Of a stretch of 40,851 bases of DNA, positions 1 to 40,851 are shown in pieces. Where the stretch lies: IMG/VR virus record IMGVR_UViG_2541047691_000017. The stretch is one strand, 5' to 3'. Source of the stretch: a virus. Lineage: Duplodnaviria > Heunggongvirae > Uroviricota > Caudoviricetes. Both the position numbers and the translations under genes were made by a program. Under the pieces are notes generated by a model. It was given only the letters and a program-made list of their open reading frames with translations, was not told the origin of the DNA and did not search any database. How positions within the stretch are numbered: position 1 is the first letter of the stretch; each line of letters begins with the position of its first letter.

Positions 1-516
1 ATGAAATTTAAAAAATGTCTTCTGCCTGTGGCAATGTTAGCGTCATTCACTCTGGCAGGATGCCAGTCAAATGCTGATGATCATGCCGCCGATGTTTATC
101 AAACCGATCAACTGAATACCAAACAAGAAACTAAAACCGTTAATATTATTTCCATTCTTCCCGCAAAAGTTGCCGTAGACAACGCCCAAAATAAACGGAA
201 CGCACAAGCCTTCGGCGCGCTTATTGGCGCTGTCGCTGGCGGTGTTATCGGCCACAACGTCGGGTCTGGCAGCAATTCCGGAACGACGGCAGGTGCAGTT
301 GGCGGCGGAGCTGTAGGCGCGGCAGCGGGTTCTATGGTGAATGATAAAACCTTAGTGGAAGGTGTTTCTTTAACATATAAGGAAGGCACCAAAGTGTATA
401 CCTCCACCCAGGTGGGTAAAGAGTGCCAGTTTACGACAGGTTTAGCCGTTGTTATTACCACGACGTATAACGAAACGCGTATTCAGCCAAATACCAAATG
501 TCCTGAAAAGAGCTAA
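1..516 (+). CDS. Outer-membrane lipoprotein with glycine-zipper region (SlyB/YcfJ-like), probably host
   Basis: ATG at window position 1; signal peptide with lipobox LAGC; Gly/Ala-rich zipper (GALIGAVAGGVIGHNVGSG...); stop at 514-516. Family assignment from memory. Confidence 0.55.
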   Translation: MKFKKCLLPVAMLASFTLAGCQSNADDHAADVYQTDQLNTKQETKTVNIISILPAKVAVDNAQNKRNAQAFGALIGAVAGGVIGHNVGSGSNSGTTAGAVGGGAVGAAAGSMVNDKTLVEGVSLTYKEGTKVYTSTQVGKECQFTTGLAVVITTTYNETRIQPNTKCPEKS

Positions 517-531
517 TAATCAGGAGGAGTC

Positions 532-1071
532 ATGAAGAAAGTTTTTCTTTGCGCCATCTTAGCCTCCTTAAGCTATCCGGCTATCGCCTCATCATTGCAG
601 GATCAACTCTCGGCTGTCGCAGAAGCGGAACAGCAAGGTAAAAATGAAGAGCAAAGGCAGCATGACGAATGGGTCGCGGAGCGCAACAGGGAAATCCAGC
701 AAGAGAAGCAACGTCGCGCAAACGCCCAGGCCGCGGCTAATAAAAGAGCGGCAACGGCAGCAGCGAATAAGAAAGCTCGTCAGGATAAACTGGACGCCGA
801 AGCCACTGCGGACAAAAAACGCGATCAAAGTTATGAAGATGAGCTACGTAGCTTAGAGATTCAGAAACAAAAACTGGCGCTGGCGAAAGAAGAAGCCCGC
901 GTCAAGCGCGAAAACGAATTTATCGATCAGGAACTGAAGCACAAAGCTGCGCAAACCGATGTGGTGCAATCTGAAGCTGACGCAAACAGAAATATGACTG
1001 AAGGCGGTCGCGATCTGATGAAAAGCGTGGGTAAAGCAGAAGAGAATAAATCAGATAGCTGGTTTAACTAA
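532..1071 (+). CDS. Secreted, charged coiled-coil protein of unknown function, probably host
   Basis: RBS AGGAGG upstream of ATG 532; N-terminal signal peptide (ends AIASS); Lys/Glu/Ala/Gln-rich body; 179 aa. Confidence 0.45.
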   Translation: MKKVFLCAILASLSYPAIASSLQDQLSAVAEAEQQGKNEEQRQHDEWVAERNREIQQEKQRRANAQAAANKRAATAAANKKARQDKLDAEATADKKRDQSYEDELRSLEIQKQKLALAKEEARVKRENEFIDQELKHKAAQTDVVQSEADANRNMTEGGRDLMKSVGKAEENKSDSWFN

Positions 1072-1110
1072 ACGATGTTAGTAACTTCAAACCTATAATT
1101 CTTTAGGATA

Positions 1111-1141
1111 AAAAAACCCTCTGTAGTAACAGAGGGTTTTG
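1111..1141. terminator. Bidirectional rho-independent terminator between the host genes and the prophage lysis cassette
   Basis: A6 run, 7-bp perfect stem CCCTCTG/CAGAGGG with 6-nt loop, then TTTT; can terminate the plus-strand gene ending 1071 and the minus-strand Rz gene ending 1290. Confidence 0.6.
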
Positions 1142-1289
1142 TTCATTCATAGTGCAGGGTCAAATCATTTCCACTCAATTATTTACGACAACCATAACCA
1201 ATTGAGTGATAACATTTTTCCAAATCTCAATTTTTCCCGTACCGTTTTATATACCGTCACCGGAAATCAGTACCATGAAAAATGCCATG

Positions 1290-1772
1290 CTATCTGGTCA
1301 AAGTGTCGTACTGTTTTTCGCAGACTCTTCCGGCTTCGGCTGCCCGGTCAGCATACTCTGCCAGTTGTCTGTTTCTCTCGAGAGATTTGCTGAGCACGTC
1401 GGCAAGCAAAACTCCGGTGTCTGCGGCTGACGACCCAGCGCCGACAATGGCGTTATACTGCCTGAGCTGCTCACGGATGGCAAAGAGTTGTTGCTGCAAC
1501 CGGCCAGCGCTAGCGGCAGCATCAAGAGCATCATTGCGCGCCTGGTCGATCCTCTGCTGAGCTTCACGTTCATTGGTCACTTTCTCCTGTTCGTAGTACT
1601 GACGAACTTTGTCTTCTTCGGCTTTGCTGTCTTCTTCCGCCTGAGCATACCCGGCATCGTACTGGCGACTGCCGTGTATATTCCAGGCAACCACTCCTGA
1701 TATGACCAGAACAGCAAGCACTGCCACGATAAGAAACTGTTTCCAGTATGCTTTTACGAATGCCCAGATCAT
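1290..1772 (-). CDS. Rz: Rz-like i-spanin
   Basis: 160 aa; N-terminal transmembrane helix then coiled-coil periplasmic domain; directly downstream of the endolysin with an ATGA stop/start overlap at 1769-1772. Confidence 0.7.
1298..1534 (-). CDS. Rz1: Rz1-like o-spanin embedded in Rz in another frame
   Basis: ORF lies inside the Rz gene; encodes a signal peptide with lipobox LALAGC followed by a Ser/Pro-containing short mature peptide. Start chosen at the MMLLML methionines; exact start uncertain. Confidence 0.6.
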   Translation of the reverse strand: MMLLMLPLALAGCSNNSLPSVSSSGSITPLSALGRQPQTPEFCLPTCSANLSRETDNWQSMLTGQPKPEESAKNSTTL

Positions 1773-2398
1773 ACCGCCAGCACCTTACTGGCAGTGATGT
1801 ACCGCGCTCGCCGGTCGTCGATGCCGTTCCGGCCACCATTGATAATCAGAGTTACACGTGCAATATCGCCGGTATACTTCATGCATCCTTTGCTGGCGAA
1901 GAACCACGCCGCGCTACGAGCCGCATATTCGTCCTGCGCCAGCAGTTCAGGGCTCTCCAGCAGGTCAACCTTCAGACCGTTTCCGCAATCACGATAGTTA
2001 TTCAAACCGGTAATCTGGATAAGTCCGCGCCCTCGGTAATTCCAGCCATCACCAGGGGCATTGTTCCCCATGCGTTTGCTGTATACCAGATTTGCGATCG
2101 CGCGCTGGCGCTCAAGTGGCAATGGTGGTTCACCAGCACGGCGCCCCAGTGCATTAGCCTGCCCCTGAGTGAGACGCCCAGCCCGAACGAAGTTAGCCAG
2201 TCCGCTGACACTGTAGTTGAAATTCTCCTGCAACCTGGTGAAGCCCCCAGACTCATGCCCGACTTGAGCAATAAACATTGCCTGATCTTCTGCTTTGCTG
2301 ATACCAAACTCTTTCATCGCAGAAGTTATATGCGAGAACCAGCGTGCGGCCAGTGCCTCGCTGATACCAGCAGCTCGCTGGAATTGTTTAATCTCCAT
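1769..2398 (-). CDS. Endolysin, glycoside hydrolase family 19 (chitinase-like) type
   Basis: Start placed at internal ATG (MEIKQFQ..., codon 2396-2398) rather than the upstream read-through; motifs [12 protein letters not shown] and GRGLIQITG... resemble GH19 phage endolysins (from memory); sits in the lysis cassette. Confidence 0.8.
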
Positions 2399-2696
2399 GT
2401 TTAGACCTCGATACTTTAAAAATTTGAACGACGTTACCGCGCGTTTTAATAACCGCAGCCAGCATGACAGCGTTGATAATGACCTCAGATAAATCCACAG
2501 CCATTGGCGTACGTAACCAGATTGCATAGGCGACTCGAACAGGAATACTGGCCGCAGCAACAATCAGGAAATAAGCAAGCCATCCTCCCCACCTTCGATG
2601 TTGAGAGCCGTTACGCCGGAATGTGACAACGCGAATTGCTATGCCAGTGCAAATAACTGCATTAGTGATAAGCAAAAAAAACTCATGCGTTACCAT
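2388..2696 (-). CDS. Holin-like small membrane protein (second of pair)
   Basis: 102 aa with 2-3 hydrophobic helices; immediately upstream of the endolysin; overlaps the preceding membrane-protein gene by 14 nt. Confidence 0.5.
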
Positions 2697-3087
2697 CGTC
2701 TTTTCTCCCCGGAATTAACTCGCGTGGATTATCGGAACGGTGATAGAGCCATATACCAATACGCACAGCGACAATTGCTGACACGAATGCGCCTGCAGAG
2801 AAAACAATCCCTTTTTCAAAAGAGTCCTGCGTGATGGTAGGGATCAGGCTGGCTATGCCGATAAGAATTGATGCTGCTGGTTTGTAAAAGAGAAGGCCGC
2901 AAAGAAAGCTGAGCATCGACAGGAGCACCCGGCGACGGATGGGGTACTCTACTGCAGAGGTAACAAAAATTACCGCCCCAGCCAAAGCCCCTAAAGCAAC
3001 CTCCGGAGGGACACCTGCAATAACTGCAGCAAGAGAACCAAAACTAAGCAACTGATTTAATTGCTCACTTGTTACTTGAGCAGACAT
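2683..3087 (-). CDS. Holin-like membrane protein (first of pair)
   Basis: 134 aa, several hydrophobic helices; RBS AGGAG before ATG at 3085-3087; first gene of the lysis cassette. Confidence 0.5.
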   Translation of the reverse strand: MSAQVTSEQLNQLLSFGSLAAVIAGVPPEVALGALAGAVIFVTSAVEYPIRRRVLLSMLSFLCGLLFYKPAASILIGIASLIPTITQDSFEKGIVFSAGAFVSAIVAVRIGIWLYHRSDNPRELIPGRKDDGNA

Positions 3088-3367
3088 ACTTTCTCCTGTT
3101 TACTATCTATAAGCCAGTCAATTATTGATGACTAAACCCGCATAGTAAACCATATATGAATCATTATTGTTCCATATCATATATCTCAATAAAAGTACTA
3201 ATGATTTTACAGAACGAGCCAGCAGAGTGGGGGCAGTTGTACAGGAACCATAGACTTAATTTTGTATTTAATAATGCTATGGTGTAATAAACCTGAACAT
3301 GTATTTAAAATACGTACTGATTCATGATAGAATTCAAAGATAACTTTTCACCAACCCGTTTTTGATA

Positions 3368-3394
3368 CCCGCAATATTTTGCGGGCTTTTTTTT
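3368..3394 (+). terminator. Plus-strand intrinsic terminator abutting the tailspike stop codon
   Basis: Stem CCCGCAA/TTGCGGG, loop TATT, then T8; the U-tract is on the plus strand only, so it is not a canonical terminator for the minus-strand tailspike. Confidence 0.4.
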
Positions 3395-6300
3395 AACGTT
3401 CTTCCAGAGACTGAACCCGCTCTTTTATCTTATCCATTTCTCTGCGCTGCCATGCTGCCTCGATATAGAATAAGAGATCAGGTCTGACCCCCCATCTAGA
3501 TCCTGCTGGCGTTATTTCAACGCGCTCAATGATGTCTTCTATTACCATCACTGGATTATCATCCTCATCAACAATGATGCTCCCGTCATTATCAGTCAGC
3601 GGCATTTCCCTTTGGCCAGTAATGACGTCATCATATACTGCGGGATAATCGTCATAGCAAAGAAAGGCATAGCGGCATGTTGTGCTTTCTTCTTCCATGA
3701 GTCCGTGAGAAATAAGAACATCACGAAGTTGCTGCGCGATTACACCATGATGTATCCTCGCCCCTTCTTCCCCCTTTATAGCGACAGCGTTCAGCCATTT
3801 ATAAGCGATATACCTGACGTCACCCCAGGCATCCAGCAATGCTTCGTCAGGAGAGACCGGCTCTGTCTTTAATGTTCCGTCACTGGTAACCACAGGATTG
3901 GAGCCAAGATAAACTGTCGAGAACCTGTTTCCCGGACCACCAAGAGCATTTACATTATCAAGATAAGGTTTAACATCTCCGTTCTCAAAAAGATGTTCGA
4001 GTGCGTTATATACCGCGCGACGTGGAGTACTGCTTCCGGAACCATGCAACGTTATCATTGCACCATCTGCTGAAGACGTTGTTTCACCGCCGCTAACGAT
4101 TAATCTCTGAGCGGTAACATCATCAGACGGTACTTTCTTCGCAATAATGGCGTAATTACCCTCAAGTTTGACTTCCGCGCGAACTTGTCCTGATGTACCT
4201 GCATGGACAGTCAGTGACTGGACGGCAACATCATCTGTGAAATCAACGGGTACAGGAACCGTCCTCACGCCTGACGTCGACATAAAAGTAGGAAGCGTTC
4301 TGTTAGGAGTGGCTCCGTAGACAAAATCCCTTGAAACAAATTCTTCCTGTTTAATTTTCACCCTGAAACAATACAAATCAGCCGGGTGACCATCGTGAAC
4401 ATAAGGATATTTTCTGTTGTTATCCCCTATGCTCCATGGGTTTAGAAAGTCTTCCCCACCGAAAATGTAGTACAGCCAGTTGTCTTTGATACAAACTGAA
4501 CCAACACCAACCGCAGAGTTAACTATTCCGCCCTGATAAATCTGATCAGTAACATTAACCCACTCTACATTATCCAGACTCCACTCATTGACGTTAACTC
4601 TGGTCATAAATGTTCTTGGATAATTTCCTGCATAACGGTTATCAGGTTCTCCTCCTTCCCACTCACCAAATGCGCGCTCACTGCCAAAAATAATCAGCTC
4701 ATCGCCAACTTTGGCAAAAGGAAGGTTTGAGTGATGAACATTATTTGGGAAGCGAAGAGAATTCCATGATGTACCTAAATCAGAGCTTCTGTGCAATGAA
4801 CTACCGGGTTGAGTACTTAATGTCCCCCTGGTCGTCAGATACAGAATGCCATCATAATATTTTACACATGGCTCAGATGCATTCGCCTCATATTCTGCAG
4901 GTATGCGTCTGCGAACAAAGCTACCAGGAGAACCGAAAGCATCAGAGAAATAGAGTATCCCAAGCTCGCGTGGACCAATATCACCATTATGGTAGCCAAC
5001 AGCAAAACTGTTATCGCTAATCGTCGCAAAACTGTGAATCTCAGTAACAGGAGTGCTTCCGTCAACAAAAGAAGGAATAGTTCCAAGACTGGTTTTTCTC
5101 CATGGTGACGAGTGAAATGATGTACCAAAACTCCAGTATCTACCCTCGTTATTCTGATCCACATCCTGGGTATTTTGCGTCGTAACTGTAAAAGTATTTT
5201 TATCAATAACAGTAGTCACCGTCATATTCCCGGTAACACCTGTAACACCAGAGTTTGAGAAGTTGACAAAATCACCAGCAAATAATCCGTGATCAGTAAT
5301 GCGAATATAAGCGACTTGCTGATTTGCTGCTTTCGTTATACCACCATAAACGCGAAGGCTGCGACTCATTGGGCGATCCCACAACTCTGCAACCTGCAGT
5401 TTATTTCCGCTCACGGTCCGCGTCTCAATTACAGCAAAAAGGCGATTTCTGACAACCCCCATACTCATGCAGTGATAGTTAACTGTGGGATAGTTTTCAT
5501 GTAAATCTGTAAGCCATTCCGGCGTTGTCCAGGTCTTCCCGTCATCTCCTGAGCGAACCCATGCAACATGGAGGTTATTTACACCATGGCGGTCTCCAGC
5601 CATAAAAGGCGCATAGATGACATTGTCATATACAAACGTTTTATCCTGCGTCCAGGCGTTGTACCACGGTGTATCTGTAATTTTAAATAACTCTCCCTGG
5701 ATAAAATCTTCAGAAGCATAAAAAAGAGGCTGGCCCGGTATTCTCTCAAATAAAAAACGAGCATTTTTAAATCGACTGACATCCGGAAGAGTTGATACTT
5801 TAAAAGTAAGCCCTAATCCGTCAATTTTATAACCTGGAGATGAGGCTTCAAGGCACGCGCTTATTGCAGTGGAATCGTCATTTATACCATCACCAACAGC
5901 TCCAAAATCTTTGGGGCTAATAGCATCACGCATTTTATCCTGGAACGTTCGGTACACAGCCCCAGAACCATACTGAATAAACCAACCAAAACCACCAACA
6001 ACCCCGGAGATTGCAGCATCGACATAATTACGCATTGAGCGATTATTTACAGCGTCCTGCTCAAATGATGGATCTGCAAGGTTAGAAATTTTGTTTTGCT
6101 TTGCATCGTAATATTTTGCAAGCAAAGATGGTTTCATCAATGCACGTCTGAACCACCCAAAACATTGCTGGATCAGCATCGTCAGGTAGTCAAAGGCATC
6201 TTCATGCACTTCGGGGAAAAATTTTCCCTGATTGCGAAGGTCTGTCTCCTGCACTACATCAAGCACACGATCTATCGTAATTCGCCATCCAGTAGCAAGC

Positions 6301-6512
6301 GGAGACGGAAGAACCACAGAACCGCCACTATAAGTGCCCGCCCCAGTTACCGTATAACCGGTATCCAGAACCAATTCTGTTACGTTTCCGTTCAGGTCAG
6401 ACACCTGAACAACCAGGTCTGATTTTCTGAAAACTCGAAAAGTATACGGAAACGATGTCGTAACGCCGTTACCGGTGTATTCGTTGTGGTCAACTTCGGT
6501 TGAGACCGTCAT
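3393..6512 (-). CDS. Tailspike/tail fiber: T7 gp17-like N-terminal adaptor, central domain with two Asp-box motifs, C-terminal intramolecular-chaperone (peptidase S74-like) domain
   Basis: 1039 aa. N-terminus (NEYTGNGVTTSFPYTFRVF...VVQV...LVLDTGYTV) fits the T7-type tail fiber adaptor pattern. Asp boxes SGDDGKTW (5529..5552) and SSDLGTSW (4764..4787) checked against the DNA. C-terminal roughly 160 aa resemble the autocleaving chaperone of endosialidase-type tailspikes, candidate cleavage near VVTS/DGTLK. All from memory. Confidence 0.85.
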   Translation of the reverse strand: MTVSTEVDHNEYTGNGVTTSFPYTFRVFRKSDLVVQVSDLNGNVTELVLDTGYTVTGAGTYSGGSVVLPSPLATGWRITIDRVLDVVQETDLRNQGKFFPEVHEDAFDYLTMLIQQCFGWFRRALMKPSLLAKYYDAKQNKISNLADPSFEQDAVNNRSMRNYVDAAISGVVGGFGWFIQYGSGAVYRTFQDKMRDAISPKDFGAVGDGINDDSTAISACLEASSPGYKIDGLGLTFKVSTLPDVSRFKNARFLFERIPGQPLFYASEDFIQGELFKITDTPWYNAWTQDKTFVYDNVIYAPFMAGDRHGVNNLHVAWVRSGDDGKTWTTPEWLTDLHENYPTVNYHCMSMGVVRNRLFAVIETRTVSGNKLQVAELWDRPMSRSLRVYGGITKAANQQVAYIRITDHGLFAGDFVNFSNSGVTGVTGNMTVTTVIDKNTFTVTTQNTQDVDQNNEGRYWSFGTSFHSSPWRKTSLGTIPSFVDGSTPVTEIHSFATISDNSFAVGYHNGDIGPRELGILYFSDAFGSPGSFVRRRIPAEYEANASEPCVKYYDGILYLTTRGTLSTQPGSSLHRSSDLGTSWNSLRFPNNVHHSNLPFAKVGDELIIFGSERAFGEWEGGEPDNRYAGNYPRTFMTRVNVNEWSLDNVEWVNVTDQIYQGGIVNSAVGVGSVCIKDNWLYYIFGGEDFLNPWSIGDNNRKYPYVHDGHPADLYCFRVKIKQEEFVSRDFVYGATPNRTLPTFMSTSGVRTVPVPVDFTDDVAVQSLTVHAGTSGQVRAEVKLEGNYAIIAKKVPSDDVTAQRLIVSGGETTSSADGAMITLHGSGSSTPRRAVYNALEHLFENGDVKPYLDNVNALGGPGNRFSTVYLGSNPVVTSDGTLKTEPVSPDEALLDAWGDVRYIAYKWLNAVAIKGEEGARIHHGVIAQQLRDVLISHGLMEEESTTCRYAFLCYDDYPAVYDDVITGQREMPLTDNDGSIIVDEDDNPVMVIEDIIERVEITPAGSRWGVRPDLLFYIEAAWQRREMDKIKERVQSLEER

Positions 6513-6616
6513 GTTAAATCTCCAGATAGTCGCAGCACCCGTTGCGCCGCATATCTGGTTATTCTATTACCTGGAAAACCACATATGGATAGAAAGGCTG
6601 TAAATACGAATAGATA

Positions 6617-6631
6617 TTACCTTTCAGGTAA
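6617..6631. promoter_or_regulatory. Operator-like palindrome TTACC-TTTCA-GGTAA
   Basis: Exact TTACC-N5-GGTAA; upstream of the LexA box and the 6708 gene. Confidence 0.6.
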
Positions 6632-6668
6632 TTTGCAAAACGTGCTGGATAGCAAACAAATTATTTGC

Positions 6669-6688
6669 TACTGTATAAATATACAGTT
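6669..6688. promoter_or_regulatory. LexA box (SOS box)
   Basis: TACTGTATAAATATACAGTT matches the CTGT-N8-ACAG consensus (TACTGTATATATATACAGTA) at 18 of 20 positions; lies 20 nt upstream of ATG 6708. Confidence 0.75.
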
Positions 6689-6707
6689 ATTGCATGGAGA
6701 AGATAAG

Positions 6708-6965
6708 ATGCAGCAGTATCACTATCCACTGGAAGACGGATTTACCGAAAGGATTCACACGCCGGGAGGCGTCAGGTCACTGGTGGAGGGATCGCACTTG
6801 ATGAAATTACTCCGGGATCTCGATAAGGATGGATTTAATGTCGATGGCCCACTTGCCGAACTGACTGCACTGATTAACTACGTCACCAGCTCACAGATGT
6901 CTATGCAGGATCTGCAAACACATCTCGACTATTGTGCCGAACAATTACGAAAACAAACCAGATAA
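6708..6965 (+). CDS. Small antirepressor-like protein, standalone paralog of the antirepressor C-terminal domain
   Basis: 85 aa from ATG 6708 (MQQYHYP...). Aligns by eye with the C-terminus of the 7283..7933 product (IHTPGGV..SHLMKLL..DG.NVDGPLAELT..Y...DLQTH vs IHSPSGV..SLLMNLL..DGHDVSGAAAELT..Y...DIQTH). The longer listed ORF start at 6585 would place the LexA box inside the coding region. Confidence 0.6.
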   Translation: MQQYHYPLEDGFTERIHTPGGVRSLVEGSHLMKLLRDLDKDGFNVDGPLAELTALINYVTSSQMSMQDLQTHLDYCAEQLRKQTR

Positions 6966-6996
6966 GATTTGAAATTACCAAGTGGAGTGCTTATGT

Positions 6997-7011
6997 TTAC
7001 CTTTGAGGTAA
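6997..7011. promoter_or_regulatory. Operator-like palindrome TTACC-TTTGA-GGTAA
   Basis: Exact TTACC-N5-GGTAA between the 6708 gene and the antirepressor gene. Confidence 0.55.
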
Positions 7012-7101
7012 ATTTACATCGCACTCCTCTTGTGCCATAGTAATCGGGCACTGGCAAAATCCAGTGCCGGGATTGGTCTCCCGGATTACTAAGTGGCGCA
7101 T

Positions 7102-7124
7102 ACCACGCCAGACGTGGTTTTTTT
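7102..7124 (+). terminator. Weak intrinsic terminator
   Basis: Stem ACCACG/CGTGGT around a 5-nt loop followed by T7; downstream of the 6708..6965 gene. Confidence 0.3.
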
Positions 7125-7282
7125 ATGCGTATAGCACAGTCATGCCAGAATTATGGTGGGCTGAATGGGGGTCCGAAAGGACGCCGGTACCACTTAGGCC
7201 GGTAAGACCAACTCCGTTCAGTTCACCACCATCTGATTGGTCTCAGCGGTGGTGATGTAATTCGCTAAGTGGAGACGCCATA

Positions 7283-7933
7283 ATGAACGCTCAACTCATC
7301 CCCGTATTCAACGGCACTATATCCAACGAAACCGCTCTTCTCGTTAATGCCCGTGATTTACACACTTTCCTCGATGTGGGTAAGCGATTTGCTTCGTGGA
7401 TTGTCGAACGAATTTCTGAATATGGTTTCGTTGAAAATCAAGACTTTATGATTATTTCCCAAGTTCGGGAAAAAATAGGCAGAGGCCGTCCTGCAAAAGA
7501 CTACCACCTCACCCTCGATACAGCCAAAGAGCTGGCGATGGTCGAGCGTAACGAAAAAGGTCGTCAGGTACGACGCTACTTCATTGAATGCGAGAAACGT
7601 TTAAGACAACAAGAAACAAAAGTGGAGAAGGTCTTGTCAGGCTTCATGCCCGCCATTATGGAGGCGATCAAGCTGGAAGACAAAAAAGAATACAGTGCCC
7701 CACTGAAGCCCGGCTACCGTAGCCTGATTCATTCGCCGTCTGGTGTTCTCGGCCTGACGGAGAACTCACTGCTGATGAATCTGCTGAACCAGTTACAGGA
7801 CGACGGGCACGACGTATCGGGCGCGGCGGCGGAGCTGACCACCATGTTCTGCTACATCGTCGGTGTGAGCAAATGCCTGCGTGATATCCAGACCCACGCG
7901 GAGTACATCAACGACAAGGCAGGGTTCTTCTGA
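7283..7933 (+). CDS. Phage antirepressor (AntA/AntB-type N-terminal domain plus C-terminal domain)
   Basis: 216 aa; N-terminus (ARDLHTFLDVGKRFASWIVERISEYGFVENQDFMI) fits the AntA/AntB antirepressor domain pattern from memory; RBS GGAG before ATG. Confidence 0.7.
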   Translation: MNAQLIPVFNGTISNETALLVNARDLHTFLDVGKRFASWIVERISEYGFVENQDFMIISQVREKIGRGRPAKDYHLTLDTAKELAMVERNEKGRQVRRYFIECEKRLRQQETKVEKVLSGFMPAIMEAIKLEDKKEYSAPLKPGYRSLIHSPSGVLGLTENSLLMNLLNQLQDDGHDVSGAAAELTTMFCYIVGVSKCLRDIQTHAEYINDKAGFF

Positions 7934-7999
7934 CGGGCGGCGGCACAGGGATGTGCTTCTGACATAATCATTTGCGGTGTGATGTAGATTCACGTAAGA

Positions 8000-8014
8000 T
8001 TACCTTAAAGGTAA
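8000..8014. promoter_or_regulatory. Operator-like palindrome TTACC-TTAAA-GGTAA upstream of the 8041 cassette
   Basis: Exact TTACC-N5-GGTAA, 26 nt upstream of ATG 8041 and before its AGGAGG RBS. Confidence 0.55.
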
Positions 8015-8040
8015 ACCATGGGTTTACATGAGGAGGAGAT

Positions 8041-8250
8041 ATGGGATTTTGGTTCGCTCGTACAAAAACGAGGGATAATGCACCCAGCCCTCAGGCAAAA
8101 AATGCAGAAGTTCCGGCGTCAGCGCAGGTTAACAAGCGTGGTGGAGTATATATCTCATCACAGCAAATTTCTGAGCTTCCTGAGGTTAAGGAGATGCGTC
8201 GTCTCGCTGCTGCAATTGTTAAACAGGATCTTGCCACTGTAAGGAAATAG
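8041..8250 (+). CDS. Small hydrophilic protein of unknown function, first gene of accessory cassette
   Basis: 69 aa; strong RBS (AGGAGG) before ATG 8041; stop TAG overlaps the GTG start of the next gene (TAGTG). Confidence 0.55.
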   Translation: MGFWFARTKTRDNAPSPQAKNAEVPASAQVNKRGGVYISSQQISELPEVKEMRRLAAAIVKQDLATVRK

Positions 8251-9116
8251 TGTTGTTAGCTCTTCTAATTATCCCCATTCTGGTTAGTGGTTATATTATG
8301 ATAACCGCTAACCAGTATCATTATTTCCGTTTATACCGACATGAAGGCCAGCTTCTTTATATGAAAGTAGCTGCATTAGGTACATATTGCCTTGTTGCAT
8401 CAGTAATAATTGCAGCCGCTATAAAATATAAATGGCCTGATTTTCACCTAGTTCACGATATGGTGGAAACTTTTAATGTAACATCAAAACCAGAAACAGA
8501 TAGAATTTACATGTGGCTGCTTCTTCTCTCAGCCACATCCATTTGCTTCTCTTTGTGTTATGTGTCTGTTGTGTGGGTGAAAGATTTTCTTCTTGGTTGT
8601 TTTTATAAACGTGATATTTACGAGCAAAAAACAGAGGCAATGAAGGCCAGAGTACTGCGAAAAACTTACTCGCAAGGTTCTTTAGACTTACTATTGCTTG
8701 ATGCTATTGAATCGGATCCTAAACGACCAATGTTGATTACTTTATCATCAAACAAAGTGTATGTTGGAATAATAAATGGTTCTGGTGAACCAACGGAAAA
8801 TCAGGGTCCGCATCAGCACATATCTTTTGTTCCTTTAATGTCAGGATACAGGAACAAAGAAAACTTATCTGTCACATTCACTAATGCTTATCCAGGAGAA
8901 ATACAGGTCAAGCGGACTGCAGCAATAAGAGGAATTAGCAGAAAGAAAGTGCTAGGACTTGAGATCATGGTGTCTATTGACGAAATAAGTTATATATCAT
9001 GGTTTGATTTTGAAGTATATAAAGCAACAAATAACAAAGTAGAATCCAGGGGGCACGTTATTCGTGTTACCAAAAATGGAAGAAATATATATCAAAGAAA
9101 TAGCAAAAAAGAATAG
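8250..9116 (+). CDS. Membrane-anchored protein of unknown function (three predicted N-terminal TM helices, about 170-aa soluble C-terminal domain)
   Basis: 288 aa; GTG start with AAGGA RBS 5-6 nt upstream, translationally coupled to 8041..8250; markedly AT-rich relative to neighbours; followed by a strong terminator. Confidence 0.6.
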   Translation: MLLALLIIPILVSGYIMITANQYHYFRLYRHEGQLLYMKVAALGTYCLVASVIIAAAIKYKWPDFHLVHDMVETFNVTSKPETDRIYMWLLLLSATSICFSLCYVSVVWVKDFLLGCFYKRDIYEQKTEAMKARVLRKTYSQGSLDLLLLDAIESDPKRPMLITLSSNKVYVGIINGSGEPTENQGPHQHISFVPLMSGYRNKENLSVTFTNAYPGEIQVKRTAAIRGISRKKVLGLEIMVSIDEISYISWFDFEVYKATNNKVESRGHVIRVTKNGRNIYQRNSKKE

Positions 9117-9136
9117 CCCGCGCTGCGGGCTTTTTT
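9116..9136 (+). terminator. Strong rho-independent terminator after the accessory cassette
   Basis: Stem GCCCGC/GCGGGC with 3-nt loop, then T6, immediately after stop codon 9114-9116. Confidence 0.75.
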
Positions 9137-9208
9137 GTGGACGAAACAAAAGTCAGTGCTACACTCATTGACGCCACATTGAGGTGGCTTATAGATGGAA
9201 ATGTCACA

Positions 9209-9370
9209 ATGAAAAAAGCATTTGCTGCACTGTTCGTTTTGTTGTCTCTGGTAGCTTCAACTCAGGCCTTTGCCGGTCGTTGTCAGCACGACAGCGACAC
9301 TGCTGCTGACGGCTCACGCTGCGGTGGGCGTTCTGCGGATTCCCGCCCAGGCGGCGGTGGCATTCGTTAA
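9209..9370 (+). CDS. Small secreted Cys-containing protein (53 aa)
   Basis: ATG 9209 gives MKKAFAALFVLLSLVASTQAFA signal peptide then a Gly/Ser/Asp-rich 31-aa mature peptide with Cys residues; the longer six-frame ORF start at 9137 lacks support. Confidence 0.4.
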   Translation: MKKAFAALFVLLSLVASTQAFAGRCQHDSDTAADGSRCGGRSADSRPGGGGIR

Positions 9371-9393
9371 AAACAAGGCCGCGAAAGCGGCCT

Positions 9394-9405
9394 GTGACAT
9401 GTCAC
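9394..9405. repeat. Palindrome GTGACATGTCAC, copy 1 of 3
   Basis: Perfect 12-bp palindrome; its TCA is the stop codon (reverse strand TGA) of the 9402..9698 gene; preceded by hairpin GGCCGC-GAAA-GCGGCC. Confidence 0.7.
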
Positions 9406-9698
9406 GTCCCTTTTCTGAATGATAGCCATTCGAAAAATGATGACATTCCACCGCAGACAATAGCAAAGATGATCCCACCAAAGAAGAGAAGGCCAGCCTG
9501 CCACCACTCCCACCGCCATACATCCACAGCGCCAACCATACCAACAATCGCTCCAACAAATGGAATATAGCTCACGATGAAAGCAATGGGGGCTGCAATT
9601 ATCCAGTGCAATCCCCACCATGATTCAAGCCCAGCCATAATTGCTGCCAACTGAAAAAGACCAACGACGATATAAACAATGAATCCTATAGCTTGCAT
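9402..9698 (-). CDS. Small inner-membrane protein (3 TM helices), unknown function
   Basis: Start at ATG 9696-9698 with RBS AGGTGA; about 98 aa, almost entirely hydrophobic helices; convergent with the 9209 gene. Confidence 0.5.
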   Translation of the reverse strand: MQAIGFIVYIVVGLFQLAAIMAGLESWWGLHWIIAAPIAFIVSYIPFVGAIVGMVGAVDVWRWEWWQAGLLFFGGIIFAIVCGGMSSFFEWLSFRKGT

Positions 9699-9894
9699 GT
9701 AGTCACCTAATTTACCCAGTAAAAATAAGAGGCCTCCCCTCAATAAGGCTTGCAACAAGAACTACTCCCTGCACAACAAAGATGAACCAGCAAATAGCTT
9801 GAGTCTGAGGGTTAAGAAAATATTTGTAGCGGTCAATAAATAACAATCCACCAGAAATTATCACACTCAAAATAATTAAAAACACAACACTTCC

Positions 9895-12369
9895 TTATTG
9901 CGGAGTGACATCCTGTGGTCGCCACCAGTATGTCTGGTTAAACTCTTTCTTCGAACGTTGCTCCATTTTACGCAAATAACCTGGTGAAAAATACTCCTGC
10001 ATCTGGTTAAAGATCATGTGATCGAGAGCCGCCTTTAAGTACCAGAGATTCGCACCTGGCATCAGACCTTTCCCCAGCTTAACCAGATCACCACCAGTCT
10101 GCTCATTCTTCCCTTCCACAGCATTTAACGGTATGCCCTGAGCAATCTTCACTACGTCATCAACCAGACCAGCTACCGGGCCAAGCATCGACGCCAGCGC
10201 GCCGCTTCCGTACCTAGTGTGATCTGACAATAAAAAGTCACCGTAAAGGCCAAGACCACCACCTTTCAGTAGAGCACCAAGCCAAAATTTAGCAGCATCT
10301 TCTCCTGTCATCTCGCGAGGATTACGACCAGACGCAAGGTCGTTAAGTTGCTGCGACAAAGCGCCAAGAATGGTCGTACTGGCAATAAACGTCGCAATAT
10401 ATGCCGCACGCCCACCAGCCGACGGCATACCCATAGCGCGTGACCAGTGACGCATAACCACCGAGATAGGGAACGATTTAAACAGGAAAACACTTCTCGT
10501 TAATTCACCTTTCCATGTTCCACGCTGAATACCAGAACCGGTTATCAGTTGCTCACGTGCACCCGGTGTAATAACAGCCATATCAACTTCTTCAGTTACG
10601 GCACCGAGCAGTTTACGCATTGCCTCAAATTTCACGCGTTCAGGCTCACCAAGATGTTTAACTGCTGAATCAGGGATACGCATAATGCTTTCCGGTGTCA
10701 GCATCGTATTATTACCGTTCCCCCAGTCCTCCTGTTGCGCCAGCTTCCATACGCTCCAGTCTGTGTCAGTAATCCCTTTGCTTTTCAGGATACGAAAATC
10801 AGAATCATCGAGGCTACGAAGGTCTGGTGTCCGTGACACTACTTCTCCCAGGCTTCCCATCATGGTTACGCCATAGGCGCGCTTGTGCGCATCTGACCAT
10901 GCTGTAAGCCCACTGGCACGCATTACCACCGTTGCAGCCCAACGAGACACAGACGGCCCCATATTATCCATCGCCCAGCGGTTAACGCTGCCAAGTAGAG
11001 ATTCCATCGCCAGACCAGCGCGGCGCGCCCGCGCAAGTTCTGTACGGTTCGTTGGGTCCATAGCTTCAAGCTGGTTGCGGAATAACTGGTTCATTGGAAG
11101 GTTGGTAACCTTCGCAGACAGATACATGGTTCCAAGATCAGAGAACGATGACAGCAACGCGGATCCGAGTCTGCTGGCAACCAGCCAGTTGCGGATATTG
11201 TCAGACCATCGCGCGATGTGCGGATTCGCTACAGGCTGTGTCTTTCCGGAAATAAAGTTGTACAGATTCTCTGTGTTGTTCGCCAGCCGCTCGACTTTAC
11301 CGGTTTTACTCGGGTTAGCTGTTGCCGTTTCTGCCTTCACCTGATCAAGAAGAGAGCGGAAAACATGATCGGGGTTTGGGCCATATGTTTCCACCAGTGC
11401 AATATCTTTACTGATACCTTCCAGGTGACCGACCATGATTTCCCATAGAGAGCGATCGCCATAAAGTTGCTGATATTGCAGATAGGAATCTGCATCTTTG
11501 AAATGTATCTGTCGTGATGCATTACCCCGGTTAGCACGTGCGCCGGAAATTCGCATTCCGGTATCAGTAAGCTTATTCAGCCCACCAGTAGCGATCGTGT
11601 TATAAGCCTCTCCAAGAAATGCAGACAACTCGGCATCGTTCATCAGTTGTCCATCGACTCGGGTATAATATTTGCGATCCAGCTTACCTATAACATCGCT
11701 AACCCACTTATCCTTTGATACCGCCCCAACCTTTTCCATAGAATGATGTTGAGGGAGCCCCCAGTTTTCGAGATAGCCAATGTCCCCACCAGCATCATTA
11801 AACCGGCGGCGCAGTAGCTCTGTCACTTCTCTCCACGCCTTAGCACCTTTTCTTGCTTTAGCATTGCCAGTATTTTGCCCTCGCATTTCATATACCAGGT
11901 CACGCACGCCAGCTTCATCTTCAAACAGGCCAAAAAAGCGAGGATCAACTGCTTCAAATGCCTCCTGCAATTGACTCAATGCATAATCACGAGTGGCTTT
12001 TGTTCTGGATTCAACAGAGAGGAAATTCGATTTACCGTCTGCATTAAAAGCAATAGTACGGTTAAGAGCGCCAAGTTTCCCATCAGCCCCTTGATAGCTA
12101 TTGATAAATTTATCCAATCTCTGACGTGCGGCTATAGTGAGGGCCACACGACGTTTCTTTAATGCCGCTTCTCGCTGTAATTCTTCAGATGCCAATTGTG
12201 CTGCTCGATATAGCCGCTCTGATTCGGAAAGTTGTCGCCACGACATAGGGTCATCACGAGCAATGGAGCGCATATTTCGATAAATGCGGTCTTCAATGTT
12301 CTGTATTTCTCGCGCCGTTAACATGCGCTGCGCCGCCTGCTGAACCGCTTGTATACATTCCTGTCTCAT
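9895..12369 (-). CDS. Internal virion (ejection/core) protein, large
   Basis: 824 aa; last of a run of large co-oriented genes after the tail tubular genes, as with podovirus internal core proteins; no specific motif recognised. Confidence 0.55.
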   Translation of the reverse strand: MRQECIQAVQQAAQRMLTAREIQNIEDRIYRNMRSIARDDPMSWRQLSESERLYRAAQLASEELQREAALKKRRVALTIAARQRLDKFINSYQGADGKLGALNRTIAFNADGKSNFLSVESRTKATRDYALSQLQEAFEAVDPRFFGLFEDEAGVRDLVYEMRGQNTGNAKARKGAKAWREVTELLRRRFNDAGGDIGYLENWGLPQHHSMEKVGAVSKDKWVSDVIGKLDRKYYTRVDGQLMNDAELSAFLGEAYNTIATGGLNKLTDTGMRISGARANRGNASRQIHFKDADSYLQYQQLYGDRSLWEIMVGHLEGISKDIALVETYGPNPDHVFRSLLDQVKAETATANPSKTGKVERLANNTENLYNFISGKTQPVANPHIARWSDNIRNWLVASRLGSALLSSFSDLGTMYLSAKVTNLPMNQLFRNQLEAMDPTNRTELARARRAGLAMESLLGSVNRWAMDNMGPSVSRWAATVVMRASGLTAWSDAHKRAYGVTMMGSLGEVVSRTPDLRSLDDSDFRILKSKGITDTDWSVWKLAQQEDWGNGNNTMLTPESIMRIPDSAVKHLGEPERVKFEAMRKLLGAVTEEVDMAVITPGAREQLITGSGIQRGTWKGELTRSVFLFKSFPISVVMRHWSRAMGMPSAGGRAAYIATFIASTTILGALSQQLNDLASGRNPREMTGEDAAKFWLGALLKGGGLGLYGDFLLSDHTRYGSGALASMLGPVAGLVDDVVKIAQGIPLNAVEGKNEQTGGDLVKLGKGLMPGANLWYLKAALDHMIFNQMQEYFSPGYLRKMEQRSKKEFNQTYWWRPQDVTPQ

Positions 12370-12374
12370 TTAAT

Positions 12375-14177
12375 TTAACCTCTCAAGAAACACGCCACAG
12401 CGACATCAAACAGGCTGGAATCCTGTATTGCCTGCTCACTTTCCCTGTTCGCTTCATCCAGTGCTTCACGCGCACTGCGCGATTGTGGATTACCATCATC
12501 ATCCAGCACGGTGATTATCATGTCAGGTGATTCAAGCAGCGAGTCTTCAGCTATGCGCAGATCAATATCTCCTGCCGGATCTGCCATCATTTTTTGTTCT
12601 GTCTGTTGCAATATCTTACCGGGCTCAAAAGGAGCTACTTCTTCTGGCGTCCTGACCTCTGCTGTTTTATAGAATGAAACAGCCTGAGCATTAAGTTCAC
12701 TTTCTGCCTGCTGTCGTCGTGCCAGTTCTGCTCGAGCTTCAAAAAACTGACCTCCAGGCTCGTGCGGCGCCAACGCGTTACGAGAAAATTCCAGGCGTTC
12801 TTGTGCCTGCCGGATTCGTTGGTCAATATCGCGAAGTCTGGCCTGTTTATCTGATCGAGCACGAGATAAAGCCTTACCGCTACCGGTTGGCTCTTCTGCA
12901 AGAATTTGTGCGCGCTGTTCAGTGAGATTTTCAATAATTCGTTGGCTATTAGCGATTTCAGACTGGTAAACCTTTCTATCGCCACGCGACAAAAGCTGCG
13001 CGGCCTGTTCTTCAAGCAACCGATTTTCTATAGCGCGCGCCGTTACTCCATCATCTACAGATGACAGAGCCTCATTAACTGCCTGAGACAGCAGACTCTT
13101 GCGCCCAGGAATTTCACTGAAAGATGCAGACTCAACAATGCTGGCAACGTCTACAGGTCTCCCCTGGCTAACATCAGACATGGCTTTTCGCAGAGCCTGA
13201 ATGTGCGAATTACGCGAAAGCACGTTGATCGGAACGCCGGGAGCAATATCAATTTCAGCATGATGAGCGGCATTCGCCGCCAGTGCAGCATCAATATCAA
13301 CTGGTGAAAAATTTGGTGCGCTTGTAGACTCGCCGCGAGAGTTAATAAATCTGCCGACACCACCAAACGCCACCCCAAGAACAGCATCAATAGCAATTGC
13401 CTGTCGATCCAACACATCATACTGGTTAGCCATTTCGCTATAGCCACCATCACGAAGCGTTTTTGCAGTAAGCCCACGCTGTGCCATACCGAACGCAATA
13501 TTTGTACCTGCGGCATAGGCAATATCTGGCGTTGCACGTATTGCTGTTGCTGCGGCGCGTCGCACTGAACTTTCACCCGTCCGCGCAAGCTGAGCCGCCA
13601 CACCTTCCGCCAGCGCACCACCAGCACGTAACCCGAGGCTCATAGGGATCAGTGTTCCGGCACCAGCAGTAATACCCTGCACTAATCCCGCTTCCTGCGC
13701 CGTCCTGAAATCAACACCCTGTGCTGTCAACCGTTCAAACTCAGAAAAACCCTGTAGAGAAGTTACCGCCGCAGCACCTCCGACCGGACCACCGAGCGTT
13801 GTACCGACAACAGCCTGCCCGCCCATATCGAACAACCCATAAAGGACCTGCCCGGCGGTTCCGGTTGTCGCGGCATCAGGCGTCAGCCGCTTAACCTGCT
13901 GCTCTGCTAGTTTTCTCTGCTCAGCAATGTATGAAACTGAAGTGTCATTGAGCGAGGTGTTTTCGTTAACAAGCTGAGCAATCGGGGATACGATTTTATC
14001 CATCCCTGCCCATAGCAACTGATCTGGCTTTGCCACCAGCCCGGAGTACAAACCAGACAATGCCGCTCCTACAGCATTGTCGAAAAAACCAACATCGCTG
14101 TTAAAGCCAACTGGATTTGATGCTGCTTCGTCAAGCTGCTGATTCTGGTTTACTGGATTAAGGCCAAAGTAACTCAT
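12375..14177 (-). CDS. Internal virion (ejection/core) protein
   Basis: 600 aa, Gly/Ala-rich segments; position in the structural operon. Confidence 0.5.
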   Translation of the reverse strand: MSYFGLNPVNQNQQLDEAASNPVGFNSDVGFFDNAVGAALSGLYSGLVAKPDQLLWAGMDKIVSPIAQLVNENTSLNDTSVSYIAEQRKLAEQQVKRLTPDAATTGTAGQVLYGLFDMGGQAVVGTTLGGPVGGAAAVTSLQGFSEFERLTAQGVDFRTAQEAGLVQGITAGAGTLIPMSLGLRAGGALAEGVAAQLARTGESSVRRAAATAIRATPDIAYAAGTNIAFGMAQRGLTAKTLRDGGYSEMANQYDVLDRQAIAIDAVLGVAFGGVGRFINSRGESTSAPNFSPVDIDAALAANAAHHAEIDIAPGVPINVLSRNSHIQALRKAMSDVSQGRPVDVASIVESASFSEIPGRKSLLSQAVNEALSSVDDGVTARAIENRLLEEQAAQLLSRGDRKVYQSEIANSQRIIENLTEQRAQILAEEPTGSGKALSRARSDKQARLRDIDQRIRQAQERLEFSRNALAPHEPGGQFFEARAELARRQQAESELNAQAVSFYKTAEVRTPEEVAPFEPGKILQQTEQKMMADPAGDIDLRIAEDSLLESPDMIITVLDDDGNPQSRSAREALDEANRESEQAIQDSSLFDVAVACFLRG

Positions 14178-16687
14178 TGCGGAATATCTCCGGAGAATCT
14201 CTGACGCTTCTGTGTCAGATCAAGAACAACGGGAGAACCATCATCTTTTAGCAGATAACCAGTACCAAGTTTCACCAGGTACTGACTATCGCCGTAACTT
14301 TGCAAACCATACTGACCAGGCGGTGTTTTTATCCCTGTGCCAACAACTTGTTCATTCCAAGCCTGATTAACCTGCTTATCGAATTGCTCTGCAGACATTC
14401 CCCACGGCAAAAGAACATTCCCCATTCCGTTATAGTCATGCACGCCACCTGTAGCTACGTTAACAGCCTGTTTCCAGATATCATTGTCAATTTCGCCTGA
14501 TACCACGCCTTTTTTCGCCATCACACCAGCGTAATAGTCCTTTGCGATCTCGTATGCCATTGATGCCCCCTGAGCATCACCAGCAAATGCATTCTTCACC
14601 ATGTCAGAAAACTCAAGGCGAAGATCAGCATCTTTAGGCATCGGAATACCTTTCGCGTCATCAGTACCTTTACGAGCCGCCGCGCCAGCAAGAATTGTCT
14701 GCGCAGCGGTTTCTGGAGACACGGAAACATCCGGATTAAACCAGTTTTTTTCTGCCAAAATACCACCTGGCTTATCCATCAGTATCCCGGCAACGGCAGC
14801 AGATGGAGCGTTGGCACTGATCTGCTGTAGTGCTGACATATACACCTGCCCACCACCAGTGCTCTGCCTGATGGTATCGAGATATGCTGCCTGTTGGGAA
14901 ACGGGCGCATCACGAAAGAAAACACCGATCTGATTGGCCTCGTCTTTGGAAAAGAACGTCAGTGGAGTGCCATATGACTTAGCAAGGTCACTGACCTGAG
15001 CAGCACGCAAGGCAACGCTCTGTCCAAAGTTATCCTTATTGCTCATGTCGATAGGCTTTGCCTGTCCGGCGGCAAGAGAGAACTGTACAGGATCAGCCTG
15101 TCGCTGCTTTATCACCTGACTTGCAGCCGACACAACGTTGTCATAAAGAGCGGCTCGTGCCGCATAACCCTCCCCTGTCTCACCAGTATCCGGGCGTAAT
15201 TGCTCAACATATGCTGTAATGCTGCTTGTCGGCATGTTGCGGAAAGAGCCTATATACTGTCCGGCGATTTGCGTATTTCTGAACTCGGTATATCGCAGGT
15301 TTCCTTCTCTTACTCCATAAGCTGCAATAAAATCAGCCTCACCAGGTGGGTTAGGAAATTCAACGCCACGCATATACGCAGCTGTCGCATCGCGAACCTG
15401 GCTGTCAATCATCGTTTTATATTCAGCCTGCTGCTGCCGACGCAGTTGATCCGCCTGTCGCATAAAACTTGCCTGCGCCTCAGGAGATGCCGCATCGAAT
15501 GCTGCATTACCGGTATAGCGTTTGGTGTTGGTTGGAATTGTTGATAAACCAAGTGCTGCACTGACACCAGCAGTTAACTGCTGATCACTGTATGGCTGGC
15601 TACCGTTCTCATGATGGATAATGGCTGCACAAAGCGCCTTCAGGGTATCAGGATTAGATGCATCGAGAGGCTCATCAGCAGAAACGCCAAGTTGTTCGCA
15701 CACTGCTTTGATATACGACATAGTGTCATTTTTATCAGTAGGCGGTGCCCAGCGATTAATTATCTCGCTGACGGTATCAATACCCTGCCTCTGATACGAC
15801 ATCAGGTTCCGCCCTAATGCACGAATCCCGTGTTCAGGTGTTTCGAATTTAGCAAATCGACCATCATCACCGGTCTGGCCTACCCACGGATTAGTTTTGC
15901 TGTATTCGAGATTTCCTGGGTTATTGTTGCGTATGCCACGGGCACGCTCGGAAGAGTCACTATCTGCTACAGCACGGCGAGCTCCAGCAGCAGTATCACT
16001 TAACTCGCCATTACTTTGGATGAATGCGGTCGCATTGTTTGCCGACCACTGGGACAATGCAGCATCAGCAACCTTCTCTTTAAACTCGATTTTCTTGGCC
16101 TGGATTTGCTCGTCACTCCAGCCATGTGCAATGCCGTAATCCTCAATTTGCTGGAAAGTTTGCTTATTAGCCAATACGTATGCGGCGTTGTCGCCATACA
16201 ATGCTGCGGCATTTTTACCATTGTTCAGCAGCGTAGCCTGAAACTGGCCTTCTTCGTAGGCATTTATTTGCCCTATCTCGTGCCGCCCGGCCTGCGTAGT
16301 GAACTGAATGCGCTGCTGCTGCGCCTGCTGCATGAAAGCATTACGAGCCTGTTCATCCGGCAGCGACATAGCCAGTTGTTCGACCTGAGCATCAAACTGC
16401 TGCGTATACTCCTGACCTTTTCCAATAGCATTTTTCCCTTTCAGGTTAAGCAATCCTGTTTCAGGATTATTCAGCAGATCACTGCTTATCTGACTGAGGT
16501 TAAGAGATGCCTCCTGAGCCAGAGCGATATTGGCACGCTGTTTTGCCTGCCCCAAAACATCAATTGCCTCTGTCCCTGCCCGAACAAAAGCATCACCAAT
16601 ACCTGGCTGAGAAAACGTCTGCAAGCCTGCTGACTGAACTCCACGGCTCTGAACCTGACGGCCGGATACTGTTGGTACGACTGGCAT
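14174..16687 (-). CDS. Internal virion protein, possibly with a cell-wall-degrading domain
   Basis: Start placed at ATG 16685-16687 (MPVVPT..., RBS GGAGG) overlapping the upstream stop; contains motif IRNNNPGNLEY that I tentatively associate with virion-associated muralytic domains (memory only). Confidence 0.5.
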   Translation of the reverse strand: MPVVPTVSGRQVQSRGVQSAGLQTFSQPGIGDAFVRAGTEAIDVLGQAKQRANIALAQEASLNLSQISSDLLNNPETGLLNLKGKNAIGKGQEYTQQFDAQVEQLAMSLPDEQARNAFMQQAQQQRIQFTTQAGRHEIGQINAYEEGQFQATLLNNGKNAAALYGDNAAYVLANKQTFQQIEDYGIAHGWSDEQIQAKKIEFKEKVADAALSQWSANNATAFIQSNGELSDTAAGARRAVADSDSSERARGIRNNNPGNLEYSKTNPWVGQTGDDGRFAKFETPEHGIRALGRNLMSYQRQGIDTVSEIINRWAPPTDKNDTMSYIKAVCEQLGVSADEPLDASNPDTLKALCAAIIHHENGSQPYSDQQLTAGVSAALGLSTIPTNTKRYTGNAAFDAASPEAQASFMRQADQLRRQQQAEYKTMIDSQVRDATAAYMRGVEFPNPPGEADFIAAYGVREGNLRYTEFRNTQIAGQYIGSFRNMPTSSITAYVEQLRPDTGETGEGYAARAALYDNVVSAASQVIKQRQADPVQFSLAAGQAKPIDMSNKDNFGQSVALRAAQVSDLAKSYGTPLTFFSKDEANQIGVFFRDAPVSQQAAYLDTIRQSTGGGQVYMSALQQISANAPSAAVAGILMDKPGGILAEKNWFNPDVSVSPETAAQTILAGAAARKGTDDAKGIPMPKDADLRLEFSDMVKNAFAGDAQGASMAYEIAKDYYAGVMAKKGVVSGEIDNDIWKQAVNVATGGVHDYNGMGNVLLPWGMSAEQFDKQVNQAWNEQVVGTGIKTPPGQYGLQSYGDSQYLVKLGTGYLLKDDGSPVVLDLTQKRQRFSGDIPQ

Positions 16688-17232
16688 TATAATCCTCCGG
16701 GTAATCTGGTTCCTGCTGCTGCCCCGATTGGCGCAGGGGTGCTTTGAGTAAACGGACTCCACGTCCCACCAAACATCTGGTACGCACCGTATGCCTTCAG
16801 AGGCGCAGTGAGCAATGTTGTTGCTGCTCCCACATTCCCCTGTTTACGGGCTGAACTGGCTTCTGCTTTATAGTTGGCAGCCTGAACCTGATAACCGTAA
16901 GCCTCGCGTTGCGCGTTATTCACCGTCGTCAGAGAATCAAGAGCGCCAAACTGGGCAGTGTCGCCAAATATATCCAGCGCGTTACCTGTAGATAAATCAG
17001 CGCCGGTAGCCCCCATTGTCGCCGCCTGTGTACCAAGCCGCTGTCGGGTCTCTCTGCGCCGTTGCTCAGCTTCAGCGTTACCTCTGTTTATTGCATCATT
17101 TGCCTGAGCTGTGGCTATATCTGCGTTCGCTTCTGCAACCTTCGAGGCATACTTTCCCTGTTGGTACTGGGTGTATGCCTGAATGCCACTCATGGCGAGC
17201 ATTGCGCCACCAGCAATAACCGGATCGCACAT
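16687..17232 (-). CDS. Small internal virion protein (gp14-like position)
   Basis: 181 aa, Ala/Gln-rich; lies between the tail tubular B gene region and the large internal proteins. Confidence 0.45.
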   Translation of the reverse strand: MCDPVIAGGAMLAMSGIQAYTQYQQGKYASKVAEANADIATAQANDAINRGNAEAEQRRRETRQRLGTQAATMGATGADLSTGNALDIFGDTAQFGALDSLTTVNNAQREAYGYQVQAANYKAEASSARKQGNVGAATTLLTAPLKAYGAYQMFGGTWSPFTQSTPAPIGAAAGTRLPGGL

Positions 17233-17696
17233 TATTTTCTCTCCATGTGAAATCTGTGGAAATTAAGACCAAGAGCACCATAAGGCGCGGCTTCTTCAAG
17301 CCTGAATCCAAGCCAGTGCAGCCATGCTTTGGCAACATGGTTTCGCTCGTCGACATAGTTTTCCAGGCGCGGATAAACTGCCAGCATCTGCTGCAATACA
17401 GGGCGGCAGTGGCGAAGAAATGTCTTCTGATATTTTTCGATACGGCTGGTTCCGACCAGCCAGGGCGTACCATTGCCACCGATCATTGACGCCGGAGATA
17501 CGCCAAACATGGTTACCAGTTCTCCGTTCGCAAATCCTGACCAGGCCATAGTCGCAGTACGCAGACCAACACGCAGCGCATCTTCGGTAGTCATCAGTGA
17601 TACCGCATACAGTTCGTCAATATCAGCCTGACGAACATCCGGCAAAATCATCTGAAGATGCTCTTCGGTTGCGGGAATAACTTGAACATCGATCAT
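17232..17696 (-). CDS. Virion-associated protein of unknown function
   Basis: 154 aa; start/stop overlaps with neighbours indicate translational coupling inside the structural operon. Confidence 0.4.
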   Translation of the reverse strand: MIDVQVIPATEEHLQMILPDVRQADIDELYAVSLMTTEDALRVGLRTATMAWSGFANGELVTMFGVSPASMIGGNGTPWLVGTSRIEKYQKTFLRHCRPVLQQMLAVYPRLENYVDERNHVAKAWLHWLGFRLEEAAPYGALGLNFHRFHMERK

Positions 17697-20167
17697 CAGA
17701 ATCCCCCAACAGTAAGGCGAGGAATAACGGCAAGAACAGACAGCGGCAACGGATCAAGCTGACGGATTTTTACACGTCCGTTTTTGCCCCAGTTACTGTC
17801 CAGTTTCACTTCTACTTTTCCGGTAGCATCATCAACAGGATCATCGTAGAACTCGAATTCACGCTGTGGATATTCGTACCATTTACCGCCGGGCGTAGTC
17901 GCCCAGATGCCGCGACTGGCATTCACAACCAGAGTAACGGAGGGGATCACCTGTTTTTTGTCCAGCAGCGTTTCCTGTCCGTTAATGTTGATATCCAGTG
18001 TTTCGAATTCAGCAGTTATTGGCATGCCGATGTGCACTACAGCCCCCGGAGATTCCAGCGTGACGGCACCTCCGGAAACCACTTTCTGTGGTTCCACGTT
18101 CGCATCAGAGAGAATGTTTACGGTCTGGCCTTCAAGATGAGACAGGCCTCCAAATGTCCGGCGCGCCATCTGCCAGTTCGTGGTGGCCACATTCCTGAGG
18201 GATGGCGGGACGTTCCTGTTAGCACGAACCACTACAGCGGTATTGCTGGTTACAGAAATAATGTCGCAACGTAATTCTTTTGACACTTCATCGCCAGTAT
18301 CAGGATCAGTTCCGGTATAAGGGAACTGTAGTTGCGCGCCGACATCACTACTGGTGAAGTACGCACCACCAGAAACACTGATTGTATATTCCGCACGGTA
18401 ATCCCATTCACCAGAACCACCAGTGATGGTCATCGTTCTGTCAGACGTATTTCTTCCATCATAGCTAAGGCCAGAATCAACAAAGAAAGCATCTTCATCG
18501 CTGGTAAATAAACGGCTGGACAGTCGCTCGATGTATCTCACTGTTTGCCCGTTAACGGTTCGGTTAATGACGAAATACACCGCATCTTCATTGCCTTCGC
18601 TGATACTGCATGTGCTTTCATATTTTCCGGTACTGGACTGTGGTGCCCATGCAAAAACCTGTTGATCACGCAAATAGGTCATCACCAGTAATTTACCGTC
18701 ATCACGAATGCAGAAGGCGCTGGAGTAAGGGACAATAGAGAAGCACCAGTCAACAATGCTGTGCTTCTGAAAAAGATGATTGGCAAGGATAGTAAGGTCG
18801 TTCCCCTGATAGCCGTCAACATCGAATGAGTAGGCCAGATCACGGACAACACTGCCTTTCTCCTGGACGAACAGAGCAATATTCGCCACGGCAATTGGTG
18901 GGACATTGCTCGAACCATTTGATCCCTGAGAGCTGAATGCAAATGATGATGGAGTTAATACTTTGTTCTGGTCGCCGGTGATGACGTACTCACCTCCGGA
19001 AGTCAGTGCCACCAGCGAACCGACATCAATCAGGTGGCGGATCTCATTAACCTGACGCCCGGCATAGGTGTAGATAATTCTGTCGTCATCCTGCGTAGGA
19101 TTGCTTTTGCCAAAATCCTTATAATCCCCAGTACGGCTGGCCCAGATAGTCTGAGGGAACGCTGTCGATGCGGCGAAGTAAAGACGTTGTTGATAATAAA
19201 CAACCGTGCCAGGATAACCGTTAACACTGTTCCAGGCATATTTAGCCCATTTATAGCTGGCATTATCCTCGCCAACGACCTGCGAAGGGATATAGGAAAT
19301 CACCTCAGCAGTTGCAGTAGTGCCATTTACAGCAGTTATACGGGCAATGCCAAAACCACTGTGCAGATACTCCCACTCAATGCCAGTATCATCATCACCG
19401 GATCCGCCCCAGCCATCCCATGATGTGCCTTCTGTATGCGAAGGGCGCAAAGTGCCTGTTTTGCCTGCTGTAACGGCGCGATAGTAGTTACTGTCTGCAC
19501 GGCGAATATCGCCAATCGACGTACTCTTACTGGTTTCCCATACCGGCACAGAATCCACTGCAGGCTGTTCCAGATAGAACAATTTGCCTACCTGCTCCGC
19601 GCCAAAAATAGAGGCGCTTGCCGTTAACGTAATTGTCCCGGTGCTGGCGCTGGCATAAACCGTCACTGACTCATCAATATTGATATCTTCAAATGGCCCG
19701 TTCTTCGTTACCACATCAACCAGTTGCCAGTTGTCATGCGCATAGCGGCGCAGCTCTTTCGGCGGGTATGCCGGGTGAACCAGCGTAAGCACGTCGGCGC
19801 TTTGCGTGAATTTAATTCGGAACAGATCGGCTTCAGTATATGGCGTGGCAATTTCATAAATAACATTGCTGCTGTTCAGCACCAACGCACCATCTTTGAT
19901 AACGCGCATGTACTGGTGTCCGAACTCCAGAGCATAAGTCTGAACCGTCGAGAATTGGAACGGGATCAGGCGGCATTTCCGATTTGGGTATTTGGCGGCA
20001 CCGACAAAACGCGTACCAGGTCGATTCTCAACGCCGCCATACTGCCGCACGATAAAGTTATCGCACTTGCGCAATGCTACCTGGTACTTCGCCATGTCAA
20101 TACGCCCGTACAACGACGGTCCAATCTCACCACCGGCAAAGCTGGGCTGGATCCAACTGATAGCCAT
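17696..20167 (-). CDS. Tail tubular protein B (T7 gp12-like)
   Basis: 823 aa; N-terminus MAISWIQPSFAGGEIGPSLYGR resembles the start of T7-type gp12 as recalled (MALISQSIKNLKGGISQQPDILR); size and position match. Confidence 0.65.
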   Translation of the reverse strand: MAISWIQPSFAGGEIGPSLYGRIDMAKYQVALRKCDNFIVRQYGGVENRPGTRFVGAAKYPNRKCRLIPFQFSTVQTYALEFGHQYMRVIKDGALVLNSSNVIYEIATPYTEADLFRIKFTQSADVLTLVHPAYPPKELRRYAHDNWQLVDVVTKNGPFEDINIDESVTVYASASTGTITLTASASIFGAEQVGKLFYLEQPAVDSVPVWETSKSTSIGDIRRADSNYYRAVTAGKTGTLRPSHTEGTSWDGWGGSGDDDTGIEWEYLHSGFGIARITAVNGTTATAEVISYIPSQVVGEDNASYKWAKYAWNSVNGYPGTVVYYQQRLYFAASTAFPQTIWASRTGDYKDFGKSNPTQDDDRIIYTYAGRQVNEIRHLIDVGSLVALTSGGEYVITGDQNKVLTPSSFAFSSQGSNGSSNVPPIAVANIALFVQEKGSVVRDLAYSFDVDGYQGNDLTILANHLFQKHSIVDWCFSIVPYSSAFCIRDDGKLLVMTYLRDQQVFAWAPQSSTGKYESTCSISEGNEDAVYFVINRTVNGQTVRYIERLSSRLFTSDEDAFFVDSGLSYDGRNTSDRTMTITGGSGEWDYRAEYTISVSGGAYFTSSDVGAQLQFPYTGTDPDTGDEVSKELRCDIISVTSNTAVVVRANRNVPPSLRNVATTNWQMARRTFGGLSHLEGQTVNILSDANVEPQKVVSGGAVTLESPGAVVHIGMPITAEFETLDININGQETLLDKKQVIPSVTLVVNASRGIWATTPGGKWYEYPQREFEFYDDPVDDATGKVEVKLDSNWGKNGRVKIRQLDPLPLSVLAVIPRLTVGGF

Positions 20168-20775
20168 CAGGACAACCTCGCAATGGTAAACTCATCAACC
20201 GGTGGCTGTGGTTCCTGTGATTCATTCTGGCTATGCGAGCCAGCACTAAGAATCACGCGATTGTACATATTGAGGGCAAACGTACCGAGGTCTGCATTCC
20301 CAGTCAGCGCCATGTTAATAGCTGCCGCAAGACGCCAGGCCAACGCCTCCATAAAAATGGCATCAAACATGTTCACATCTGTAACGCGAGAGACATACTT
20401 GAGCCATGCCTGAGGCTGGTCTGTGTAGATCAACTTTCCTGTTCCGTTGGTGTCTGCACCAACTTCGTACTGAACGCGCATTGCTGCTGTTGGATTGCGT
20501 ACACCAGGAAGCATAATTTCAGTAATGCGCAGACAATCTGACGGGTACTGGTACGCATATTCCCAGTCAGGCGGTGGATTGCTCGTATCTGCAAGCGCCA
20601 CGCGTTTGGTAGCAAAGTTCCAGTCAAAATCAGAAAGCACAGCATCACGACAGGCCTCAAAGTGCAGCGAACATTCCCCCGCTTCCTTGCTGGCTTCCGT
20701 CAGGCTGTTAATGCTGCGGCTGTTGCCAATATTGGACAGCGCACGATTACAGATCTCTACTACAGAGGCCATCAC
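20167..20775 (-). CDS. Tail tubular protein A (T7 gp11-like)
   Basis: 202 aa; N-terminal region (EICNRALSNIGNSRSINSLTE) resembles recalled T7 gp11 (VNDILASIGEPPVSTLE); immediately upstream of the gp12-like gene. Confidence 0.6.
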   Translation of the reverse strand: MMASVVEICNRALSNIGNSRSINSLTEASKEAGECSLHFEACRDAVLSDFDWNFATKRVALADTSNPPPDWEYAYQYPSDCLRITEIMLPGVRNPTAAMRVQYEVGADTNGTGKLIYTDQPQAWLKYVSRVTDVNMFDAIFMEALAWRLAAAINMALTGNADLGTFALNMYNRVILSAGSHSQNESQEPQPPVDEFTIARLS

Positions 20776-21101
20776 TCACCTCCGTTACCGTACAGAGTTT
20801 CAGCCGCTGATTTTTCTACATCCCCGGAAACAGGAGCGATCGCCATATCAGTGATCTGCAGATCGGCGCTGCGATTAACGCCATCGTTAGTTTCTCTGGC
20901 AGACAGGCCTCGAATAACAGCCTTTGCAGTTATCATCACTTCCGTTCCGACGCCCTTAGGTTGCGCCTTCAGCTTATTCAATGTGTCGTTATTAAGAGTG
21001 ATGCACAGCCCCCACGGGTATTCATCGCGAGTTCTGGTTTCTCCGCTCTCATCCTGGTAGCTGTCAGTGCCGGTTTTGAGGTTTACGAGTTCCATATACA
21101 C
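20772..21101 (-). CDS. Hypothetical virion protein
   Basis: 109 aa ORF coupled (ATGA overlap) to the gp11-like gene; start could also be the internal ATG at 21095. Confidence 0.4.
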   Translation of the reverse strand: MYMELVNLKTGTDSYQDESGETRTRDEYPWGLCITLNNDTLNKLKAQPKGVGTEVMITAKAVIRGLSARETNDGVNRSADLQITDMAIAPVSGDVEKSAAETLYGNGGE

Positions 21102-21145
21102 TCCTGCAATAAAGGGGCCGAAGCCCCTTGTCTGATCCGCGAGGC

Positions 21146-21481
21146 TTACACGCCCAGTTCTTTACGCTTATCTGCGATCTTCTCGCGGAGCGTTTCGGCT
21201 TTGGCGTTATGGTGTGGCTTCTCGTTAAAGAGCAATTCGTACTCTTCACGGAGCTTATCCAGTTCACCATCATCTGACACATCGTTGATGATTTTGGTGC
21301 TGGTTGCTGCCATTGACACCTTTCCTGCAACTTTTGCTTTTGCCTGTCTGGCTGCATCGTTAACAGGTTCCAGTGCGCTACCAGGCTCACCTTCGTATTC
21401 GATTTCTGCCCCCTCCGGCCACAGAGTGTTATGGATATGAGAGAGGCGCAGAACGCGGTATCTTGGTTTCTCACCTGACAT
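21146..21481 (-). CDS. Hypothetical protein in structural operon
   Basis: Start at ATG 21479-21481 (MSGEKPRYRV...) with RBS AAGGTGA; charged C-terminal helix. Confidence 0.4.
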   Translation of the reverse strand: MSGEKPRYRVLRLSHIHNTLWPEGAEIEYEGEPGSALEPVNDAARQAKAKVAGKVSMAATSTKIINDVSDDGELDKLREEYELLFNEKPHHNAKAETLREKIADKRKELGV

Positions 21482-21491
21482 CGATATCACC

Positions 21492-21929
21492 TTAACCAGT
21501 TACTTTTGAACGGATCGGATACGGCGTATTGGCATCAACATCAAGACTGATACCCGCAGTGAATTCGCCAGCCGTTAGTGGGCCAGTTGCGACGGAGTAG
21601 TTAACACGCAGATATCGCTGAACACCGGCAGGCACCTTTGCAGAAACAACTCGTTTACCTGCTGTCAGGGCGGTCTTTGCCAGTGCACCACTATCATAAA
21701 TAGTGGTCCATGAGCTGTTATTCTCACTCGTCTGCAACTGGATGTTTACAGTTGCCTCACCACTTGCCGTGGCGGCTTCGTTAACCAGCACCCAAAACTC
21801 AAGCGGGTAACCCACGCCGATATCACGACGTTTTCCGTCAATTGGACCGAGATCGATTACGTCAGTAGAAGCCGCGGTATTCGTAACCGCCTGAGCTTCG
21901 GAGAACATCAACAGTTTGTCGGTGATCAT
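21492..21929 (-). CDS. Hypothetical capsid-associated protein (possible decoration/Ig-like protein)
   Basis: 145 aa directly downstream of the major capsid gene; RBS GGAG; Thr/Ala/Val-rich beta-type composition. Confidence 0.4.
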   Translation of the reverse strand: MITDKLLMFSEAQAVTNTAASTDVIDLGPIDGKRRDIGVGYPLEFWVLVNEAATASGEATVNIQLQTSENNSSWTTIYDSGALAKTALTAGKRVVSAKVPAGVQRYLRVNYSVATGPLTAGEFTAGISLDVDANTPYPIRSKVTG

Positions 21930-21980
21930 CTTCTTTCTCCATTAGTGGGTCTGTTACGACCCACAGGTTAATAACAGGCG

Positions 21981-22973
21981 TTACACCACGCGGGCTTCTG
22001 TTTCCAGAAGCGCATCAGTTTCACGGATTGGTACACCACGGAATGAAGTCCACCACTCGCCTTCAGTCTCTTTTACGCTGATAGCCAGAGATGTTTTCTC
22101 CAGAGACTGCAGATCAAGAGCCTGGCCTACAGTGCGGTTCATGTAGAACACCGGGCGGCCCATGCCACGGTTTGGAATGCGATGTAGTGCTTTAACCATC
22201 AACTTCGCAATATTTGCGGCAGAGGAAGGTTCTGAAAGATTGCTGACATCGATATTTGCAATGCGAACAACATAACGCCAGTCACGCAGAGCAAGTCCGT
22301 TGTCCCATTTGTAATGGGTGCGATAGCCTTCGTACTTGCCGCCATTAGCATCTTCCAGTGTCACCTGGCCTTTATCTTCCATCTGGATGCCAGCCTTCTG
22401 CCCTTTCGGGAAGATGCCATGCACGGTGTTTTCGCCCCACACCACTAACCAGATTGAGGTGTTATCTGTACCCGTGCCACCAGCATCAATGATGTTCTGA
22501 GCATTACCCGCAGACAGGCTGGAATAGCGGGAGGACAGTCCCATAAACTGCTGAGGATTAACGCTGGAATCACCATAAAACAGCGTCTGCGCCATCTGCT
22601 GATTCATCGCTTCAATAAATGCGCGGTCTTCAGAAAGGCGGAATTCGGCGGTATTGCCGTTCAGATCAGCCAGTGACTTATCGACTTCCGCATAGGTTTC
22701 CAGCATGCCAACGGAATCGGTTACCTGCACTGTGGTTGATTTGCTTGGCTGTACGCCATAGTTCAGCAAACGCCAGGTAGCTGAAGGTAAACCAGAACGA
22801 ATGGTGGTTCGGTGTCCGGTAGGAAGGTTCCCTTCGACAAAAGGCATATCCTGAAGGATCGGGTTAGTTTGACCGAGAAGCTCGATAATCTTATCGACTT
22901 TCCCGTTTGGATCGACGCGCTTACCCCAGTCAGCCAGCGTTAGCGCAGTTAAGCCTTTAACAGCCATTGTCAT
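21981..22973 (-). CDS. Major capsid protein
   Basis: 330 aa; follows the scaffold gene and precedes the tail tubular genes; size typical for podovirus HK97-fold capsid proteins. Assignment by position and size. Confidence 0.7.
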   Translation of the reverse strand: MTMAVKGLTALTLADWGKRVDPNGKVDKIIELLGQTNPILQDMPFVEGNLPTGHRTTIRSGLPSATWRLLNYGVQPSKSTTVQVTDSVGMLETYAEVDKSLADLNGNTAEFRLSEDRAFIEAMNQQMAQTLFYGDSSVNPQQFMGLSSRYSSLSAGNAQNIIDAGGTGTDNTSIWLVVWGENTVHGIFPKGQKAGIQMEDKGQVTLEDANGGKYEGYRTHYKWDNGLALRDWRYVVRIANIDVSNLSEPSSAANIAKLMVKALHRIPNRGMGRPVFYMNRTVGQALDLQSLEKTSLAISVKETEGEWWTSFRGVPIRETDALLETEARVV

Positions 22974-22981
22974 TTCCTCTC

Positions 22982-23683
22982 TTATTTGCCATAGAGCACT
23001 TCGGCCGCACTACGCTGGCCTTCATTACCACCGGTGACCATGCCATCTTCAGACATCGCCTTTCCGATTTTCACGAACGTTTTGACCAGATCAGGGTGAT
23101 TACCCAGCCCGGTGGTGTTCAGATATTCTTTGAGCTCAGGTGTCCCGAACTGGTCAAGCGCACGCTGTGCGGCGCTAAGGTTAGAAATCAACTTGTCGCC
23201 ACCGATTTCTTTGTCAGCTTTTACATCCGCAGCCCACTGCTCGGTTGTTTTCTGCCAGGCTTCTGCCTGGCGCTGCTGAACACCTGCCAGAATCTTCGGA
23301 TAAGCATCAACCAGCTTTTGCGCTTGCTCGTTGGTCAGGTTAAGTTCTCGCGCCACAGGCTCGAATTCCTTCAACGCTTCTGTATCCAGCTCTACGCCTT
23401 CGGCAGCCTGAAACTCGTACTTCTCAGGCGCACCCTCTGGTTTATCGCCGTCCTTTTTTTCATCCTGCTTATCGTTTTCAGGCTTTTTGTCATCAGCAGG
23501 TTTATCGCCATCAGCAACAGGTTGTGGCTTATCACCTTCCGATTGTGATGGATCACCAACTGGAGCAGGGTTATCACCTGCAGGCGCTGACGGTTCTGAC
23601 GCAGCCGGAGCTGCTCCACCATCGACTGGTTGCTCATTGCAAAGACGGCGATACAGCAAACGCTCAAATAAATTCATGATCAC
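22982..23683 (-). CDS. Scaffolding protein
   Basis: 233 aa, highly acidic with Pro/Ala/Asp/Lys low-complexity N-terminal half and helical C-terminal half; between portal and capsid genes. Confidence 0.6.
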   Translation of the reverse strand: MIMNLFERLLYRRLCNEQPVDGGAAPAASEPSAPAGDNPAPVGDPSQSEGDKPQPVADGDKPADDKKPENDKQDEKKDGDKPEGAPEKYEFQAAEGVELDTEALKEFEPVARELNLTNEQAQKLVDAYPKILAGVQQRQAEAWQKTTEQWAADVKADKEIGGDKLISNLSAAQRALDQFGTPELKEYLNTTGLGNHPDLVKTFVKIGKAMSEDGMVTGGNEGQRSAAEVLYGK

Positions 23684-23976
23684 TCCTGTTCACTGGCCTC
23701 TTTGGCCATCTTCAAATACTGTTCAGGGCAATGCGCCATAACGCGCTGAAACAGTTCCAGCGCCAGATTGCGTTGCCCCTCATTAAATGCCATTGCCATA
23801 GCATCCATCGGAGAGATAGCGGAAAACACCCGGCCTTTCTCCAGCACCGACCAGACAACGCGACGCCCCTGTTCACTGCTCATGACAAAGCGAATGTCAT
23901 CAATTTCACGCTGTGCCATGTCACGTTGCTTACGGGCGTTTTCTTCTTTCAGTTGATCGTCTTCGTAATCTGTCAT
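23680..23976 (-). CDS. Hypothetical small protein between portal and scaffold
   Basis: 98 aa; overlapping stop/start with both neighbours. Confidence 0.4.
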   Translation of the reverse strand: MTDYEDDQLKEENARKQRDMAQREIDDIRFVMSSEQGRRVVWSVLEKGRVFSAISPMDAMAMAFNEGQRNLALELFQRVMAHCPEQYLKMAKEASEQE

Positions 23977-25652
23977 TGTGATTGCCCACCCTGACCACTA
24001 ACTGCATTCGCCATAGCTGACAAAACACTCGGATCCGAAGTTTTAGCTTCGCTTAGCGTCTTGGCACCCTGTGCCGCCGCCATCCCCATCGCCATCATTT
24101 GTTGCTGCTGTTGTTGCTGTGCCCGTTGCTGGCGAGCCTGCTCAACCTGTTCCTGCGGAACAATGACGGTTGGAGACACTCCGGACATATCAGCGAATGC
24201 ATCGATCGCCTGATCAACGTTGAGTTTGTCGAGAGCTTCTGGTTTCGCTTGCGCAAGTTGACCAATGAAGTTAACCGTGGACGCCAGACTGGACAGGCCG
24301 ATAGACTTCTGCGCCTGAGCCATGACGGAAATGTATTCGACCTTCAGGGGCATACCTTCCATCACGTCTGGCGGTGGCGGCAGCATGTTTTTACGCACCA
24401 TCATCGAGAAAGAGCGGTCAATGAGAGGATTAAGACATTCGTCGTTCAGACGCTCCAGAACCGGCCCCAACATCAGAAGTTTTTCTTCTTTCATTTCGAT
24501 CACCGCTTCAACAGGCATCGAGCGGGTATTGATGTTCTGCAACATCATGAACAGATCGACAAAGTAGGCGCTGTTAATGATTTGACGAGTGTCCTGAATG
24601 TCTGCCACCAAATCTGCTGTACTGGGGTTAACCAGATAAGCAGGCCTGAAACCATCCTGACCAGTAATCTGATCGATATACGTGATGTCGCCAGGAAGAA
24701 GGGAGGCACGCTGATTCTTGAGGGAAGTCGGAGCAACCATCGGCGGATTGGTGGCTTTATCAATCAACTGCGACTTGCGCTTCTGGAGAAGCTGCAATGC
24801 CTTAACAGGTCCAAGCGCCAGCATACCCGGGCATGATGATCCATAAACATCTTCGCCGTTAACTTCCCAGCGCGGAGCCATAATTGGAAACTCATCGAAT
24901 CCGGACTCACGCAACAACTTGTCGTTATCGCCACCAACCTCGTAATAAACCGATTTGAATGGCTTGTTCTTGCTATCCAGCTTCGATGTATCGCGGTCAA
25001 TGTTCGGGTAAACCGAATGCATCACTTCAATCCACTTCTCGTAGGTGCCGCTTTCCCACATGCTTTTTACGGATTCGCTGACGTTATTTAGCCCGAACTC
25101 CTGAACAAGCTGACGAACAGTCATAGAGAACTTGCGAAAACAGGTGTCCACACTGCCACGAGGTGAGTTAGCCAGGTAGTAACTGCCTATCGGGAATGGC
25201 ATTGTGCGAATGATGTCCTCGTCATCCTCCAGCACTGCCATTGCACCAGTGCTGTATGTGCCGAGGCTTCCGTATAACTGCGGAAGAGACTGGTAGAGAT
25301 TCGACTTATTGAACATATCGTTCATGCGGTTCTGCACCACCTCAAGCCACAACTTAACAGGGCCATAATCCATCATTTCAGGATCTGGCGTAGCCAGGCG
25401 AAACCACGGACGCGCGGGGCTTGTGATGCCTGACATCATGCCGCTGGCGAGAGTGCGCGCCGCCATAGTCCCGGTCGAATCAATAATACGTGTATTGCGT
25501 CGATCGTTACGGTTTACCTCAGAAGTCAGAAAGCGGGAACCACGCGGGTTGATGTAATCACTCAACTCGCGCCAGTGCGGCTCGAACGACTGACGCTCGC
25601 TTTCAAGTTGTGCGAACTGTTTGTTCAATCGCTCTTTAGTTGTTTCCGCCAT
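23973..25652 (-). CDS. Portal (head-to-tail connector) protein
   Basis: 559 aa; RBS GGAG; Gln/Ala-rich C-terminal tail; placed after terminase and before scaffold/capsid. Confidence 0.75.
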   Translation of the reverse strand: MAETTKERLNKQFAQLESERQSFEPHWRELSDYINPRGSRFLTSEVNRNDRRNTRIIDSTGTMAARTLASGMMSGITSPARPWFRLATPDPEMMDYGPVKLWLEVVQNRMNDMFNKSNLYQSLPQLYGSLGTYSTGAMAVLEDDEDIIRTMPFPIGSYYLANSPRGSVDTCFRKFSMTVRQLVQEFGLNNVSESVKSMWESGTYEKWIEVMHSVYPNIDRDTSKLDSKNKPFKSVYYEVGGDNDKLLRESGFDEFPIMAPRWEVNGEDVYGSSCPGMLALGPVKALQLLQKRKSQLIDKATNPPMVAPTSLKNQRASLLPGDITYIDQITGQDGFRPAYLVNPSTADLVADIQDTRQIINSAYFVDLFMMLQNINTRSMPVEAVIEMKEEKLLMLGPVLERLNDECLNPLIDRSFSMMVRKNMLPPPPDVMEGMPLKVEYISVMAQAQKSIGLSSLASTVNFIGQLAQAKPEALDKLNVDQAIDAFADMSGVSPTVIVPQEQVEQARQQRAQQQQQQQMMAMGMAAAQGAKTLSEAKTSDPSVLSAMANAVSGQGGQSQ

Positions 25653-25666
25653 TTCAATGACTCCGG

Positions 25667-25873
25667 TTACTGACCAAGTAGCGTTTTACCGCTGGTATTA
25701 GCGGTTGATGTGTCGCCCTGAGAACCGGTAAGCAGCGTAGAACTACGACCAGCAGCAGCGCGACGGCGACGAGTTTCTTCGTCGCGGGCATCAACAACGG
25801 CGGCATCCTGCTCCTGTGGTGCTGCCTGAACTTCTGGTGTTGCAGGCACTGATGGTGAGCTACCCATGCACAT
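25667..25873 (-). CDS. Small hypothetical protein upstream of portal
   Basis: 68 aa, Ala/Thr/Gln-rich; stop 15 nt before the portal RBS. Confidence 0.3.
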   Translation of the reverse strand: MCMGSSPSVPATPEVQAAPQEQDAAVVDARDEETRRRRAAAGRSSTLLTGSQGDTSTANTSGKTLLGQ

Positions 25874-25941
25874 ATCAATGACTCCGTACGCAATTAAATT
25901 ATTACCAATTTAACCACATGTGATTTATTTATCGTAGATAC

Positions 25942-25978
25942 TTGACATTTAACGCACTAATTATTACCTTTCAGGTAA
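25942..25978 (+). promoter_or_regulatory. Putative promoter (-35 TTGACA) with downstream operator-like palindrome TTACC-TTTCA-GGTAA (25964..25978)
   Basis: TTGACA at 25942-25947; palindrome identical to the 6617 site; no clean -10 hexamer at standard spacing, so promoter strength is uncertain. Confidence 0.45.
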
Positions 25979-26300
25979 GCAAAGAGTTCATTCCGGTTAT
26001 TAACCTGACTGGCTTGTCGTTAAATTGAACAGGTGGGGTGAGCTTTTATTTTGAGCAGTACGGTGTATGGCACATGCGCCGATAGCGGTCTGGATACGTT
26101 TAAGGGGCACCCTCCCTTGCTATGGCAAACGAACCAGGTAGCCGGAATGTGCAAGTCGAGCGGTTTTATTCCGCGCACGGGGATTCACCATCCCGGCGAT
26201 TCGGTGTGACACCTCGGAAGAGACGAGGGTGCAACGATGAGAGCATTTATGGAGCCGCGACAAAGTGTGGTGCCTTAACAGGCTAAGTGCTCTCAGCGTT

Positions 26301-26377
26301 GTGGCATTAGCTCAGTTGGACAGAGCAACCGCCTTCTAAGCGGTTGGTCGCAGGTTCGAATCCTGCATGCCACGCCA
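26301..26377 (+). tRNA. tRNA-Arg (anticodon UCU), argU-like
   Basis: 77 nt folded by hand: 7-bp acceptor stem GTGGCAT/ATGCCAC, D-arm GCTC/GAGC, anticodon stem ACCGC/GCGGT with loop CTTCTAA (anticodon TCT), T-arm GCAGG-TTCGAAT-CCTGC, encoded CCA. Confidence 0.9.
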
Positions 26378-26420
26378 GAATCACGCCTAAGGACCGTGAT
26401 GCCAGAAGTTCCAGGGGCTT

Positions 26421-26463
26421 GGCGGTGATGGTTTCCCTTGAAGGACTATCACCGCCATTTTTA
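26421..26463 (+). terminator. Intrinsic terminator downstream of tRNA-Arg
   Basis: Stem GGCGGTGAT...ATCACCGCC followed by ATTTTTA. Confidence 0.55.
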
Positions 26464-26540
26464 CAGCAGGACGCCATTGCGATGACTTCATGCTGTAAAC
26501 CAGTACAGCCACGGGAGGCATAACTCATTGCCTCCAGTTC

Positions 26541-26563
26541 GCCCGGTTCGCCGGGCATTTTTT
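26541..26563 (+). terminator. Hairpin plus T-run (terminator or attenuator) just before the Gp49-like gene
   Basis: Stem GCCCGG/CCGGGC, loop TTCG, then ATTTTTT; lies 17 nt upstream of the RBS of the 26580 gene. Confidence 0.45.
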
Positions 26564-26579
26564 AAGGTGAGAATAGACT

Positions 26580-26951
26580 ATGAGTGACAAAGACATTGAA
26601 TCTGAAATTCAGGCTAAAGGTTTAGCCGCGCCGCGCGTTACGCCAGACCATATCGAGAGCATTATTGCTCAGGAGGCATATTTCACAGCAGAAGATGGTG
26701 TCTTTGGCGTGGCCATAAAAGCGAAACATACTGGCGGAGAGGTAAACTACCAGCCGAACGAATCACTTTCTCTGCTGACGTTCTGCGTTCTGGTGCTGCG
26801 CAACGGCTTCACCGTCACCGGAGAGAGCGCCTGTGCAAGCCCAGAAAACTTTGATGCGGAAATTGGTCGGAAGATTGCCCGGCAGAATGCTGTAAACAAA
26901 ATCTGGATGCTTGAAGGTTACTTGCTGAAGCAGAAGTTAAGCGAGCAATAA
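26580..26951 (+). CDS. Gp49-like phage protein of unknown function
   Basis: 123 aa; RBS AAGGTGAG; resembles the small Gp49-like family seen as accessory genes in enterobacterial phages (memory only). Confidence 0.5.
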   Translation: MSDKDIESEIQAKGLAAPRVTPDHIESIIAQEAYFTAEDGVFGVAIKAKHTGGEVNYQPNESLSLLTFCVLVLRNGFTVTGESACASPENFDAEIGRKIARQNAVNKIWMLEGYLLKQKLSEQ

Positions 26952-26955
26952 CACC

Positions 26956-26967
26956 GTGACATGTCAC
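26956..26967. repeat. Palindrome GTGACATGTCAC, copy 2 of 3 (14-mer CGTGACATGTCACA)
   Basis: Perfect palindrome 5 nt after the stop of the 26580 gene; same 14-mer as at 29220..29233. Confidence 0.7.
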
Positions 26968-26972
26968 AAACA

Positions 26973-26998
26973 GCCAGCCGATGAGCTGGCTTTGTTTT
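26973..26998. terminator. Terminator between convergent Gp49-like gene and large terminase
   Basis: Stem GCCAGC/GCTGGC, 6-nt loop, then TTTGTTTT on the plus strand. Confidence 0.5.
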
Positions 26999-27041
26999 AT
27001 CCTCACCAGAGGATATCTCCGTCATTATCCCCGCTAACGGA

Positions 27042-28517
27042 TTAAGCATAGGGATCGTAATCTGTAATGGCCTTGCCTTGCTGGTTCTGCTGCCCGGGAA
27101 TTCGCAGGCGCTTTGACACCGGGAACGCAAACGTCAGCAGTAGCGCATCGCCTTTACCAGGAGAACGCCCAAGCCGCTCCTTGATATCTTCCTTCGGTTC
27201 GATAACGATTTTACCGTCCACTCGAACTTTGTACTCTGCCGCCGACAGGTCGTCCGCTGTTTCCTGGTCATCAAGCATGCCGCCCAGCCTCAGCCATGTC
27301 TTGCATGAGTTGAACATCTCCCCACGCTTGTTGAGCATCTGCTGGTCAGTAGACGCGCCACCGAACGGAACAAGTTGCCATGTACGACCCCAGCCGTCAC
27401 CGATTGACTTCAAACCGGTTCCGTAACCGAAGTCGATGAACACCGCGTCAGCCTGATACTGGTCTTCAAAGTCAGCGATACGCTTCGCCATAATCAGATC
27501 GTCGGTAGTCTTGTTGCCAGTCCACAGCACCTTACTGTGTAGCCCCTGCCGCAGGTATATCACAGCGTCATCAACGCCGGAGTATGCCGGGTCAACGCCG
27601 ATTATCACCGGAGCATGTGCCACCTGCGCAGCAGTTACCACCCGTTTCATTGCCTCGTCAGTAAGACCGGTAGGGATAAACTGCAATTCAGATGCATCAG
27701 GGAATATGCCACGCACACGGATTTTAACGAAGTCGCTATCTTCCCCGTAGTCATCAACCCATTTCTGCAACTGCTGTTTGTTGGTGCCTTCCACCGTCCT
27801 GCTGTCAATCTGCGCAGTTTTCCAGCGGTGTTTGTATTTGCGGAAACATTCACGGAAACGCCCGGTGTTACGTGTAGGGTTTCCGAAAGCCACCCAGATA
27901 ATCTCAGTGTCTTCGTCCGTTAGCGCACCCTCGGCAACTTCCCACACCAGATCCGCAATGTTCGACGCTTCATCAAATACCACGATGATGCGTTTACGCT
28001 CGTTGTGTAGTCCGGCGAATGCCTCAGTGTTGTGCTCAGACCAGGGGATTGCGTCAGCTCGCCACCGCTTGTCGTGCCCAGGGTCATTGCTGTACATCGC
28101 GGTAGCGGTACAGGTAAACCAGTCTTTCGTGATAGCAAGGTTTGACCACTTGATAATTTCCGGCCAGGTCTTCGTTCGTAGCTGGTTGTCGGTGTTGGCG
28201 GTCACCACGACCTTACAATCCTCGCAAGTGGACATGCCCCAGTTGATCAGCATTGAGATGAATGCGGATTTACCAATACCGTGACCAGAAGCACGTGCCA
28301 GCATAAGCGGCTGATATCGCGTCTCTGGATTCTGCAGGTGATCACGTATCTCTCGGAACGCATCGGCCTGCCACTGACGTGGACCGGTGGCATGTGCCAG
28401 TTCAGTACCCTCTTCCCCCCACGGGAACGCATAGAGGGCATAGCCAAGCGGATCGTGAGTGAACCCTGCAATATCCTCGATTAACTGCTCTTCAGGAGAT
28501 AACGCTGTATCTGTCAC
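27042..28517 (-). CDS. Terminase large subunit
   Basis: 491 aa; Walker A-like motif (ARASGHGIGKS) in the N-terminal ATPase region; overlaps the small-subunit gene. Confidence 0.85.
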   Translation of the reverse strand: MTDTALSPEEQLIEDIAGFTHDPLGYALYAFPWGEEGTELAHATGPRQWQADAFREIRDHLQNPETRYQPLMLARASGHGIGKSAFISMLINWGMSTCEDCKVVVTANTDNQLRTKTWPEIIKWSNLAITKDWFTCTATAMYSNDPGHDKRWRADAIPWSEHNTEAFAGLHNERKRIIVVFDEASNIADLVWEVAEGALTDEDTEIIWVAFGNPTRNTGRFRECFRKYKHRWKTAQIDSRTVEGTNKQQLQKWVDDYGEDSDFVKIRVRGIFPDASELQFIPTGLTDEAMKRVVTAAQVAHAPVIIGVDPAYSGVDDAVIYLRQGLHSKVLWTGNKTTDDLIMAKRIADFEDQYQADAVFIDFGYGTGLKSIGDGWGRTWQLVPFGGASTDQQMLNKRGEMFNSCKTWLRLGGMLDDQETADDLSAAEYKVRVDGKIVIEPKEDIKERLGRSPGKGDALLLTFAFPVSKRLRIPGQQNQQGKAITDYDPYA

Positions 28518-29110
28518 TGATTGCCATCCTGACGTTCTTTCAGTCTCTTCCTGGCTGCCGCTATGCGATCAGCAATTGTCACATTCACATTAACATCCAG
28601 GCGTTCTTTGAATGCGTTGACGTCGACGTGCTTACCAATCAGTTCGAGGTTCTTCACCTTGTCAGGCCATTTAATTTTTTTGAGGATTGTCTCTATCGAA
28701 TCCTCGTTCATGTTCATGATGGTCGATGACAGATCAAAGCCGCTAAGCGTAGTGCGCCAGATTTTCGGCCACTCTCGGATTGGCTTAAGGCTACCATCGT
28801 CGTTGAGGATGTCGATCACGTCCATCTGGTCGATCTCCACCAAGCGCATGAGAACGTAATCAGCACTGACGCGCATTCGTTTGTTGCGCTCCTCCATCAA
28901 CTCGGCAATCCGTTTTTGAATGCGTTCATCGCGCATCATGACACTGGCTTTAACTGCCGCTGTATTTGGGGAGAATCCTGCGTTAATCGCTGCCTGAGTC
29001 TGGTTTTCAGGCGTTTTGATGTATGACTGGCAATAAGCCTCCTGCATTGCTGTTAGTGGCTTAAATTGCGTTGATTTGCGTTTATAGGCTTTAGGTTCAG
29101 CAGGCATCAT
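28514..29110 (-). CDS. Terminase small subunit
   Basis: Immediately upstream of and overlapping the large subunit; start set at the MMPAEPK methionine (29108-29110), could extend to 29188; basic N-terminal region. Confidence 0.6.
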   Translation of the reverse strand: MMPAEPKAYKRKSTQFKPLTAMQEAYCQSYIKTPENQTQAAINAGFSPNTAAVKASVMMRDERIQKRIAELMEERNKRMRVSADYVLMRLVEIDQMDVIDILNDDGSLKPIREWPKIWRTTLSGFDLSSTIMNMNEDSIETILKKIKWPDKVKNLELIGKHVDVNAFKERLDVNVNVTIADRIAAARKRLKERQDGNQ

Positions 29111-29220
29111 AACCACCGTGGTAATAGTTACCGTTGTGGTAATAGTACCATGCAAAATAAAGCCGCCATAGTTGGCGGCAGTATTCAAACCCCATCAAAT
29201 TCATCATGCATAATCTACTC

Positions 29221-29232
29221 GTGACATGTCAC
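29221..29232. repeat. Palindrome GTGACATGTCAC, copy 3 of 3 (14-mer CGTGACATGTCACA)
   Basis: Perfect palindrome; its TCA (29229-29231) is the stop codon of the 29229..29570 gene. Confidence 0.7.
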
Positions 29233-29570
29233 ACTATTAATTTCGTTTCATGCCAGCCTTTAGTCACCCAGCATTGCGAGTCACCATCACACGGGCATGA
29301 ATTCACAGGAACTCTCTCGCCGCACTTACCGCAACGTTTTCTGCTGATCGATTTTATACGCCCGTGCACGCGTGCATCATCCTGGCGGATCAGTAACGCT
29401 ATATACTCACCAAATTCGTAAGGCGCACGCCCGGGGCGACGCGTGGCACAGTTACGCTCCAGCATTTCAATTTCCTGAGCATCAAGCACAATTTCCAGCT
29501 TACGCACACCAGATGCAGCTTGTCTGGCTCTCTGAGCGGCTTTGCGCTCTGCTGCTGATTTAGCCATCAA
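29229..29570 (-). CDS. Small basic protein with Cys-rich C-terminus (possible zinc-binding regulator)
   Basis: 113 aa; N-terminus Lys/Arg/Ala-rich; C-terminal C-x2-C-x9-C-x-C arrangement (RCGKCGERVPVNSCPCDGDSQCW); last gene before the terminase genes. Confidence 0.45.
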   Translation of the reverse strand: MMAKSAAERKAAQRARQAASGVRKLEIVLDAQEIEMLERNCATRRPGRAPYEFGEYIALLIRQDDARVHGRIKSISRKRCGKCGERVPVNSCPCDGDSQCWVTKGWHETKLIV

Positions 29571-29841
29571 TATTCACCTTTATAGCGAACACCTTTACCG
29601 GTTTATCGCCGAAGTGCGGATGTGTGATTGTCTTGATTTCATATCCGTCATACGGGACGTCAATTCTGCGGCTGGAATCGTCGCGCTTCGGATATCCCTT
29701 TGTGATAATCAGGCGGTCATACTCGCGGAACATAATTCGCTTATTCCAGTAGTCATTACACAGGCGATACTCTTCCGTTTTCTCTCCGCGAATCATGGCA
29801 TCGAAGTATTCACCTTTAACGGCAAGTTGCAGGTTAGCCAC
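29560..29841 (-). CDS. Hypothetical protein (possibly ASCH/PUA-like)
   Basis: 93 aa ORF with overlapping start/stop to neighbours; family guess is weak. Confidence 0.35.
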   Translation of the reverse strand: MANLQLAVKGEYFDAMIRGEKTEEYRLCNDYWNKRIMFREYDRLIITKGYPKRDDSSRRIDVPYDGYEIKTITHPHFGDKPVKVFAIKVNIDG

Positions 29842-30121
29842 GACCTTCCTCCTTTGGCTTGTGAATTTGTATCGTCATGCCGCTTTGAGTGGTGACTACA
29901 ACGACAGAACCAGGCTGAAGACTGTTAAGATTGAATGCTTCGTAAAACGAAGCCAAGGCCAGCGCTTTTTTATTCTTTCGGTTCCACCAACGCCATCCAT
30001 TGCTACAGGCTACACTGACAATCCACTGTCCACTCCTGTAAGCCATATAAAACCAGATGAGCAAAACCTGAATGAATGCTATCCAGTCAATAATCGTATA
30101 TTTCGCGAAGGAGACCATCAA
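29834..30121 (-). CDS. Hypothetical small protein with hydrophobic N-terminus
   Basis: 95 aa; coupled to neighbours in the gene block between replication and terminase genes. Confidence 0.35.
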   Translation of the reverse strand: MMVSFAKYTIIDWIAFIQVLLIWFYMAYRSGQWIVSVACSNGWRWWNRKNKKALALASFYEAFNLNSLQPGSVVVVTTQSGMTIQIHKPKEEGRG

Positions 30122-30690
30122 TTAACCTCCTGCGGCGGTTCCGGTAGAGGCATCCAGTACAAGGCGTTCCCTAACCACGATAAAGTGCCGTCGCTCAACT
30201 CCACGTATTCCCCTTGTACCTGTCCTGCCATATACTCGCCGTGCTTTGAATAAATTAAAATCCAATCATCTTGAGCGGGCATTCGCTCACTACAGCTTAT
30301 CCAACCATCCGGAGTTACCGGATAGTTGCCCGACAGCTCGTTCAACTTGTAAGTTTGGCTTACAGGTTCGGCTTCCAGTTCTGCAATGCGCTTCTCTGCA
30401 GCTTCCAGCTCAACGCGCAGCTTCCCTACCGTTAGCGCAATTTCCTCGTTCTCCTGGTCGCGGCGTTTGATGTATTGCTGGTTTCTTTCCCGTTCATCCA
30501 GCAGCGCCAGCACGGTTTCTGGTCCGGTCAGAAATTTGAAGGCGTTGAGCGCATCAATATCCACACCGTAATCCTTAAGTTCCTGTTCACTTAACAAATC
30601 ATCATCAACTGGCAACATTAACAGGCGTTCCATTGCCGGAATTGCACGTTCTGCCGCCTCACGCAGTGCCTGATAGTTAATTTTGGTCAT
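30118..30690 (-). CDS. Phage protein with C-terminal DUF551-like domain
   Basis: 190 aa; C-terminal motif W...YWMPLPEPP is typical of the DUF551 family (from memory); coiled-coil central part. Confidence 0.5.
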   Translation of the reverse strand: MTKINYQALREAAERAIPAMERLLMLPVDDDLLSEQELKDYGVDIDALNAFKFLTGPETVLALLDERERNQQYIKRRDQENEEIALTVGKLRVELEAAEKRIAELEAEPVSQTYKLNELSGNYPVTPDGWISCSERMPAQDDWILIYSKHGEYMAGQVQGEYVELSDGTLSWLGNALYWMPLPEPPQEVN

Positions 30691-30691
30691 A

Positions 30692-30991
30692 TCACATCCC
30701 CCTGAAGCCGTTGCATTTACGTAAAAAATCGCAGATATAGCCCTTCATTTTTTCGTGCCAATCTCGATCATTCCCATTGCACCAACCATCAGGTGGAGTC
30801 CAGTTTTCTATCAGAGCAGCCATTTTCTTTGCTTTCGCCGGAGTAGCTGTTGCGGTATCGCAGTAATGACGAGTGTCAACCAACGTATCCATACCATCGA
30901 TATCAAGTACGCAAAACCATGTGTGATTCGGCATTTCAACAGATGGTATTTGTTGCCCACGTCGACGTTTATCAATAAGACATACAGTCAC
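30692..30991 (-). CDS. Hypothetical protein
   Basis: 99 aa ORF, Cys/Trp-containing; 1-nt gap to the next gene. Confidence 0.35.
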   Translation of the reverse strand: MTVCLIDKRRRGQQIPSVEMPNHTWFCVLDIDGMDTLVDTRHYCDTATATPAKAKKMAALIENWTPPDGWCNGNDRDWHEKMKGYICDFLRKCNGFRGM

Positions 30992-31590
30992 TGGTTGCCT
31001 CCTTTGCGAAGCTGGGCAGCAAAGTCAACTAACCACTCAGTCATTTCAACCTTCCCTACCAGGTCTGAACCAGGGTGCATACAGCAATCACTCTGCGCCG
31101 CTTTGAAATCCTTATACTCATATTCTTGGGCCACCAGATTTTTTGCAGCTTCTATAGCAGCATCCACCCCCTGCGCCCGAATTTCAGCCAGGAAAGCATC
31201 GGTGGCTGGCATATTTCCTGTTGCCTTCATGGCCTCCAAAATAACCAGAACGCCATCTCGCCCAACCACCTCAGCGATAACCTCGGTGTTGTCGCCAACA
31301 ACATCGCAGAATGCCTGAACTGCCTTACGAGCCAGCTCATTCTCCGCCGCCAGCACCGAAAACTTCTCGTGCGCCAACTTAACAGCCGAATCAGCCTGCT
31401 TAATTGACTCAGTCGCTCTCTGGTGGTCTTCGGCCAGCGCATTAGCACGCACCAGTTGCACTTCCAGTTGCGTTGCCAAATCGCTGATCAGCTTTGCCAC
31501 ACTGCGCATATCAACGGCACCACATTCTGCTTTCAGTTCCGAAGCCATCTCATGCCCGGCGGAAACTAACCCTTTGATATTACTTTCCAT
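30988..31590 (-). CDS. Hypothetical coiled-coil protein (Ea22-like position)
   Basis: 200 aa, helical/acidic; overlapping stop/start with downstream gene. Confidence 0.4.
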   Translation of the reverse strand: MESNIKGLVSAGHEMASELKAECGAVDMRSVAKLISDLATQLEVQLVRANALAEDHQRATESIKQADSAVKLAHEKFSVLAAENELARKAVQAFCDVVGDNTEVIAEVVGRDGVLVILEAMKATGNMPATDAFLAEIRAQGVDAAIEAAKNLVAQEYEYKDFKAAQSDCCMHPGSDLVGKVEMTEWLVDFAAQLRKGGNQ

Positions 31591-31651
31591 CTTTACCCTC
31601 GCTTATCCACATAACTTATTGATTACATTGATAACTAAAAAGATCGTCGAT

Positions 31652-31999
31652 TCAGAACTCTTCGATGTTCCAGCCACCACCAGCTTTCTTTGGTTTAACC
31701 GTTACCCCGATGATTCGGAACGGATACTGATCTGCGGCGACTTTGGTTTTCACCCTGGCGTCGTCGGTCCAGAATCCCCCTTTCACTTCGTGCAGTTCCA
31801 TCTCTCCGGTGGCGAGCATCACAGCGAAATCTGGCGTATAGAACGTGTTGTCAGCTAACCGCAGCTTGATACCCTCAAATCGATACCAGACGATTTCTCC
31901 TGCACGTTTACGCATCTCAAGGTGCTGACAATACGCAGATTCTGTTTTGTTCATCTGGCCTGTTTTGAGTCGACCAAGAGCCTGTATCTGTTTTCTCAT
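31652..31999 (-). CDS. Putative small nuclease-fold protein (DUF1064/VRR-NUC-like)
   Basis: 115 aa; motif TPDF...ELHEVKG reminiscent of small PD-(D/E)XK phage proteins; operator-like palindrome immediately upstream. Confidence 0.4.
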   Translation of the reverse strand: MRKQIQALGRLKTGQMNKTESAYCQHLEMRKRAGEIVWYRFEGIKLRLADNTFYTPDFAVMLATGEMELHEVKGGFWTDDARVKTKVAADQYPFRIIGVTVKPKKAGGGWNIEEF

Positions 32000-32002
32000 G
32001 AT

Positions 32003-32017
32003 TTACCCCTGAGGTAA
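32003..32017. promoter_or_regulatory. Operator-like palindrome TTACC-CCTGA-GGTAA
   Basis: Exact TTACC-N5-GGTAA, 4 nt upstream of the start codon of the 31652..31999 gene. Confidence 0.5.
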
Positions 32018-32064
32018 TTAAAAACCACATAAGACAAGAAATCAATAGATTTTAGAATATTTTA

Positions 32065-32079
32065 TTACCTCATAGGTAA
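32065..32079. promoter_or_regulatory. Operator-like palindrome TTACC-TCATA-GGTAA
   Basis: Exact TTACC-N5-GGTAA in the intergenic region downstream of the P-like gene. Confidence 0.5.
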
Positions 32080-32116
32080 TTATTGAGACATAAAAAAATG
32101 CGCTATCGCGCTGGTA

Positions 32117-32917
32117 TTACTTGATAAATCCTGCCGCCTTTCCCCGCCTGTATTCCTCCATCAGCCACTGCGCCGGTGTTATTCCCCCCAGGGTGGCGGC
32201 GTTAGGCATGCACCCGAAACTTCGCCCTGGCGGGTGGTAAACGTCTCTCCCTGTGTCCGGAGGTGTACTCATGGGCTCTGGCTTTGCCTGTATGCTGATC
32301 ACCGGATCGGGTATCTGCTGTCCGGAAGCCACCTTTTTCGCCCAATCATCGAGCAGCCTGCGCGCGTGTTTCTCAACCTCAATCTCGCTAAGCTGGCGCT
32401 GATACATTGCACGGCGGGTATCACATACGACCCAGTACATAACCGGATGCCGCCACGGGAATCTTTCGGGACCACCAGGATATAAACTTTTTTCCTTGCT
32501 GTACCGGTGAAACTCCGCCATCACATCGTCAATGGTGACGCCAAGAACCATCTTGCTGTCTTTACACCACTTGATAAATTGCCCTGGCGACGGCCAGAAC
32601 GGAGATTCGCTGGCGCGGGCGTGGCGCATACCAGCAGAAACCTGTTCACGGGTTCGGATCCCACCTTCGGCAAACGCAGCAATCCACTGCTGTTTTGCAG
32701 CAACTTCCTGCTCTGGCGTCTTCAGGTTGGTTACCACTGCCGCCGGAAACAGTTGTTTCAGCTGTTTGAAAAGGGCATCAACAAGCCTCTCTGCTGACAT
32801 GTTCACCACGTTGTCATTGTTGGTGTACTGATGCTCATAACCTGACATGCGAGAAAGGGCTTCTCCGTCACGGTTTTGTATCGCGGTAAAAACGTTGTTC
32901 ACAAGAAATCCTCCCAT
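32117..32917 (-). CDS. Replication protein, lambda P-like (DnaB helicase loader)
   Basis: 266 aa; central region (LFPAAVVTN...QQWIAAFAEGGIRTREQVSAGMRHARASESPFWPSPGQFIKWCK) aligns by eye with recalled lambda P (FPASLANR...RQWVLAFRENGITTMEQVNAGMRVARRQNRPFLPSPGQFVAWCR). Confidence 0.8.
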   Translation of the reverse strand: MGGFLVNNVFTAIQNRDGEALSRMSGYEHQYTNNDNVVNMSAERLVDALFKQLKQLFPAAVVTNLKTPEQEVAAKQQWIAAFAEGGIRTREQVSAGMRHARASESPFWPSPGQFIKWCKDSKMVLGVTIDDVMAEFHRYSKEKSLYPGGPERFPWRHPVMYWVVCDTRRAMYQRQLSEIEVEKHARRLLDDWAKKVASGQQIPDPVISIQAKPEPMSTPPDTGRDVYHPPGRSFGCMPNAATLGGITPAQWLMEEYRRGKAAGFIK

Positions 32918-33714
32918 GCTTCAGGGCTGTTCCAGTGCGGAACGTTGTTATCAGGTAATGTTGATTGCTTCTGTCTGCTAATCTGCAGCCGCCTTGCCAG
33001 CTTCTGCTCCCACTGTGCCTGATGGTATGCCTTACCCTCAGCCATCCAGTAAATTCTGAACTCTGCAAGTTCCTGTGCCGTTGGCAGACTGTCCAGGTAG
33101 ATCCCCTGCAATGAGCTTTTCCGAAGAAAGTCATCTGATGGCTGCCATTGTTCATGCATGACAAATTTGCCTAATTGCCCTGGCCCACCAGGAGGAACAA
33201 AGTTATTCATCACGGCGTTGTTTGCGCCGGGGTCATGAGGCACAGAATCCCCGGTTTTTGTCCTGCTCTCCCTCTCTTGGTTAAATGACTGGTTATATGA
33301 CTGGTTCTGGATCCCGTTTTTGGGATCATTCAACATCCCGTTTTTGGGATCATTCAACATCCCGTTTTTGGGTATATTCCCGCTTTCGGTAACATTACCG
33401 TTTTCGGGTTCATTGCCCCCCTCCCGGTTGCCTTTAATGTTCCCGTTTTTGGTTATATTAAGAGAGAAAACCCGCACTCTTTTTGTCGCTCCCTTTCTCT
33501 CTCCGGTATCTGAAATAAGCCCCATTTTCATGAGCGATATAAGCCCGGCCTGCACGGTTTTTTTATTCAGGCAAGTGTCTTTAACGAGGCGTTCTATGCT
33601 GGGGTAGCATAGGTTATATTCATCGGCTCTGTCAGCCATCGAGAGCAGTATGAGCTTTAATGACGAGCTACCTGGATCTGTCTCCCAGGCCCAATCTGTT
33701 GCATGTCTGCTCAT
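32899..33714 (-). CDS. Replication initiator, lambda O-like, with internal iteron-encoded peptide repeats
   Basis: 271 aa; N-terminal HTH-type domain; central PKNGMLND repeats encoded by the DNA iterons; immediately upstream of the P-like gene. Confidence 0.7.
   Translation of the reverse strand: MSRHATDWAWETDPGSSSLKLILLSMADRADEYNLCYPSIERLVKDTCLNKKTVQAGLISLMKMGLISDTGERKGATKRVRVFSLNITKNGNIKGNREGGNEPENGNVTESGNIPKNGMLNDPKNGMLNDPKNGIQNQSYNQSFNQERESRTKTGDSVPHDPGANNAVMNNFVPPGGPGQLGKFVMHEQWQPSDDFLRKSSLQGIYLDSLPTAQELAEFRIYWMAEGKAYHQAQWEQKLARRLQISRQKQSTLPDNNVPHWNSPEAWEDFL
33312..33459. repeat. Iterons (putative origin of replication) inside the O-like gene
   Basis: Two perfect 24-bp tandem copies TCCCGTTTTTGGGATCATTCAACA (33312-33359) followed by four or more degenerate units with core CCGTTTT(T/C)GG. 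Confidence 0.7.
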
Positions 33715-33729
33715 GATTAATCTCCGCTA

Positions 33730-33930
33730 TCAGCTTGAATGTTGTGGGGAGGAATTAATCATGATCTGCTTAATCTCTGCCCTGATACGACGGTTTGATT
33801 CCATGGTGCACTCAACACAGTGTCCGTTGTAAACCCAACGTTCACTGTCATGTCCGTGCTTACATGGTTTTCCGGTGTAGTAGCGTTTAAGTCCGCGCTT
33901 TGCGGCATCAATACGTGTAATGATTTCCAT
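33730..33930 (-). CDS. Small Cys/His-containing protein (cII-position gene, function unknown)
   Basis: Start at ATG 33928-33930 (MEIITRIDAAKRG...); contains C-x-H-G-H...C-x-x-C; between the Cro-like and O-like genes. Confidence 0.4.
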   Translation of the reverse strand: MEIITRIDAAKRGLKRYYTGKPCKHGHDSERWVYNGHCVECTMESNRRIRAEIKQIMINSSPQHSS

Positions 33931-34010
33931 GGTAAGCCCTGTTATTAGTATTGGGATTACGGTCATTTTGTGCTGACACAAAAAAAAGATCAACCAGATT
34001 TGGTTTTTTA

Positions 34011-34025
34011 TTACCTTTGAGGTGC
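34011..34025. promoter_or_regulatory. Degenerate operator-like site TTACC-TTTGA-GGTGC
   Basis: Left half exact, right half 3 of 5; in the intergenic region downstream of the Cro-like gene. Confidence 0.35.
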
Positions 34026-34036
34026 GAATAGATATG

Positions 34037-34058
34037 AAAAGACCGCCGGGTGGCGGTC
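34037..34058 (-). terminator. Intrinsic terminator downstream of the Cro-like gene (tR1-like position)
   Basis: Perfect stem GACCGCC/GGCGGTC with 4-nt loop; on the minus strand it is followed by TTTT. Confidence 0.6.
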
Positions 34059-34080
34059 TACAGAGGGTTGTGGCTGGATA

Positions 34081-34311
34081 TCATGAGTAGAAGAAGTATG
34101 CCAGTTCTGCTTTTGAGCGCAGCCATTGTCTTGTTTTACAGGCTTTAAAAAGCCCATTCATCAATACTTTACCTGGCATTTTGCGCTTACCTGTTAAGTG
34201 AGTCTGGATATAGTGACTCGTCGTTCCGGCTTCCTGTGCGAAGGCTTCACGCTCATCCGGAGTAAGTGCAAGCCAGTGCTTTTTGAAATCGAAATGTCCG
34301 TTATCGCTCAT
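34081..34311 (-). CDS. Cro-like HTH regulator
   Basis: 76 aa; HTH-like segment (REAFAQEAGTTSHYIQTHLTGKRKMP); divergent from the repressor gene across an operator-containing intergenic region; followed by terminator and replication genes. Confidence 0.6.
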   Translation of the reverse strand: MSDNGHFDFKKHWLALTPDEREAFAQEAGTTSHYIQTHLTGKRKMPGKVLMNGLFKACKTRQWLRSKAELAYFFYS

Positions 34312-34347
34312 AGCTATTGCCTGATATTTATTTCAGATAATAAATAT

Positions 34348-34362
34348 TCACCCATAAGGTAA
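34348..34362. promoter_or_regulatory. Operator site 1 in repressor/cro intergenic region (TCACC-CATAA-GGTAA)
   Basis: 9 of 10 match to TTACC-N5-GGTAA; forms a larger inverted repeat with the 34379 site (CACCCATAAGGTAAC ... GTTACCTATGGGGTG). Confidence 0.55.
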
Positions 34363-34378
34363 CAAAAATCAAGGATAG

Positions 34379-34393
34379 TTACCTATGGGGTGC
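34379..34393. promoter_or_regulatory. Operator site 2 (TTACC-TATGG-GGTGC)
   Basis: Left half exact, right half degenerate; mirror partner of the 34348 site. Confidence 0.5.
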
Positions 34394-34395
34394 AT

Positions 34396-34410
34396 TTACC
34401 TGTTGGGTAA
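34396..34410. promoter_or_regulatory. Operator site 3 (TTACC-TGTTG-GGTAA)
   Basis: Exact TTACC-N5-GGTAA, 56 nt upstream of the repressor start codon. Confidence 0.6.
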
Positions 34411-34465
34411 TATTGCTTTAAATTGAATCATCTACTGATTCATATACGAGGCGATTTTCCAGAAA

Positions 34466-35050
34466 ATGAAAAGTATCCAGGACGTCCGCAGGCAAAATCT
34501 CAACGACTTGATCGACCGTGAATTCAATGGTGTTCAGACGCGGATGGCAGAAAAACTTGGAACTCAGGCAAATCTGGTAAACCGCTGGGCTCTTGGCAAG
34601 AAGGTTATCGGCGACCAGGTTGCGCGAAAAATTGAAGCTGCCGCCAATAAACCCCGTAACTGGCTTGATATCGATCGCTCGCTTTCTCAGGAAGGTTTTC
34701 AGCCTGTCGGCCCAAGCGACATTGGCCAGCTGGCGGCTCACAACCTGGAACGCTGGATGAGCGAAAGCCGCGACCTTTCAACACAGGGAAAACTTCACCG
34801 CGCATCCGGCGTCGCCCAGGTGACAATCAGCCGCCTGTTAAACAATGAGGTCAGCGTTTCCATTTCCACCCTGGAGAATGTTGCATCCGCATTCGGGCGT
34901 CACGGCTATGAATTACTGATTCACCCGCACGACCCTGCGACCATCAACTATGACCGCTCGCGCTACGCATTGTTACCCGAAACCGAGAAAGCAAAGATCG
35001 AAAGTTACATTGAATTTGTCATCAACCAGAACGAAAAAAACAAACAATAA
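34466..35050 (+). CDS. Prophage repressor candidate: tandem-HTH (two XRE-type HTH domains) protein without an autocleavage domain
   Basis: 194 aa; HTH-like segments TRMAEKLGTQANLVNRWALGKK and ASGVAQVTISRLLNNEVSVSISTL; no Ala-Gly / Ser-Lys peptidase S24 module seen; divergent from Cro-like gene. Confidence 0.6.
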   Translation: MKSIQDVRRQNLNDLIDREFNGVQTRMAEKLGTQANLVNRWALGKKVIGDQVARKIEAAANKPRNWLDIDRSLSQEGFQPVGPSDIGQLAAHNLERWMSESRDLSTQGKLHRASGVAQVTISRLLNNEVSVSISTLENVASAFGRHGYELLIHPHDPATINYDRSRYALLPETEKAKIESYIEFVINQNEKNKQ

Positions 35051-35107
35051 AATCATATTTTTCAGTAAGTAAGCCGCCTTCTGGCGGCTTTTTTATTGCC
35101 TATACTA

Positions 35108-35122
35108 TTACCTAATGGGTAA
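35108..35122. promoter_or_regulatory. Operator-like palindrome TTACC-TAATG-GGTAA (OL-like)
   Basis: Exact TTACC-N5-GGTAA upstream of the early-operon promoter. Confidence 0.55.
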
Positions 35123-35141
35123 TTTTTTTAACTCATATCTA

Positions 35142-35184
35142 TTGACATCAAACCAAATACGCATAATTATTACCTAAACGGTAA
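35142..35184 (+). promoter_or_regulatory. Putative early promoter (-35 TTGACA at 35142-35147) with overlapping operator TTACC-TAAAC-GGTAA (35170..35184)
   Basis: TTGACA followed by AT-rich -10 candidates and an exact operator palindrome; precedes the rightward recombination operon (pL-like position). Confidence 0.55.
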
Positions 35185-35203
35185 CAGACCGAGGTAACAA
35201 GTT

Positions 35204-35356
35204 ATGCAGTGGAAAATCATCAACGGTTGGTGCTGCGTTACTGCATGCGGATTCATGAGCTGGAAGTTCCGCACCTTACAGGAAGGCATTAAGTGGGCTT
35301 TCGTCAGCAAAGAAGCTCGCGATGTGGCCAACGATAACGAGATATGGGAGGTCTGA
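35204..35356 (+). CDS. Small hypothetical protein (50 aa), first gene of early operon
   Basis: ATG 35204 with GAGG RBS; Trp/Cys-containing; below the 60-aa ORF-track cutoff, translated manually. Confidence 0.3.
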   Translation: MQWKIINGWCCVTACGFMSWKFRTLQEGIKWAFVSKEARDVANDNEIWEV

Positions 35357-35358
35357 TA

Positions 35359-35658
35359 ATGAACGTTAATCAGCAGAAAAATCTTCAAAAAATCATGCTG
35401 GCATTCGACAAGGACTACCGCCTGTCAGAACAGCTATATGACCGACAAGTTGAACTGATCGAGAGCATCCGGCTTCATCAACTAGCCTCAACTTTCGACG
35501 CTGTAACAGGTAAAGGCGTTCGCCAGGAAGTACTGGAGGCCGCTAAAGACAGTCCAGAGTTCGAAGAACTGATGGATTCCTACCGGCGCGAGGCAATGGC
35601 AATTATAGCGCGCTGGGATCTGGCGGATCAGCTTGATGGGCAGAGGGACGCGGCATGA
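35359..35658 (+). CDS. Hypothetical early protein
   Basis: Start ATG 35359 (MNVNQQKNLQK...), GGAGG RBS; ATGA overlap with the exonuclease gene. Confidence 0.45.
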   Translation: MNVNQQKNLQKIMLAFDKDYRLSEQLYDRQVELIESIRLHQLASTFDAVTGKGVRQEVLEAAKDSPEFEELMDSYRREAMAIIARWDLADQLDGQRDAA

Positions 35659-36554
35659 TGCGGAACGCTGGAATCATGGATAGAACAAAATACATCGGAG
35701 GAAGCGATGTTGCAGGGATTCTTGGAGTTAGCCCATGGCGCACCCCGCTTGAGGTTTATCTGGATAAGGTCCAGCCACGTGTCAAACCAGTAGACCCAAG
35801 CAAGCAGAAAGTTTTCACGCGTGGCCAGCGTATGGAGCCATACGTAATAGACCTGCTTTCTGAGGAAACAGGGATGGAAATCGTTCATCGCGGAAACCGC
35901 TATATCCACCGTGATTACGATTTTATTGCAGCTGAGATCGATGCAGAAGCAGCGTCAGGCGAGAACATTGAGATCAAAACAGTTAGTCCGTTCAAAGCCA
36001 AAGAATGGGGAGAAATCCAGACAGATGCAATTCCTGTGCATTACACGGCCCAGGCCATGCACGGGTTGATGGTTACAAACAAACAGGTATGCGTTTTCGG
36101 TGTGCTTATCGGTGGCGACGACTTCCGAATCTATCGGGTTGAGCGTGATGAAGAAACTATCCAGGCGATCTTAGAAAAAGAAATCGCTTTCTGGGACCGA
36201 GTGAAAAATCTTAACCCGCCGGAAGCTACCAGCGTAAGCGATGTATCGCTGATGTTTGAGAAAGATGCCGGGACAAGTATCGAGGCTGACGGAAAGGCAC
36301 TCGCACTATTCAACGATCTACGAGACATGAAGTCACGCAGAAAATCACTGGAAGAAGAAATAGCTATATCAGAAGAGAAGCTGAAGATGTACATGCAAGA
36401 GCACTCAGTCCTGACCCTGGACGGAAAGCCGCTCTGCACATGGAAATCTCAGATCAGCAACAGATTCGACCAGAAGCTATTCCAGTCAGTACACCCTGAG
36501 TTATTCGAAAAATTCAAAACAACAACGACACAACGCGTCTTCAGAATGAAGTAA
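35655..36554 (+). CDS. YqaJ/lambda-Exo-type recombination exonuclease
   Basis: 299 aa; N-terminal motif GGSDVAGILGVSPWRTPLEVYLDK typical of YqaJ-like viral recombinase exonucleases; immediately upstream of RecT. Confidence 0.75.
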   Translation: MMRNAGIMDRTKYIGGSDVAGILGVSPWRTPLEVYLDKVQPRVKPVDPSKQKVFTRGQRMEPYVIDLLSEETGMEIVHRGNRYIHRDYDFIAAEIDAEAASGENIEIKTVSPFKAKEWGEIQTDAIPVHYTAQAMHGLMVTNKQVCVFGVLIGGDDFRIYRVERDEETIQAILEKEIAFWDRVKNLNPPEATSVSDVSLMFEKDAGTSIEADGKALALFNDLRDMKSRRKSLEEEIAISEEKLKMYMQEHSVLTLDGKPLCTWKSQISNRFDQKLFQSVHPELFEKFKTTTTQRVFRMK

Positions 36555-36563
36555 GGAGAAAAA

Positions 36564-37586
36564 ATGTCTATCAATGCACTTAAGGCAGCGGCTACCGGTA
36601 ACCAAGTTGCACATCATAATGAGAAACCAACAACTCTGGCCGGACTTCTGGCAGACCCAAAAATTAAAGCTCAGATGGCTTTGGCACTTCCAAAGCACAT
36701 GACAGCAGACCGTCTGGCGCGCATAGCAACCACAGAGATCAGAAAGGTTCCAAAACTTGCATCATGCGACCAAGCCAGCTTCCTGGGGGCAATTATGCAA
36801 TGTGCCCAATTGGGTCTTGAACCAGGCGGAGCTCTTGGACACGCTTACCTGATACCGTTCGACAAACGCCAGAAAGTAAATGGAAGATGGGAAACCGTAT
36901 CTACAGAAGCACAGCTTATTATCGGCTATCGCGGAATGATTGACCTTGCCCGCCGCTCTGGGCAGATCCTGAGTATCTCGGCTCGTACCGTACATACAAA
37001 CGACAAATTCAGCTACTCATACGGCCTGGAAGAAACGCTCGAGCATTTACCTTGCGAAACAGGTGACCGCGGAGAATTAACGCACGTTTACGCCGTTGCA
37101 CGACTGAAAGATGGCGGAGTCCAATTTGAAGTTATGAGCCGGGCAGACGTTGAGAAAGTTCGTGCACTGAGCAAAGCCGGTAGCAGTGGCCCATGGGTTG
37201 ATCACTTCGATGAGATGGCTAAAAAAACAGTAATTCGCCGACTGTTCAAATATCTTCCTGTTTCTATTGAAATGCAGAAGGCTGTTGTTATGGATGAGCG
37301 CGCTGAAGCTGGACTTAGCCAAGATAACGCAGCTGTTATCACTGGTGAATATTCCGTAGTTGACGATGAGCGTCAACACCTGTCGCCAATTTCAGATTCA
37401 GAACGAGAAGAAGCTCGAGAATATATCATCGCGATACTTAATAGCCTGGATCCATCTGCTGAAGATGCAAAAACGATGTTCAAGCGCGCTGAAAATGAAA
37501 TTAACACCATGGCTGAAAAGCTCGGTGATGAATATCACCAAAAATTCATGATGACGCTTAACGATATGCGTCCAGAATTCGAGTAA
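36564..37586 (+). CDS. recT: RecT-family single-strand annealing recombinase
   Basis: 340 aa; long stretches match recalled RecT (HMTAERxxRIATTEIRKVP, QLGLEPGxALGHAYLxPF, QLIIGYRGMIDLARRSGQI, HVYAVARLKDGG.QFEVM, GPWV.H..EMAKKT.IRRLFKYLPVSIE). Confidence 0.85.
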   Translation: MSINALKAAATGNQVAHHNEKPTTLAGLLADPKIKAQMALALPKHMTADRLARIATTEIRKVPKLASCDQASFLGAIMQCAQLGLEPGGALGHAYLIPFDKRQKVNGRWETVSTEAQLIIGYRGMIDLARRSGQILSISARTVHTNDKFSYSYGLEETLEHLPCETGDRGELTHVYAVARLKDGGVQFEVMSRADVEKVRALSKAGSSGPWVDHFDEMAKKTVIRRLFKYLPVSIEMQKAVVMDERAEAGLSQDNAAVITGEYSVVDDERQHLSPISDSEREEAREYIIAILNSLDPSAEDAKTMFKRAENEINTMAEKLGDEYHQKFMMTLNDMRPEFE

Positions 37587-37635
37587 CCACCACCGCGGCG
37601 CAACGCGCGCCGCACTGCAACCAAGAGAGGTATTT

Positions 37636-37884
37636 ATGAAAGGTGCATTAGGTAAGAAGGAACTCCTGGCGGTGGTGCCACTGTCATGGAGCACTATCGA
37701 CCGTATGGAGCGCGCAGGTGAATTTCCTAAACGCTGGTATATCACTGACAAACGCTGCGCATGGAACCGTGACGAAGTTGAGCGTTGGCTTGATGAACGT
37801 CAGGCAGCAAGCCCGGCAGAGTTCCAGGGTAAAAAACCTCCTGTTCAGCAACGTGTATATCGTCCCGTGAGCAACGCTGCATGA
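37636..37884 (+). CDS. AlpA/Xis-family small DNA-binding protein (excisionase-like)
   Basis: 82 aa; pattern LSWSTIDRMERAGEFPKR...WNRDEVERWL fits AlpA-type regulators commonly paired with P4-type integrases. Confidence 0.55.
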   Translation: MKGALGKKELLAVVPLSWSTIDRMERAGEFPKRWYITDKRCAWNRDEVERWLDERQAASPAEFQGKKPPVQQRVYRPVSNAA

Positions 37885-37993
37885 GTGCGCTGCTAAGGCA
37901 CTGGAGCAAATGGTCAGGATGGTACTTATTCCTGGACTCTGTTTCAGCATGGCTTTATCTGCTGGCATTAATTTTCAGAGAGGGTTGGATTAA

Positions 37994-38293
37994 GTGAGAA
38001 AGTTAAGCCGACTTGAAAAATATCACATGAATAAGGTTTCAATGCGTAGTCCGTCAAAGATTGTCGCCGTTACTCCTGCGGCGATAGAGATCGAAAAACG
38101 CGCGATTGAAAGAGAAAAAAAAGGGCAGTTCCGCATTGCCGCTCACCTTTGGCTTCAGTGTATGGATGTTGCTTCTGGTGATGTTGAGCGAGCAAGGATT
38201 GCGGTTCGCAGGGACCAATGTATCACAAAAGGTAACGGCCTTCGCCGTGGCGACTATAGCGGCATAGGATGTTGTGGGGTGGTTTATGACTAA
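37994..38293 (+). CDS. Small regulator-like protein, possibly PerC-family
   Basis: GTG start at 37994 with GAGGG RBS (alternative ATG 38027); segment KKGQFRIAAHLWLQCMDVA...RARIAVRRDQC loosely recalls PerC/Pch-type activators. Weak. Confidence 0.35.
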   Translation: MRKLSRLEKYHMNKVSMRSPSKIVAVTPAAIEIEKRAIEREKKGQFRIAAHLWLQCMDVASGDVERARIAVRRDQCITKGNGLRRGDYSGIGCCGVVYD

Positions 38294-38936
38294 GAAATAC
38301 ACACTAATCTATGCAGATCCACCCTGGGTATACCGGGACAAAGCCGCAGATGGTAATCGCGGTGCCGGTTTTAAATATCCGGTTATGAGTGTGCTTGATA
38401 TCTGCCGCCTTCCTGTGTGGGATTTGGCCGATGAAAACTGTCTGTTGGCCATGTGGTGGGTGCCAACACAACCACTCGAAGCACTAAAAGTTGTTGAAGC
38501 CTGGGGATTCCGTCTGATGACCATGAAGGGCTTCACGTGGATAAAATGTGGTAGTCGACAACAAGATAAACTGGTTATGGGTATGGGTCACATGACTCGC
38601 GCCAATAGTGAAGATTGCCTGTTTGCAGTAAAGGGAAAACTACCTCCGCGCATTAATGCAGGGATCGTTCAGTCATTTACCGCACCGCGGCTTGAGCATT
38701 CAAGAAAACCAGATGTCGTTCGTGAAAAACTTGTGCAATTGTTAGGCGATGTTTCTCGCATTGAACTGTTCGCCCGCCAGTCGTCTCATGGCTTCGATGT
38801 TTGGGGTAATCAGTGCGAAGACCCGGCAGTGCAACTACACCCTGGATACGCGTTGGCTATTGGCGGATTAACAAATGCATTCAGCAATGCTCCGCTGTCA
38901 CCAACAGACAACCAGGGGCGGGAGCGTTCAGCATGA
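38286..38936 (+). CDS. MT-A70-family N6-adenine DNA methyltransferase (orphan)
   Basis: Start at ATG 38286 ([14 protein letters not shown]...); catalytic DPPW motif near the N-terminus; no adjacent restriction gene; ATGA overlap with the phosphatase gene. Confidence 0.75.
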
Positions 38937-39592
38937 ACCTATATCAACGCATCAATGGCGCTGACTGGTGCAATATCTTCGTCGTCGGCGATCTGCATGG
39001 GTGCTACACGCTGCTGATGAACGAACTCGACAAAGTTTCATTCGACCCGGCGCGCGATTTGCTTATTTCCGTTGGTGACCTTGTTGACCGCGGCGCTGAA
39101 AACGTCGAATGCCTGGATTTGATTACTATGCCGTGGTTCCGAGCTGTTCGTGGCAACCATGAGCAGATGATGCTGGATGCACTGGTCAACGGCGGAAGTT
39201 TCGGACATTGGATGTCAAACGGCGGTGGATGGTGGCGCCAACTTGATTCTGAGCAGGATGTGCAACTCAAATACCTTCTGCCAAAGGTTACCAACCTCCC
39301 GATGATTATCGAACTGGTTACCGGCAATAAGAAGGTCGTCATCTGCCACGCAGACTACCCCCACAACGAATACGCATTCGATAAGCCAGTACCGGAAGAA
39401 ATGGTGATATGGAATCGTGAGCGGGTTAGCGACGCGCAGGACGGTATTGTCTCGGAGATAACCGGTGCCGATTTGTTCATCTTCGGTCATACGCCAGCAC
39501 ATCACCCACTAGTGTATGCAAACCAGATGTACATCGACACCGGCGCAGTGTTCTGCGGAAATCTGACGCTTACCAAAGTCCAGGAAGGATAG
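38933..39592 (+). CDS. Ser/Thr protein phosphatase (lambda PPase / metallophosphoesterase family)
   Basis: Start ATG 38933 (MNLYQRING...); motifs VVGDLHG, GDLVDRG, GNHE characteristic of lambda-type phosphoprotein phosphatases. Confidence 0.8.
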
Positions 39593-39594
39593 AA

Positions 39595-40851
39595 TTATTT
39601 ATTACTGTCTTCCATCCACTTCTCAAACTTCGACGGGGAGAACGGAATCAGATCCGTATGCTCCCCGTTAATCCAGGAATCAATCATATCGGCCCACTGC
39701 TGCAACATGTAGGCGCGCTGTCTGGCGTATTCCGCTTTGTTATATACGGCGCGCACACCTTTCTGCTCATGTGCCAGAGCCTTTTCAATCCAGTCTGAAG
39801 GATAACCAGCCTCATGCAACAACGTACTGGCTGTACGGCGCATATCATGTACAGTGAAGTCCTGAATATACTCACCATCTTCATTTATTATTTTCACCGT
39901 TCTGTCGATCAGAGAGTTCAGTGCGGCATTAGATAATGGCTTCCGGAAATTGTAACGACCAGGAACCAGATATTCACTTCCACCAGCGCACATCTGCAAC
40001 CCAACCAATATATCCTGTGCCTGTTTTGGCAGGTAAATAACGTGCGCCCGGCTTCCCTTCATGCGGTCTGAAGGAATTGTCCATGTCCATTTTTTAAAAT
40101 CTATTTCGTCCCACGTTGCATTGGTGAATTCGCCTTTACGAACCATAGTGATAAGCACCAGTTTTAAAGCCATTTTCATAGTGCCCATAGCACCAATGGC
40201 ATCCAGCGTGCGGAAGAAAAGACCAATTTCTTCTGGTGTCAGCGTTCGCTCTCGTGGTTTAAATATGGCGATAGACGAAGGCTTAATATCAGCCGCAGGA
40301 TTAAACAAACCATGACCGCGGTCATTGGCGTGACGGTATACGCTGCTGATGATCTCCCTGGCCTGCACTGCTGTTGCCCGGCCACCGCGTTCGACAATCC
40401 GGTCACACAAATCACGAACCATCGATGTGGTAATTTCAGCCATCATTTTGTTGCCAAGAACCGGAAGTATGTCACGGTCGATCACCGCCTGCTTCATTGC
40501 GCGGGTACTGTCAGCCAGGATGACGTGTTTCATATAACTGTCGGTATGTACCGCAAACGTCTCGGCACCACGAATCTTTTTGATACCGTCACGTTTAGCC
40601 GCAGCCGGCGACTGGCCTGCTTTAAGCAGCTTCTTTGCAGCAATCAGTTCTTCCCGCGCTTCTGCCAGGCTGATACCGTCACGCCCATACTGCCCGATTA
40701 CCAGTGTTTCGCGGCGACCGTTGATACGGTAGTCATAGCGAAACGAGACCGTACCTGACGTAAGCACAGCTACATACAGCCCGTCACGATCGGAGACCTT
40801 GTACAGTTTGTCCTGCGGCTTGAGGTTTTTTAATTTTGTATCGGTAAGCAC
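39595..40851 (-). CDS. int: Tyrosine recombinase/integrase, P4-type; N-terminus at the window edge (may be slightly truncated or start with GTG)
   Basis: 418 aa; N-terminal arm-binding-type region (KLKNLKPQDKLYKVSDRDGLYVAV...FRYDYR) and C-terminal catalytic residues (R...HDMRRTASTLL...AVYNKAEY); convergent with the early operon. Confidence 0.85.
   Translation of the reverse strand: MLTDTKLKNLKPQDKLYKVSDRDGLYVAVLTSGTVSFRYDYRINGRRETLVIGQYGRDGISLAEAREELIAAKKLLKAGQSPAAAKRDGIKKIRGAETFAVHTDSYMKHVILADSTRAMKQAVIDRDILPVLGNKMMAEITTSMVRDLCDRIVERGGRATAVQAREIISSVYRHANDRGHGLFNPAADIKPSSIAIFKPRERTLTPEEIGLFFRTLDAIGAMGTMKMALKLVLITMVRKGEFTNATWDEIDFKKWTWTIPSDRMKGSRAHVIYLPKQAQDILVGLQMCAGGSEYLVPGRYNFRKPLSNAALNSLIDRTVKIINEDGEYIQDFTVHDMRRTASTLLHEAGYPSDWIEKALAHEQKGVRAVYNKAEYARQRAYMLQQWADMIDSWINGEHTDLIPFSPSKFEKWMEDSNK

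Follow-up and report, generated by a model that had tools for sequence, protein, structure and literature searches.

Why should a perfect 12-bp palindrome, GTGACATGTCAC, recur at gene 3′ ends in one phage genome, and what would recognize it there? The window, the whole 40,851-nt stretch of DNA that was analyzed, is an E. coli prophage of the epsilon15-like (Uetakevirus) type and contains exactly three exact copies at 9394–9405, 26956–26967 and 29221–29232 (sites C, B and A, respectively). A sequence-only reading had called these copies perfect and beyond chance; all three are exact at those positions, and none of 100 dinucleotide-preserving shuffles of the window contained GTGACATGTCAC. The sole further window copy at up to two mismatches is an intragenic GTGCCATGTCAC at 23913, and the half-sites alone are not enriched. 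The 14-mer CGTGACATGTCACA, which had been noted for sites B and A, is in fact common to all three, lying on the opposite strand at 9394. By chance alone, GTGAC-NN-GTCAC should turn up only about 0.02 times in 20 kb.

Site A overlaps the TGA stop codon of a minus-strand gene (29229–29567; stop at 29229–29231) and lies upstream of the terS leader. The gene encodes a 112-residue candidate binder of PHROG 536, the epsilon15 gp49/N15 gp46 family, hereafter the gp49-like protein. An intrinsic terminator on the minus strand, GCCGCCAACTATGGCGGC followed by a T-run (29162–29179), lies 41 nt beyond site A when read toward the late genes, and the epsilon15 record annotates the same hairpin. The minus-strand terS-terL unit (27042–29188) is bracketed by sites A and B. 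Its terS start at 29188, taken from RefSeq-style annotation, is probably placed too far upstream; a TTACC-N5-GGTAA palindrome (29128–29142), of a type annotated as repressor operator in epsilon15, is located just upstream of the probable start.

Site B lies between convergent terL and a plus-strand gene of the Gp49/Sf6-gp66 family (26580–26951), beginning 4 nt after the TAA codon of the latter. It is 4 nt from a bidirectional terminator hairpin (26972–26991) that separates it from the terL end and is annotated as a terminator in phiV10; in the late direction the palindrome comes after this hairpin, not before. Site C overlaps the TGA stop codon (9402–9404) of the gene that closes the head-tail operon (9402–9698, minus strand; PHROG 3075) and directly abuts a minus-strand intrinsic terminator, AGGCCGCTTTCGCGGCCT then TTGTTTTT (9376–9393), annotated in phiV10 and epsilon15. 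Terminators adjoin all three sites. The two TCA stop codons on the minus strand, the copy just past a plus-strand stop and the bracketing of terS-terL had all been read from the letters, correctly in each case. Identity with the repressor operator of the epsilon15-like group was rejected, that operator being (A)TTACC-N4/5-GGTAA(T), a distinct palindrome that occurs 10 times in the window; each late unit has one such palindrome upstream.

In nine Uetakevirus genomes, representing four host genera (E. coli, Salmonella, Enterobacter and Klebsiella), the 12-mer occupies the same orthologous places, not all three in every genome: the gp49-like stop codon ahead of terS, the terminator that follows terL, and the point where the head-tail operon ends. 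Site A is found in 9/9 genomes (with one mismatch in phiV10), site B in 8/9 and site C in 8/9, Kp4865-1 retaining only a half-site at the last; the flanks are only ~72–82% identical, or unrelated. A search of related phages, proposed with the original observation, hence finds the orthologous places occupied in those examined. Among close IMG/VR relatives, site A is exact in 75 of 80 and site B in 55 of 76, with one mismatch in 8 more, and the early-region DNA of the 80 relatives (666 kb) contains no copy at up to one mismatch. The order gene, site, terminator, terS is the same in epsilon15 and Tyrion, and a close relative of the prophage is present in 278 of 5,426 complete E. coli genomes.

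The palindrome is also linked to the gp49-like gene outside this group. In 25 of 34 diverse gp49 homologues, down to ~50% identity, GTGAC-NN-GTCAC lies no more than 4 nt from the stop codon, with GTGACnnGTCAC at −4 to +4 nt of the stop; the 25 include N15-like telomere phages and integrase-linked elements of Pantoea and Xenorhabdus. The nine homologues with no site that close to the stop are mostly at or below 51% identity, and at least one counted among them, L205, has a perfect copy just past its stop. In the reverse direction, of 119 IMG/VR stretches containing the 14-mer, 39 have it at a homologue's 3′ end, and in another 22 it falls in Uetakevirus late regions; elsewhere the site, mostly accompanied by a hairpin, stands ahead of co-directional terS-terL or xis-int genes. 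N15 itself carries GTGACTGGTCAC three times, once at the stop codon of gp46, once within repA and once where the repA operon ends; these three TG-centered copies may be mere inheritance. One N15-like phage has three AT-centered copies, one of them at the orthologous repA position. The hosts found are E. coli, Salmonella, Klebsiella, Enterobacter, Pantoea, Xenorhabdus, Yersinia and Serratia, and the gene–site pair is common to at least three unrelated temperate groups: epsilon15-like podophages, N15-like telomere phages and integrase-linked islands. Because the palindrome travels with this gene across unrelated phages, it is most likely the gp49-like protein's own binding site; the comparative evidence thereby singles out the same Cys-rich protein, encoded at 29229, that the sequence-only reading had named as candidate binder.

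Could the palindrome instead be a functionless boundary sequence, bound by nothing and kept by module-shuffling recombination between copies? Breakpoints do coincide with sites: position 26956 is precisely where the HEMP4 alignment begins, phiV10 and Tyrion have just a 40–57 bp island in common around site C, Kp4865-1 breaks off within site C, and after site A the sequence diverges 2 nt beyond the palindrome in three lineages. However, 12 bp is too short to stay perfect through recombination alone at 20–28% divergence, the equally mosaic early region lacks any copy in its 666 kb, copies in repA and virion genes are kept at orthologous codons, and the linkage to one gene family would be left unexplained. 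We therefore consider this reading improbable. The breakpoints are more likely a consequence of a conserved island beside variable moron DNA than the function of the site, so that the earlier idea of a module junction holds for the homology breakpoints at or inside the sites and is less likely as an account of what the sites do. A physical genome end or pac site was likewise rejected, as the phiV10 record, which opens inside copy A, simply starts after the last stop codon, and cos phages also carry the site, far from any terminase gene. In practice, the 12-mer is an annotation landmark for operon ends and mosaic joints in epsilon15-like prophages.

The gp49-like protein models as a ribbon-helix-helix (RHH) fold followed at the C-terminus by a TraR-like C4 zinc finger. 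The model contains the β-strand and the two dimerizing helices of an RHH protein, preceded by a nearly invariant, Arg/Lys-rich N-terminal basic helix, AERKAAQRARQ. Its best structural match, a weak one, is MatP, and RHH proteins give weak profile matches to the family. As judged by hhalign against E. coli MatP (probability 0.8%), there is no detectable sequence homology; the MatP query was confirmed authentic, and the MatP homologues retrieved were E. coli copies only. None of 57 family members matched the MatP domains PF06303 and PF17414 at E ≤ 1. A PDB profile search returned marginal matches to TraR (E 0.034) and YbiI (E 0.045), hhalign against TraR/DksA gave a probability of 50% with a different cysteine spacing, and one family member matched the NCBIfam TraR model (E 0.032). 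The family has no Pfam hit, zf-dskA_traR included, and a BFVD fold search returned nothing informative.

What the sites conserve bears on whether DNA or RNA is recognized. The arms GTGAC and GTCAC are invariant, the center is free (AT, AC, AG, CG, CT, GT or TG), and all of the more than 60 sites have a 2-bp spacer. Single-mismatch variants are one-sided and never compensated, over dozens of independent loci. Taken together, the invariant arms, free center and lack of compensation fit a dimeric protein site and not an RNA helix. A co-variation of the center with the protein's β-strand was unsupported, nearly identical proteins having AT, AC, CT or GT centers. An RNA element, namely a 3′ UTR hairpin that the gp49-like protein would recognize through its Arg-rich N-terminus (compare boxB–N) for antitermination, processing or mRNA stability, would be in keeping with that basic helix and with the transcription of all three window copies between stop codon and terminator. 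Nevertheless, it appears unlikely: the hairpin would have very little stability (−1.2 to −2.8 kcal/mol), compensating arm changes are missing, and the predicted fold is of a duplex-DNA binder type.

A host protein is the other candidate reader of such a site. The literature consensus of matS, GTGAC[AG]N[TC]GTCAC (GTGACRNYGTCAC), is 13 bp with a 3-bp spacer; its half-sites, GTGACA and TGTCAC, are identical to those of the phage site, and both combine conserved arms with a degenerate center. The sites could then be bound as matS-like elements by MatP of the host Ter macrodomain, or by another host factor, organizing the prophage or the replicating phage DNA, and every host found falls within the enteric group in which MatP occurs (PMC7188993). 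Against this, the spacer is always 2 bp, no true N3 matS is present in the window, nine phage genomes or 27 genomic loci, matS is reportedly avoided in prophages (literature), and a host factor would leave the tie to one phage gene's stop codon across unrelated phages unexplained. We give this explanation a small probability. Recognition by a sequence-specific enzyme (a phage or host methyltransferase, restriction enzyme or homing nuclease) is most improbable, since the CATG and ACATGT within the palindrome and the MT-A70 methyltransferase gene of the prophage (38274–38936) are offset by a 10–12 bp specificity with three targets per genome that is unlike known methyltransferases, by a central CATG that is not conserved in relatives, and by the lack of any nuclease gene linked to the site.

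Based on the gene–site linkage and the fold class, on which the assignment of the binder rests, we favor with moderate confidence the view that GTGAC-NN-GTCAC is the cognate site of the gp49-like protein at operon boundaries, where it would direct RNA polymerase. A protein-binding site is thus the best supported of the three options first raised for the palindrome (module junction, binding site, enzyme target), binding being deduced from that linkage and fold. One RHH dimer would occupy each palindrome, reading the two 5-bp arms and not the central 2 bp. In epsilon15-like phages the three sites lie where three transcription units end, and each has an intrinsic terminator beside it: (i) the early-right operon, with the gp49-like gene last, (ii) the terS-terL unit and (iii) the head-tail operon. 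The bound protein may then decide the fate of RNA polymerase at these boundaries, most likely as a gate that lets the polymerase continue beyond the early operon and transcribe the packaging and late genes. The logic would be Q-like, with a regulator encoded by the last early gene acting in cis on a site right past its own stop codon.

Read-through into the late genes is probably gated by the gp49-like protein at its operators; it is nearly as probable that the protein acts as a roadblock or insulator. In N15-like phages, two sites are intragenic and lack a neighboring terminator, and the gp49/gp46 family gene is accompanied by a distinct Q gene (PF06323); a late-gene gate can therefore not be the general role. 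Read-through may not even be needed in the window, as each late unit has its own repressor-type palindrome upstream. The surroundings of site A contain no convincing promoter or sigma-dependent pause element: the promoter-like match (9/12, with GTGACA as −35) is no better than in shuffles and, on sequence inspection, is not conserved in epsilon15 or BUCT711. Tentatively, and at low confidence, the gp49/gp46 family may represent a new class of DNA-site-loaded transcription elongation regulator, with an RHH dimer on the operon-end palindrome, a TraR-like zinc finger docking RNA polymerase, and the adjacent terminator switched off or on. If this is true, it would be the missing early-to-late switch of epsilon15-like phages. 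The literature searched (12-mer, epsilon15 gp49, N15 gp46, Uetakevirus transcription) yielded no description of the gene–site pair and no account of late-gene activation in epsilon15-like prophages; the outcome is a protein and site pair open to experiment.

Several known systems resemble parts of this pair. The CRP consensus is TGTGA-N6-TCACA and that of LexA is CTGT-N8-ACAG; a CRP site was rejected because the TGTGA/TCACA halves are spaced N4 in the phage site, a LexA site because the CTG/CAG ends are missing in two of the three copies, and FNR or SlmA sites because spacing or key bases do not fit. The SlmA site, GTGAGTACTCAC, is likewise palindromic, has the same length of 12 bp and agrees in the outer four bases, but differs at positions 5 and 8, which are conserved in sites of this TetR-family protein. 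RHH regulators (Arc, Mnt, CopG, YbfE and the ParD/MazE antitoxins) share the predicted fold and a short palindromic target; their operators, however, normally overlap the promoter of their own operon, whereas the gp49-like site is at the gene 3′ end and at operon ends, and the gp49-like protein has an additional zinc finger. With TraR/DksA, which bind the RNA polymerase secondary channel, a helix followed by the CxxCG..(I/L)P..C zinc-finger motif can be aligned. The similarity is marginal, the fourth cysteine lies elsewhere in the gp49-like protein, the aligned helix doubles as helix B of its RHH core, and TraR, unlike the gp49-like model, has no DNA-binding domain.

In arrangement, the closest parallels are lambdoid Q with its QBE/qut site and Pseudomonas AlpA, where the product of the last early-operon gene antiterminates late transcription. 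Shared features are a last early gene, a DNA site immediately downstream, then an intrinsic terminator and the late genes (in the window: gene end at 29229, site A at 29221–29232, terminator at 29162–29179, terS next), and a small zinc-carrying protein, zinc being predicted for the gp49-like one. Nonetheless, the gp49-like protein has no homology to Q families (no Pfam match), its site is not set in a recognizable promoter with a pause element, and of its three sites two lie between convergent units. In terms of the site itself, MatP/matS comes nearest, differing by a spacer of 3 bp instead of 2 bp, by MatP's four-helix bundle and coiled coil in place of a C4 zinc finger, and by the constant presence of one phage site where the gene of the protein itself ends. 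This near-identity raises the question of whether one spacer base separates a phage system from the system that organizes the host chromosome.

The palindrome GTGACATGTCAC, built of two 5-bp arms around a 2-bp centre (GTGAC-NN-GTCAC), occurs exactly three times in the window, at 9394, 26956 and 29221, and in 0/100 dinucleotide-preserving shuffles, which bears out the three perfect copies and negligible chance occurrence claimed in the sequence-only reading; the stop-codon relations given there were all correct on re-check. A 14-mer, CGTGACATGTCACA, is common to all three copies, with the 9394 copy carrying it on the opposite strand. A search of the window at up to two mismatches adds one intragenic near-copy, GTGCCATGTCAC at 23913-23924, which has one mismatch, lies within a gp5-like gene and is kept in relatives as coding sequence; with one arm broken, this copy is unlikely to be functional.

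The window represents an epsilon15-like prophage (genus Uetakevirus) integrated in E. coli between yfgI and guaA, its late genes on the minus strand; when 5,426 complete E. coli genomes were surveyed, 278 had a close relative. Every copy marks the 3' end of a transcription unit, with an intrinsic terminator next to it. Site A (29221-29232) spans the TGA of the last gene of the early-right operon (29567 to 29229, minus strand), which encodes a 112-aa protein, and is followed by a terminator 41 nt on (29179-29162), a repressor-type palindrome (29128-29142) and the minus-strand terS-terL pair (about 29120 to 27042). Site B (26956-26967) lies 4 nt from a bidirectional hairpin between terL and a convergent plus-strand moron gene of the Gp49/Sf6-gp66 family (26580-26951). 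Between this moron and the minus-strand head-tail operon is a plus-strand tRNA-Arg gene (anticodon TCT, 26301-26377); the operon runs down to 9402, where site C (9394-9405) spans the TGA of its last gene and abuts a terminator at 9393-9376. Plus-strand morons including an AntA antirepressor follow, with tailspike and lysis genes beyond; an MT-A70 family adenine methyltransferase gene (38274-38936) lies near the integrase end. RefSeq-style annotation of relatives starts terS at a TTG at 29188; with that start, terS would contain both an intrinsic terminator and the repressor palindrome (29120-29188). The gene probably begins downstream of 29128, in line with the curated epsilon15 record.

The motif, which the sequence-only reading had proposed to seek in related phages, is found at orthologous places across Uetakevirus genomes and is thus not absent from relatives. 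In phiV10, epsilon15, Tyrion, HEMP4 and a New Zealand E. coli prophage, a perfect 12-mer stands at all three places; PAT1, BUCT711 and Kp4865-1 keep the pattern with minor losses: site A is present in 9/9 genomes (phiV10 with one mismatch), site B in 8/9 (missing from BUCT711; AG centre in PAT1) and site C in 8/9 (a half-site alone in Kp4865-1). The DNA around these sites is 72-82% identical at most, and is otherwise unrelated. Among close IMG/VR relatives, exact copies stand at site A in 75 of 80 and at site B in 55 of 76; the early regions of the 80 relatives, 666 kb in all, contain no copy at up to one mismatch, and half-sites alone are not enriched. Both Klebsiella Uetakeviruses have a perfect copy within their gp13-like internal virion protein gene (26462 in BUCT711, 24674 in Kp4865-1), and each is without one intergenic copy, B and C, respectively. 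In the curated epsilon15 record the annotated sites are those for repressor, IHF, RNase III and integrase, and the palindrome is not among them; a full-text literature search for the 12-mer gave no match.

The 112-aa protein is a member of PHROG 536 and of no Pfam family; exhaustive searching with HMMER recovered no more than 151 cluster representatives. We inspected diverse family members in their own genomes for a site near the stop codon, and found that gene and site form a conserved cassette: GTGACnnGTCAC lies at -4 to +4 nt of the stop in 25 of 34 loci (Citrobacter, Klebsiella, Enterobacter, Pantoea, Erwinia, Xenorhabdus, Serratia and others), where chance would give about 0.02 such sites per 20 kb. 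The arms are invariant; the centre is AT, AC, AG, CG, CT, GT or TG, and shows no relation to protein sequence across these loci. GTGACATGTCAC directly follows the stop of a homologue with 55% identity to the window protein (loci L169/L170), while GTGACCGGTCAC and GTGACCTGTCAC span the stop in homologues with 57% (L174) and 61% identity (L168, an integrase-linked element). In an N15-like telomere phage with TelK, RepA, Cro and Q (L177/L178; 53% identity), the 12-mer spans the stop and recurs twice, once within repA; in N15 itself GTGACTGGTCAC spans the stop of gp46, and lies also at the orthologous repA position and again at the end of the repA operon. Each thus has three copies of its own variant (N15: 28550, 33237 and 39269, TG centre; L177: 2073, 6647 and 10339, AT centre), with the repA copy 623 nt into the gene in both. 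Most homologues at 51% identity or less are without the site. Conversely, of 119 IMG/VR stretches with the 14-mer, 39 carry it at the 3' end of a homologue and a further 22 fall in Uetakevirus late regions. Five unrelated viral contigs (L226, L245, L255, L274 and L312) hold the full 12-mer amid dense, iteron-like GTGAC/GTCAC half-site arrays, which a related DNA-binding protein may recognise.

The AlphaFold2 model of the 112-aa protein is confident (pLDDT 92.7; 57-sequence alignment) and predicts a ribbon-helix-helix (RHH) type protein, with a basic, nearly invariant N-terminal helix (AERKAAQRARQ), an extended segment, two helices and a Cys-rich C-terminal knot. The family has weak RHH matches (YbfE, RHH_5), and likeness of the second helix and cysteines to the TraR/DksA zinc finger recurs across searches (PDB profile search, E 0.034; hhalign, probability 50%, E 1.6e-4; an NCBIfam TraR match for one member). 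The protein is predicted to join an RHH fold to a zinc finger, an unusual combination.

Linkage to one gene and the predicted fold of its product favour the protein-binding site suggested from sequence alone, with binding itself a prediction. We infer that a dimer of the 112-aa protein binds the palindrome and would act on transcription at operon boundaries, the pair constituting a small phage regulator with its own operator. An operator at the 3' end of the regulator's own gene is unusual, and the literature searched gave no prior description of the pair. We favour a gate that would allow read-through past the boundary, since (i) the regulator is the last early gene, (ii) the site directly follows its stop codon, suited to cis action, and (iii) in independent contexts co-directional terS-terL or xis-int genes come after the site, usually with a hairpin. 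Cis action of this kind is known from lambda Q. Speculatively, the factor, while bound to DNA, could use a TraR-like module to contact an arriving polymerase on its downstream face.

Against such a gate, in the late direction site B comes only after the hairpin, site A was found to have neither a promoter nor a pause element, and N15-like phages already have Q, with two of their sites intragenic. Each late unit also has its own upstream repressor-type palindrome: TTACC-N5-GGTAA, annotated as repressor binding sites in the epsilon15 record, occurs ten times in the window (6617, 6997, 8000, 25964, 29128, 32003, 32065, 34396, 35108 and 35170; 0.03 expected), and one copy precedes each of terS, the gp3-like gene and the tailspike, which suggests that the prophage repressor acts directly on late units. 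This leaves the read-through gate only slightly more plausible than a roadblock or insulator acting at convergent junctions. Upstream of the tailspike, the moron region includes a perfect LexA box (ACTGTATAAATATACAGT, 6670-6687) close to the AntA/AntB antirepressor gene (7283-7933); the pair has the look of an antirepression module under SOS control, such as that described for SPC32H.

A role of the palindrome in RNA is unlikely, as the folding energy of its hairpin is only -1.2 to -2.8 kcal/mol and dozens of loci show no compensatory changes. The module junction proposed earlier has real breakpoints behind it, in that HEMP4 homology begins at precisely 26956, phiV10 and Tyrion have in common only an island of 40-57 bp around site C, and Kp4865-1 retains a half-site remnant; a pure recombination joint would nevertheless account neither for the perfect conservation nor for the linkage to one gene, and we give it little credence. 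The suggested recognition sequence for a sequence-specific enzyme found no support.

The putative operator closely resembles matS, the target of E. coli MatP, which is itself unusual. The phage site matches the published consensus, GTGAC[AG]N[TC]GTCAC, in its 6-bp halves, and likewise has conserved arms and a free centre; unlike matS, it has no central base and its 2-bp spacer is invariant, which speaks against binding by host MatP and makes that reading improbable. The site is accordingly not a matS, nor is the protein a MatP, to which sequence methods revealed no homology. The phage genomes examined contain no true matS, in agreement with its reported avoidance in prophages, so that the likeness, of conserved arms around a free centre, is to MatP's mode of reading DNA.

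Follow-up and report, generated by a model that had tools for sequence, protein, structure and literature searches.

A modular non-coding cassette with a conserved structured RNA core in temperate phages

Organization of the locus

The window, i.e., the whole 40,851-nt stretch of a Caudoviricetes genome analysed here (IMG/VR record IMGVR_UViG_2541047691_000017), contains between the portal and large terminase genes a region, 25942-26563, which a sequence-only reading had described as a separate plus-strand unit amid minus-strand late genes, with an operator-linked promoter, a tRNA-Arg(UCU) and terminators, followed by a Gp49-like gene. Our analysis bears out this description, including the identity and orientation of the neighbouring genes, and reveals a self-contained, operator-controlled, non-coding modular cassette. 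Its modules are arranged in the order promoter and operator, 5' hairpin, pseudoknotted core of ~176 nt, P6 with an exchangeable small-hairpin insert, tRNA-Arg(UCU), hairpin A, terminator T1, two hairpins and terminator T2. The locus comprises the following features:

23973-25652, minus strand: portal gene (Pfam PF12236)
25942-25947, plus strand: -35 hexamer TTGACA, read in the sequence
25964-25978, no strand: operator palindrome TTACCTTTCAGGTAA (TTACCT-TTC-AGGTAA), a repeated site
25965-25970, plus strand: -10-like hexamer TACCTT, 17-nt spacer from the -35 hexamer, inside the left operator half-site
25982-26047, plus strand: 5' leader hairpin ('module X'-like); the equivalent stretch is labelled 'RNaseIII' in the epsilon15 record
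26060-26235, plus strand: core structured RNA, ~176 nt, five helices, pseudoknot
26061-26081, plus strand: P1, loop GGCAC
26089-26093 with 26134-26138, plus strand: P2, enclosing a variable domain
26137-26155, plus strand: invariant strand GGUAGCCGGAAUGUGCAAG of the core
Between the invariant strand and P4, plus strand: P3, variable
26180-26183 with 26191-26194, plus strand: P4, loop UUCACCA
26186-26189 (CACC) with 26203-26206 (GGUG), plus strand: pseudoknot
26212-26216 with 26224-26228, plus strand: P5, loop GAAGAGA
26231-26302, plus strand: P6 module with an 18-bp closing helix (26231-26249 with 26284-26302)
26250-26283, plus strand: exchangeable P6 insert, two small hairpins
26301-26377, plus strand: tRNA-Arg, anticodon UCU, CCA encoded; overlaps the 3' end of P6 by two bases
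26380-26400, plus strand: hairpin A (AUCACG / CGUGAU), predicted fold
26420-26462, plus strand: terminator T1, 15-bp stem GGCGGUGAU...AUCACCGCC (hairpin 26420-26457), then UUUUU; terminator scan and fold
26460-26499 and 26511-26538, plus strand: two further hairpins, predicted fold
26541-26563, plus strand: terminator T2, GCCCGG-UUCG-CCGGGC (hairpin 26541-26556), then A and UUUUUU; terminator scan
26580-26951, plus strand: Gp49/Sf6-gp66 family gene (Pfam PF13876, 121 bits)
26972-26991, plus strand: third terminator, 3' of the Gp49-like gene; terminator scan
27042-28517, minus strand: large terminase gene, named from phage records (no Pfam match in the domain search)

The TTGACA element and the operator palindrome claimed previously are both present. 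Judging from its sequence, TACCTT would be the -10 element of the promoter; it shares three of six bases with TATAAT (T, A and the final T), and a strict sigma-70 scan called no promoter in the cassette because this best -10 candidate is weak. Divergent Uetakevirus-like loci share the layout of TTGACA, spacer and ATTACCT-N3-AGGTAA, with the TTGACA-to-operator distance maintained in L007, L067 and L084, and L061 has TTGGCA in place of the -35 hexamer. The palindrome is a genuine repeated site which recurs across the genome, with 16 matches at ≤2 mismatches in the window, 5 of them perfect, versus 1.04 expected (none of 100 shuffles reached 16). Further copies lie beside the isrK/C4-antirepressor module and beside an HTH_3 protein, and the epsilon15 record carries an annotated repressor site near the equivalent position.

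As stated in the sequence-only reading, the leader (25980-26300) contains no convincing open reading frame (none exceeds 54 aa). It is not unusually GC-rich, however: its GC content is 52.3% against a window mean of 48.9% (sd 4.3), 20% of equal-sized segments are as rich, and within the leader only the core reaches 58%. The leader consists of at least three modules (5' hairpin, core and P6 cassette), a subdivision missed in the earlier reading, as was its membership of a widespread modular family common to P1 and lambdoid phages. The 5' part, 25976-60, has a predicted fold of -21.9 kcal/mol (z -1.7); the Tyrion homologue of the 5' hairpin folds far better (z -4.4) and has P6-like CAAC / GGUGUG flanks. 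Modules related to this hairpin, with GTCGTTAAAT, are located 3' of T1 in lambdoid loci.

The tRNA-Arg(UCU) is upheld at 26301-26377 by ARAGORN (anticodon tct at position 35) and by Rfam (RF00005, 73.3 bits versus a gathering score of 29), and it is already annotated in several phiV10-like records. It is 85.9% identical over 71 nt to a chromosomal tRNA-Arg found in all 5426 E. coli genomes, which, from its map position in several of them, is presumably argU. The same tRNA directly follows P6 in 28 of 128 related loci; overall, a tRNA abuts the element in 45 of the 128, and ~65% of family members have no adjacent tRNA. Use of AGA and AGG in the window is roughly three times the level usual for E. 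coli K-12: in the 45 open reading frames of the window, AGA accounts for 7.3 per 1000 codons (12.2% of Arg) and AGG for 4.3 per 1000, figures with which the suggested codon supplementation by the tRNA is plausible.

Both terminator-like hairpins reported earlier were recovered, at 26420-26457 followed by TTTTT and at 26541-26556 followed by TTTTTT. Hairpin A also follows a tRNA-like module in the lambdoid loci L015, L057, L084 and L109, and lambdoid loci have a homologous GGCGG...CCGCC-UUUU element at the T1 position. The region 26460-26566 is predicted to fold at -39.4 kcal/mol (z -4.2). T2 stops 2 nt short of the Gp49-like gene's Shine-Dalgarno sequence and is kept in Tyrion and Klebsiella phages; epsilon15 has a different hairpin there, annotated as a rho-independent terminator. 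Since T2 abuts the ribosome-binding site, a juxtaposition overlooked in the first reading, the Gp49-like gene would be expressed by read-through only. The scan revealed no promoter-like site between T1 and its ATG.

A structured RNA family with a selected fold

The sequence 5' of the tRNA-Arg is a folded RNA of about 180-250 bases. Its core, to which the covariance model R1 gives a single match in the window (145 bits), belongs to an unclassified RNA family whose fold is maintained by selection. In the MAFFT alignment A3, 97.1% of cells are paired and 11 pairs show compensatory change (0/500 shuffles; slid controls, 27-48%); among 76 distinct core sequences, 96.4% of cells are paired, with compensatory change in 12 of 22 pairs. 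Compensatory double changes maintain four core helices as well as P6, and the pairing includes many G-U pairs. The plus strand folds better than the minus strand (z -2.7 versus -1.1). About 55 core bases are invariant, mostly in loops and junctions.

The leader had been suggested to be either a structured RNA or degenerate tRNA remnants. Covariation strongly supports the former; for the core, the latter falls away, neither ARAGORN nor Rfam having found any degenerate tRNA in it. T-arm-like hairpins occur only in some P6 inserts of other loci (L012 and L103). An Rfam 15 scan of 25850-26620 at E≤10 returned the tRNA only, leaving the core, P6 and the 5' hairpin without a family, and no Rfam family matched the modules of ten related loci. 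RefSeq has no annotation over the core in E. coli genomes, and a literature search for the core sequence gave no match.

The leader is not part of a protein gene in another frame: any given frame is open in 14 of 36 representatives at most, and the distances separating invariant anchors include every mod-3 class. Annotated ORFs that cover the core (mEp460) or the neighbouring tRNA (phiV10) appear spurious. The neighbour families of the core are repressor, cII-like, YfdP/Q/R-like, ParB-like, Ban, portal and terminase; they contain no reverse transcriptase of the kind that would accompany a retron or DRT template RNA.

Distribution and genomic contexts of the core

Carriers of the core include Uetakeviruses, P1-like phages, N-less lambdoids and Klebsiella and Stenotrophomonas phages, and it is present in 1837 of 5426 complete E. 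coli genomes (34%). It recurs at 70-98% identity across numerous unrelated phage backbones, and nearly all genomes have a single copy, with two in tandem at L026. A wider phylogenetic spread, drawn from a 16-mer scan of 596 Gb, was discarded: ~280 chance matches are expected, and the covariance model confirmed Enterobacterales matches only.

In every context examined, the core is in sense orientation to transcription. In several unrelated temperate-phage lineages, it is placed 3' of a repressor-controlled or operator-bearing early promoter and 5' of one or more intrinsic terminators preceding the first protein-coding gene. A sense terminator lies within 700 nt after the core in 85 of 100 distinct loci (mean 1.34), compared to 28 of 77 (0.45) for a control region further downstream. 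In epsilon15 the core is lost and the terminator-then-gene arrangement is kept.

Of 128 viral loci, 61 have a gene for a cI-type S24 repressor immediately 5' of the core and on its strand, along with a divergent cII-like gene and the early-left genes downstream. The core of lambdoids sits where such phages normally keep an antitermination signal. The cI gene of mEp460 is homologous to that of HK022, and the slot following it is occupied by putL in HK022 and by the core in mEp460. This position, equivalent to PL, is held in lambdoids; those in P1 and Uetakeviruses differ. In P1, the core lies within the C1-controlled ban operon, 2.3 kb from the promoter, with no obvious terminator seen between it and ban, and in P1-like loci it begins 13 nt after the CCA of tRNA-Ile2. 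At P1 and L069-type loci, it is directly continuous with the 5' UTR of a protein gene, without a 3' processing site or terminator. The sequence 3' of the core varies, being a tRNA, sRNA-17, a boxA-like site, an ORF or ban.

The P6 module and its cargo

P6 has a predicted fold of -34.2 kcal/mol (z -5.0). The module, present in 86 of 128 loci, is a near-perfect duplex of 16-18 bp kept through many compensatory changes across 22 distinct strand pairs, and it carries inserts of 8-235 nt, types of which are common to unrelated scaffolds. Its 3' strand, UGCUCUCA, resembles boxA, but the bases in question change in step with the opposite strand from one family member to the next (GCGCUC, GCCCUU, GCCGUU) and so behave like a helix strand rather than a protein-binding site. 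We also rejected an antisense role of the insert towards the 5' hairpin (CGACAA / UUGUCG and UUAAC / GUUAA): the same insert occurs with leaders devoid of the site and the same leader with other inserts, and such independent assortment rules against pairing with GUCGUUAAAU. A 12-mer in common with the portal gene is not significant (~0.08 expected per orientation).

The slot after P6 is filled by a real tRNA or by the published sRNA-17, followed by terminators; that the two share a slot had gone unnoticed in the earlier reading. sRNA-17 of E. coli K1 RS218 is an experimentally detected 193-nt RNA (Song et al. 2020, PMC7719688), and in mEp460-like prophages it takes the place held by tRNA-Arg in the window. 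Its 5' end, mapped by RACE, falls at the GTTGTGG base of P6, and its 3' end lies at an intrinsic terminator. The sRNA-17 module 3' of P6, GUUGUGGUGAAUGCGCAGG...UCACCACAAC plus terminator, is present in mEp460 and absent from the window, and sRNA-17 can occur without the core (E2863). In the published work (PMC7719688), the region upstream of sRNA-17, core and P6 included, was considered promoter DNA bearing an ArcA site rather than RNA. We found no convincing hexamers for an internal promoter of the tRNA or sRNA-17 within the insert, which is not conserved; the 5' ends of both more likely arise by processing.

Possible functions of the core

HK022 put RNA (putL and putR) is a cis-acting, protein-independent processive antiterminator of ~70 nt with two stems, which binds the zinc-binding domain of the RNA polymerase beta' subunit and suppresses termination without protein factors. 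No other phage RNA is known to make RNA polymerase terminator-resistant on its own. From its structure and contexts, we tentatively propose that the core is a cis-acting leader letting RNA polymerase read through downstream terminators, a reading plausible enough to be put forward although it falls short of being probable. The core would act on the transcribing polymerase as put does, possibly with host Nus factors. Polymerases from the derepressed promoter would then pass T1 and T2 into the Gp49-like gene and, in lambdoids, the sRNA-17/T1 terminators into the early-left operon, whereas in the repressed or unmodified state the transcript would stop at T1 or T2, giving small RNAs only. RNase P would free tRNA-Arg at 26300/26301, so setting the 3' end of the leader, and the tRNA may add decoding capacity for AGA-rich phage genes. 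The variable sequence 3' of the core fits a function independent of a fixed expression platform, and the invariant loop and junction bases fit an interaction surface for a conserved host machine. Several observations weigh against the read-through proposal. The core is unlike put in sequence and structure and mostly occurs once rather than as a putL and putR pair; neither the remote P1 core with no obvious terminator before ban nor the coreless arrangement of epsilon15 suits it; the enrichment of terminators would equally be expected from a mere set of small-RNA genes; and the boxA resemblance of P6 fails across the family. Furthermore, sRNA-17 is detectable in a lysogen (PMC7719688), and the transcript is therefore not strictly lytic.

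The same module borders could reflect excision of an RNA that acts elsewhere. The core, with or without P6, might be a stable trans-acting non-coding RNA cut from the early transcript by host RNases, with RNase P acting at the tRNA or sRNA-17 junction; it would bind or titrate a host or phage protein as an anti-defence decoy or lysis-lysogeny regulator, with the P6 cap as specificity module. Expression from the first position of an early operon is typical of anti-defence factors. The borders coincide with tRNA ends, both after tRNA-Ile2 in P1-like loci and at tRNA-Arg in the 28 loci where P6 ends at its start, and with the mapped 5' end of sRNA-17; P6 shares the architecture of a long stem with two inner hairpins with the C4 RNA of the window, and the insert types show the conservation and exchange between scaffolds expected of specificity cassettes. 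We nevertheless consider this explanation rather unlikely, as the core enters protein-gene 5' UTRs with no means of 3' release in P1 and L069-type loci, no partner protein gene is conserved beside it, no antisense target of the insert was found and no discrete RNA species has been reported. Placement in untranslated leaders, at several loci directly in the 5' UTR, would also suit a riboswitch-like sensor of a metabolite, ion, tRNA or second messenger that sets early transcription past the terminators, as would the many invariant junction and loop nucleotides and the aptamer-like, covariation-supported pseudoknot. The P4 loop always contains ACCA paired to UGGU, which we take to resemble the T-box contact with the tRNA 3' end. 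A sensor is improbable all the same, given that the sequence after P5 is unrelated between lineages and provides no conserved expression platform, no terminator or Shine-Dalgarno-sequestering helix overlaps the core, no Rfam riboswitch matched and no ligand is suggested by the genes nearby.

The abutting tRNAs of 45 loci and the sRNA-17 5' end at the P6 base raise the question of RNA maturation, for which the leader could be a self-cleaving ribozyme or a guide for RNase P, III or E that gives tRNA-Arg or sRNA-17 its correct 5' end, while also protecting the long untranslated transcript. Small ribozymes are known beside phage tRNAs, the near-perfect P6 duplex could serve such processing, and the upstream hairpin bears the RNase III label in epsilon15. 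Set against this, tRNA cleavage by RNase P does not require a leader of this kind, the core persists at loci lacking a small RNA 3' of it (P1 ban, the L069 ORF), no Rfam ribozyme matched and 176 nt is large for a processing signal, and we regard a maturation device as having a low probability. The identity of the core across unrelated backbones is what a mobile module would show, and some records place ORFs across the core or the tRNA region next to it, so that the core might lack any RNA-level function and be a selfish or DNA-level element (a MITE-like repeat, a protein-binding DNA site or a recombination hotspot) or a mis-read protein gene. This is hardly credible and already close to refuted by the compensatory double changes, the constant sense orientation, the better fold of the plus strand and the closed frames and anchor spacings described above, and no terminal inverted repeats or target duplications surround the core. 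In a broader formulation, possible if somewhat doubtful, the core would represent a previously undescribed class of RNA that binds a host machine, whether an RNA polymerase modifier independent of proteins and unrelated to put or an early anti-defence decoy, and several unrelated temperate lineages, including P1, would have gained it as a portable module coupled to a P6 socket for interchangeable small-RNA cargo (C4-like hairpins, tRNA-Arg and sRNA-17).

Implications

Provided that its fold is functional, this RNA, carried by 34% of complete E. coli genomes and by P1-type phage-plasmids, ranks among the commonest conserved prophage RNAs of the species and is missing from Rfam and from annotation. 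Should read-through be its function, the core would be a second class of antitermination RNA, unrelated to put and far more widespread, and the running of the early operon in N-less lambdoid phages would become testable. For sRNA-17, which has been linked to E. coli K1 virulence, the reading would change to that of cargo cut out of a longer structured transcript, with RNA in place of what was taken for its 'promoter'. phiV10 is in use as a reporter phage, and the cassette could provide phage engineering with a compact repressor-gated unit for small-RNA expression.

Comparison with known systems

As is the case for HK022 put, the lambdoid core occupies the slot right after the early-left promoter, behind a homologous cI gene, and is part of the sense-strand nascent RNA in phages without N, with terminators to be passed downstream. 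Unlike put, with its ~70 nt and two stems, the core has ~176 nt, five helices and at least one pseudoknot; it is normally single, with one place per record and no second copy on the PR side; and it is also found in P1 and Uetakeviruses, away from lambdoid early promoters. We rejected homology between the two, as R1 has no match in the HK022 genome and the putL region, located just downstream of PL (PMC9378689), shows no resemblance. The mEp phages were isolated as Nus-dependent (PMC11893012); no N gene is annotated in mEp460, and none of nine frequent neighbour families is N-like. Lambda nut is comparable in that the core is at the nutL position in lambdoids and the P6 3' strand is boxA-like. 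Unlike nut, the cassette has neither an N gene nor a boxB-like hairpin with a GAAA-type loop, none having been seen in the sequences read. The boxA consensus (CGCUCUUA / UGCUCUUUAACAA) is not conserved as sequence in the core family, and a canonical boxA, GCTCTTTAACAA, directly follows the core in a few relatives only.

The window has a C4 RNA of its own at 7149-7233 (Rfam RF01695, clan CL00128, 61 bits), of the kind represented by the antisense RNAs C4 of P1 and P7 and CI of P4. Like the C4 RNA of the window, P6 (76 nt) consists of a closing stem of 17-18 bp around two small hairpins, and like C4, it is situated in an operon leader beside a predicted RNase P site, with inner loops that vary between phages. 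The C4 model gave no match to P6 (26231-26302) even at E≤10. P6 also differs from C4 in that no complementary target sites were found in its own transcript and that insert and leader do not co-vary. Compared with phage-borne argU-like tRNA-Arg(UCU) genes and the tRNAs of the P1 ban operon, the tRNA of the window is ordinary, and rare-codon supply fits its AGA-rich coding sequence; unlike ordinary phage tRNA genes, it is one interchangeable cargo of a cassette.

Organization of the locus

The region is 97–98% identical to that of Escherichia phage phiV10, vB_EcoP_ZX5 and O157 typing phages 9 and 10, all of the genus Uetakevirus (epsilon15-like). Its genes and distal terminator are as follows.

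23973–25652, minus strand: portal gene (Pfam Head-tail_con)
25667–25873, minus strand: small ORF
26580–26951, plus strand: gene of the Gp49/Sf6-gp66 family (PF13876)
26972–26991, plus strand: intrinsic terminator past the Gp49-like gene (terminator scan)
27042–28517, minus strand: large terminase (name from phage records)

The intrinsic-terminator scan recovered both hairpins proposed in the sequence-only reading (T1, 26420–26457 followed by TTTTT; T2, 26541–26556 followed by TTTTTT), and the gene behind them is indeed Gp49-like (26580–26951, PF13876). Because T2 ends 2 nt ahead of the Shine-Dalgarno sequence of this gene, its expression would depend on read-through. The leader (25980–26300) contains no ORF longer than 54 aa, as had been stated, but is not unusually GC-rich (52.3% versus 48.9%, SD 4.3), 20% of equal-sized windows being as rich.

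The predicted promoter fared unevenly: TTGACA is present at 25942, but a strict promoter scan was negative, because the best −10 element (TACCTT, 17-nt spacer) agrees with the consensus at three positions only: T, A and the final T. This element sits within the operator palindrome TTACCTTTCAGGTAA (25964–25978). With two mismatches allowed, the window holds 16 matches to this palindrome, 5 of them perfect, where 1.04 would be expected. Palindrome copies flank an isrK/C4-antirepressor module and an HTH_3 protein, and divergent relatives keep the order TTGACA-spacer-operator. The TTACCT-N3-AGGTAA copies at 32003, 32065, 34396, 35108 and 35170 cluster round the HTH_3 protein (34466–35050), which is probably the phage repressor; its regulon is dispersed over the genome, as in P1. 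An AntA/AntB antirepressor ORF (7283–7933) is immediately preceded by an isrK-like RNA (7048–7124) and a C4 antisense RNA (7149–7233); together they make up an immI module of the P1/P7 type (7048–7933), here in a Uetakevirus, with flanking operator palindromes at 6617, 6997 and 8000. Likewise, mEp460 has an isrK-C4 pair (706–894), upstream of a Rha antirepressor.

A selected RNA fold in the leader

The suggestion that the leader may be a structured RNA is supported by covariation: its core (26060–26235) has a genuine fold kept by selection, belongs to an unclassified RNA family and forms part of a modular, operator-gated non-coding cassette. Rfam gave no match in 25980–26300, even at E ≤ 10. 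In blastn searches, 26060–26300 was matched at 70–83% identity in unrelated phages, including lambdoids (mEp460, cdtI, 2H10, Stx2c phages, some Stx2a phages and mEp390) as well as P1, P7, D6, RCS47, SJ46, Klebsiella phages, two Stenotrophomonas phages and other Uetakeviruses. At least 120 IMG/VR contigs contain an invariant 19-mer, GGTAGCCGGAATGTGCAAG (26137–26155), and 42 representatives (<92% identity) were chosen from them; a MAFFT alignment of 36 of these supported five structural features, all on the plus strand.

26061–26081: helix P1, loop GGCAC
26089–93 with 26134–38: helix P2, enclosing a variable domain
26180–83 with 26191–94: helix P4, loop UUCACCA
26186–89 (CACC, P4 loop) with 26203–06 (GGUG): pseudoknot, changed to AACC/GGUU in the mEp460 lineage
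26212–16 with 26224–28: helix P5, loop GAAGAGA

Pairing in this alignment extends to 97.1% of cells, with compensatory change at 11 pairs; none of 500 column shuffles reached this level, and sliding the partners reduced pairing to 27–48%. A covariance model of the core had a single match in the window (145 bits) and 101 matches in 100 related loci; the 76 distinct sequences have 96.4% of cells paired and 12 of 22 pairs compensatory, although this alignment is model-fitted and so leans towards structure. A second pseudoknot is possible between GCAC of the P1 loop and GUGC of the 19-mer, both of which are invariant. Folding was better than in shuffled sequences on the plus strand (z −2.7) and not on the minus strand (z −1.1), and examination of the homologues indicated that the element is not part of a protein-coding gene; a DNA-level or coding explanation is thus nearly excluded. 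The ORF mEp460_037 (2943–3311, minus strand), antisense to the core, looks mis-called over an RNA gene.

The tRNA, the terminators and the Gp49-like gene were already known. The leader formed by the core and the following helix, P6, was not found in Rfam 15, RefSeq annotation or the searchable literature (covered with the core's own sequence, the ZX5 paper and the sRNA-17 paper), an earlier description being still conceivable.

Exchangeable modules behind the core

Past P5, GUGCAAC is followed by the 16–18-bp helix P6 (26231–49 with 26284–26302), kept in 86 of 128 loci through many compensatory changes and capped by an insert of 8–235 nt. The window's insert forms two small hairpins, and the 76-nt module has a folding z-score of −5.0; its architecture matches that of the window's own C4 RNA, and the C4 covariance model found no match on P6. 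Each insert type is conserved in itself, and different scaffolds and phage groups have types in common: that of the window is also present in cores of the mEp460 and L125 types, and locus L034 combines an identical scaffold with another insert type. The insert contains a nine-codon ORF (26249–26278; ATG GAG CCG CGA CAA AGT GTG GTG CCT TAA), which in several relatives carries synonymous changes only (GAA, CCG, CCA), is frameshifted in one and lacks ATG in another; it may be more than coincidence. The insert 12-mer TGCCTTAACAGG (26271–26282) is repeated in the minus-strand portal gene (24798–24809), but an antisense role against portal mRNA was rejected, about 0.08 chance matches being expected per orientation, which is not significant.

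At the base of P6 is a conserved GUUGUGG, and the slot directly behind it holds one of two modules, tRNA-Arg(UCU) or sRNA-17. The former, present in 28 loci including the window (26301–26377, plus strand), is the window's sole ARAGORN tRNA, as predicted (Rfam, 73.3 bits), and is an ordinary tRNA already annotated in several relatives. RefSeq phiV10 has no tRNA annotated here; its minus-strand ORF PhiV10p04 (window 26307–26558) covers the tRNA and hairpins and looks like a mis-call over an RNA gene. Codon supplementation is plausible, since the phage ORFs use AGA and AGG at 7.3 and 4.3 per 1,000 codons, exceeding the values of about 2 and 1–1.5 in E. coli K-12.

The alternative module, opening with GUGGUGAAUGCGCAGG, is the published sRNA-17, a 193-nt RNA of E. 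coli K1 RS218 mapped by 5'/3' RACE and Northern blot and reported without an Rfam homologue (PMC7719688). In mEp460-type prophages it directly follows P6 on the 3' side (mEp460 3240–3432; L250 2693–2501, minus strand), and the module alone occurs in about 1,600 of 5,426 E. coli genomes. Its ends pair (GUUGUGGUGA/UCACCACAAC, then AGCCA) to give an acceptor-stem-like end, from which we infer that RNase P may cut at the P6/sRNA-17 junction. The reported sRNA-17 "promoter with an ArcA site" (PMC7719688) overlaps the structured RNA.

Window and lambdoid leaders share a module order: core, P6, tRNA or tRNA-like module, hairpin A (26380–26400 in the window) and T1, followed by further hairpins, a terminator and the first ORF. 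In L032, L045, L088 and L254, a canonical rrn/nut-type boxA, GCTCTTTAACAA or GCTCTTTAATAA (GCTCTTTAAAAA in L045), preceded by a hairpin, lies about 20–60 nt after P5, directly behind the core, replacing P6. A second P6-like unit, module X (flanks ACAAC...TTGTGGAGAA, insert with GTCGTTAAAT), occurs 300–600 nt past the core in L013, L015, L057, L069, L109 and L116, after T1 in lambdoid leaders and before the core in Uetakeviruses; the lambdoid leaders with it comprise 0.8–1 kb of structured non-coding RNA ahead of the first ORF.

Genomic context and distribution

Of 128 viral loci, 61 have a cI-type S24 repressor gene immediately upstream of the core and on the same strand, with a cII-like gene divergent and YfdP/Q/R-like early-left genes downstream, a layout also found in mEp460, Stx2a_1447, mEp390 and one Stenotrophomonas phage. 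Clear promoters with palindromic operators lie 50–85 nt upstream of P1. In phage P1, the core is within the C1/Op72-controlled ban operon, and in P1-like loci it follows tRNA-Ile2(CAU) by 13 nt, ahead of ban. At least one sense intrinsic terminator lies within 700 nt downstream of the core in 85 of 100 distinct loci, compared with 28 of 77 for a control region further downstream.

The core occurs in 1,837 of 5,426 complete E. coli genomes, in up to 4 copies and at 554 places on plasmids, and is never annotated in them. In one-genome-per-species data, the covariance model confirmed Enterobacterales matches only (Citrobacter, Kluyvera, Klebsiella, Kosakonia, Erwinia, Phytobacter, Superficieibacter and Escherichia); 16-mer matches outside this order were unconfirmed and attributed to chance. 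Epsilon15 (2470–2725) and its close relative L259 have only P1-P2 left, then unrelated sequence, but in both a terminator still precedes the Gp49-like gene; in the epsilon15 record, the hairpin upstream is labeled "RNaseIII", and repressor and IHF sites are also annotated. Viral contig L026 carries two tandem cores about 650 nt apart (4800–4958 and 3993–4153, both minus strand), the second diverged (19-mer with GGAAGCTGG, GTGTCG for GTGGCG, loop-closing pair of P5 broken). L069, which also carries a core-family member, encodes an STnc100 sRNA (12252–12457; Rfam, 56 bits).

Possible function of the core

We tentatively favor a cis-acting leader, in which the polymerase, acted on by the core, would pass the terminators ahead of the first ORF. 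Such a role would explain why the core always lies in sense orientation behind early promoters that are under repressor control or bear operators, why terminators stand ahead of the first ORF, and why unpaired bases are so highly conserved among phages that are unrelated but have related hosts. It would also explain the absence of any fixed expression platform. A riboswitch appears improbable, and a processing element or ribozyme equally so. The position in P1, the single copy and the loss in epsilon15 count against a cis-acting leader, and a plain small-RNA gene cassette predicts the terminator enrichment equally; a stable, processed, trans-acting RNA is the main rival, somewhat less probable.

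The closest functional parallel for a cis-acting leader is put, the antitermination RNA of HK022, where PL-putL is the sequence after cI (PMC9378689). The cI of mEp460 is homologous to that of HK022, no N gene is annotated in mEp460, and this phage comes from a collection isolated as Nus-dependent (PMC11893012). In mEp460 the core occupies the slot that put, which makes the polymerase pass terminators, has in HK022, but it is not of the put family.

Follow-up and report, generated by a model that had tools for sequence, protein, structure and literature searches.

The immunity region of a phiV10/epsilon15-like podovirus and its very probable SPC32H-type Rep-Ant switch

The closest described relative of the switch considered here is the Rep-Ant system of Salmonella phage SPC32H (PDB 5D50 and 5D4Z; Kim and Ryu 2013 J Virol; Kim et al. 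2016 PNAS), a member of the same genus. In PMC9986798 (section 3.3) and PMC9638917, both citing Kim et al. 2016, DNA binding is assigned to the N-terminal domains of the SPC32H Rep tetramer, and the 92-198 fragment of Rep (5D4Z), which crystallises as a homotetramer, is divided into a middle dimerisation domain and a C-terminal tetramerisation and Ant-binding domain; the latter source also describes DNA binding by dimeric Rep as weak. LexA-controlled antirepression in this phage group is mentioned in PMC7380047, which cites Kim and Ryu 2013. The epsilon15 record refers its repressor to 5d50_A and marks dispersed sites as repressor-binding.

Several other systems resemble this one in part. Prophages Gifsy-1, Gifsy-3 and Fels-2, and coliphage 186 with Tum, likewise combine an uncleavable repressor with SOS induction through LexA derepression of a small repressor-binding protein (PMC7380047); this likeness is drawn by logic alone, and not by protein sequence. 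They differ from the SPC32H type in that Ant of the latter, according to PMC9638917 and bioRxiv 10.1101/2025.11.27.690993, acts on the C-terminal domain of the repressor and dismantles the tetramer instead of masking the DNA-binding surface. Rco of the Bacillus plasmid pLS20 has an N-terminal HTH DNA-binding domain, a C-terminal tetramerisation domain (p53-like TetDloop) that shares the fold of the one in Rep, and antirepressor control (PMC9986798), but it lacks the middle dimerisation domain and regulates plasmid conjugation rather than serving as a phage repressor.

The stretch of DNA analysed here (IMG/VR record IMGVR_UViG_2541047691_000017, 40,851 nucleotides, hereafter the window) constitutes the complete genome of a podovirus of the phiV10/epsilon15 type (Uetakevirus), whose immunity region is 97-99% identical to those of phiV10, ZX5, PAS61 and BP9. 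We regard this region as, very probably, the primary immunity region of a phiV10/epsilon15-type temperate podovirus that runs an SPC32H-type Rep-Ant switch; our own analysis covers the homology, domain layout, operators, LexA box and synteny on which this view is built. With SPC32H the phage shares full-length Rep homology and the three-domain layout, an Ant that is 88% identical with a syntenic LexA box, the TTACC-N5-GGTAA consensus, an OR of three sites, and the locations of the other operators in the genome. It differs in that the two Reps are only 42% identical, that OL has three sites in SPC32H and two here, and that SPC32H lacks the extra large antirepressor module carried downstream of ant. 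A preliminary description had seen in this locus an atypical solution for a lambdoid switch. That view is not upheld: the Rep-Ant switch is of a kind already known, structurally solved in the sister phage SPC32H, and the phiV10 record for p40 already carries the remark 'two helix-turn-helix motifs'. The repressor gene and the domains of its product are as follows.

34466-35050, plus strand: rep, prophage repressor of the SPC32H Rep family, 194 aa
34466-34651, plus strand: predicted N-terminal HTH DNA-binding domain (aa 1-62), from sequence and model
aa 63-84, plus strand: disordered linker, AF2 pLDDT below 50 over residues 63-82
34718-34921, plus strand: middle HTH_3-fold dimerisation domain (aa 85-152), by homology to 5D4Z
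34922-35047, plus strand: C-terminal tetramerisation/Ant-binding domain (aa 153-194), by homology to 5D4Z

Rep is 100% identical to phiV10 p40 and to ORF21 of vB_EcoP_ZX5, and there is no difference of substance between these repressors. It matches SPC32H Rep (PDB 5D50_A) over its full length (phmmer E=4e-42, query 1-190 against chain 2-197), with 41.8% identity over 98% of the length, distributed as 55% in the N domain, 32% in the middle domain and 45% in the C-terminal domain; residues 89-190 align to the homotetrameric fragment 5D4Z with E=4e-20. The two HTH-like segments noticed earlier in this 194-aa ORF are borne out by Pfam, which finds HTH_3 in two stretches (the best at residues 106-147, E=1.2e-9) and a weak match to HTH-type YdaS at residues 21-61. 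The reported lack of a LexA/CI autocleavage module stands as well, as no S24 or other peptidase was found in Rep by Pfam search, taken down to E=1 for S24, and in phmmer and Foldseek comparisons the C-terminal half matches 5D4Z and not the LexA or CI catalytic domains. The further premise that the protein has no other dimerisation or cleavage domain must be given up, since dimerisation and tetramerisation domains match 5D4Z. The AF2 monomer, of moderate confidence (pLDDT 74.7, pTM 0.40), consists of two bundles of 4-5 helices (helices 4-59 and 85-151) followed by C-terminal helices 164-193, including a long one; the strand of the tetramerisation domain is not visible in this model. Its best PDB matches in Foldseek are 5d50 and 5d4z, with TM 0.78 on the C-terminal half. 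The preliminary description had picked up neither the C-terminal oligomerisation module nor the LexA-controlled ant gene (6708-6965).

The presence of two HTH_3-type segments in one chain had led to the suggestion that a single Rep polypeptide reads the palindrome as a pseudo-dimer, with one HTH domain on each half-site and without oligomerisation. With about 20 residues, the flexible linker might in principle be long enough for one operator, and the 10-bp spacing of half-sites suits two HTH units, but we consider such a mode of binding extremely unlikely. The second HTH-like segment falls inside the region that matches the homotetrameric 92-198 fragment of SPC32H Rep, and DNA binding in that protein is assigned to the N-terminal domain (PMC9986798 and PMC9638917). 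The two motifs are identical at 3 of 23 positions across the helix-turn-helix and differ at every specificity position, yet the two half-sites mirror each other exactly. No internal duplication was detected when the N domain was compared with the middle domain by BLASTP (E=1.1), and the N domain is basic (pI 10.3), as opposed to the near-neutral middle domain (pI 6.3). Among five phages with Reps only 42-78% identical, the recognition-helix motif of the first HTH, NLVNRW, is invariant, and each of them has TTACC-N5-GGTAA operators; the corresponding helix in the second HTH drifts among these same phages, despite the shared operator. Co-variation of recognition helix and operator was sought in the five genomes and, because the half-site is invariant among relatives, as NLVNRW is, it is only co-conservation that links the operator half-site to the N-terminal helix. 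The weak binding of DNA by the SPC32H Rep dimer (PMC9638917) also speaks against a pseudo-dimer.

A more limited role in DNA contact may be envisaged for the middle domain, which would touch DNA secondarily, either non-specifically or at the variable 5-bp spacer or the flanks, in addition to dimerising, and would thereby help related phages to discriminate between operators. This domain has a bona fide HTH_3 fold, as indicated by the E-value of 1.2e-9, and all five phages have the same T120 and R123 in its third helix; moreover, half-sites are identical while Reps differ, so that any immunity specificity must have another source. We nevertheless judge such a contact very unlikely. The near-neutral charge of the domain argues against it, the invariant residues could equally serve the dimer interface, and the solved homologue is described, in PMC9986798, as having solely a dimerisation domain at this place. 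On our preferred reading, the first HTH would be the DNA reader and the second part of an oligomerisation module.

Operators were searched for with the motif TTACCNNNNNGGTAA (TTACC-N5-GGTAA), as perfect copies and as copies with up to 2 mismatches, and compared with shuffled sequence. The window holds 10 perfect copies against 0.02 expected, and 37 copies with up to 2 mismatches against 12.0 +/- 3.6 expected. The surroundings of rep contain the following elements.

34011-34025: weak operator-like site TTACCTTTGAGGTGC, 2 mismatches, directly past the terminator of the Cro-like gene
34059-34040, minus strand: terminator of the Cro-like gene
34081-34311, minus strand: Cro-like gene, 76 aa (phiV10 p41, epsilon15 gp39), divergent from rep
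34348-34362: operator OR-a, TCACCCATAAGGTAA, 1 mismatch, between rep and the Cro-like gene
34379-34393: operator OR-b, TTACCTATGGGGTGC, 2 mismatches, 31 bp from OR-a
34396-34410: operator OR-c, TTACCTGTTGGGTAA, perfect, 17 bp from OR-b, rep-proximal
35071-35090, plus strand: intrinsic terminator after rep, annotated at the same place in phiV10
35108-35122: operator OL-2, TTACCTAATGGGTAA, perfect, upstream of the -35 of the early promoter
35142-35170, plus strand: predicted early (PL-like) promoter TTGACA-17-AATTAT, 10/12 match
35170-35184: operator OL-1, TTACCTAAACGGTAA, perfect, 62 bp from OL-2

Three operators between rep and the Cro-like gene (34348, 34379 and 34396) and two around the downstream early promoter (35108 and 35170) are thus found where the preliminary description had placed them. 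The OR triple and its spacings of 31 and 17 bp recur in four relatives (17 and 30-31 bp there), which indicates that OR-b is genuine in spite of its 2 mismatches; all four have an operator at its position, which matches perfectly in epsilon15, SPC32H and BUCT711 and has 2 mismatches in Tyrion. OR-a occupies the spacer and -10 region of a leftward promoter-like sequence, TTGTTA-17-TATTAT (34365 to 34337). The larger inverted repeat reported at OR is present solely in the form of arms of 18 nt (34346-34363 and 34378-34395) that are 78% complementary; they amount to two imperfect operators in mirrored orientation, with no additional element. In the search for a rep promoter (PRM), a conserved TAATAT at the end of OR-c was found without an acceptable -35, and the other candidates are weak and lack conservation.

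On the other side of rep, OL-1 adjoins the -10 of the early promoter and overlaps its predicted start site, so that OL-1 and OL-2 flank 35142-35170. The TTGAC of this promoter is invariant in 5 of 5 phages, and it would drive the recombination operon from 35204 onward (exonuclease, RecT). The Cro-like protein matches PHROG 35, 'transcriptional repressor', with E=5.6e-13, which is its sole support, the Pfam search having returned no match. In the gap between the Cro-like gene and the next gene, an operator-like site with 1 mismatch is present in Tyrion (35365) and in BUCT711 (6032), and TTACCATAAAGGTGT can be read in SPC32H. A 2-mismatch site inside the Cro-like gene, at 34187, is probably due to chance, since some 12 matches of this kind are expected over the whole window.

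In its layout the region is like those of phages with lambda CI or P22 C2: the repressor and cro genes diverge from a tripartite OR, and the repressor gene runs the same way as the leftward early operon with its OL sites. Unlike these repressors and LexA, Rep has no S24 domain and would oligomerise through an HTH_3-fold domain and a strand-helix tetramerisation domain, and its operators are scattered through the genome.

In the record of phage BP9 the identical gene goes by the name 'plasmid maintenance system antidote protein VapI', which, together with the weak Pfam match to YdaS, might suggest that Rep is an antitoxin-type regulator of the HigA/VapI kind and not a prophage repressor. There is next to no chance of this being correct. 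No toxin gene is adjacent; the location of the gene, its divergent Cro-like neighbour and the presence of operators at the two early promoters are those of an immunity region; and Rep is homologous to a proven repressor, SPC32H Rep. In ZX5, which is inducible by mitomycin C, overexpression of the identical ORF21 resulted in zero free phage and reduced the endolysin transcript by 99.99% (PMC9782041). We have therefore rejected the BP9 label; the product of ORF 34466-35050 is the prophage repressor, with repression of lytic genes carried over from identical ZX5 ORF21, and the earlier identification of the repressor and its immunity region was correct.

A repressor without a peptidase leaves SOS induction to be accounted for, and the explanation lies far from rep, where ant sits behind a LexA box.

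6617-6631: Rep operator, perfect, in the gap between the tailspike gene and ant
6671-6686: LexA (SOS) box CTGTATAAATATACAG, context TACTGTATAAATATACAGTT, near-consensus, 22 bp upstream of the ant start codon
6708-6965, plus strand: ant, antirepressor and Rep partner, 85 aa
6997-7011: Rep operator, perfect, before the second antirepressor module
7048-7124, plus strand: IsrK-like sRNA, with a terminator at 7102-7118
7149-7233, plus strand: C4-type antisense RNA
7283-7933, plus strand: large antirepressor, AntA N-terminal domain and Ant-homologous C-terminal domain, 216 aa

Ant matches PDB 5D50_E, 'Anti-repressor protein', with E=4e-47; its identity to SPC32H Ant is 88%. As in SPC32H, its gene adjoins the tailspike gene, and a syntenic LexA box, TACTGTATGTTTATACAGTG, lies upstream of the SPC32H ant. 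Small ORFs of the 6708-6965 type are often labelled 'hypothetical' in phiV10-like records, and the ZX5 copy is a 'hypothetical protein'. Two other matches to CTGT-N8-ACAG, at 21951 and 26493, were discarded as chance, about 0.6 being expected, and both lack the AT-rich consensus core. The operator at 6617-6631 precedes the best candidate -35 of ant by about 15 bp, which makes repression of ant by Rep through this site a candidate, not an established, interaction.

The larger protein encoded downstream of ant matches PF08346 (E=7e-28) and PHROG 377, 'anti-repressor Ant', and is 44% identical to small Ant over 78 aa. Rfam models RF01394 (67.7 bits) and RF01695 (61.2 bits) both exceed their gathering scores over 7048-7233, and the IsrK-like and C4-type RNAs make up the leader of this gene. 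The last ~80 aa of the protein are nearly identical to those of ZX5 ORF4; the antirepressor tested in ZX5 was the large Bro-N protein, not the small SPC32H-type Ant. In the larger antirepressor the Ant-homologous domain follows an exchangeable N-terminal domain (AntA here, Bro-N in ZX5), and its gene is preceded by the two RNAs and by a Rep operator of its own.

Outside the immunity region, further perfect operators are found, along with a 1-mismatch copy at 29110-29124. In addition to those at 6617 and 6997, they are as follows.

8000-8014: Rep operator, perfect, upstream of ORFs 8041-8250 and 8250-9116
25964-25978: Rep operator, perfect, in the divergent region that separates the portal/structural operon from the tRNA-Arg unit
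29110-29142: Rep operator pair 18 bp apart, 29110-29124 with 1 mismatch and 29128-29142 perfect
32003-32079: Rep operator pair 62 bp apart, 32003-32017 and 32065-32079, both perfect, in the gap that separates the P-like replication gene from the DUF1064 gene

The site at 6617-6631 is syntenic with epsilon15 19895-19911, annotated as protein_bind 'repressor', and is also present in SPC32H at 20013; that at 25964-25978 corresponds to epsilon15 2931-2947 (annotated 'repressor') and to SPC32H 3175. The pair at 29110-29142 spans the start of the listed small-terminase ORF (28514-29188, minus strand), the true start of which may be further downstream, and an 18-bp pair upstream of terS is also found in SPC32H, epsilon15 and Tyrion. 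The 62-bp pair of 32003-32079 recurs in 4 of 4 relatives, one of its members being annotated 'repressor' in epsilon15. Each of the operator spacings of 17, 30-31, 62 and 18 bp is kept in three or four of the four relatives. We infer from the sequence which promoter each operator would control; Rep probably shuts about six more promoter regions beyond OR and OL. The seven distant perfect operators and the 1-mismatch copy had gone unnoticed in the preliminary description.

The mechanism is very probably as follows, with the Rep tetramer, the domain roles and the action of Ant taken from the literature on SPC32H, whose Rep shares 42% identity overall with the one here and 32% in the middle domain. 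The N-terminal HTH domain of Rep (aa 1-62) would read the TTACC half-site, the middle HTH_3-fold domain (aa 85-152) would dimerise the protein without reading DNA, and the C-terminal domain (aa 153-194) would join two dimers into a tetramer and serve as the docking place of the antirepressor. Each palindrome would be taken by a pair of identical N-terminal domains, so that one tetramer could hold two operators, and a single tetramer may bridge both sites of a 62-bp pair. Rep would close the divergent Cro-like promoter at the three sites of OR, and the early recombination promoter at the two sites of OL, 62 bp apart around -35 and -10. DNA damage would act indirectly, because Rep has no peptidase: cleavage of LexA would derepress the 85-aa ant (6708-6965), and Ant would bind the C-terminal domains of Rep and split the tetramer into dimers, with release of DNA.

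More tentatively, and with rather less chance of being right than wrong, phiV10-type phages might set two separately gated antirepressors against one Rep, namely the LexA-gated 85-aa Ant and the larger 7283-7933 protein, and might trap promoters in small loops where one Rep tetramer bridges a 62-bp operator pair. Both ideas are absent from the literature examined, to which the primary SPC32H papers did not belong.

Beyond correct annotation, the locus has little significance. The second HTH of Rep should be annotated as an oligomerisation domain and not as a DNA reader, and ORF 6708-6965 as an SOS-controlled antirepressor. The Rep operator is a genome-wide motif at about eight promoter regions, which would be useful for the engineering of phiV10-type reporter or therapeutic phages.

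The window is the complete genome (40.8 kb) of a temperate podovirus of the phiV10/epsilon15 type, genus Uetakevirus. The region 33900-35400 is 97-99% identical to phiV10, vB_EcoP_ZX5, PAS61, BP9 and others; its identity to Enterobacter phage Tyrion is about 77%. Gene order near the immunity region is that of phiV10: on the minus strand, in the order of transcription, the Cro-like gene is followed by a small gene and by genes for a DnaT-like protein and a lambda-P-like replication protein, and the opposite strand carries the repressor gene, two small genes, an exonuclease gene and RecT. The small ORF 3' of the Cro-like gene (33733-33993, minus strand) is the equivalent of epsilon15 gp40 (PHROG 1081, function unknown) and sits where one might look for a CII-like regulator; its Cys/His pattern CKHGH...CVEC suggests a zinc ribbon. 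A tRNA-Arg gene (anticodon TCT; 26301-26377, plus strand) is flanked by the structural operon and a gene of the N4 gp49/Sf6 gp66 family; SPC32H carries a tRNA-Arg gene in the syntenic position. The elements of the immunity region are as follows.

34348, operator with one mismatch, between rep and the divergent 76-aa gene
34379, operator with two mismatches, same interval
34396, perfect operator, same interval
34466-35050, plus strand, rep, repressor ORF of 194 aa
35071-35090, rep terminator
35108, perfect OL operator
35142-35170, strong promoter-like TTGACA-17-AATTAT, directly 3' of the rep terminator and bracketed by the OL operators
35170, perfect OL operator

The repressor, Rep, is 100% identical to phiV10 p40, annotated in GenBank as having "two helix-turn-helix motifs (PF01381)", and to ZX5 ORF21. 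Pfam searches bear out the two HTH-like segments of the preliminary description, with a YdaS-type HTH at residues 21-61 and two stretches matched by HTH_3, the best at residues 106-147; they also agree with its repressor free of a peptidase, as no S24 or other peptidase was found down to E=1. Rep is homologous over its full length to the repressor Rep from Salmonella phage SPC32H (42% identity; 55% in the N domain, 32% in the middle and 45% in the C-terminal domain). Residues 1-190 match the SPC32H Rep-Ant complex (PDB structure: 5D50, E=4e-42), and residues 89-190 match SPC32H Rep 92-198 (5D4Z, E=4e-20). The AlphaFold2 model, built on an alignment of 39 homologues, consists of a helical bundle (4-59), a disordered linker (63-82), a second bundle of five helices (85-151) and a C-terminal helical segment (164-193); its best PDB matches are the same two entries, with TM 0.78 over the C-terminal half.

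SPC32H Rep is described as having three domains, an N-terminal DNA-binding, a middle dimerisation, and a C-terminal one that makes the tetramer and binds Ant (PMC9986798). As summarized in PMC9638917, citing Kim et al. 2016, the DNA-bound form is a tetramer, while DNA binding by the dimer is weak; each palindrome is occupied by two DNA-binding domains contributed by different dimers, and tetrameric Ant binds two Rep dimers, breaking the Rep tetramer. By homology, the oligomeric state of Rep and the action of Ant would be the same here. The second "HTH" (106-147) lies within the middle dimerisation domain.

The preliminary description proposed that a single chain could read the palindrome as a pseudo-dimer through its two HTH segments, and took a dimerisation or cleavage domain as evidence that would refute this. 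Homology to SPC32H Rep places a dimerisation domain in the middle of the chain, which counts against the proposal. Reading a symmetric palindrome takes two equivalent units. Of 23 positions compared between the HTH motifs, three are identical, BLASTP detects no similarity between the N and middle domains (E=1.1), and the former is strongly basic (pI 10.3) whereas the latter is not (pI 6.3). The half-site TTACC is kept in all five phages compared, whose Reps are only 42-78% identical; NLVNRW of the first recognition helix is likewise unchanged in all five, whereas most positions of the equivalent helix in the second HTH have changed. Motif comparison, charge and conservation fit an N-terminal reader acting as a homo-oligomer; a single chain reading both half-sites fits none of them.

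Ten perfect copies of the operator, TTACC-N5-GGTAA, occur in the window, where chance predicts 0.02. The three sites between rep and the divergent gene, and the two around the downstream promoter, are located as first described. The copy at 34379, with its two mismatches, is genuine because epsilon15, SPC32H, Tyrion and Klebsiella phage BUCT711 have an operator at that position; the OR spacings of 17 and 30-31 bp are the same in these phages. No convincing promoter for rep itself was found: TAATAT, conserved at the end of the 34396 operator, lacks a suitable -35, and other candidates are weak and not conserved. The larger 15-bp inverted repeat noted earlier does reflect two operators in inverted arrangement, but it has 18-nt arms of 78% complementarity and is merely these two imperfect operators facing each other, with nothing extra. 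A weak operator-like site (34011-34025, two mismatches) lies directly 3' of the terminator of the Cro-like gene and 5' of the next gene, adjoining a short palindrome, AACCAGATTTGGTT (33992-34005). The equivalent place holds a one-mismatch site in Tyrion and BUCT711, and in SPC32H TTACCATAAAGGTGT can be read there; these sites hint at a separate Rep-controlled entry point for the replication genes.

The original observation stands, yet is incomplete: seven more perfect copies and one with a single mismatch lie outside the immunity region.

6617, putative Rep operator, between the tailspike gene and ant
6708-6965, plus strand, ant, 85-aa ORF adjoining the tailspike gene, at the same place as in SPC32H
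6997-7933, second antirepressor module, 3' of ant
6997-7011, putative Rep operator, perfect, 5' in this module
7013-7041, promoter-like TTTACA-17-CATAGT
7048-7124, IsrK-like RNA (Rfam match), ending in a terminator
7149-7233, C4-type antisense RNA (Rfam match), followed by the gene for a 216-aa protein
8000, putative Rep operator
25964, putative Rep operator, between the structural operon and the tRNA-Arg unit
29110 and 29128 (29110-29142), putative Rep operators, start of terS
32003 and 32065 (32003-32079), putative Rep operators, 3' of the replication genes

Copies stand at syntenic places in SPC32H, epsilon15, Tyrion and BUCT711. Several of those in epsilon15 are already annotated in GenBank as protein_bind "repressor", in a record that also cites 5d50_A for the repressor gene. 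Centre-to-centre spacing of neighbouring sites, compared between the window and these four other Uetakevirus genomes, is conserved at 62 bp in the OL pair (63 in BUCT711) and in the pair 3' of the replication genes; the pair 5' of terS keeps 18 bp in three of the four relatives. A spacing of 62 bp corresponds to roughly six turns of the helix, and each Rep tetramer offers four DNA-binding domains, from which we infer that one tetramer might bridge each 62-bp pair, enclosing the promoter.

Ant shares 88% identity with its SPC32H counterpart and aligns to the Ant chain of 5D50 with E=4e-47. A near-consensus LexA box, TACTGTATAAATATACAGTT, lies 22 bases 5' of the ant start codon; its syntenic counterpart in SPC32H reads TACTGTATGTTTATACAGTG. 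The best candidate for the ant core promoter, TGGATA-17-TACTGT, is conserved in SPC32H; the ant-proximal operator lies upstream of it and may act on the divergent promoter of the tailspike gene instead. At the position of the small Ant, ZX5 (L006 809-1066) and phiV10 (p24, L007 1709-1966) each have an ORF of 258 nt, or 85 aa, annotated only as 'hypothetical protein'; the correspondence to Ant is by position. Induction in this phage group runs through a LexA-controlled antirepressor, which inhibits the repressor by protein-protein contact (review, PMC7380047); this accounts for SOS induction with a repressor that has no peptidase. ZX5, whose repressor is identical to Rep, is inducible by mitomycin C, and overexpression of its repressor gives zero free phage and lowers the endolysin transcript by 99.99% (PMC9782041), so that repression by the cloned gene has in effect been demonstrated with ZX5 ORF21.

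The second module is absent from SPC32H. The last ~80 residues of its 216-aa AntA-domain protein share 44% identity with the small SPC32H-type Ant; in ZX5 ORF4, the antirepressor tested in the ZX5 paper, this C-terminal domain follows a Bro-N domain, and the phiV10 counterpart is truncated within the Ant-like domain.

By homology, the immunity region is an SPC32H-type Rep-Ant switch in function and membership; every defining feature testable here is present. Lambda resembles it in layout only (divergent repressor and cro genes, tripartite OR, OL sites), whereas the Gifsy, Fels-2 and 186 systems are alike in logic, with a LexA-controlled antirepressor in all. Nothing in the immunity-region finding is new; all of it is already known. 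Only two items might repay work, the larger antirepressor behind IsrK-like and C4-type RNAs, and the half-sites and Ant shared among phages with different Reps. Between the window and SPC32H, the half-sites and the first recognition helix do not differ and Ant is 88% identical, whereas identity between the Reps is only 42%; cross-immunity, cross-induction, or both, are therefore predicted between phiV10-type and epsilon15-type prophages.

Follow-up and report, generated by a model that had tools for sequence, protein, structure and literature searches.

The three genes at positions 37994-39592 of the window, the whole stretch of 40,851 nucleotides of phage DNA that was analysed, form, on a reading that we hold with moderate confidence, the int-proximal end of a repressor-controlled early-left operon in which a PerC-like backbone regulator is followed by a probable GATC orphan methylase and an exchangeable phosphatase cassette. 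What the data show directly is which genes these are, where the first of them starts, the operon in which they lie, the conservation of the methyltransferase slot and the polymorphism of the cassette. The three genes and those that adjoin them are the following.

37636-37884, plus strand: AlpA-family excisionase/regulator, present in all relatives (Pfam Phage_AlpA, 24.2 bits; phrog_66 excisionase)
37881-37997, plus strand: open reading frame for a 38-aa membrane peptide, homologue of epsilon15 gp32 and phiV10 p35 (phrog_17484 over residues 1-38 of 38)
37994-38293, plus strand: PerC-family small helical protein of 99 aa with a GTG start (Pfam PF06069, phrog_868)
38286-38936, plus strand: orphan MT-A70 (beta-class N6-adenine) methyltransferase of 216 aa, the open reading frame being called from 38274/38286 (Pfam PF05063, phrog_359)
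38933-39592, plus strand: lambda-type (NinI/PPP family) Ser/Thr protein phosphatase of 219 aa (PF00149, phrog_246, 1G5B)
39595-40851, minus strand: tyrosine integrase with a P4-type arm-binding domain (Pfam; PGAP annotation of the 99.9% identical ST95-32 region)

Sequence comparison places the phage in genus Uetakevirus, the phiV10/epsilon15 group. E. coli ST95-32 carries a prophage, flanked by yfgI and guaA in its record, to which the window is related as a mosaic: over the right-hand 9.4 kb (31433-40851) the two share 99.9% identity, and matches above 99.5% extend only across 1-6974, 17228-29205 and 31433-40851. Hundreds of E. coli genomes, as well as phiV10-like phages, carry DNA with a similar annotation that matched the three-gene region at 98-100% identity, and about 545 E. 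coli records in RefSeq contain it at 95% identity or more. The conservation of its genes goes well past what chance would give. In phiV10 itself p34 (PerC-like), p33 (adenine methylase) and p31 (integrase) stand in matching order at 98-100% DNA identity, and the variant with the phosphatase is found in matching gene order in phage vB_EcoP_PAS61 and in the APEC O1 and ST95-32 prophages. All three products are already annotated in RefSeq and GenBank, in hundreds of genomes, as a PerC-family regulator, an MT-A70/adenine methyltransferase and a Ser/Thr phosphatase, and Pfam and PHROG bear out the three open reading frames and families (PerC-like, MT-A70 with DPPW, lambda-type phosphatase) that had been proposed when the DNA was first read without database searches. 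The region as a whole is therefore a matter of routine prophage annotation, an ordinary find of a known kind. The five minus-strand open reading frames tested (37684-39505) matched no phage protein family, and an Rfam search of the whole window gave no match inside the three-gene region. The biochemical activities and the targets proposed below for the three products are those that their sequences suggest.

The upstream features that bear on the expression of these genes lie between the repressor gene and the start of the early-left operon.

34466-35050: repressor gene
35071-35090: terminator after the repressor gene and just before the promoter/operator block (promoter/terminator scan)
35108-35124 and 35170-35184: operator-like palindromes, TTACC-N5-GGTAA, flanking the PL-like promoter (repeat search)
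35142-35170, plus strand: PL-like early-left promoter, TTGACA-17-AATTAT (promoter/terminator scan)

The TTACC-N5-GGTAA motif is also present between the repressor and cro genes, and it agrees with the repressor sites annotated in epsilon15. From the PL-like promoter to 39592 the promoter/terminator scan predicted no further plus-strand promoter or terminator, and the three genes sit about 2.8-4.4 kb downstream of the operator-flanked promoter, so that their placement at the end of the early operon by the sequence-only reading is upheld. From AlpA to the phosphatase the successive plus-strand genes overlap by 4, 4, 8 and 4 nt, the methylase/phosphatase overlap being the 4 nt ATGA. The int gene is convergent with the phosphatase gene, with the two stop codons 2 bp apart, and the window ends at the int start. 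The 38-aa membrane peptide, for which dN/dS against epsilon15 is 0.18, is left unannotated by PGAP in ST95-32. The five tightly packed genes are translationally coupled and would be transcribed from the repressor-controlled early-left promoter. Because the predicted promoter is flanked by operators and no internal promoter is predicted, low expression is expected in a repressed lysogen. The promoter and operator pattern matches thus predict that the three genes are expressed on induction or infection and not in the quiescent lysogen.

The start of the first gene had been called uncertain, since it begins with GTG and overlaps the methylase reading frame. PGAP places it at ATG 38042 (83 aa) and the phiV10 RefSeq record at ATG 38027 (88 aa), whereas the conserved form is 99 aa long. 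When the starts in the window, phiV10, epsilon15, SPC32N, Tyrion and one Klebsiella phage were aligned, position 37994 was found to be ATG in the four non-E. coli phages, each overlapping the stop codon of the membrane peptide (ATGA/GTGA), as the GTG start in the window overlaps its TGA stop (GTGA). The internal ATGs at 38027 and 38042 are not conserved, being replaced in these four phages by CTG/CTT/GCG and CAG/AAA/CAA. In codons 1-16 dN/dS against epsilon15 is 0.085 and 8 of the 11 differences are at third positions, which indicates that this stretch is under purifying selection; the N-terminal LEKYH segment is conserved in 23 proteins from several genera, and a Shine-Dalgarno-like sequence, AGAGGG, lies 9 nt upstream of GTG 37994. 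The 8-nt overlap with the methylase gives no ground for doubt, as the junction ATGACTAA, with the methylase ATG at 38286, is invariant in the six phages. The start alignment, the dN/dS of codons 1-16 and the conserved N-terminus thereby settle the question in favour of GTG, and the 99-aa form from GTG 37994 is, as judged from these comparisons, the real PerC-like product. It also follows that, throughout this phage group, the annotated starts systematically make the PerC-family gene too short.

The PerC-like protein passed the gathering threshold of Pfam PF06069 (30.1 vs 22.6 bits; residues 35-80 on positions 5-50 of the 90 in the model) and matched the transcriptional activator family phrog_868 over residues 1-99 of 99, and its dN/dS between the window and epsilon15 is 0.13. 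The link to EPEC PerC was visible only by profile comparison: tblastn/BLAST against EPEC PerC showed no similarity, whereas hhalign of a 23-sequence PerC-like alignment against EPEC pMAR2 PerC gave a probability of 95.5%, an E value of 1.5e-8 and 41% identity over 58 columns. The homology to EPEC PerC covers residues 34-91. What is common to the phage protein and to EPEC PerC and EHEC Pch (PF06069) is the small size and a helical core of ~58 residues, whereas the conserved extension of 33 aa at the N-terminus is peculiar to the Uetakevirus subfamily and absent from EPEC PerC. An AlphaFold2 model of moderate confidence (pLDDT 72) was all-helical, with a three-helix core and a disordered tail, and no helix-turn-helix was seen in it. 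Foldseek searches of the PDB with this model returned only non-significant MIT/TPR-like three-helix matches, and the best viral fold matches were three phage proteins of ~60 aa, one of them named ANR family, with target-normalised TM values of 0.81-0.86 at E values of 0.1-0.7, which are not significant. Against the ANR family model NF033650 the protein scored 23.6 bits, below the cut-off of 32, and hhalign against the ANR member Rnr of E2348/69 gave a probability of 6%. The fold matches are suggestive, and a link to the ANR family is kept as a lead.

All relatives examined, from Salmonella, Enterobacter, Klebsiella, Citrobacter, Kosakonia, Scandinavium, Erwinia and others, have the PerC-like gene in one and the same position, behind AlpA and the membrane peptide. 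The sequence-only reading had made its case for this open reading frame depend on conservation in related prophages and had suggested a profile search; the open reading frame is indeed conserved in related prophages and phages, and the profile search placed the protein in the PerC family. With this distribution PerC-like counts among the backbone genes of the phage group and is not accessory. A role in virulence gene expression had also been suggested for it, and this suggestion found no support, as the subfamily occurs in phages of Salmonella, Klebsiella, Enterobacter and Citrobacter and is tied to EPEC PerC at the profile level only. To our knowledge the hosts of PerC-like phages in these four genera have no LEE for PerC or Pch to act upon, and LEE is absent from the window as well. 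Given hosts without LEE, LEE activation cannot be the conserved function of PerC-like. Most likely, PerC-like would be an early regulator that binds another regulatory protein after induction or infection.

In its full form the earlier proposal makes PerC-like and the phosphatase factors of lysogenic conversion, able to reprogramme virulence expression or signalling of the host in the lysogen. This we regard as unlikely. It can draw on the known activities of the family, since PerC and Pch are activators of LEE and, in EHEC, PchE has effects on adhesins and flagella (PMC7369912). The position of the genes argues the other way, because expression that is predicted to be linked to induction makes the modulation of virulence in a lysogen less likely, and so does a backbone gene that is kept in phages of genera that, as far as we know, carry no LEE. 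For the phosphatase, the relatives of the lambda enzyme in E. coli, PrpA and PrpB, affect stress signalling, and the cassette in which it lies is variable and moron-like; it scored, however, below the equivalog cut-offs of both PrpA and PrpB (PRK11439, 265.9 vs 326; PRK09968, 220.9 vs 332). Nothing in this analysis supports the virulence-regulation story.

The methylase aligned over the full Pfam MT-A70 model PF05063 (positions 1-172 of 172; 80.3 bits, cut-off 23.9), matched phrog_359 DNA methyltransferase and scored 256 bits against the PADLOC type II MTase model, and its nearest PDB structures were ciliate MTA1-type and METTL3 enzymes. The DPPW motif occupies residues 11-14 and a conserved RIELFAR segment, which can be read as motif I, lies near residue 160, an order of motifs that is that of the beta class. 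The dN/dS of the core between the window and TL-2011c is 0.05. The neighbours of the methylase are PerC-like and the phosphatase; no restriction gene adjoins it, none is recognisable among the window open reading frames screened, no nuclease family was found among them and the locus does not qualify as a type II restriction-modification system, and hence the methylase had been rightly described as an orphan. Over residues 1-187 it is ~83% identical to the Stx2a-phage enzyme of the M.EcoPA8orf6770P / M.EcoGV type, with which it has in common the DPPW motif, a position in the early operon near int and the lack of a cognate restriction enzyme. The two differ in that the C-terminal tail of M.EcoPA8orf6770P is unrelated to that of the window methylase after residue ~187, and in that M.EcoPA8orf6770P has its partner PNB-2 immediately upstream and co-transcribed whereas the window methylase has PerC-like there instead. 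Gong et al. gave the sequence of a terminator that precedes gp6/PNB-2 in phiPA8; it is present unchanged in the TL-2011c locus, and this shared terminator ties the TL-2011c gene pair to M.EcoPA8orf6770P and PNB-2. When TL-2011c gp12, which is of the PNB-2 type, was used as the query, tblastn found no PNB-2 homologue in the window (best E value 7.9) and blastp gave no match to PerC-like.

The order AlpA, PerC-like, methyltransferase, int was found in 19 of 19 diverse relatives. What fills the methyltransferase position between PerC-like (with or without DUF1317) and int varies among these 19 loci: it is an MT-A70 enzyme in 12, a PF05869 Dam in 5 and a fusion of C5 (PF00145) and Dam in 2. Optional genes occur just upstream of MT-A70, namely one for a DndB-like protein in SPC32N and Citrobacter and one for a winged-helix protein in Tyrion, and in two loci (Klebsiella ATCC 13883 and Scandinavium) the open reading frame directly upstream of MT-A70 is PD-(D/E)XK-like at a sub-threshold score (23.9 vs 26.1 bits). 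The comparison indicates that some methyltransferase is a fixed feature of the phage group and not an accessory one. That unrelated families of DNA methyltransferase replace each other in one slot speaks for DNA methylation as the function under selection, and no better argument for such selection is available.

We think it most likely that the methylase would act as an orphan N6-adenine enzyme that modifies phage DNA early in the lytic cycle. Its target would probably be GATC by analogy with the Stx-phage relative M.EcoGV, as relatives of the M.EcoGV type are recorded in PMC6602927 and PMC10810198 as GATC methylases after in vivo overexpression. Methylation of GATC would keep the replicating phage DNA fully modified. 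GATC is mildly depleted in the window (142 observed vs 195 expected), which carries little weight either way. If the target is indeed GATC, the enzyme would supplement the host Dam and not evade most restriction systems, and it would be largely redundant in a Dam+ host. The earlier proposal that the methylase protects phage DNA from host restriction is therefore sustained in part: a DNA-protective role is plausible, since the slot also holds unrelated DNA methyltransferases, but a broad anti-restriction role is not supported, as the closest characterised relatives are assigned to GATC or to 16S rRNA (PMC10810198, PMC6602927).

The assignment to rRNA raises the question whether DNA is the substrate at all. 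When the Stx-phage enzyme was purified, its methylation of DNA in vitro was not significant or negligible, and in complex with PNB-2 it preferred 16S rRNA (Gong et al. 2023; PMC10810198). By analogy with this homologue, DNA may not be the physiological substrate of the window methylase, and it could be an RNA methyltransferase like M.EcoPA8orf6770P-PNB-2 that acts on 16S rRNA and thereby tunes translation and spontaneous prophage induction and does not protect DNA. The ~83% identity of the catalytic core, the phiPA8 terminator in the TL-2011c locus, the MTA1/METTL3-type enzymes as closest solved relatives and the negligible DNA activity of the published enzyme on its own all agree with such a role. 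We nevertheless consider it quite unlikely. No PNB-2 homologue is encoded anywhere in the window, and the C-terminal ~27 residues of M.EcoPA8orf6770P, suggested to be possibly important for formation of the PNB-2 holoenzyme (PMC10810198), fall in the tail that is unrelated here. Moreover, sister prophages fill the slot with bona fide DNA families (Dam PF05869, C5 PF00145), proteins of the DndB-like or PD-(D/E)XK-like kind accompany MT-A70 in some loci, and the REBASE-type assignment of relatives is GATC (PMC6602927).

Another way to accommodate the missing PNB-2 is that PerC-like functionally replaces it as the partner or specificity subunit of the methylase, the 8-nt overlap reflecting a two-subunit MT-A70 enzyme. 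MT-A70 would then be only half of the enzyme, and the coupled PerC-like protein in the place of PNB-2 would steer methylation to rRNA or to special DNA sites and so control prophage induction. Enzymes of the MT-A70/beta class are usually dimers or heterodimers (PMC7544214, PMC10810198), the two reading frames overlap and are translationally coupled, and PerC-like is small and, in its model, helical and devoid of a DNA-binding helix-turn-helix. The two genes are adjacent, however, only in the E. coli phiV10 lineage, and one to three genes intervene in epsilon15, SPC32N, Tyrion, Klebsiella, Citrobacter and other relatives; PerC-like is kept at 61-67% identity where Dam or C5+Dam replaces MT-A70, the Stx-phage MT-A70 is found without PerC-like, and PerC-like has no sequence similarity to PNB-2. 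The persistence of PerC-like where there is no MT-A70, together with an adjacency limited to the E. coli lineage, argues against an obligate partnership, and both the partnership and the control of methylation that it implies seem to us highly improbable.

The phosphatase matched Metallophos PF00149 (59 bits) and the NinI-like phosphatase family phrog_246, and it aligned without gaps to lambda phosphatase (NinI, orf221; PDB 1G5B) at an E value of 1.2e-99 with 145 of 217 residues identical (67%). The signature motifs GDxHG, GDxVDRG and GNHE are all present, and the nine catalytic, metal-binding and phosphate-binding residues of the lambda enzyme (D20, H22, D49, R53, N75, H76, H139, R162 and H186) are kept. 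Lambda NinI and the window phosphatase have length and catalytic residues in common. They differ in genomic context and not in protein family: the lambdoid gene lies in the nin region, with the replication genes on one side and Q on the other, and the window gene belongs to a podovirus, in which it closes the early-left operon next to int; the nearest nin-region phosphatase genes (phi80, HK225) are only ~78% identical in DNA. The conserved residues suggest an active Mn-dependent enzyme of the lambda-PP type, which would be expressed with the early genes and would presumably dephosphorylate host or phage proteins. We know of no function that has been established for lambda-type phage phosphatases, and a literature search on the biological role of NinI found no defining or decisive report. 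The phage phosphatases that counter aRES defence were considered as a parallel; they appear to be Macro-domain enzymes and were judged not relevant.

The phosphatase gene fills a variable cassette, which was delimited by blastn of the window against phiV10.

38939-39611: variable cassette of 673 bp

Homology to phiV10 ends at 38938, two codons into the phosphatase gene, and is restored from 39612 on, within the 3' end of int. Where the window has the phosphatase, phiV10 has a cassette of ~200 bp with a 64-aa DUF1382 gene, the swap being exactly at gene boundaries, and no flanking repeats were found around the cassette that explain the swap. The complete E. coli genomes of RefSeq contain about 545 closely related prophages, of which 142 are of the phosphatase type and most others carry DUF1382, and in a sample of IMG/VR loci the numbers were 20 with the phosphatase, 46 with DUF1382 and 2 with other cargo. 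A phosphatase that is 69% identical also follows MT-A70 in a divergent lineage (L013). The description of all three genes as accessory thus fits the phosphatase only, as a swappable cassette, and does not fit PerC-like and a methyltransferase, which are fixed in 19 of 19 relatives; the phosphatase is, by these comparisons, the only truly accessory gene of the three, in a cassette that replaces DUF1382 in roughly a quarter of related prophages.

Besides the correction of the start, two of these observations are of modest use. A fixed slot that holds three unrelated types of methyltransferase argues for a role at the DNA level, and it is thereby relevant to the recent report of rRNA methylase activity for the closely related Stx-phage enzyme. 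The phosphatase/DUF1382 dimorphism provides natural, near-isogenic pairs of phages in which the function of lambda-type phosphatases can be probed.

In seven sister prophages (the comparison loci L008, L009, L010, L011, L095, L098, and L099) the position of the MT-A70 methyltransferase gene, between the PerC-like gene and the integrase gene int, is occupied by another methylase, which is either a 183-aa Dam methylase of PF05869 or a fusion of a C5-methylase with Dam of 635-664 aa. The replacement of MT-A70 is a non-orthologous displacement inside a fixed 'methylase slot'. In two other prophages an ORF of 168-192 aa is found directly upstream of the MT-A70 gene and overlaps it:

L102, 6319-6825, K. 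pneumoniae ATCC 13883
L097, 6251-6829, Scandinavium sp.

The match of this ORF to PDDEXK_5, a PD-(D/E)XK endonuclease family, was sub-threshold at 23.9 bits against 26.1 bits, and the ORF and MT-A70 may form a restriction-modification pair in these two prophages. When tetranucleotides were counted in 1101-40851 of the window, GATC was found 142 times and CTAG 8 times, where a Markov model predicts about 195 and about 31 occurrences, respectively. GATC is mildly depleted in this phage, which carries a putative GATC methylase.

The start annotation of the PerC-family gene varies inconsistently between the records of the family, and the loci with discordant starts are:

37994-38293, window
40042-40293, L001
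2922-3188, L004

Comparison supports the 99-aa form in the window, whereas RefSeq starts are shorter (83 aa by PGAP and 88 aa in phiV10) and other records lengthen the gene to 122-127 aa. The gene just upstream is:

37881-37997, + strand, 38-aa membrane-peptide ORF, phrog_17484

This ORF is kept in all Uetakevirus relatives with a dN/dS of 0.18 and is translationally coupled to both neighbouring genes, and it is omitted in the PGAP annotation of the 99.9% identical ST95-32 record. At the other end of the region, the phosphatase gene and int are convergent with their stop codons 2 bp apart, and no terminator was found between them in 39592-39612. Compared to phiV10, the cassette swap also alters the final few codons of int.

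Over its full length the window matches the ST95-32 prophage at more than 99.5% except for 6974-17228 and 29205-31433, which are unmatched. The two are distinct elements, related to each other as mosaics. Other features are:

7048-7233, + strand, isrK Hfq-binding sRNA (67.7 bits) and C4 antisense RNA (61.2 bits), Rfam
26301-26377, + strand, tRNA-Arg (anticodon TCT), near the packaging genes
about 3395-6514, - strand, tailspike gene

The isrK and C4 matches are immediately 5' of an AntA/AntB antirepressor gene (7283-7933), and this arrangement resembles an antisense immunity module of the P1/P7 style, here within a podovirus-type prophage. The tailspike gene, through its 99.5% identity to the ST95-32 record, takes that record's annotation as an endosialidase beta-propeller protein, and this annotation would imply that this epsilon15-like phage is specific for the K1 capsule.
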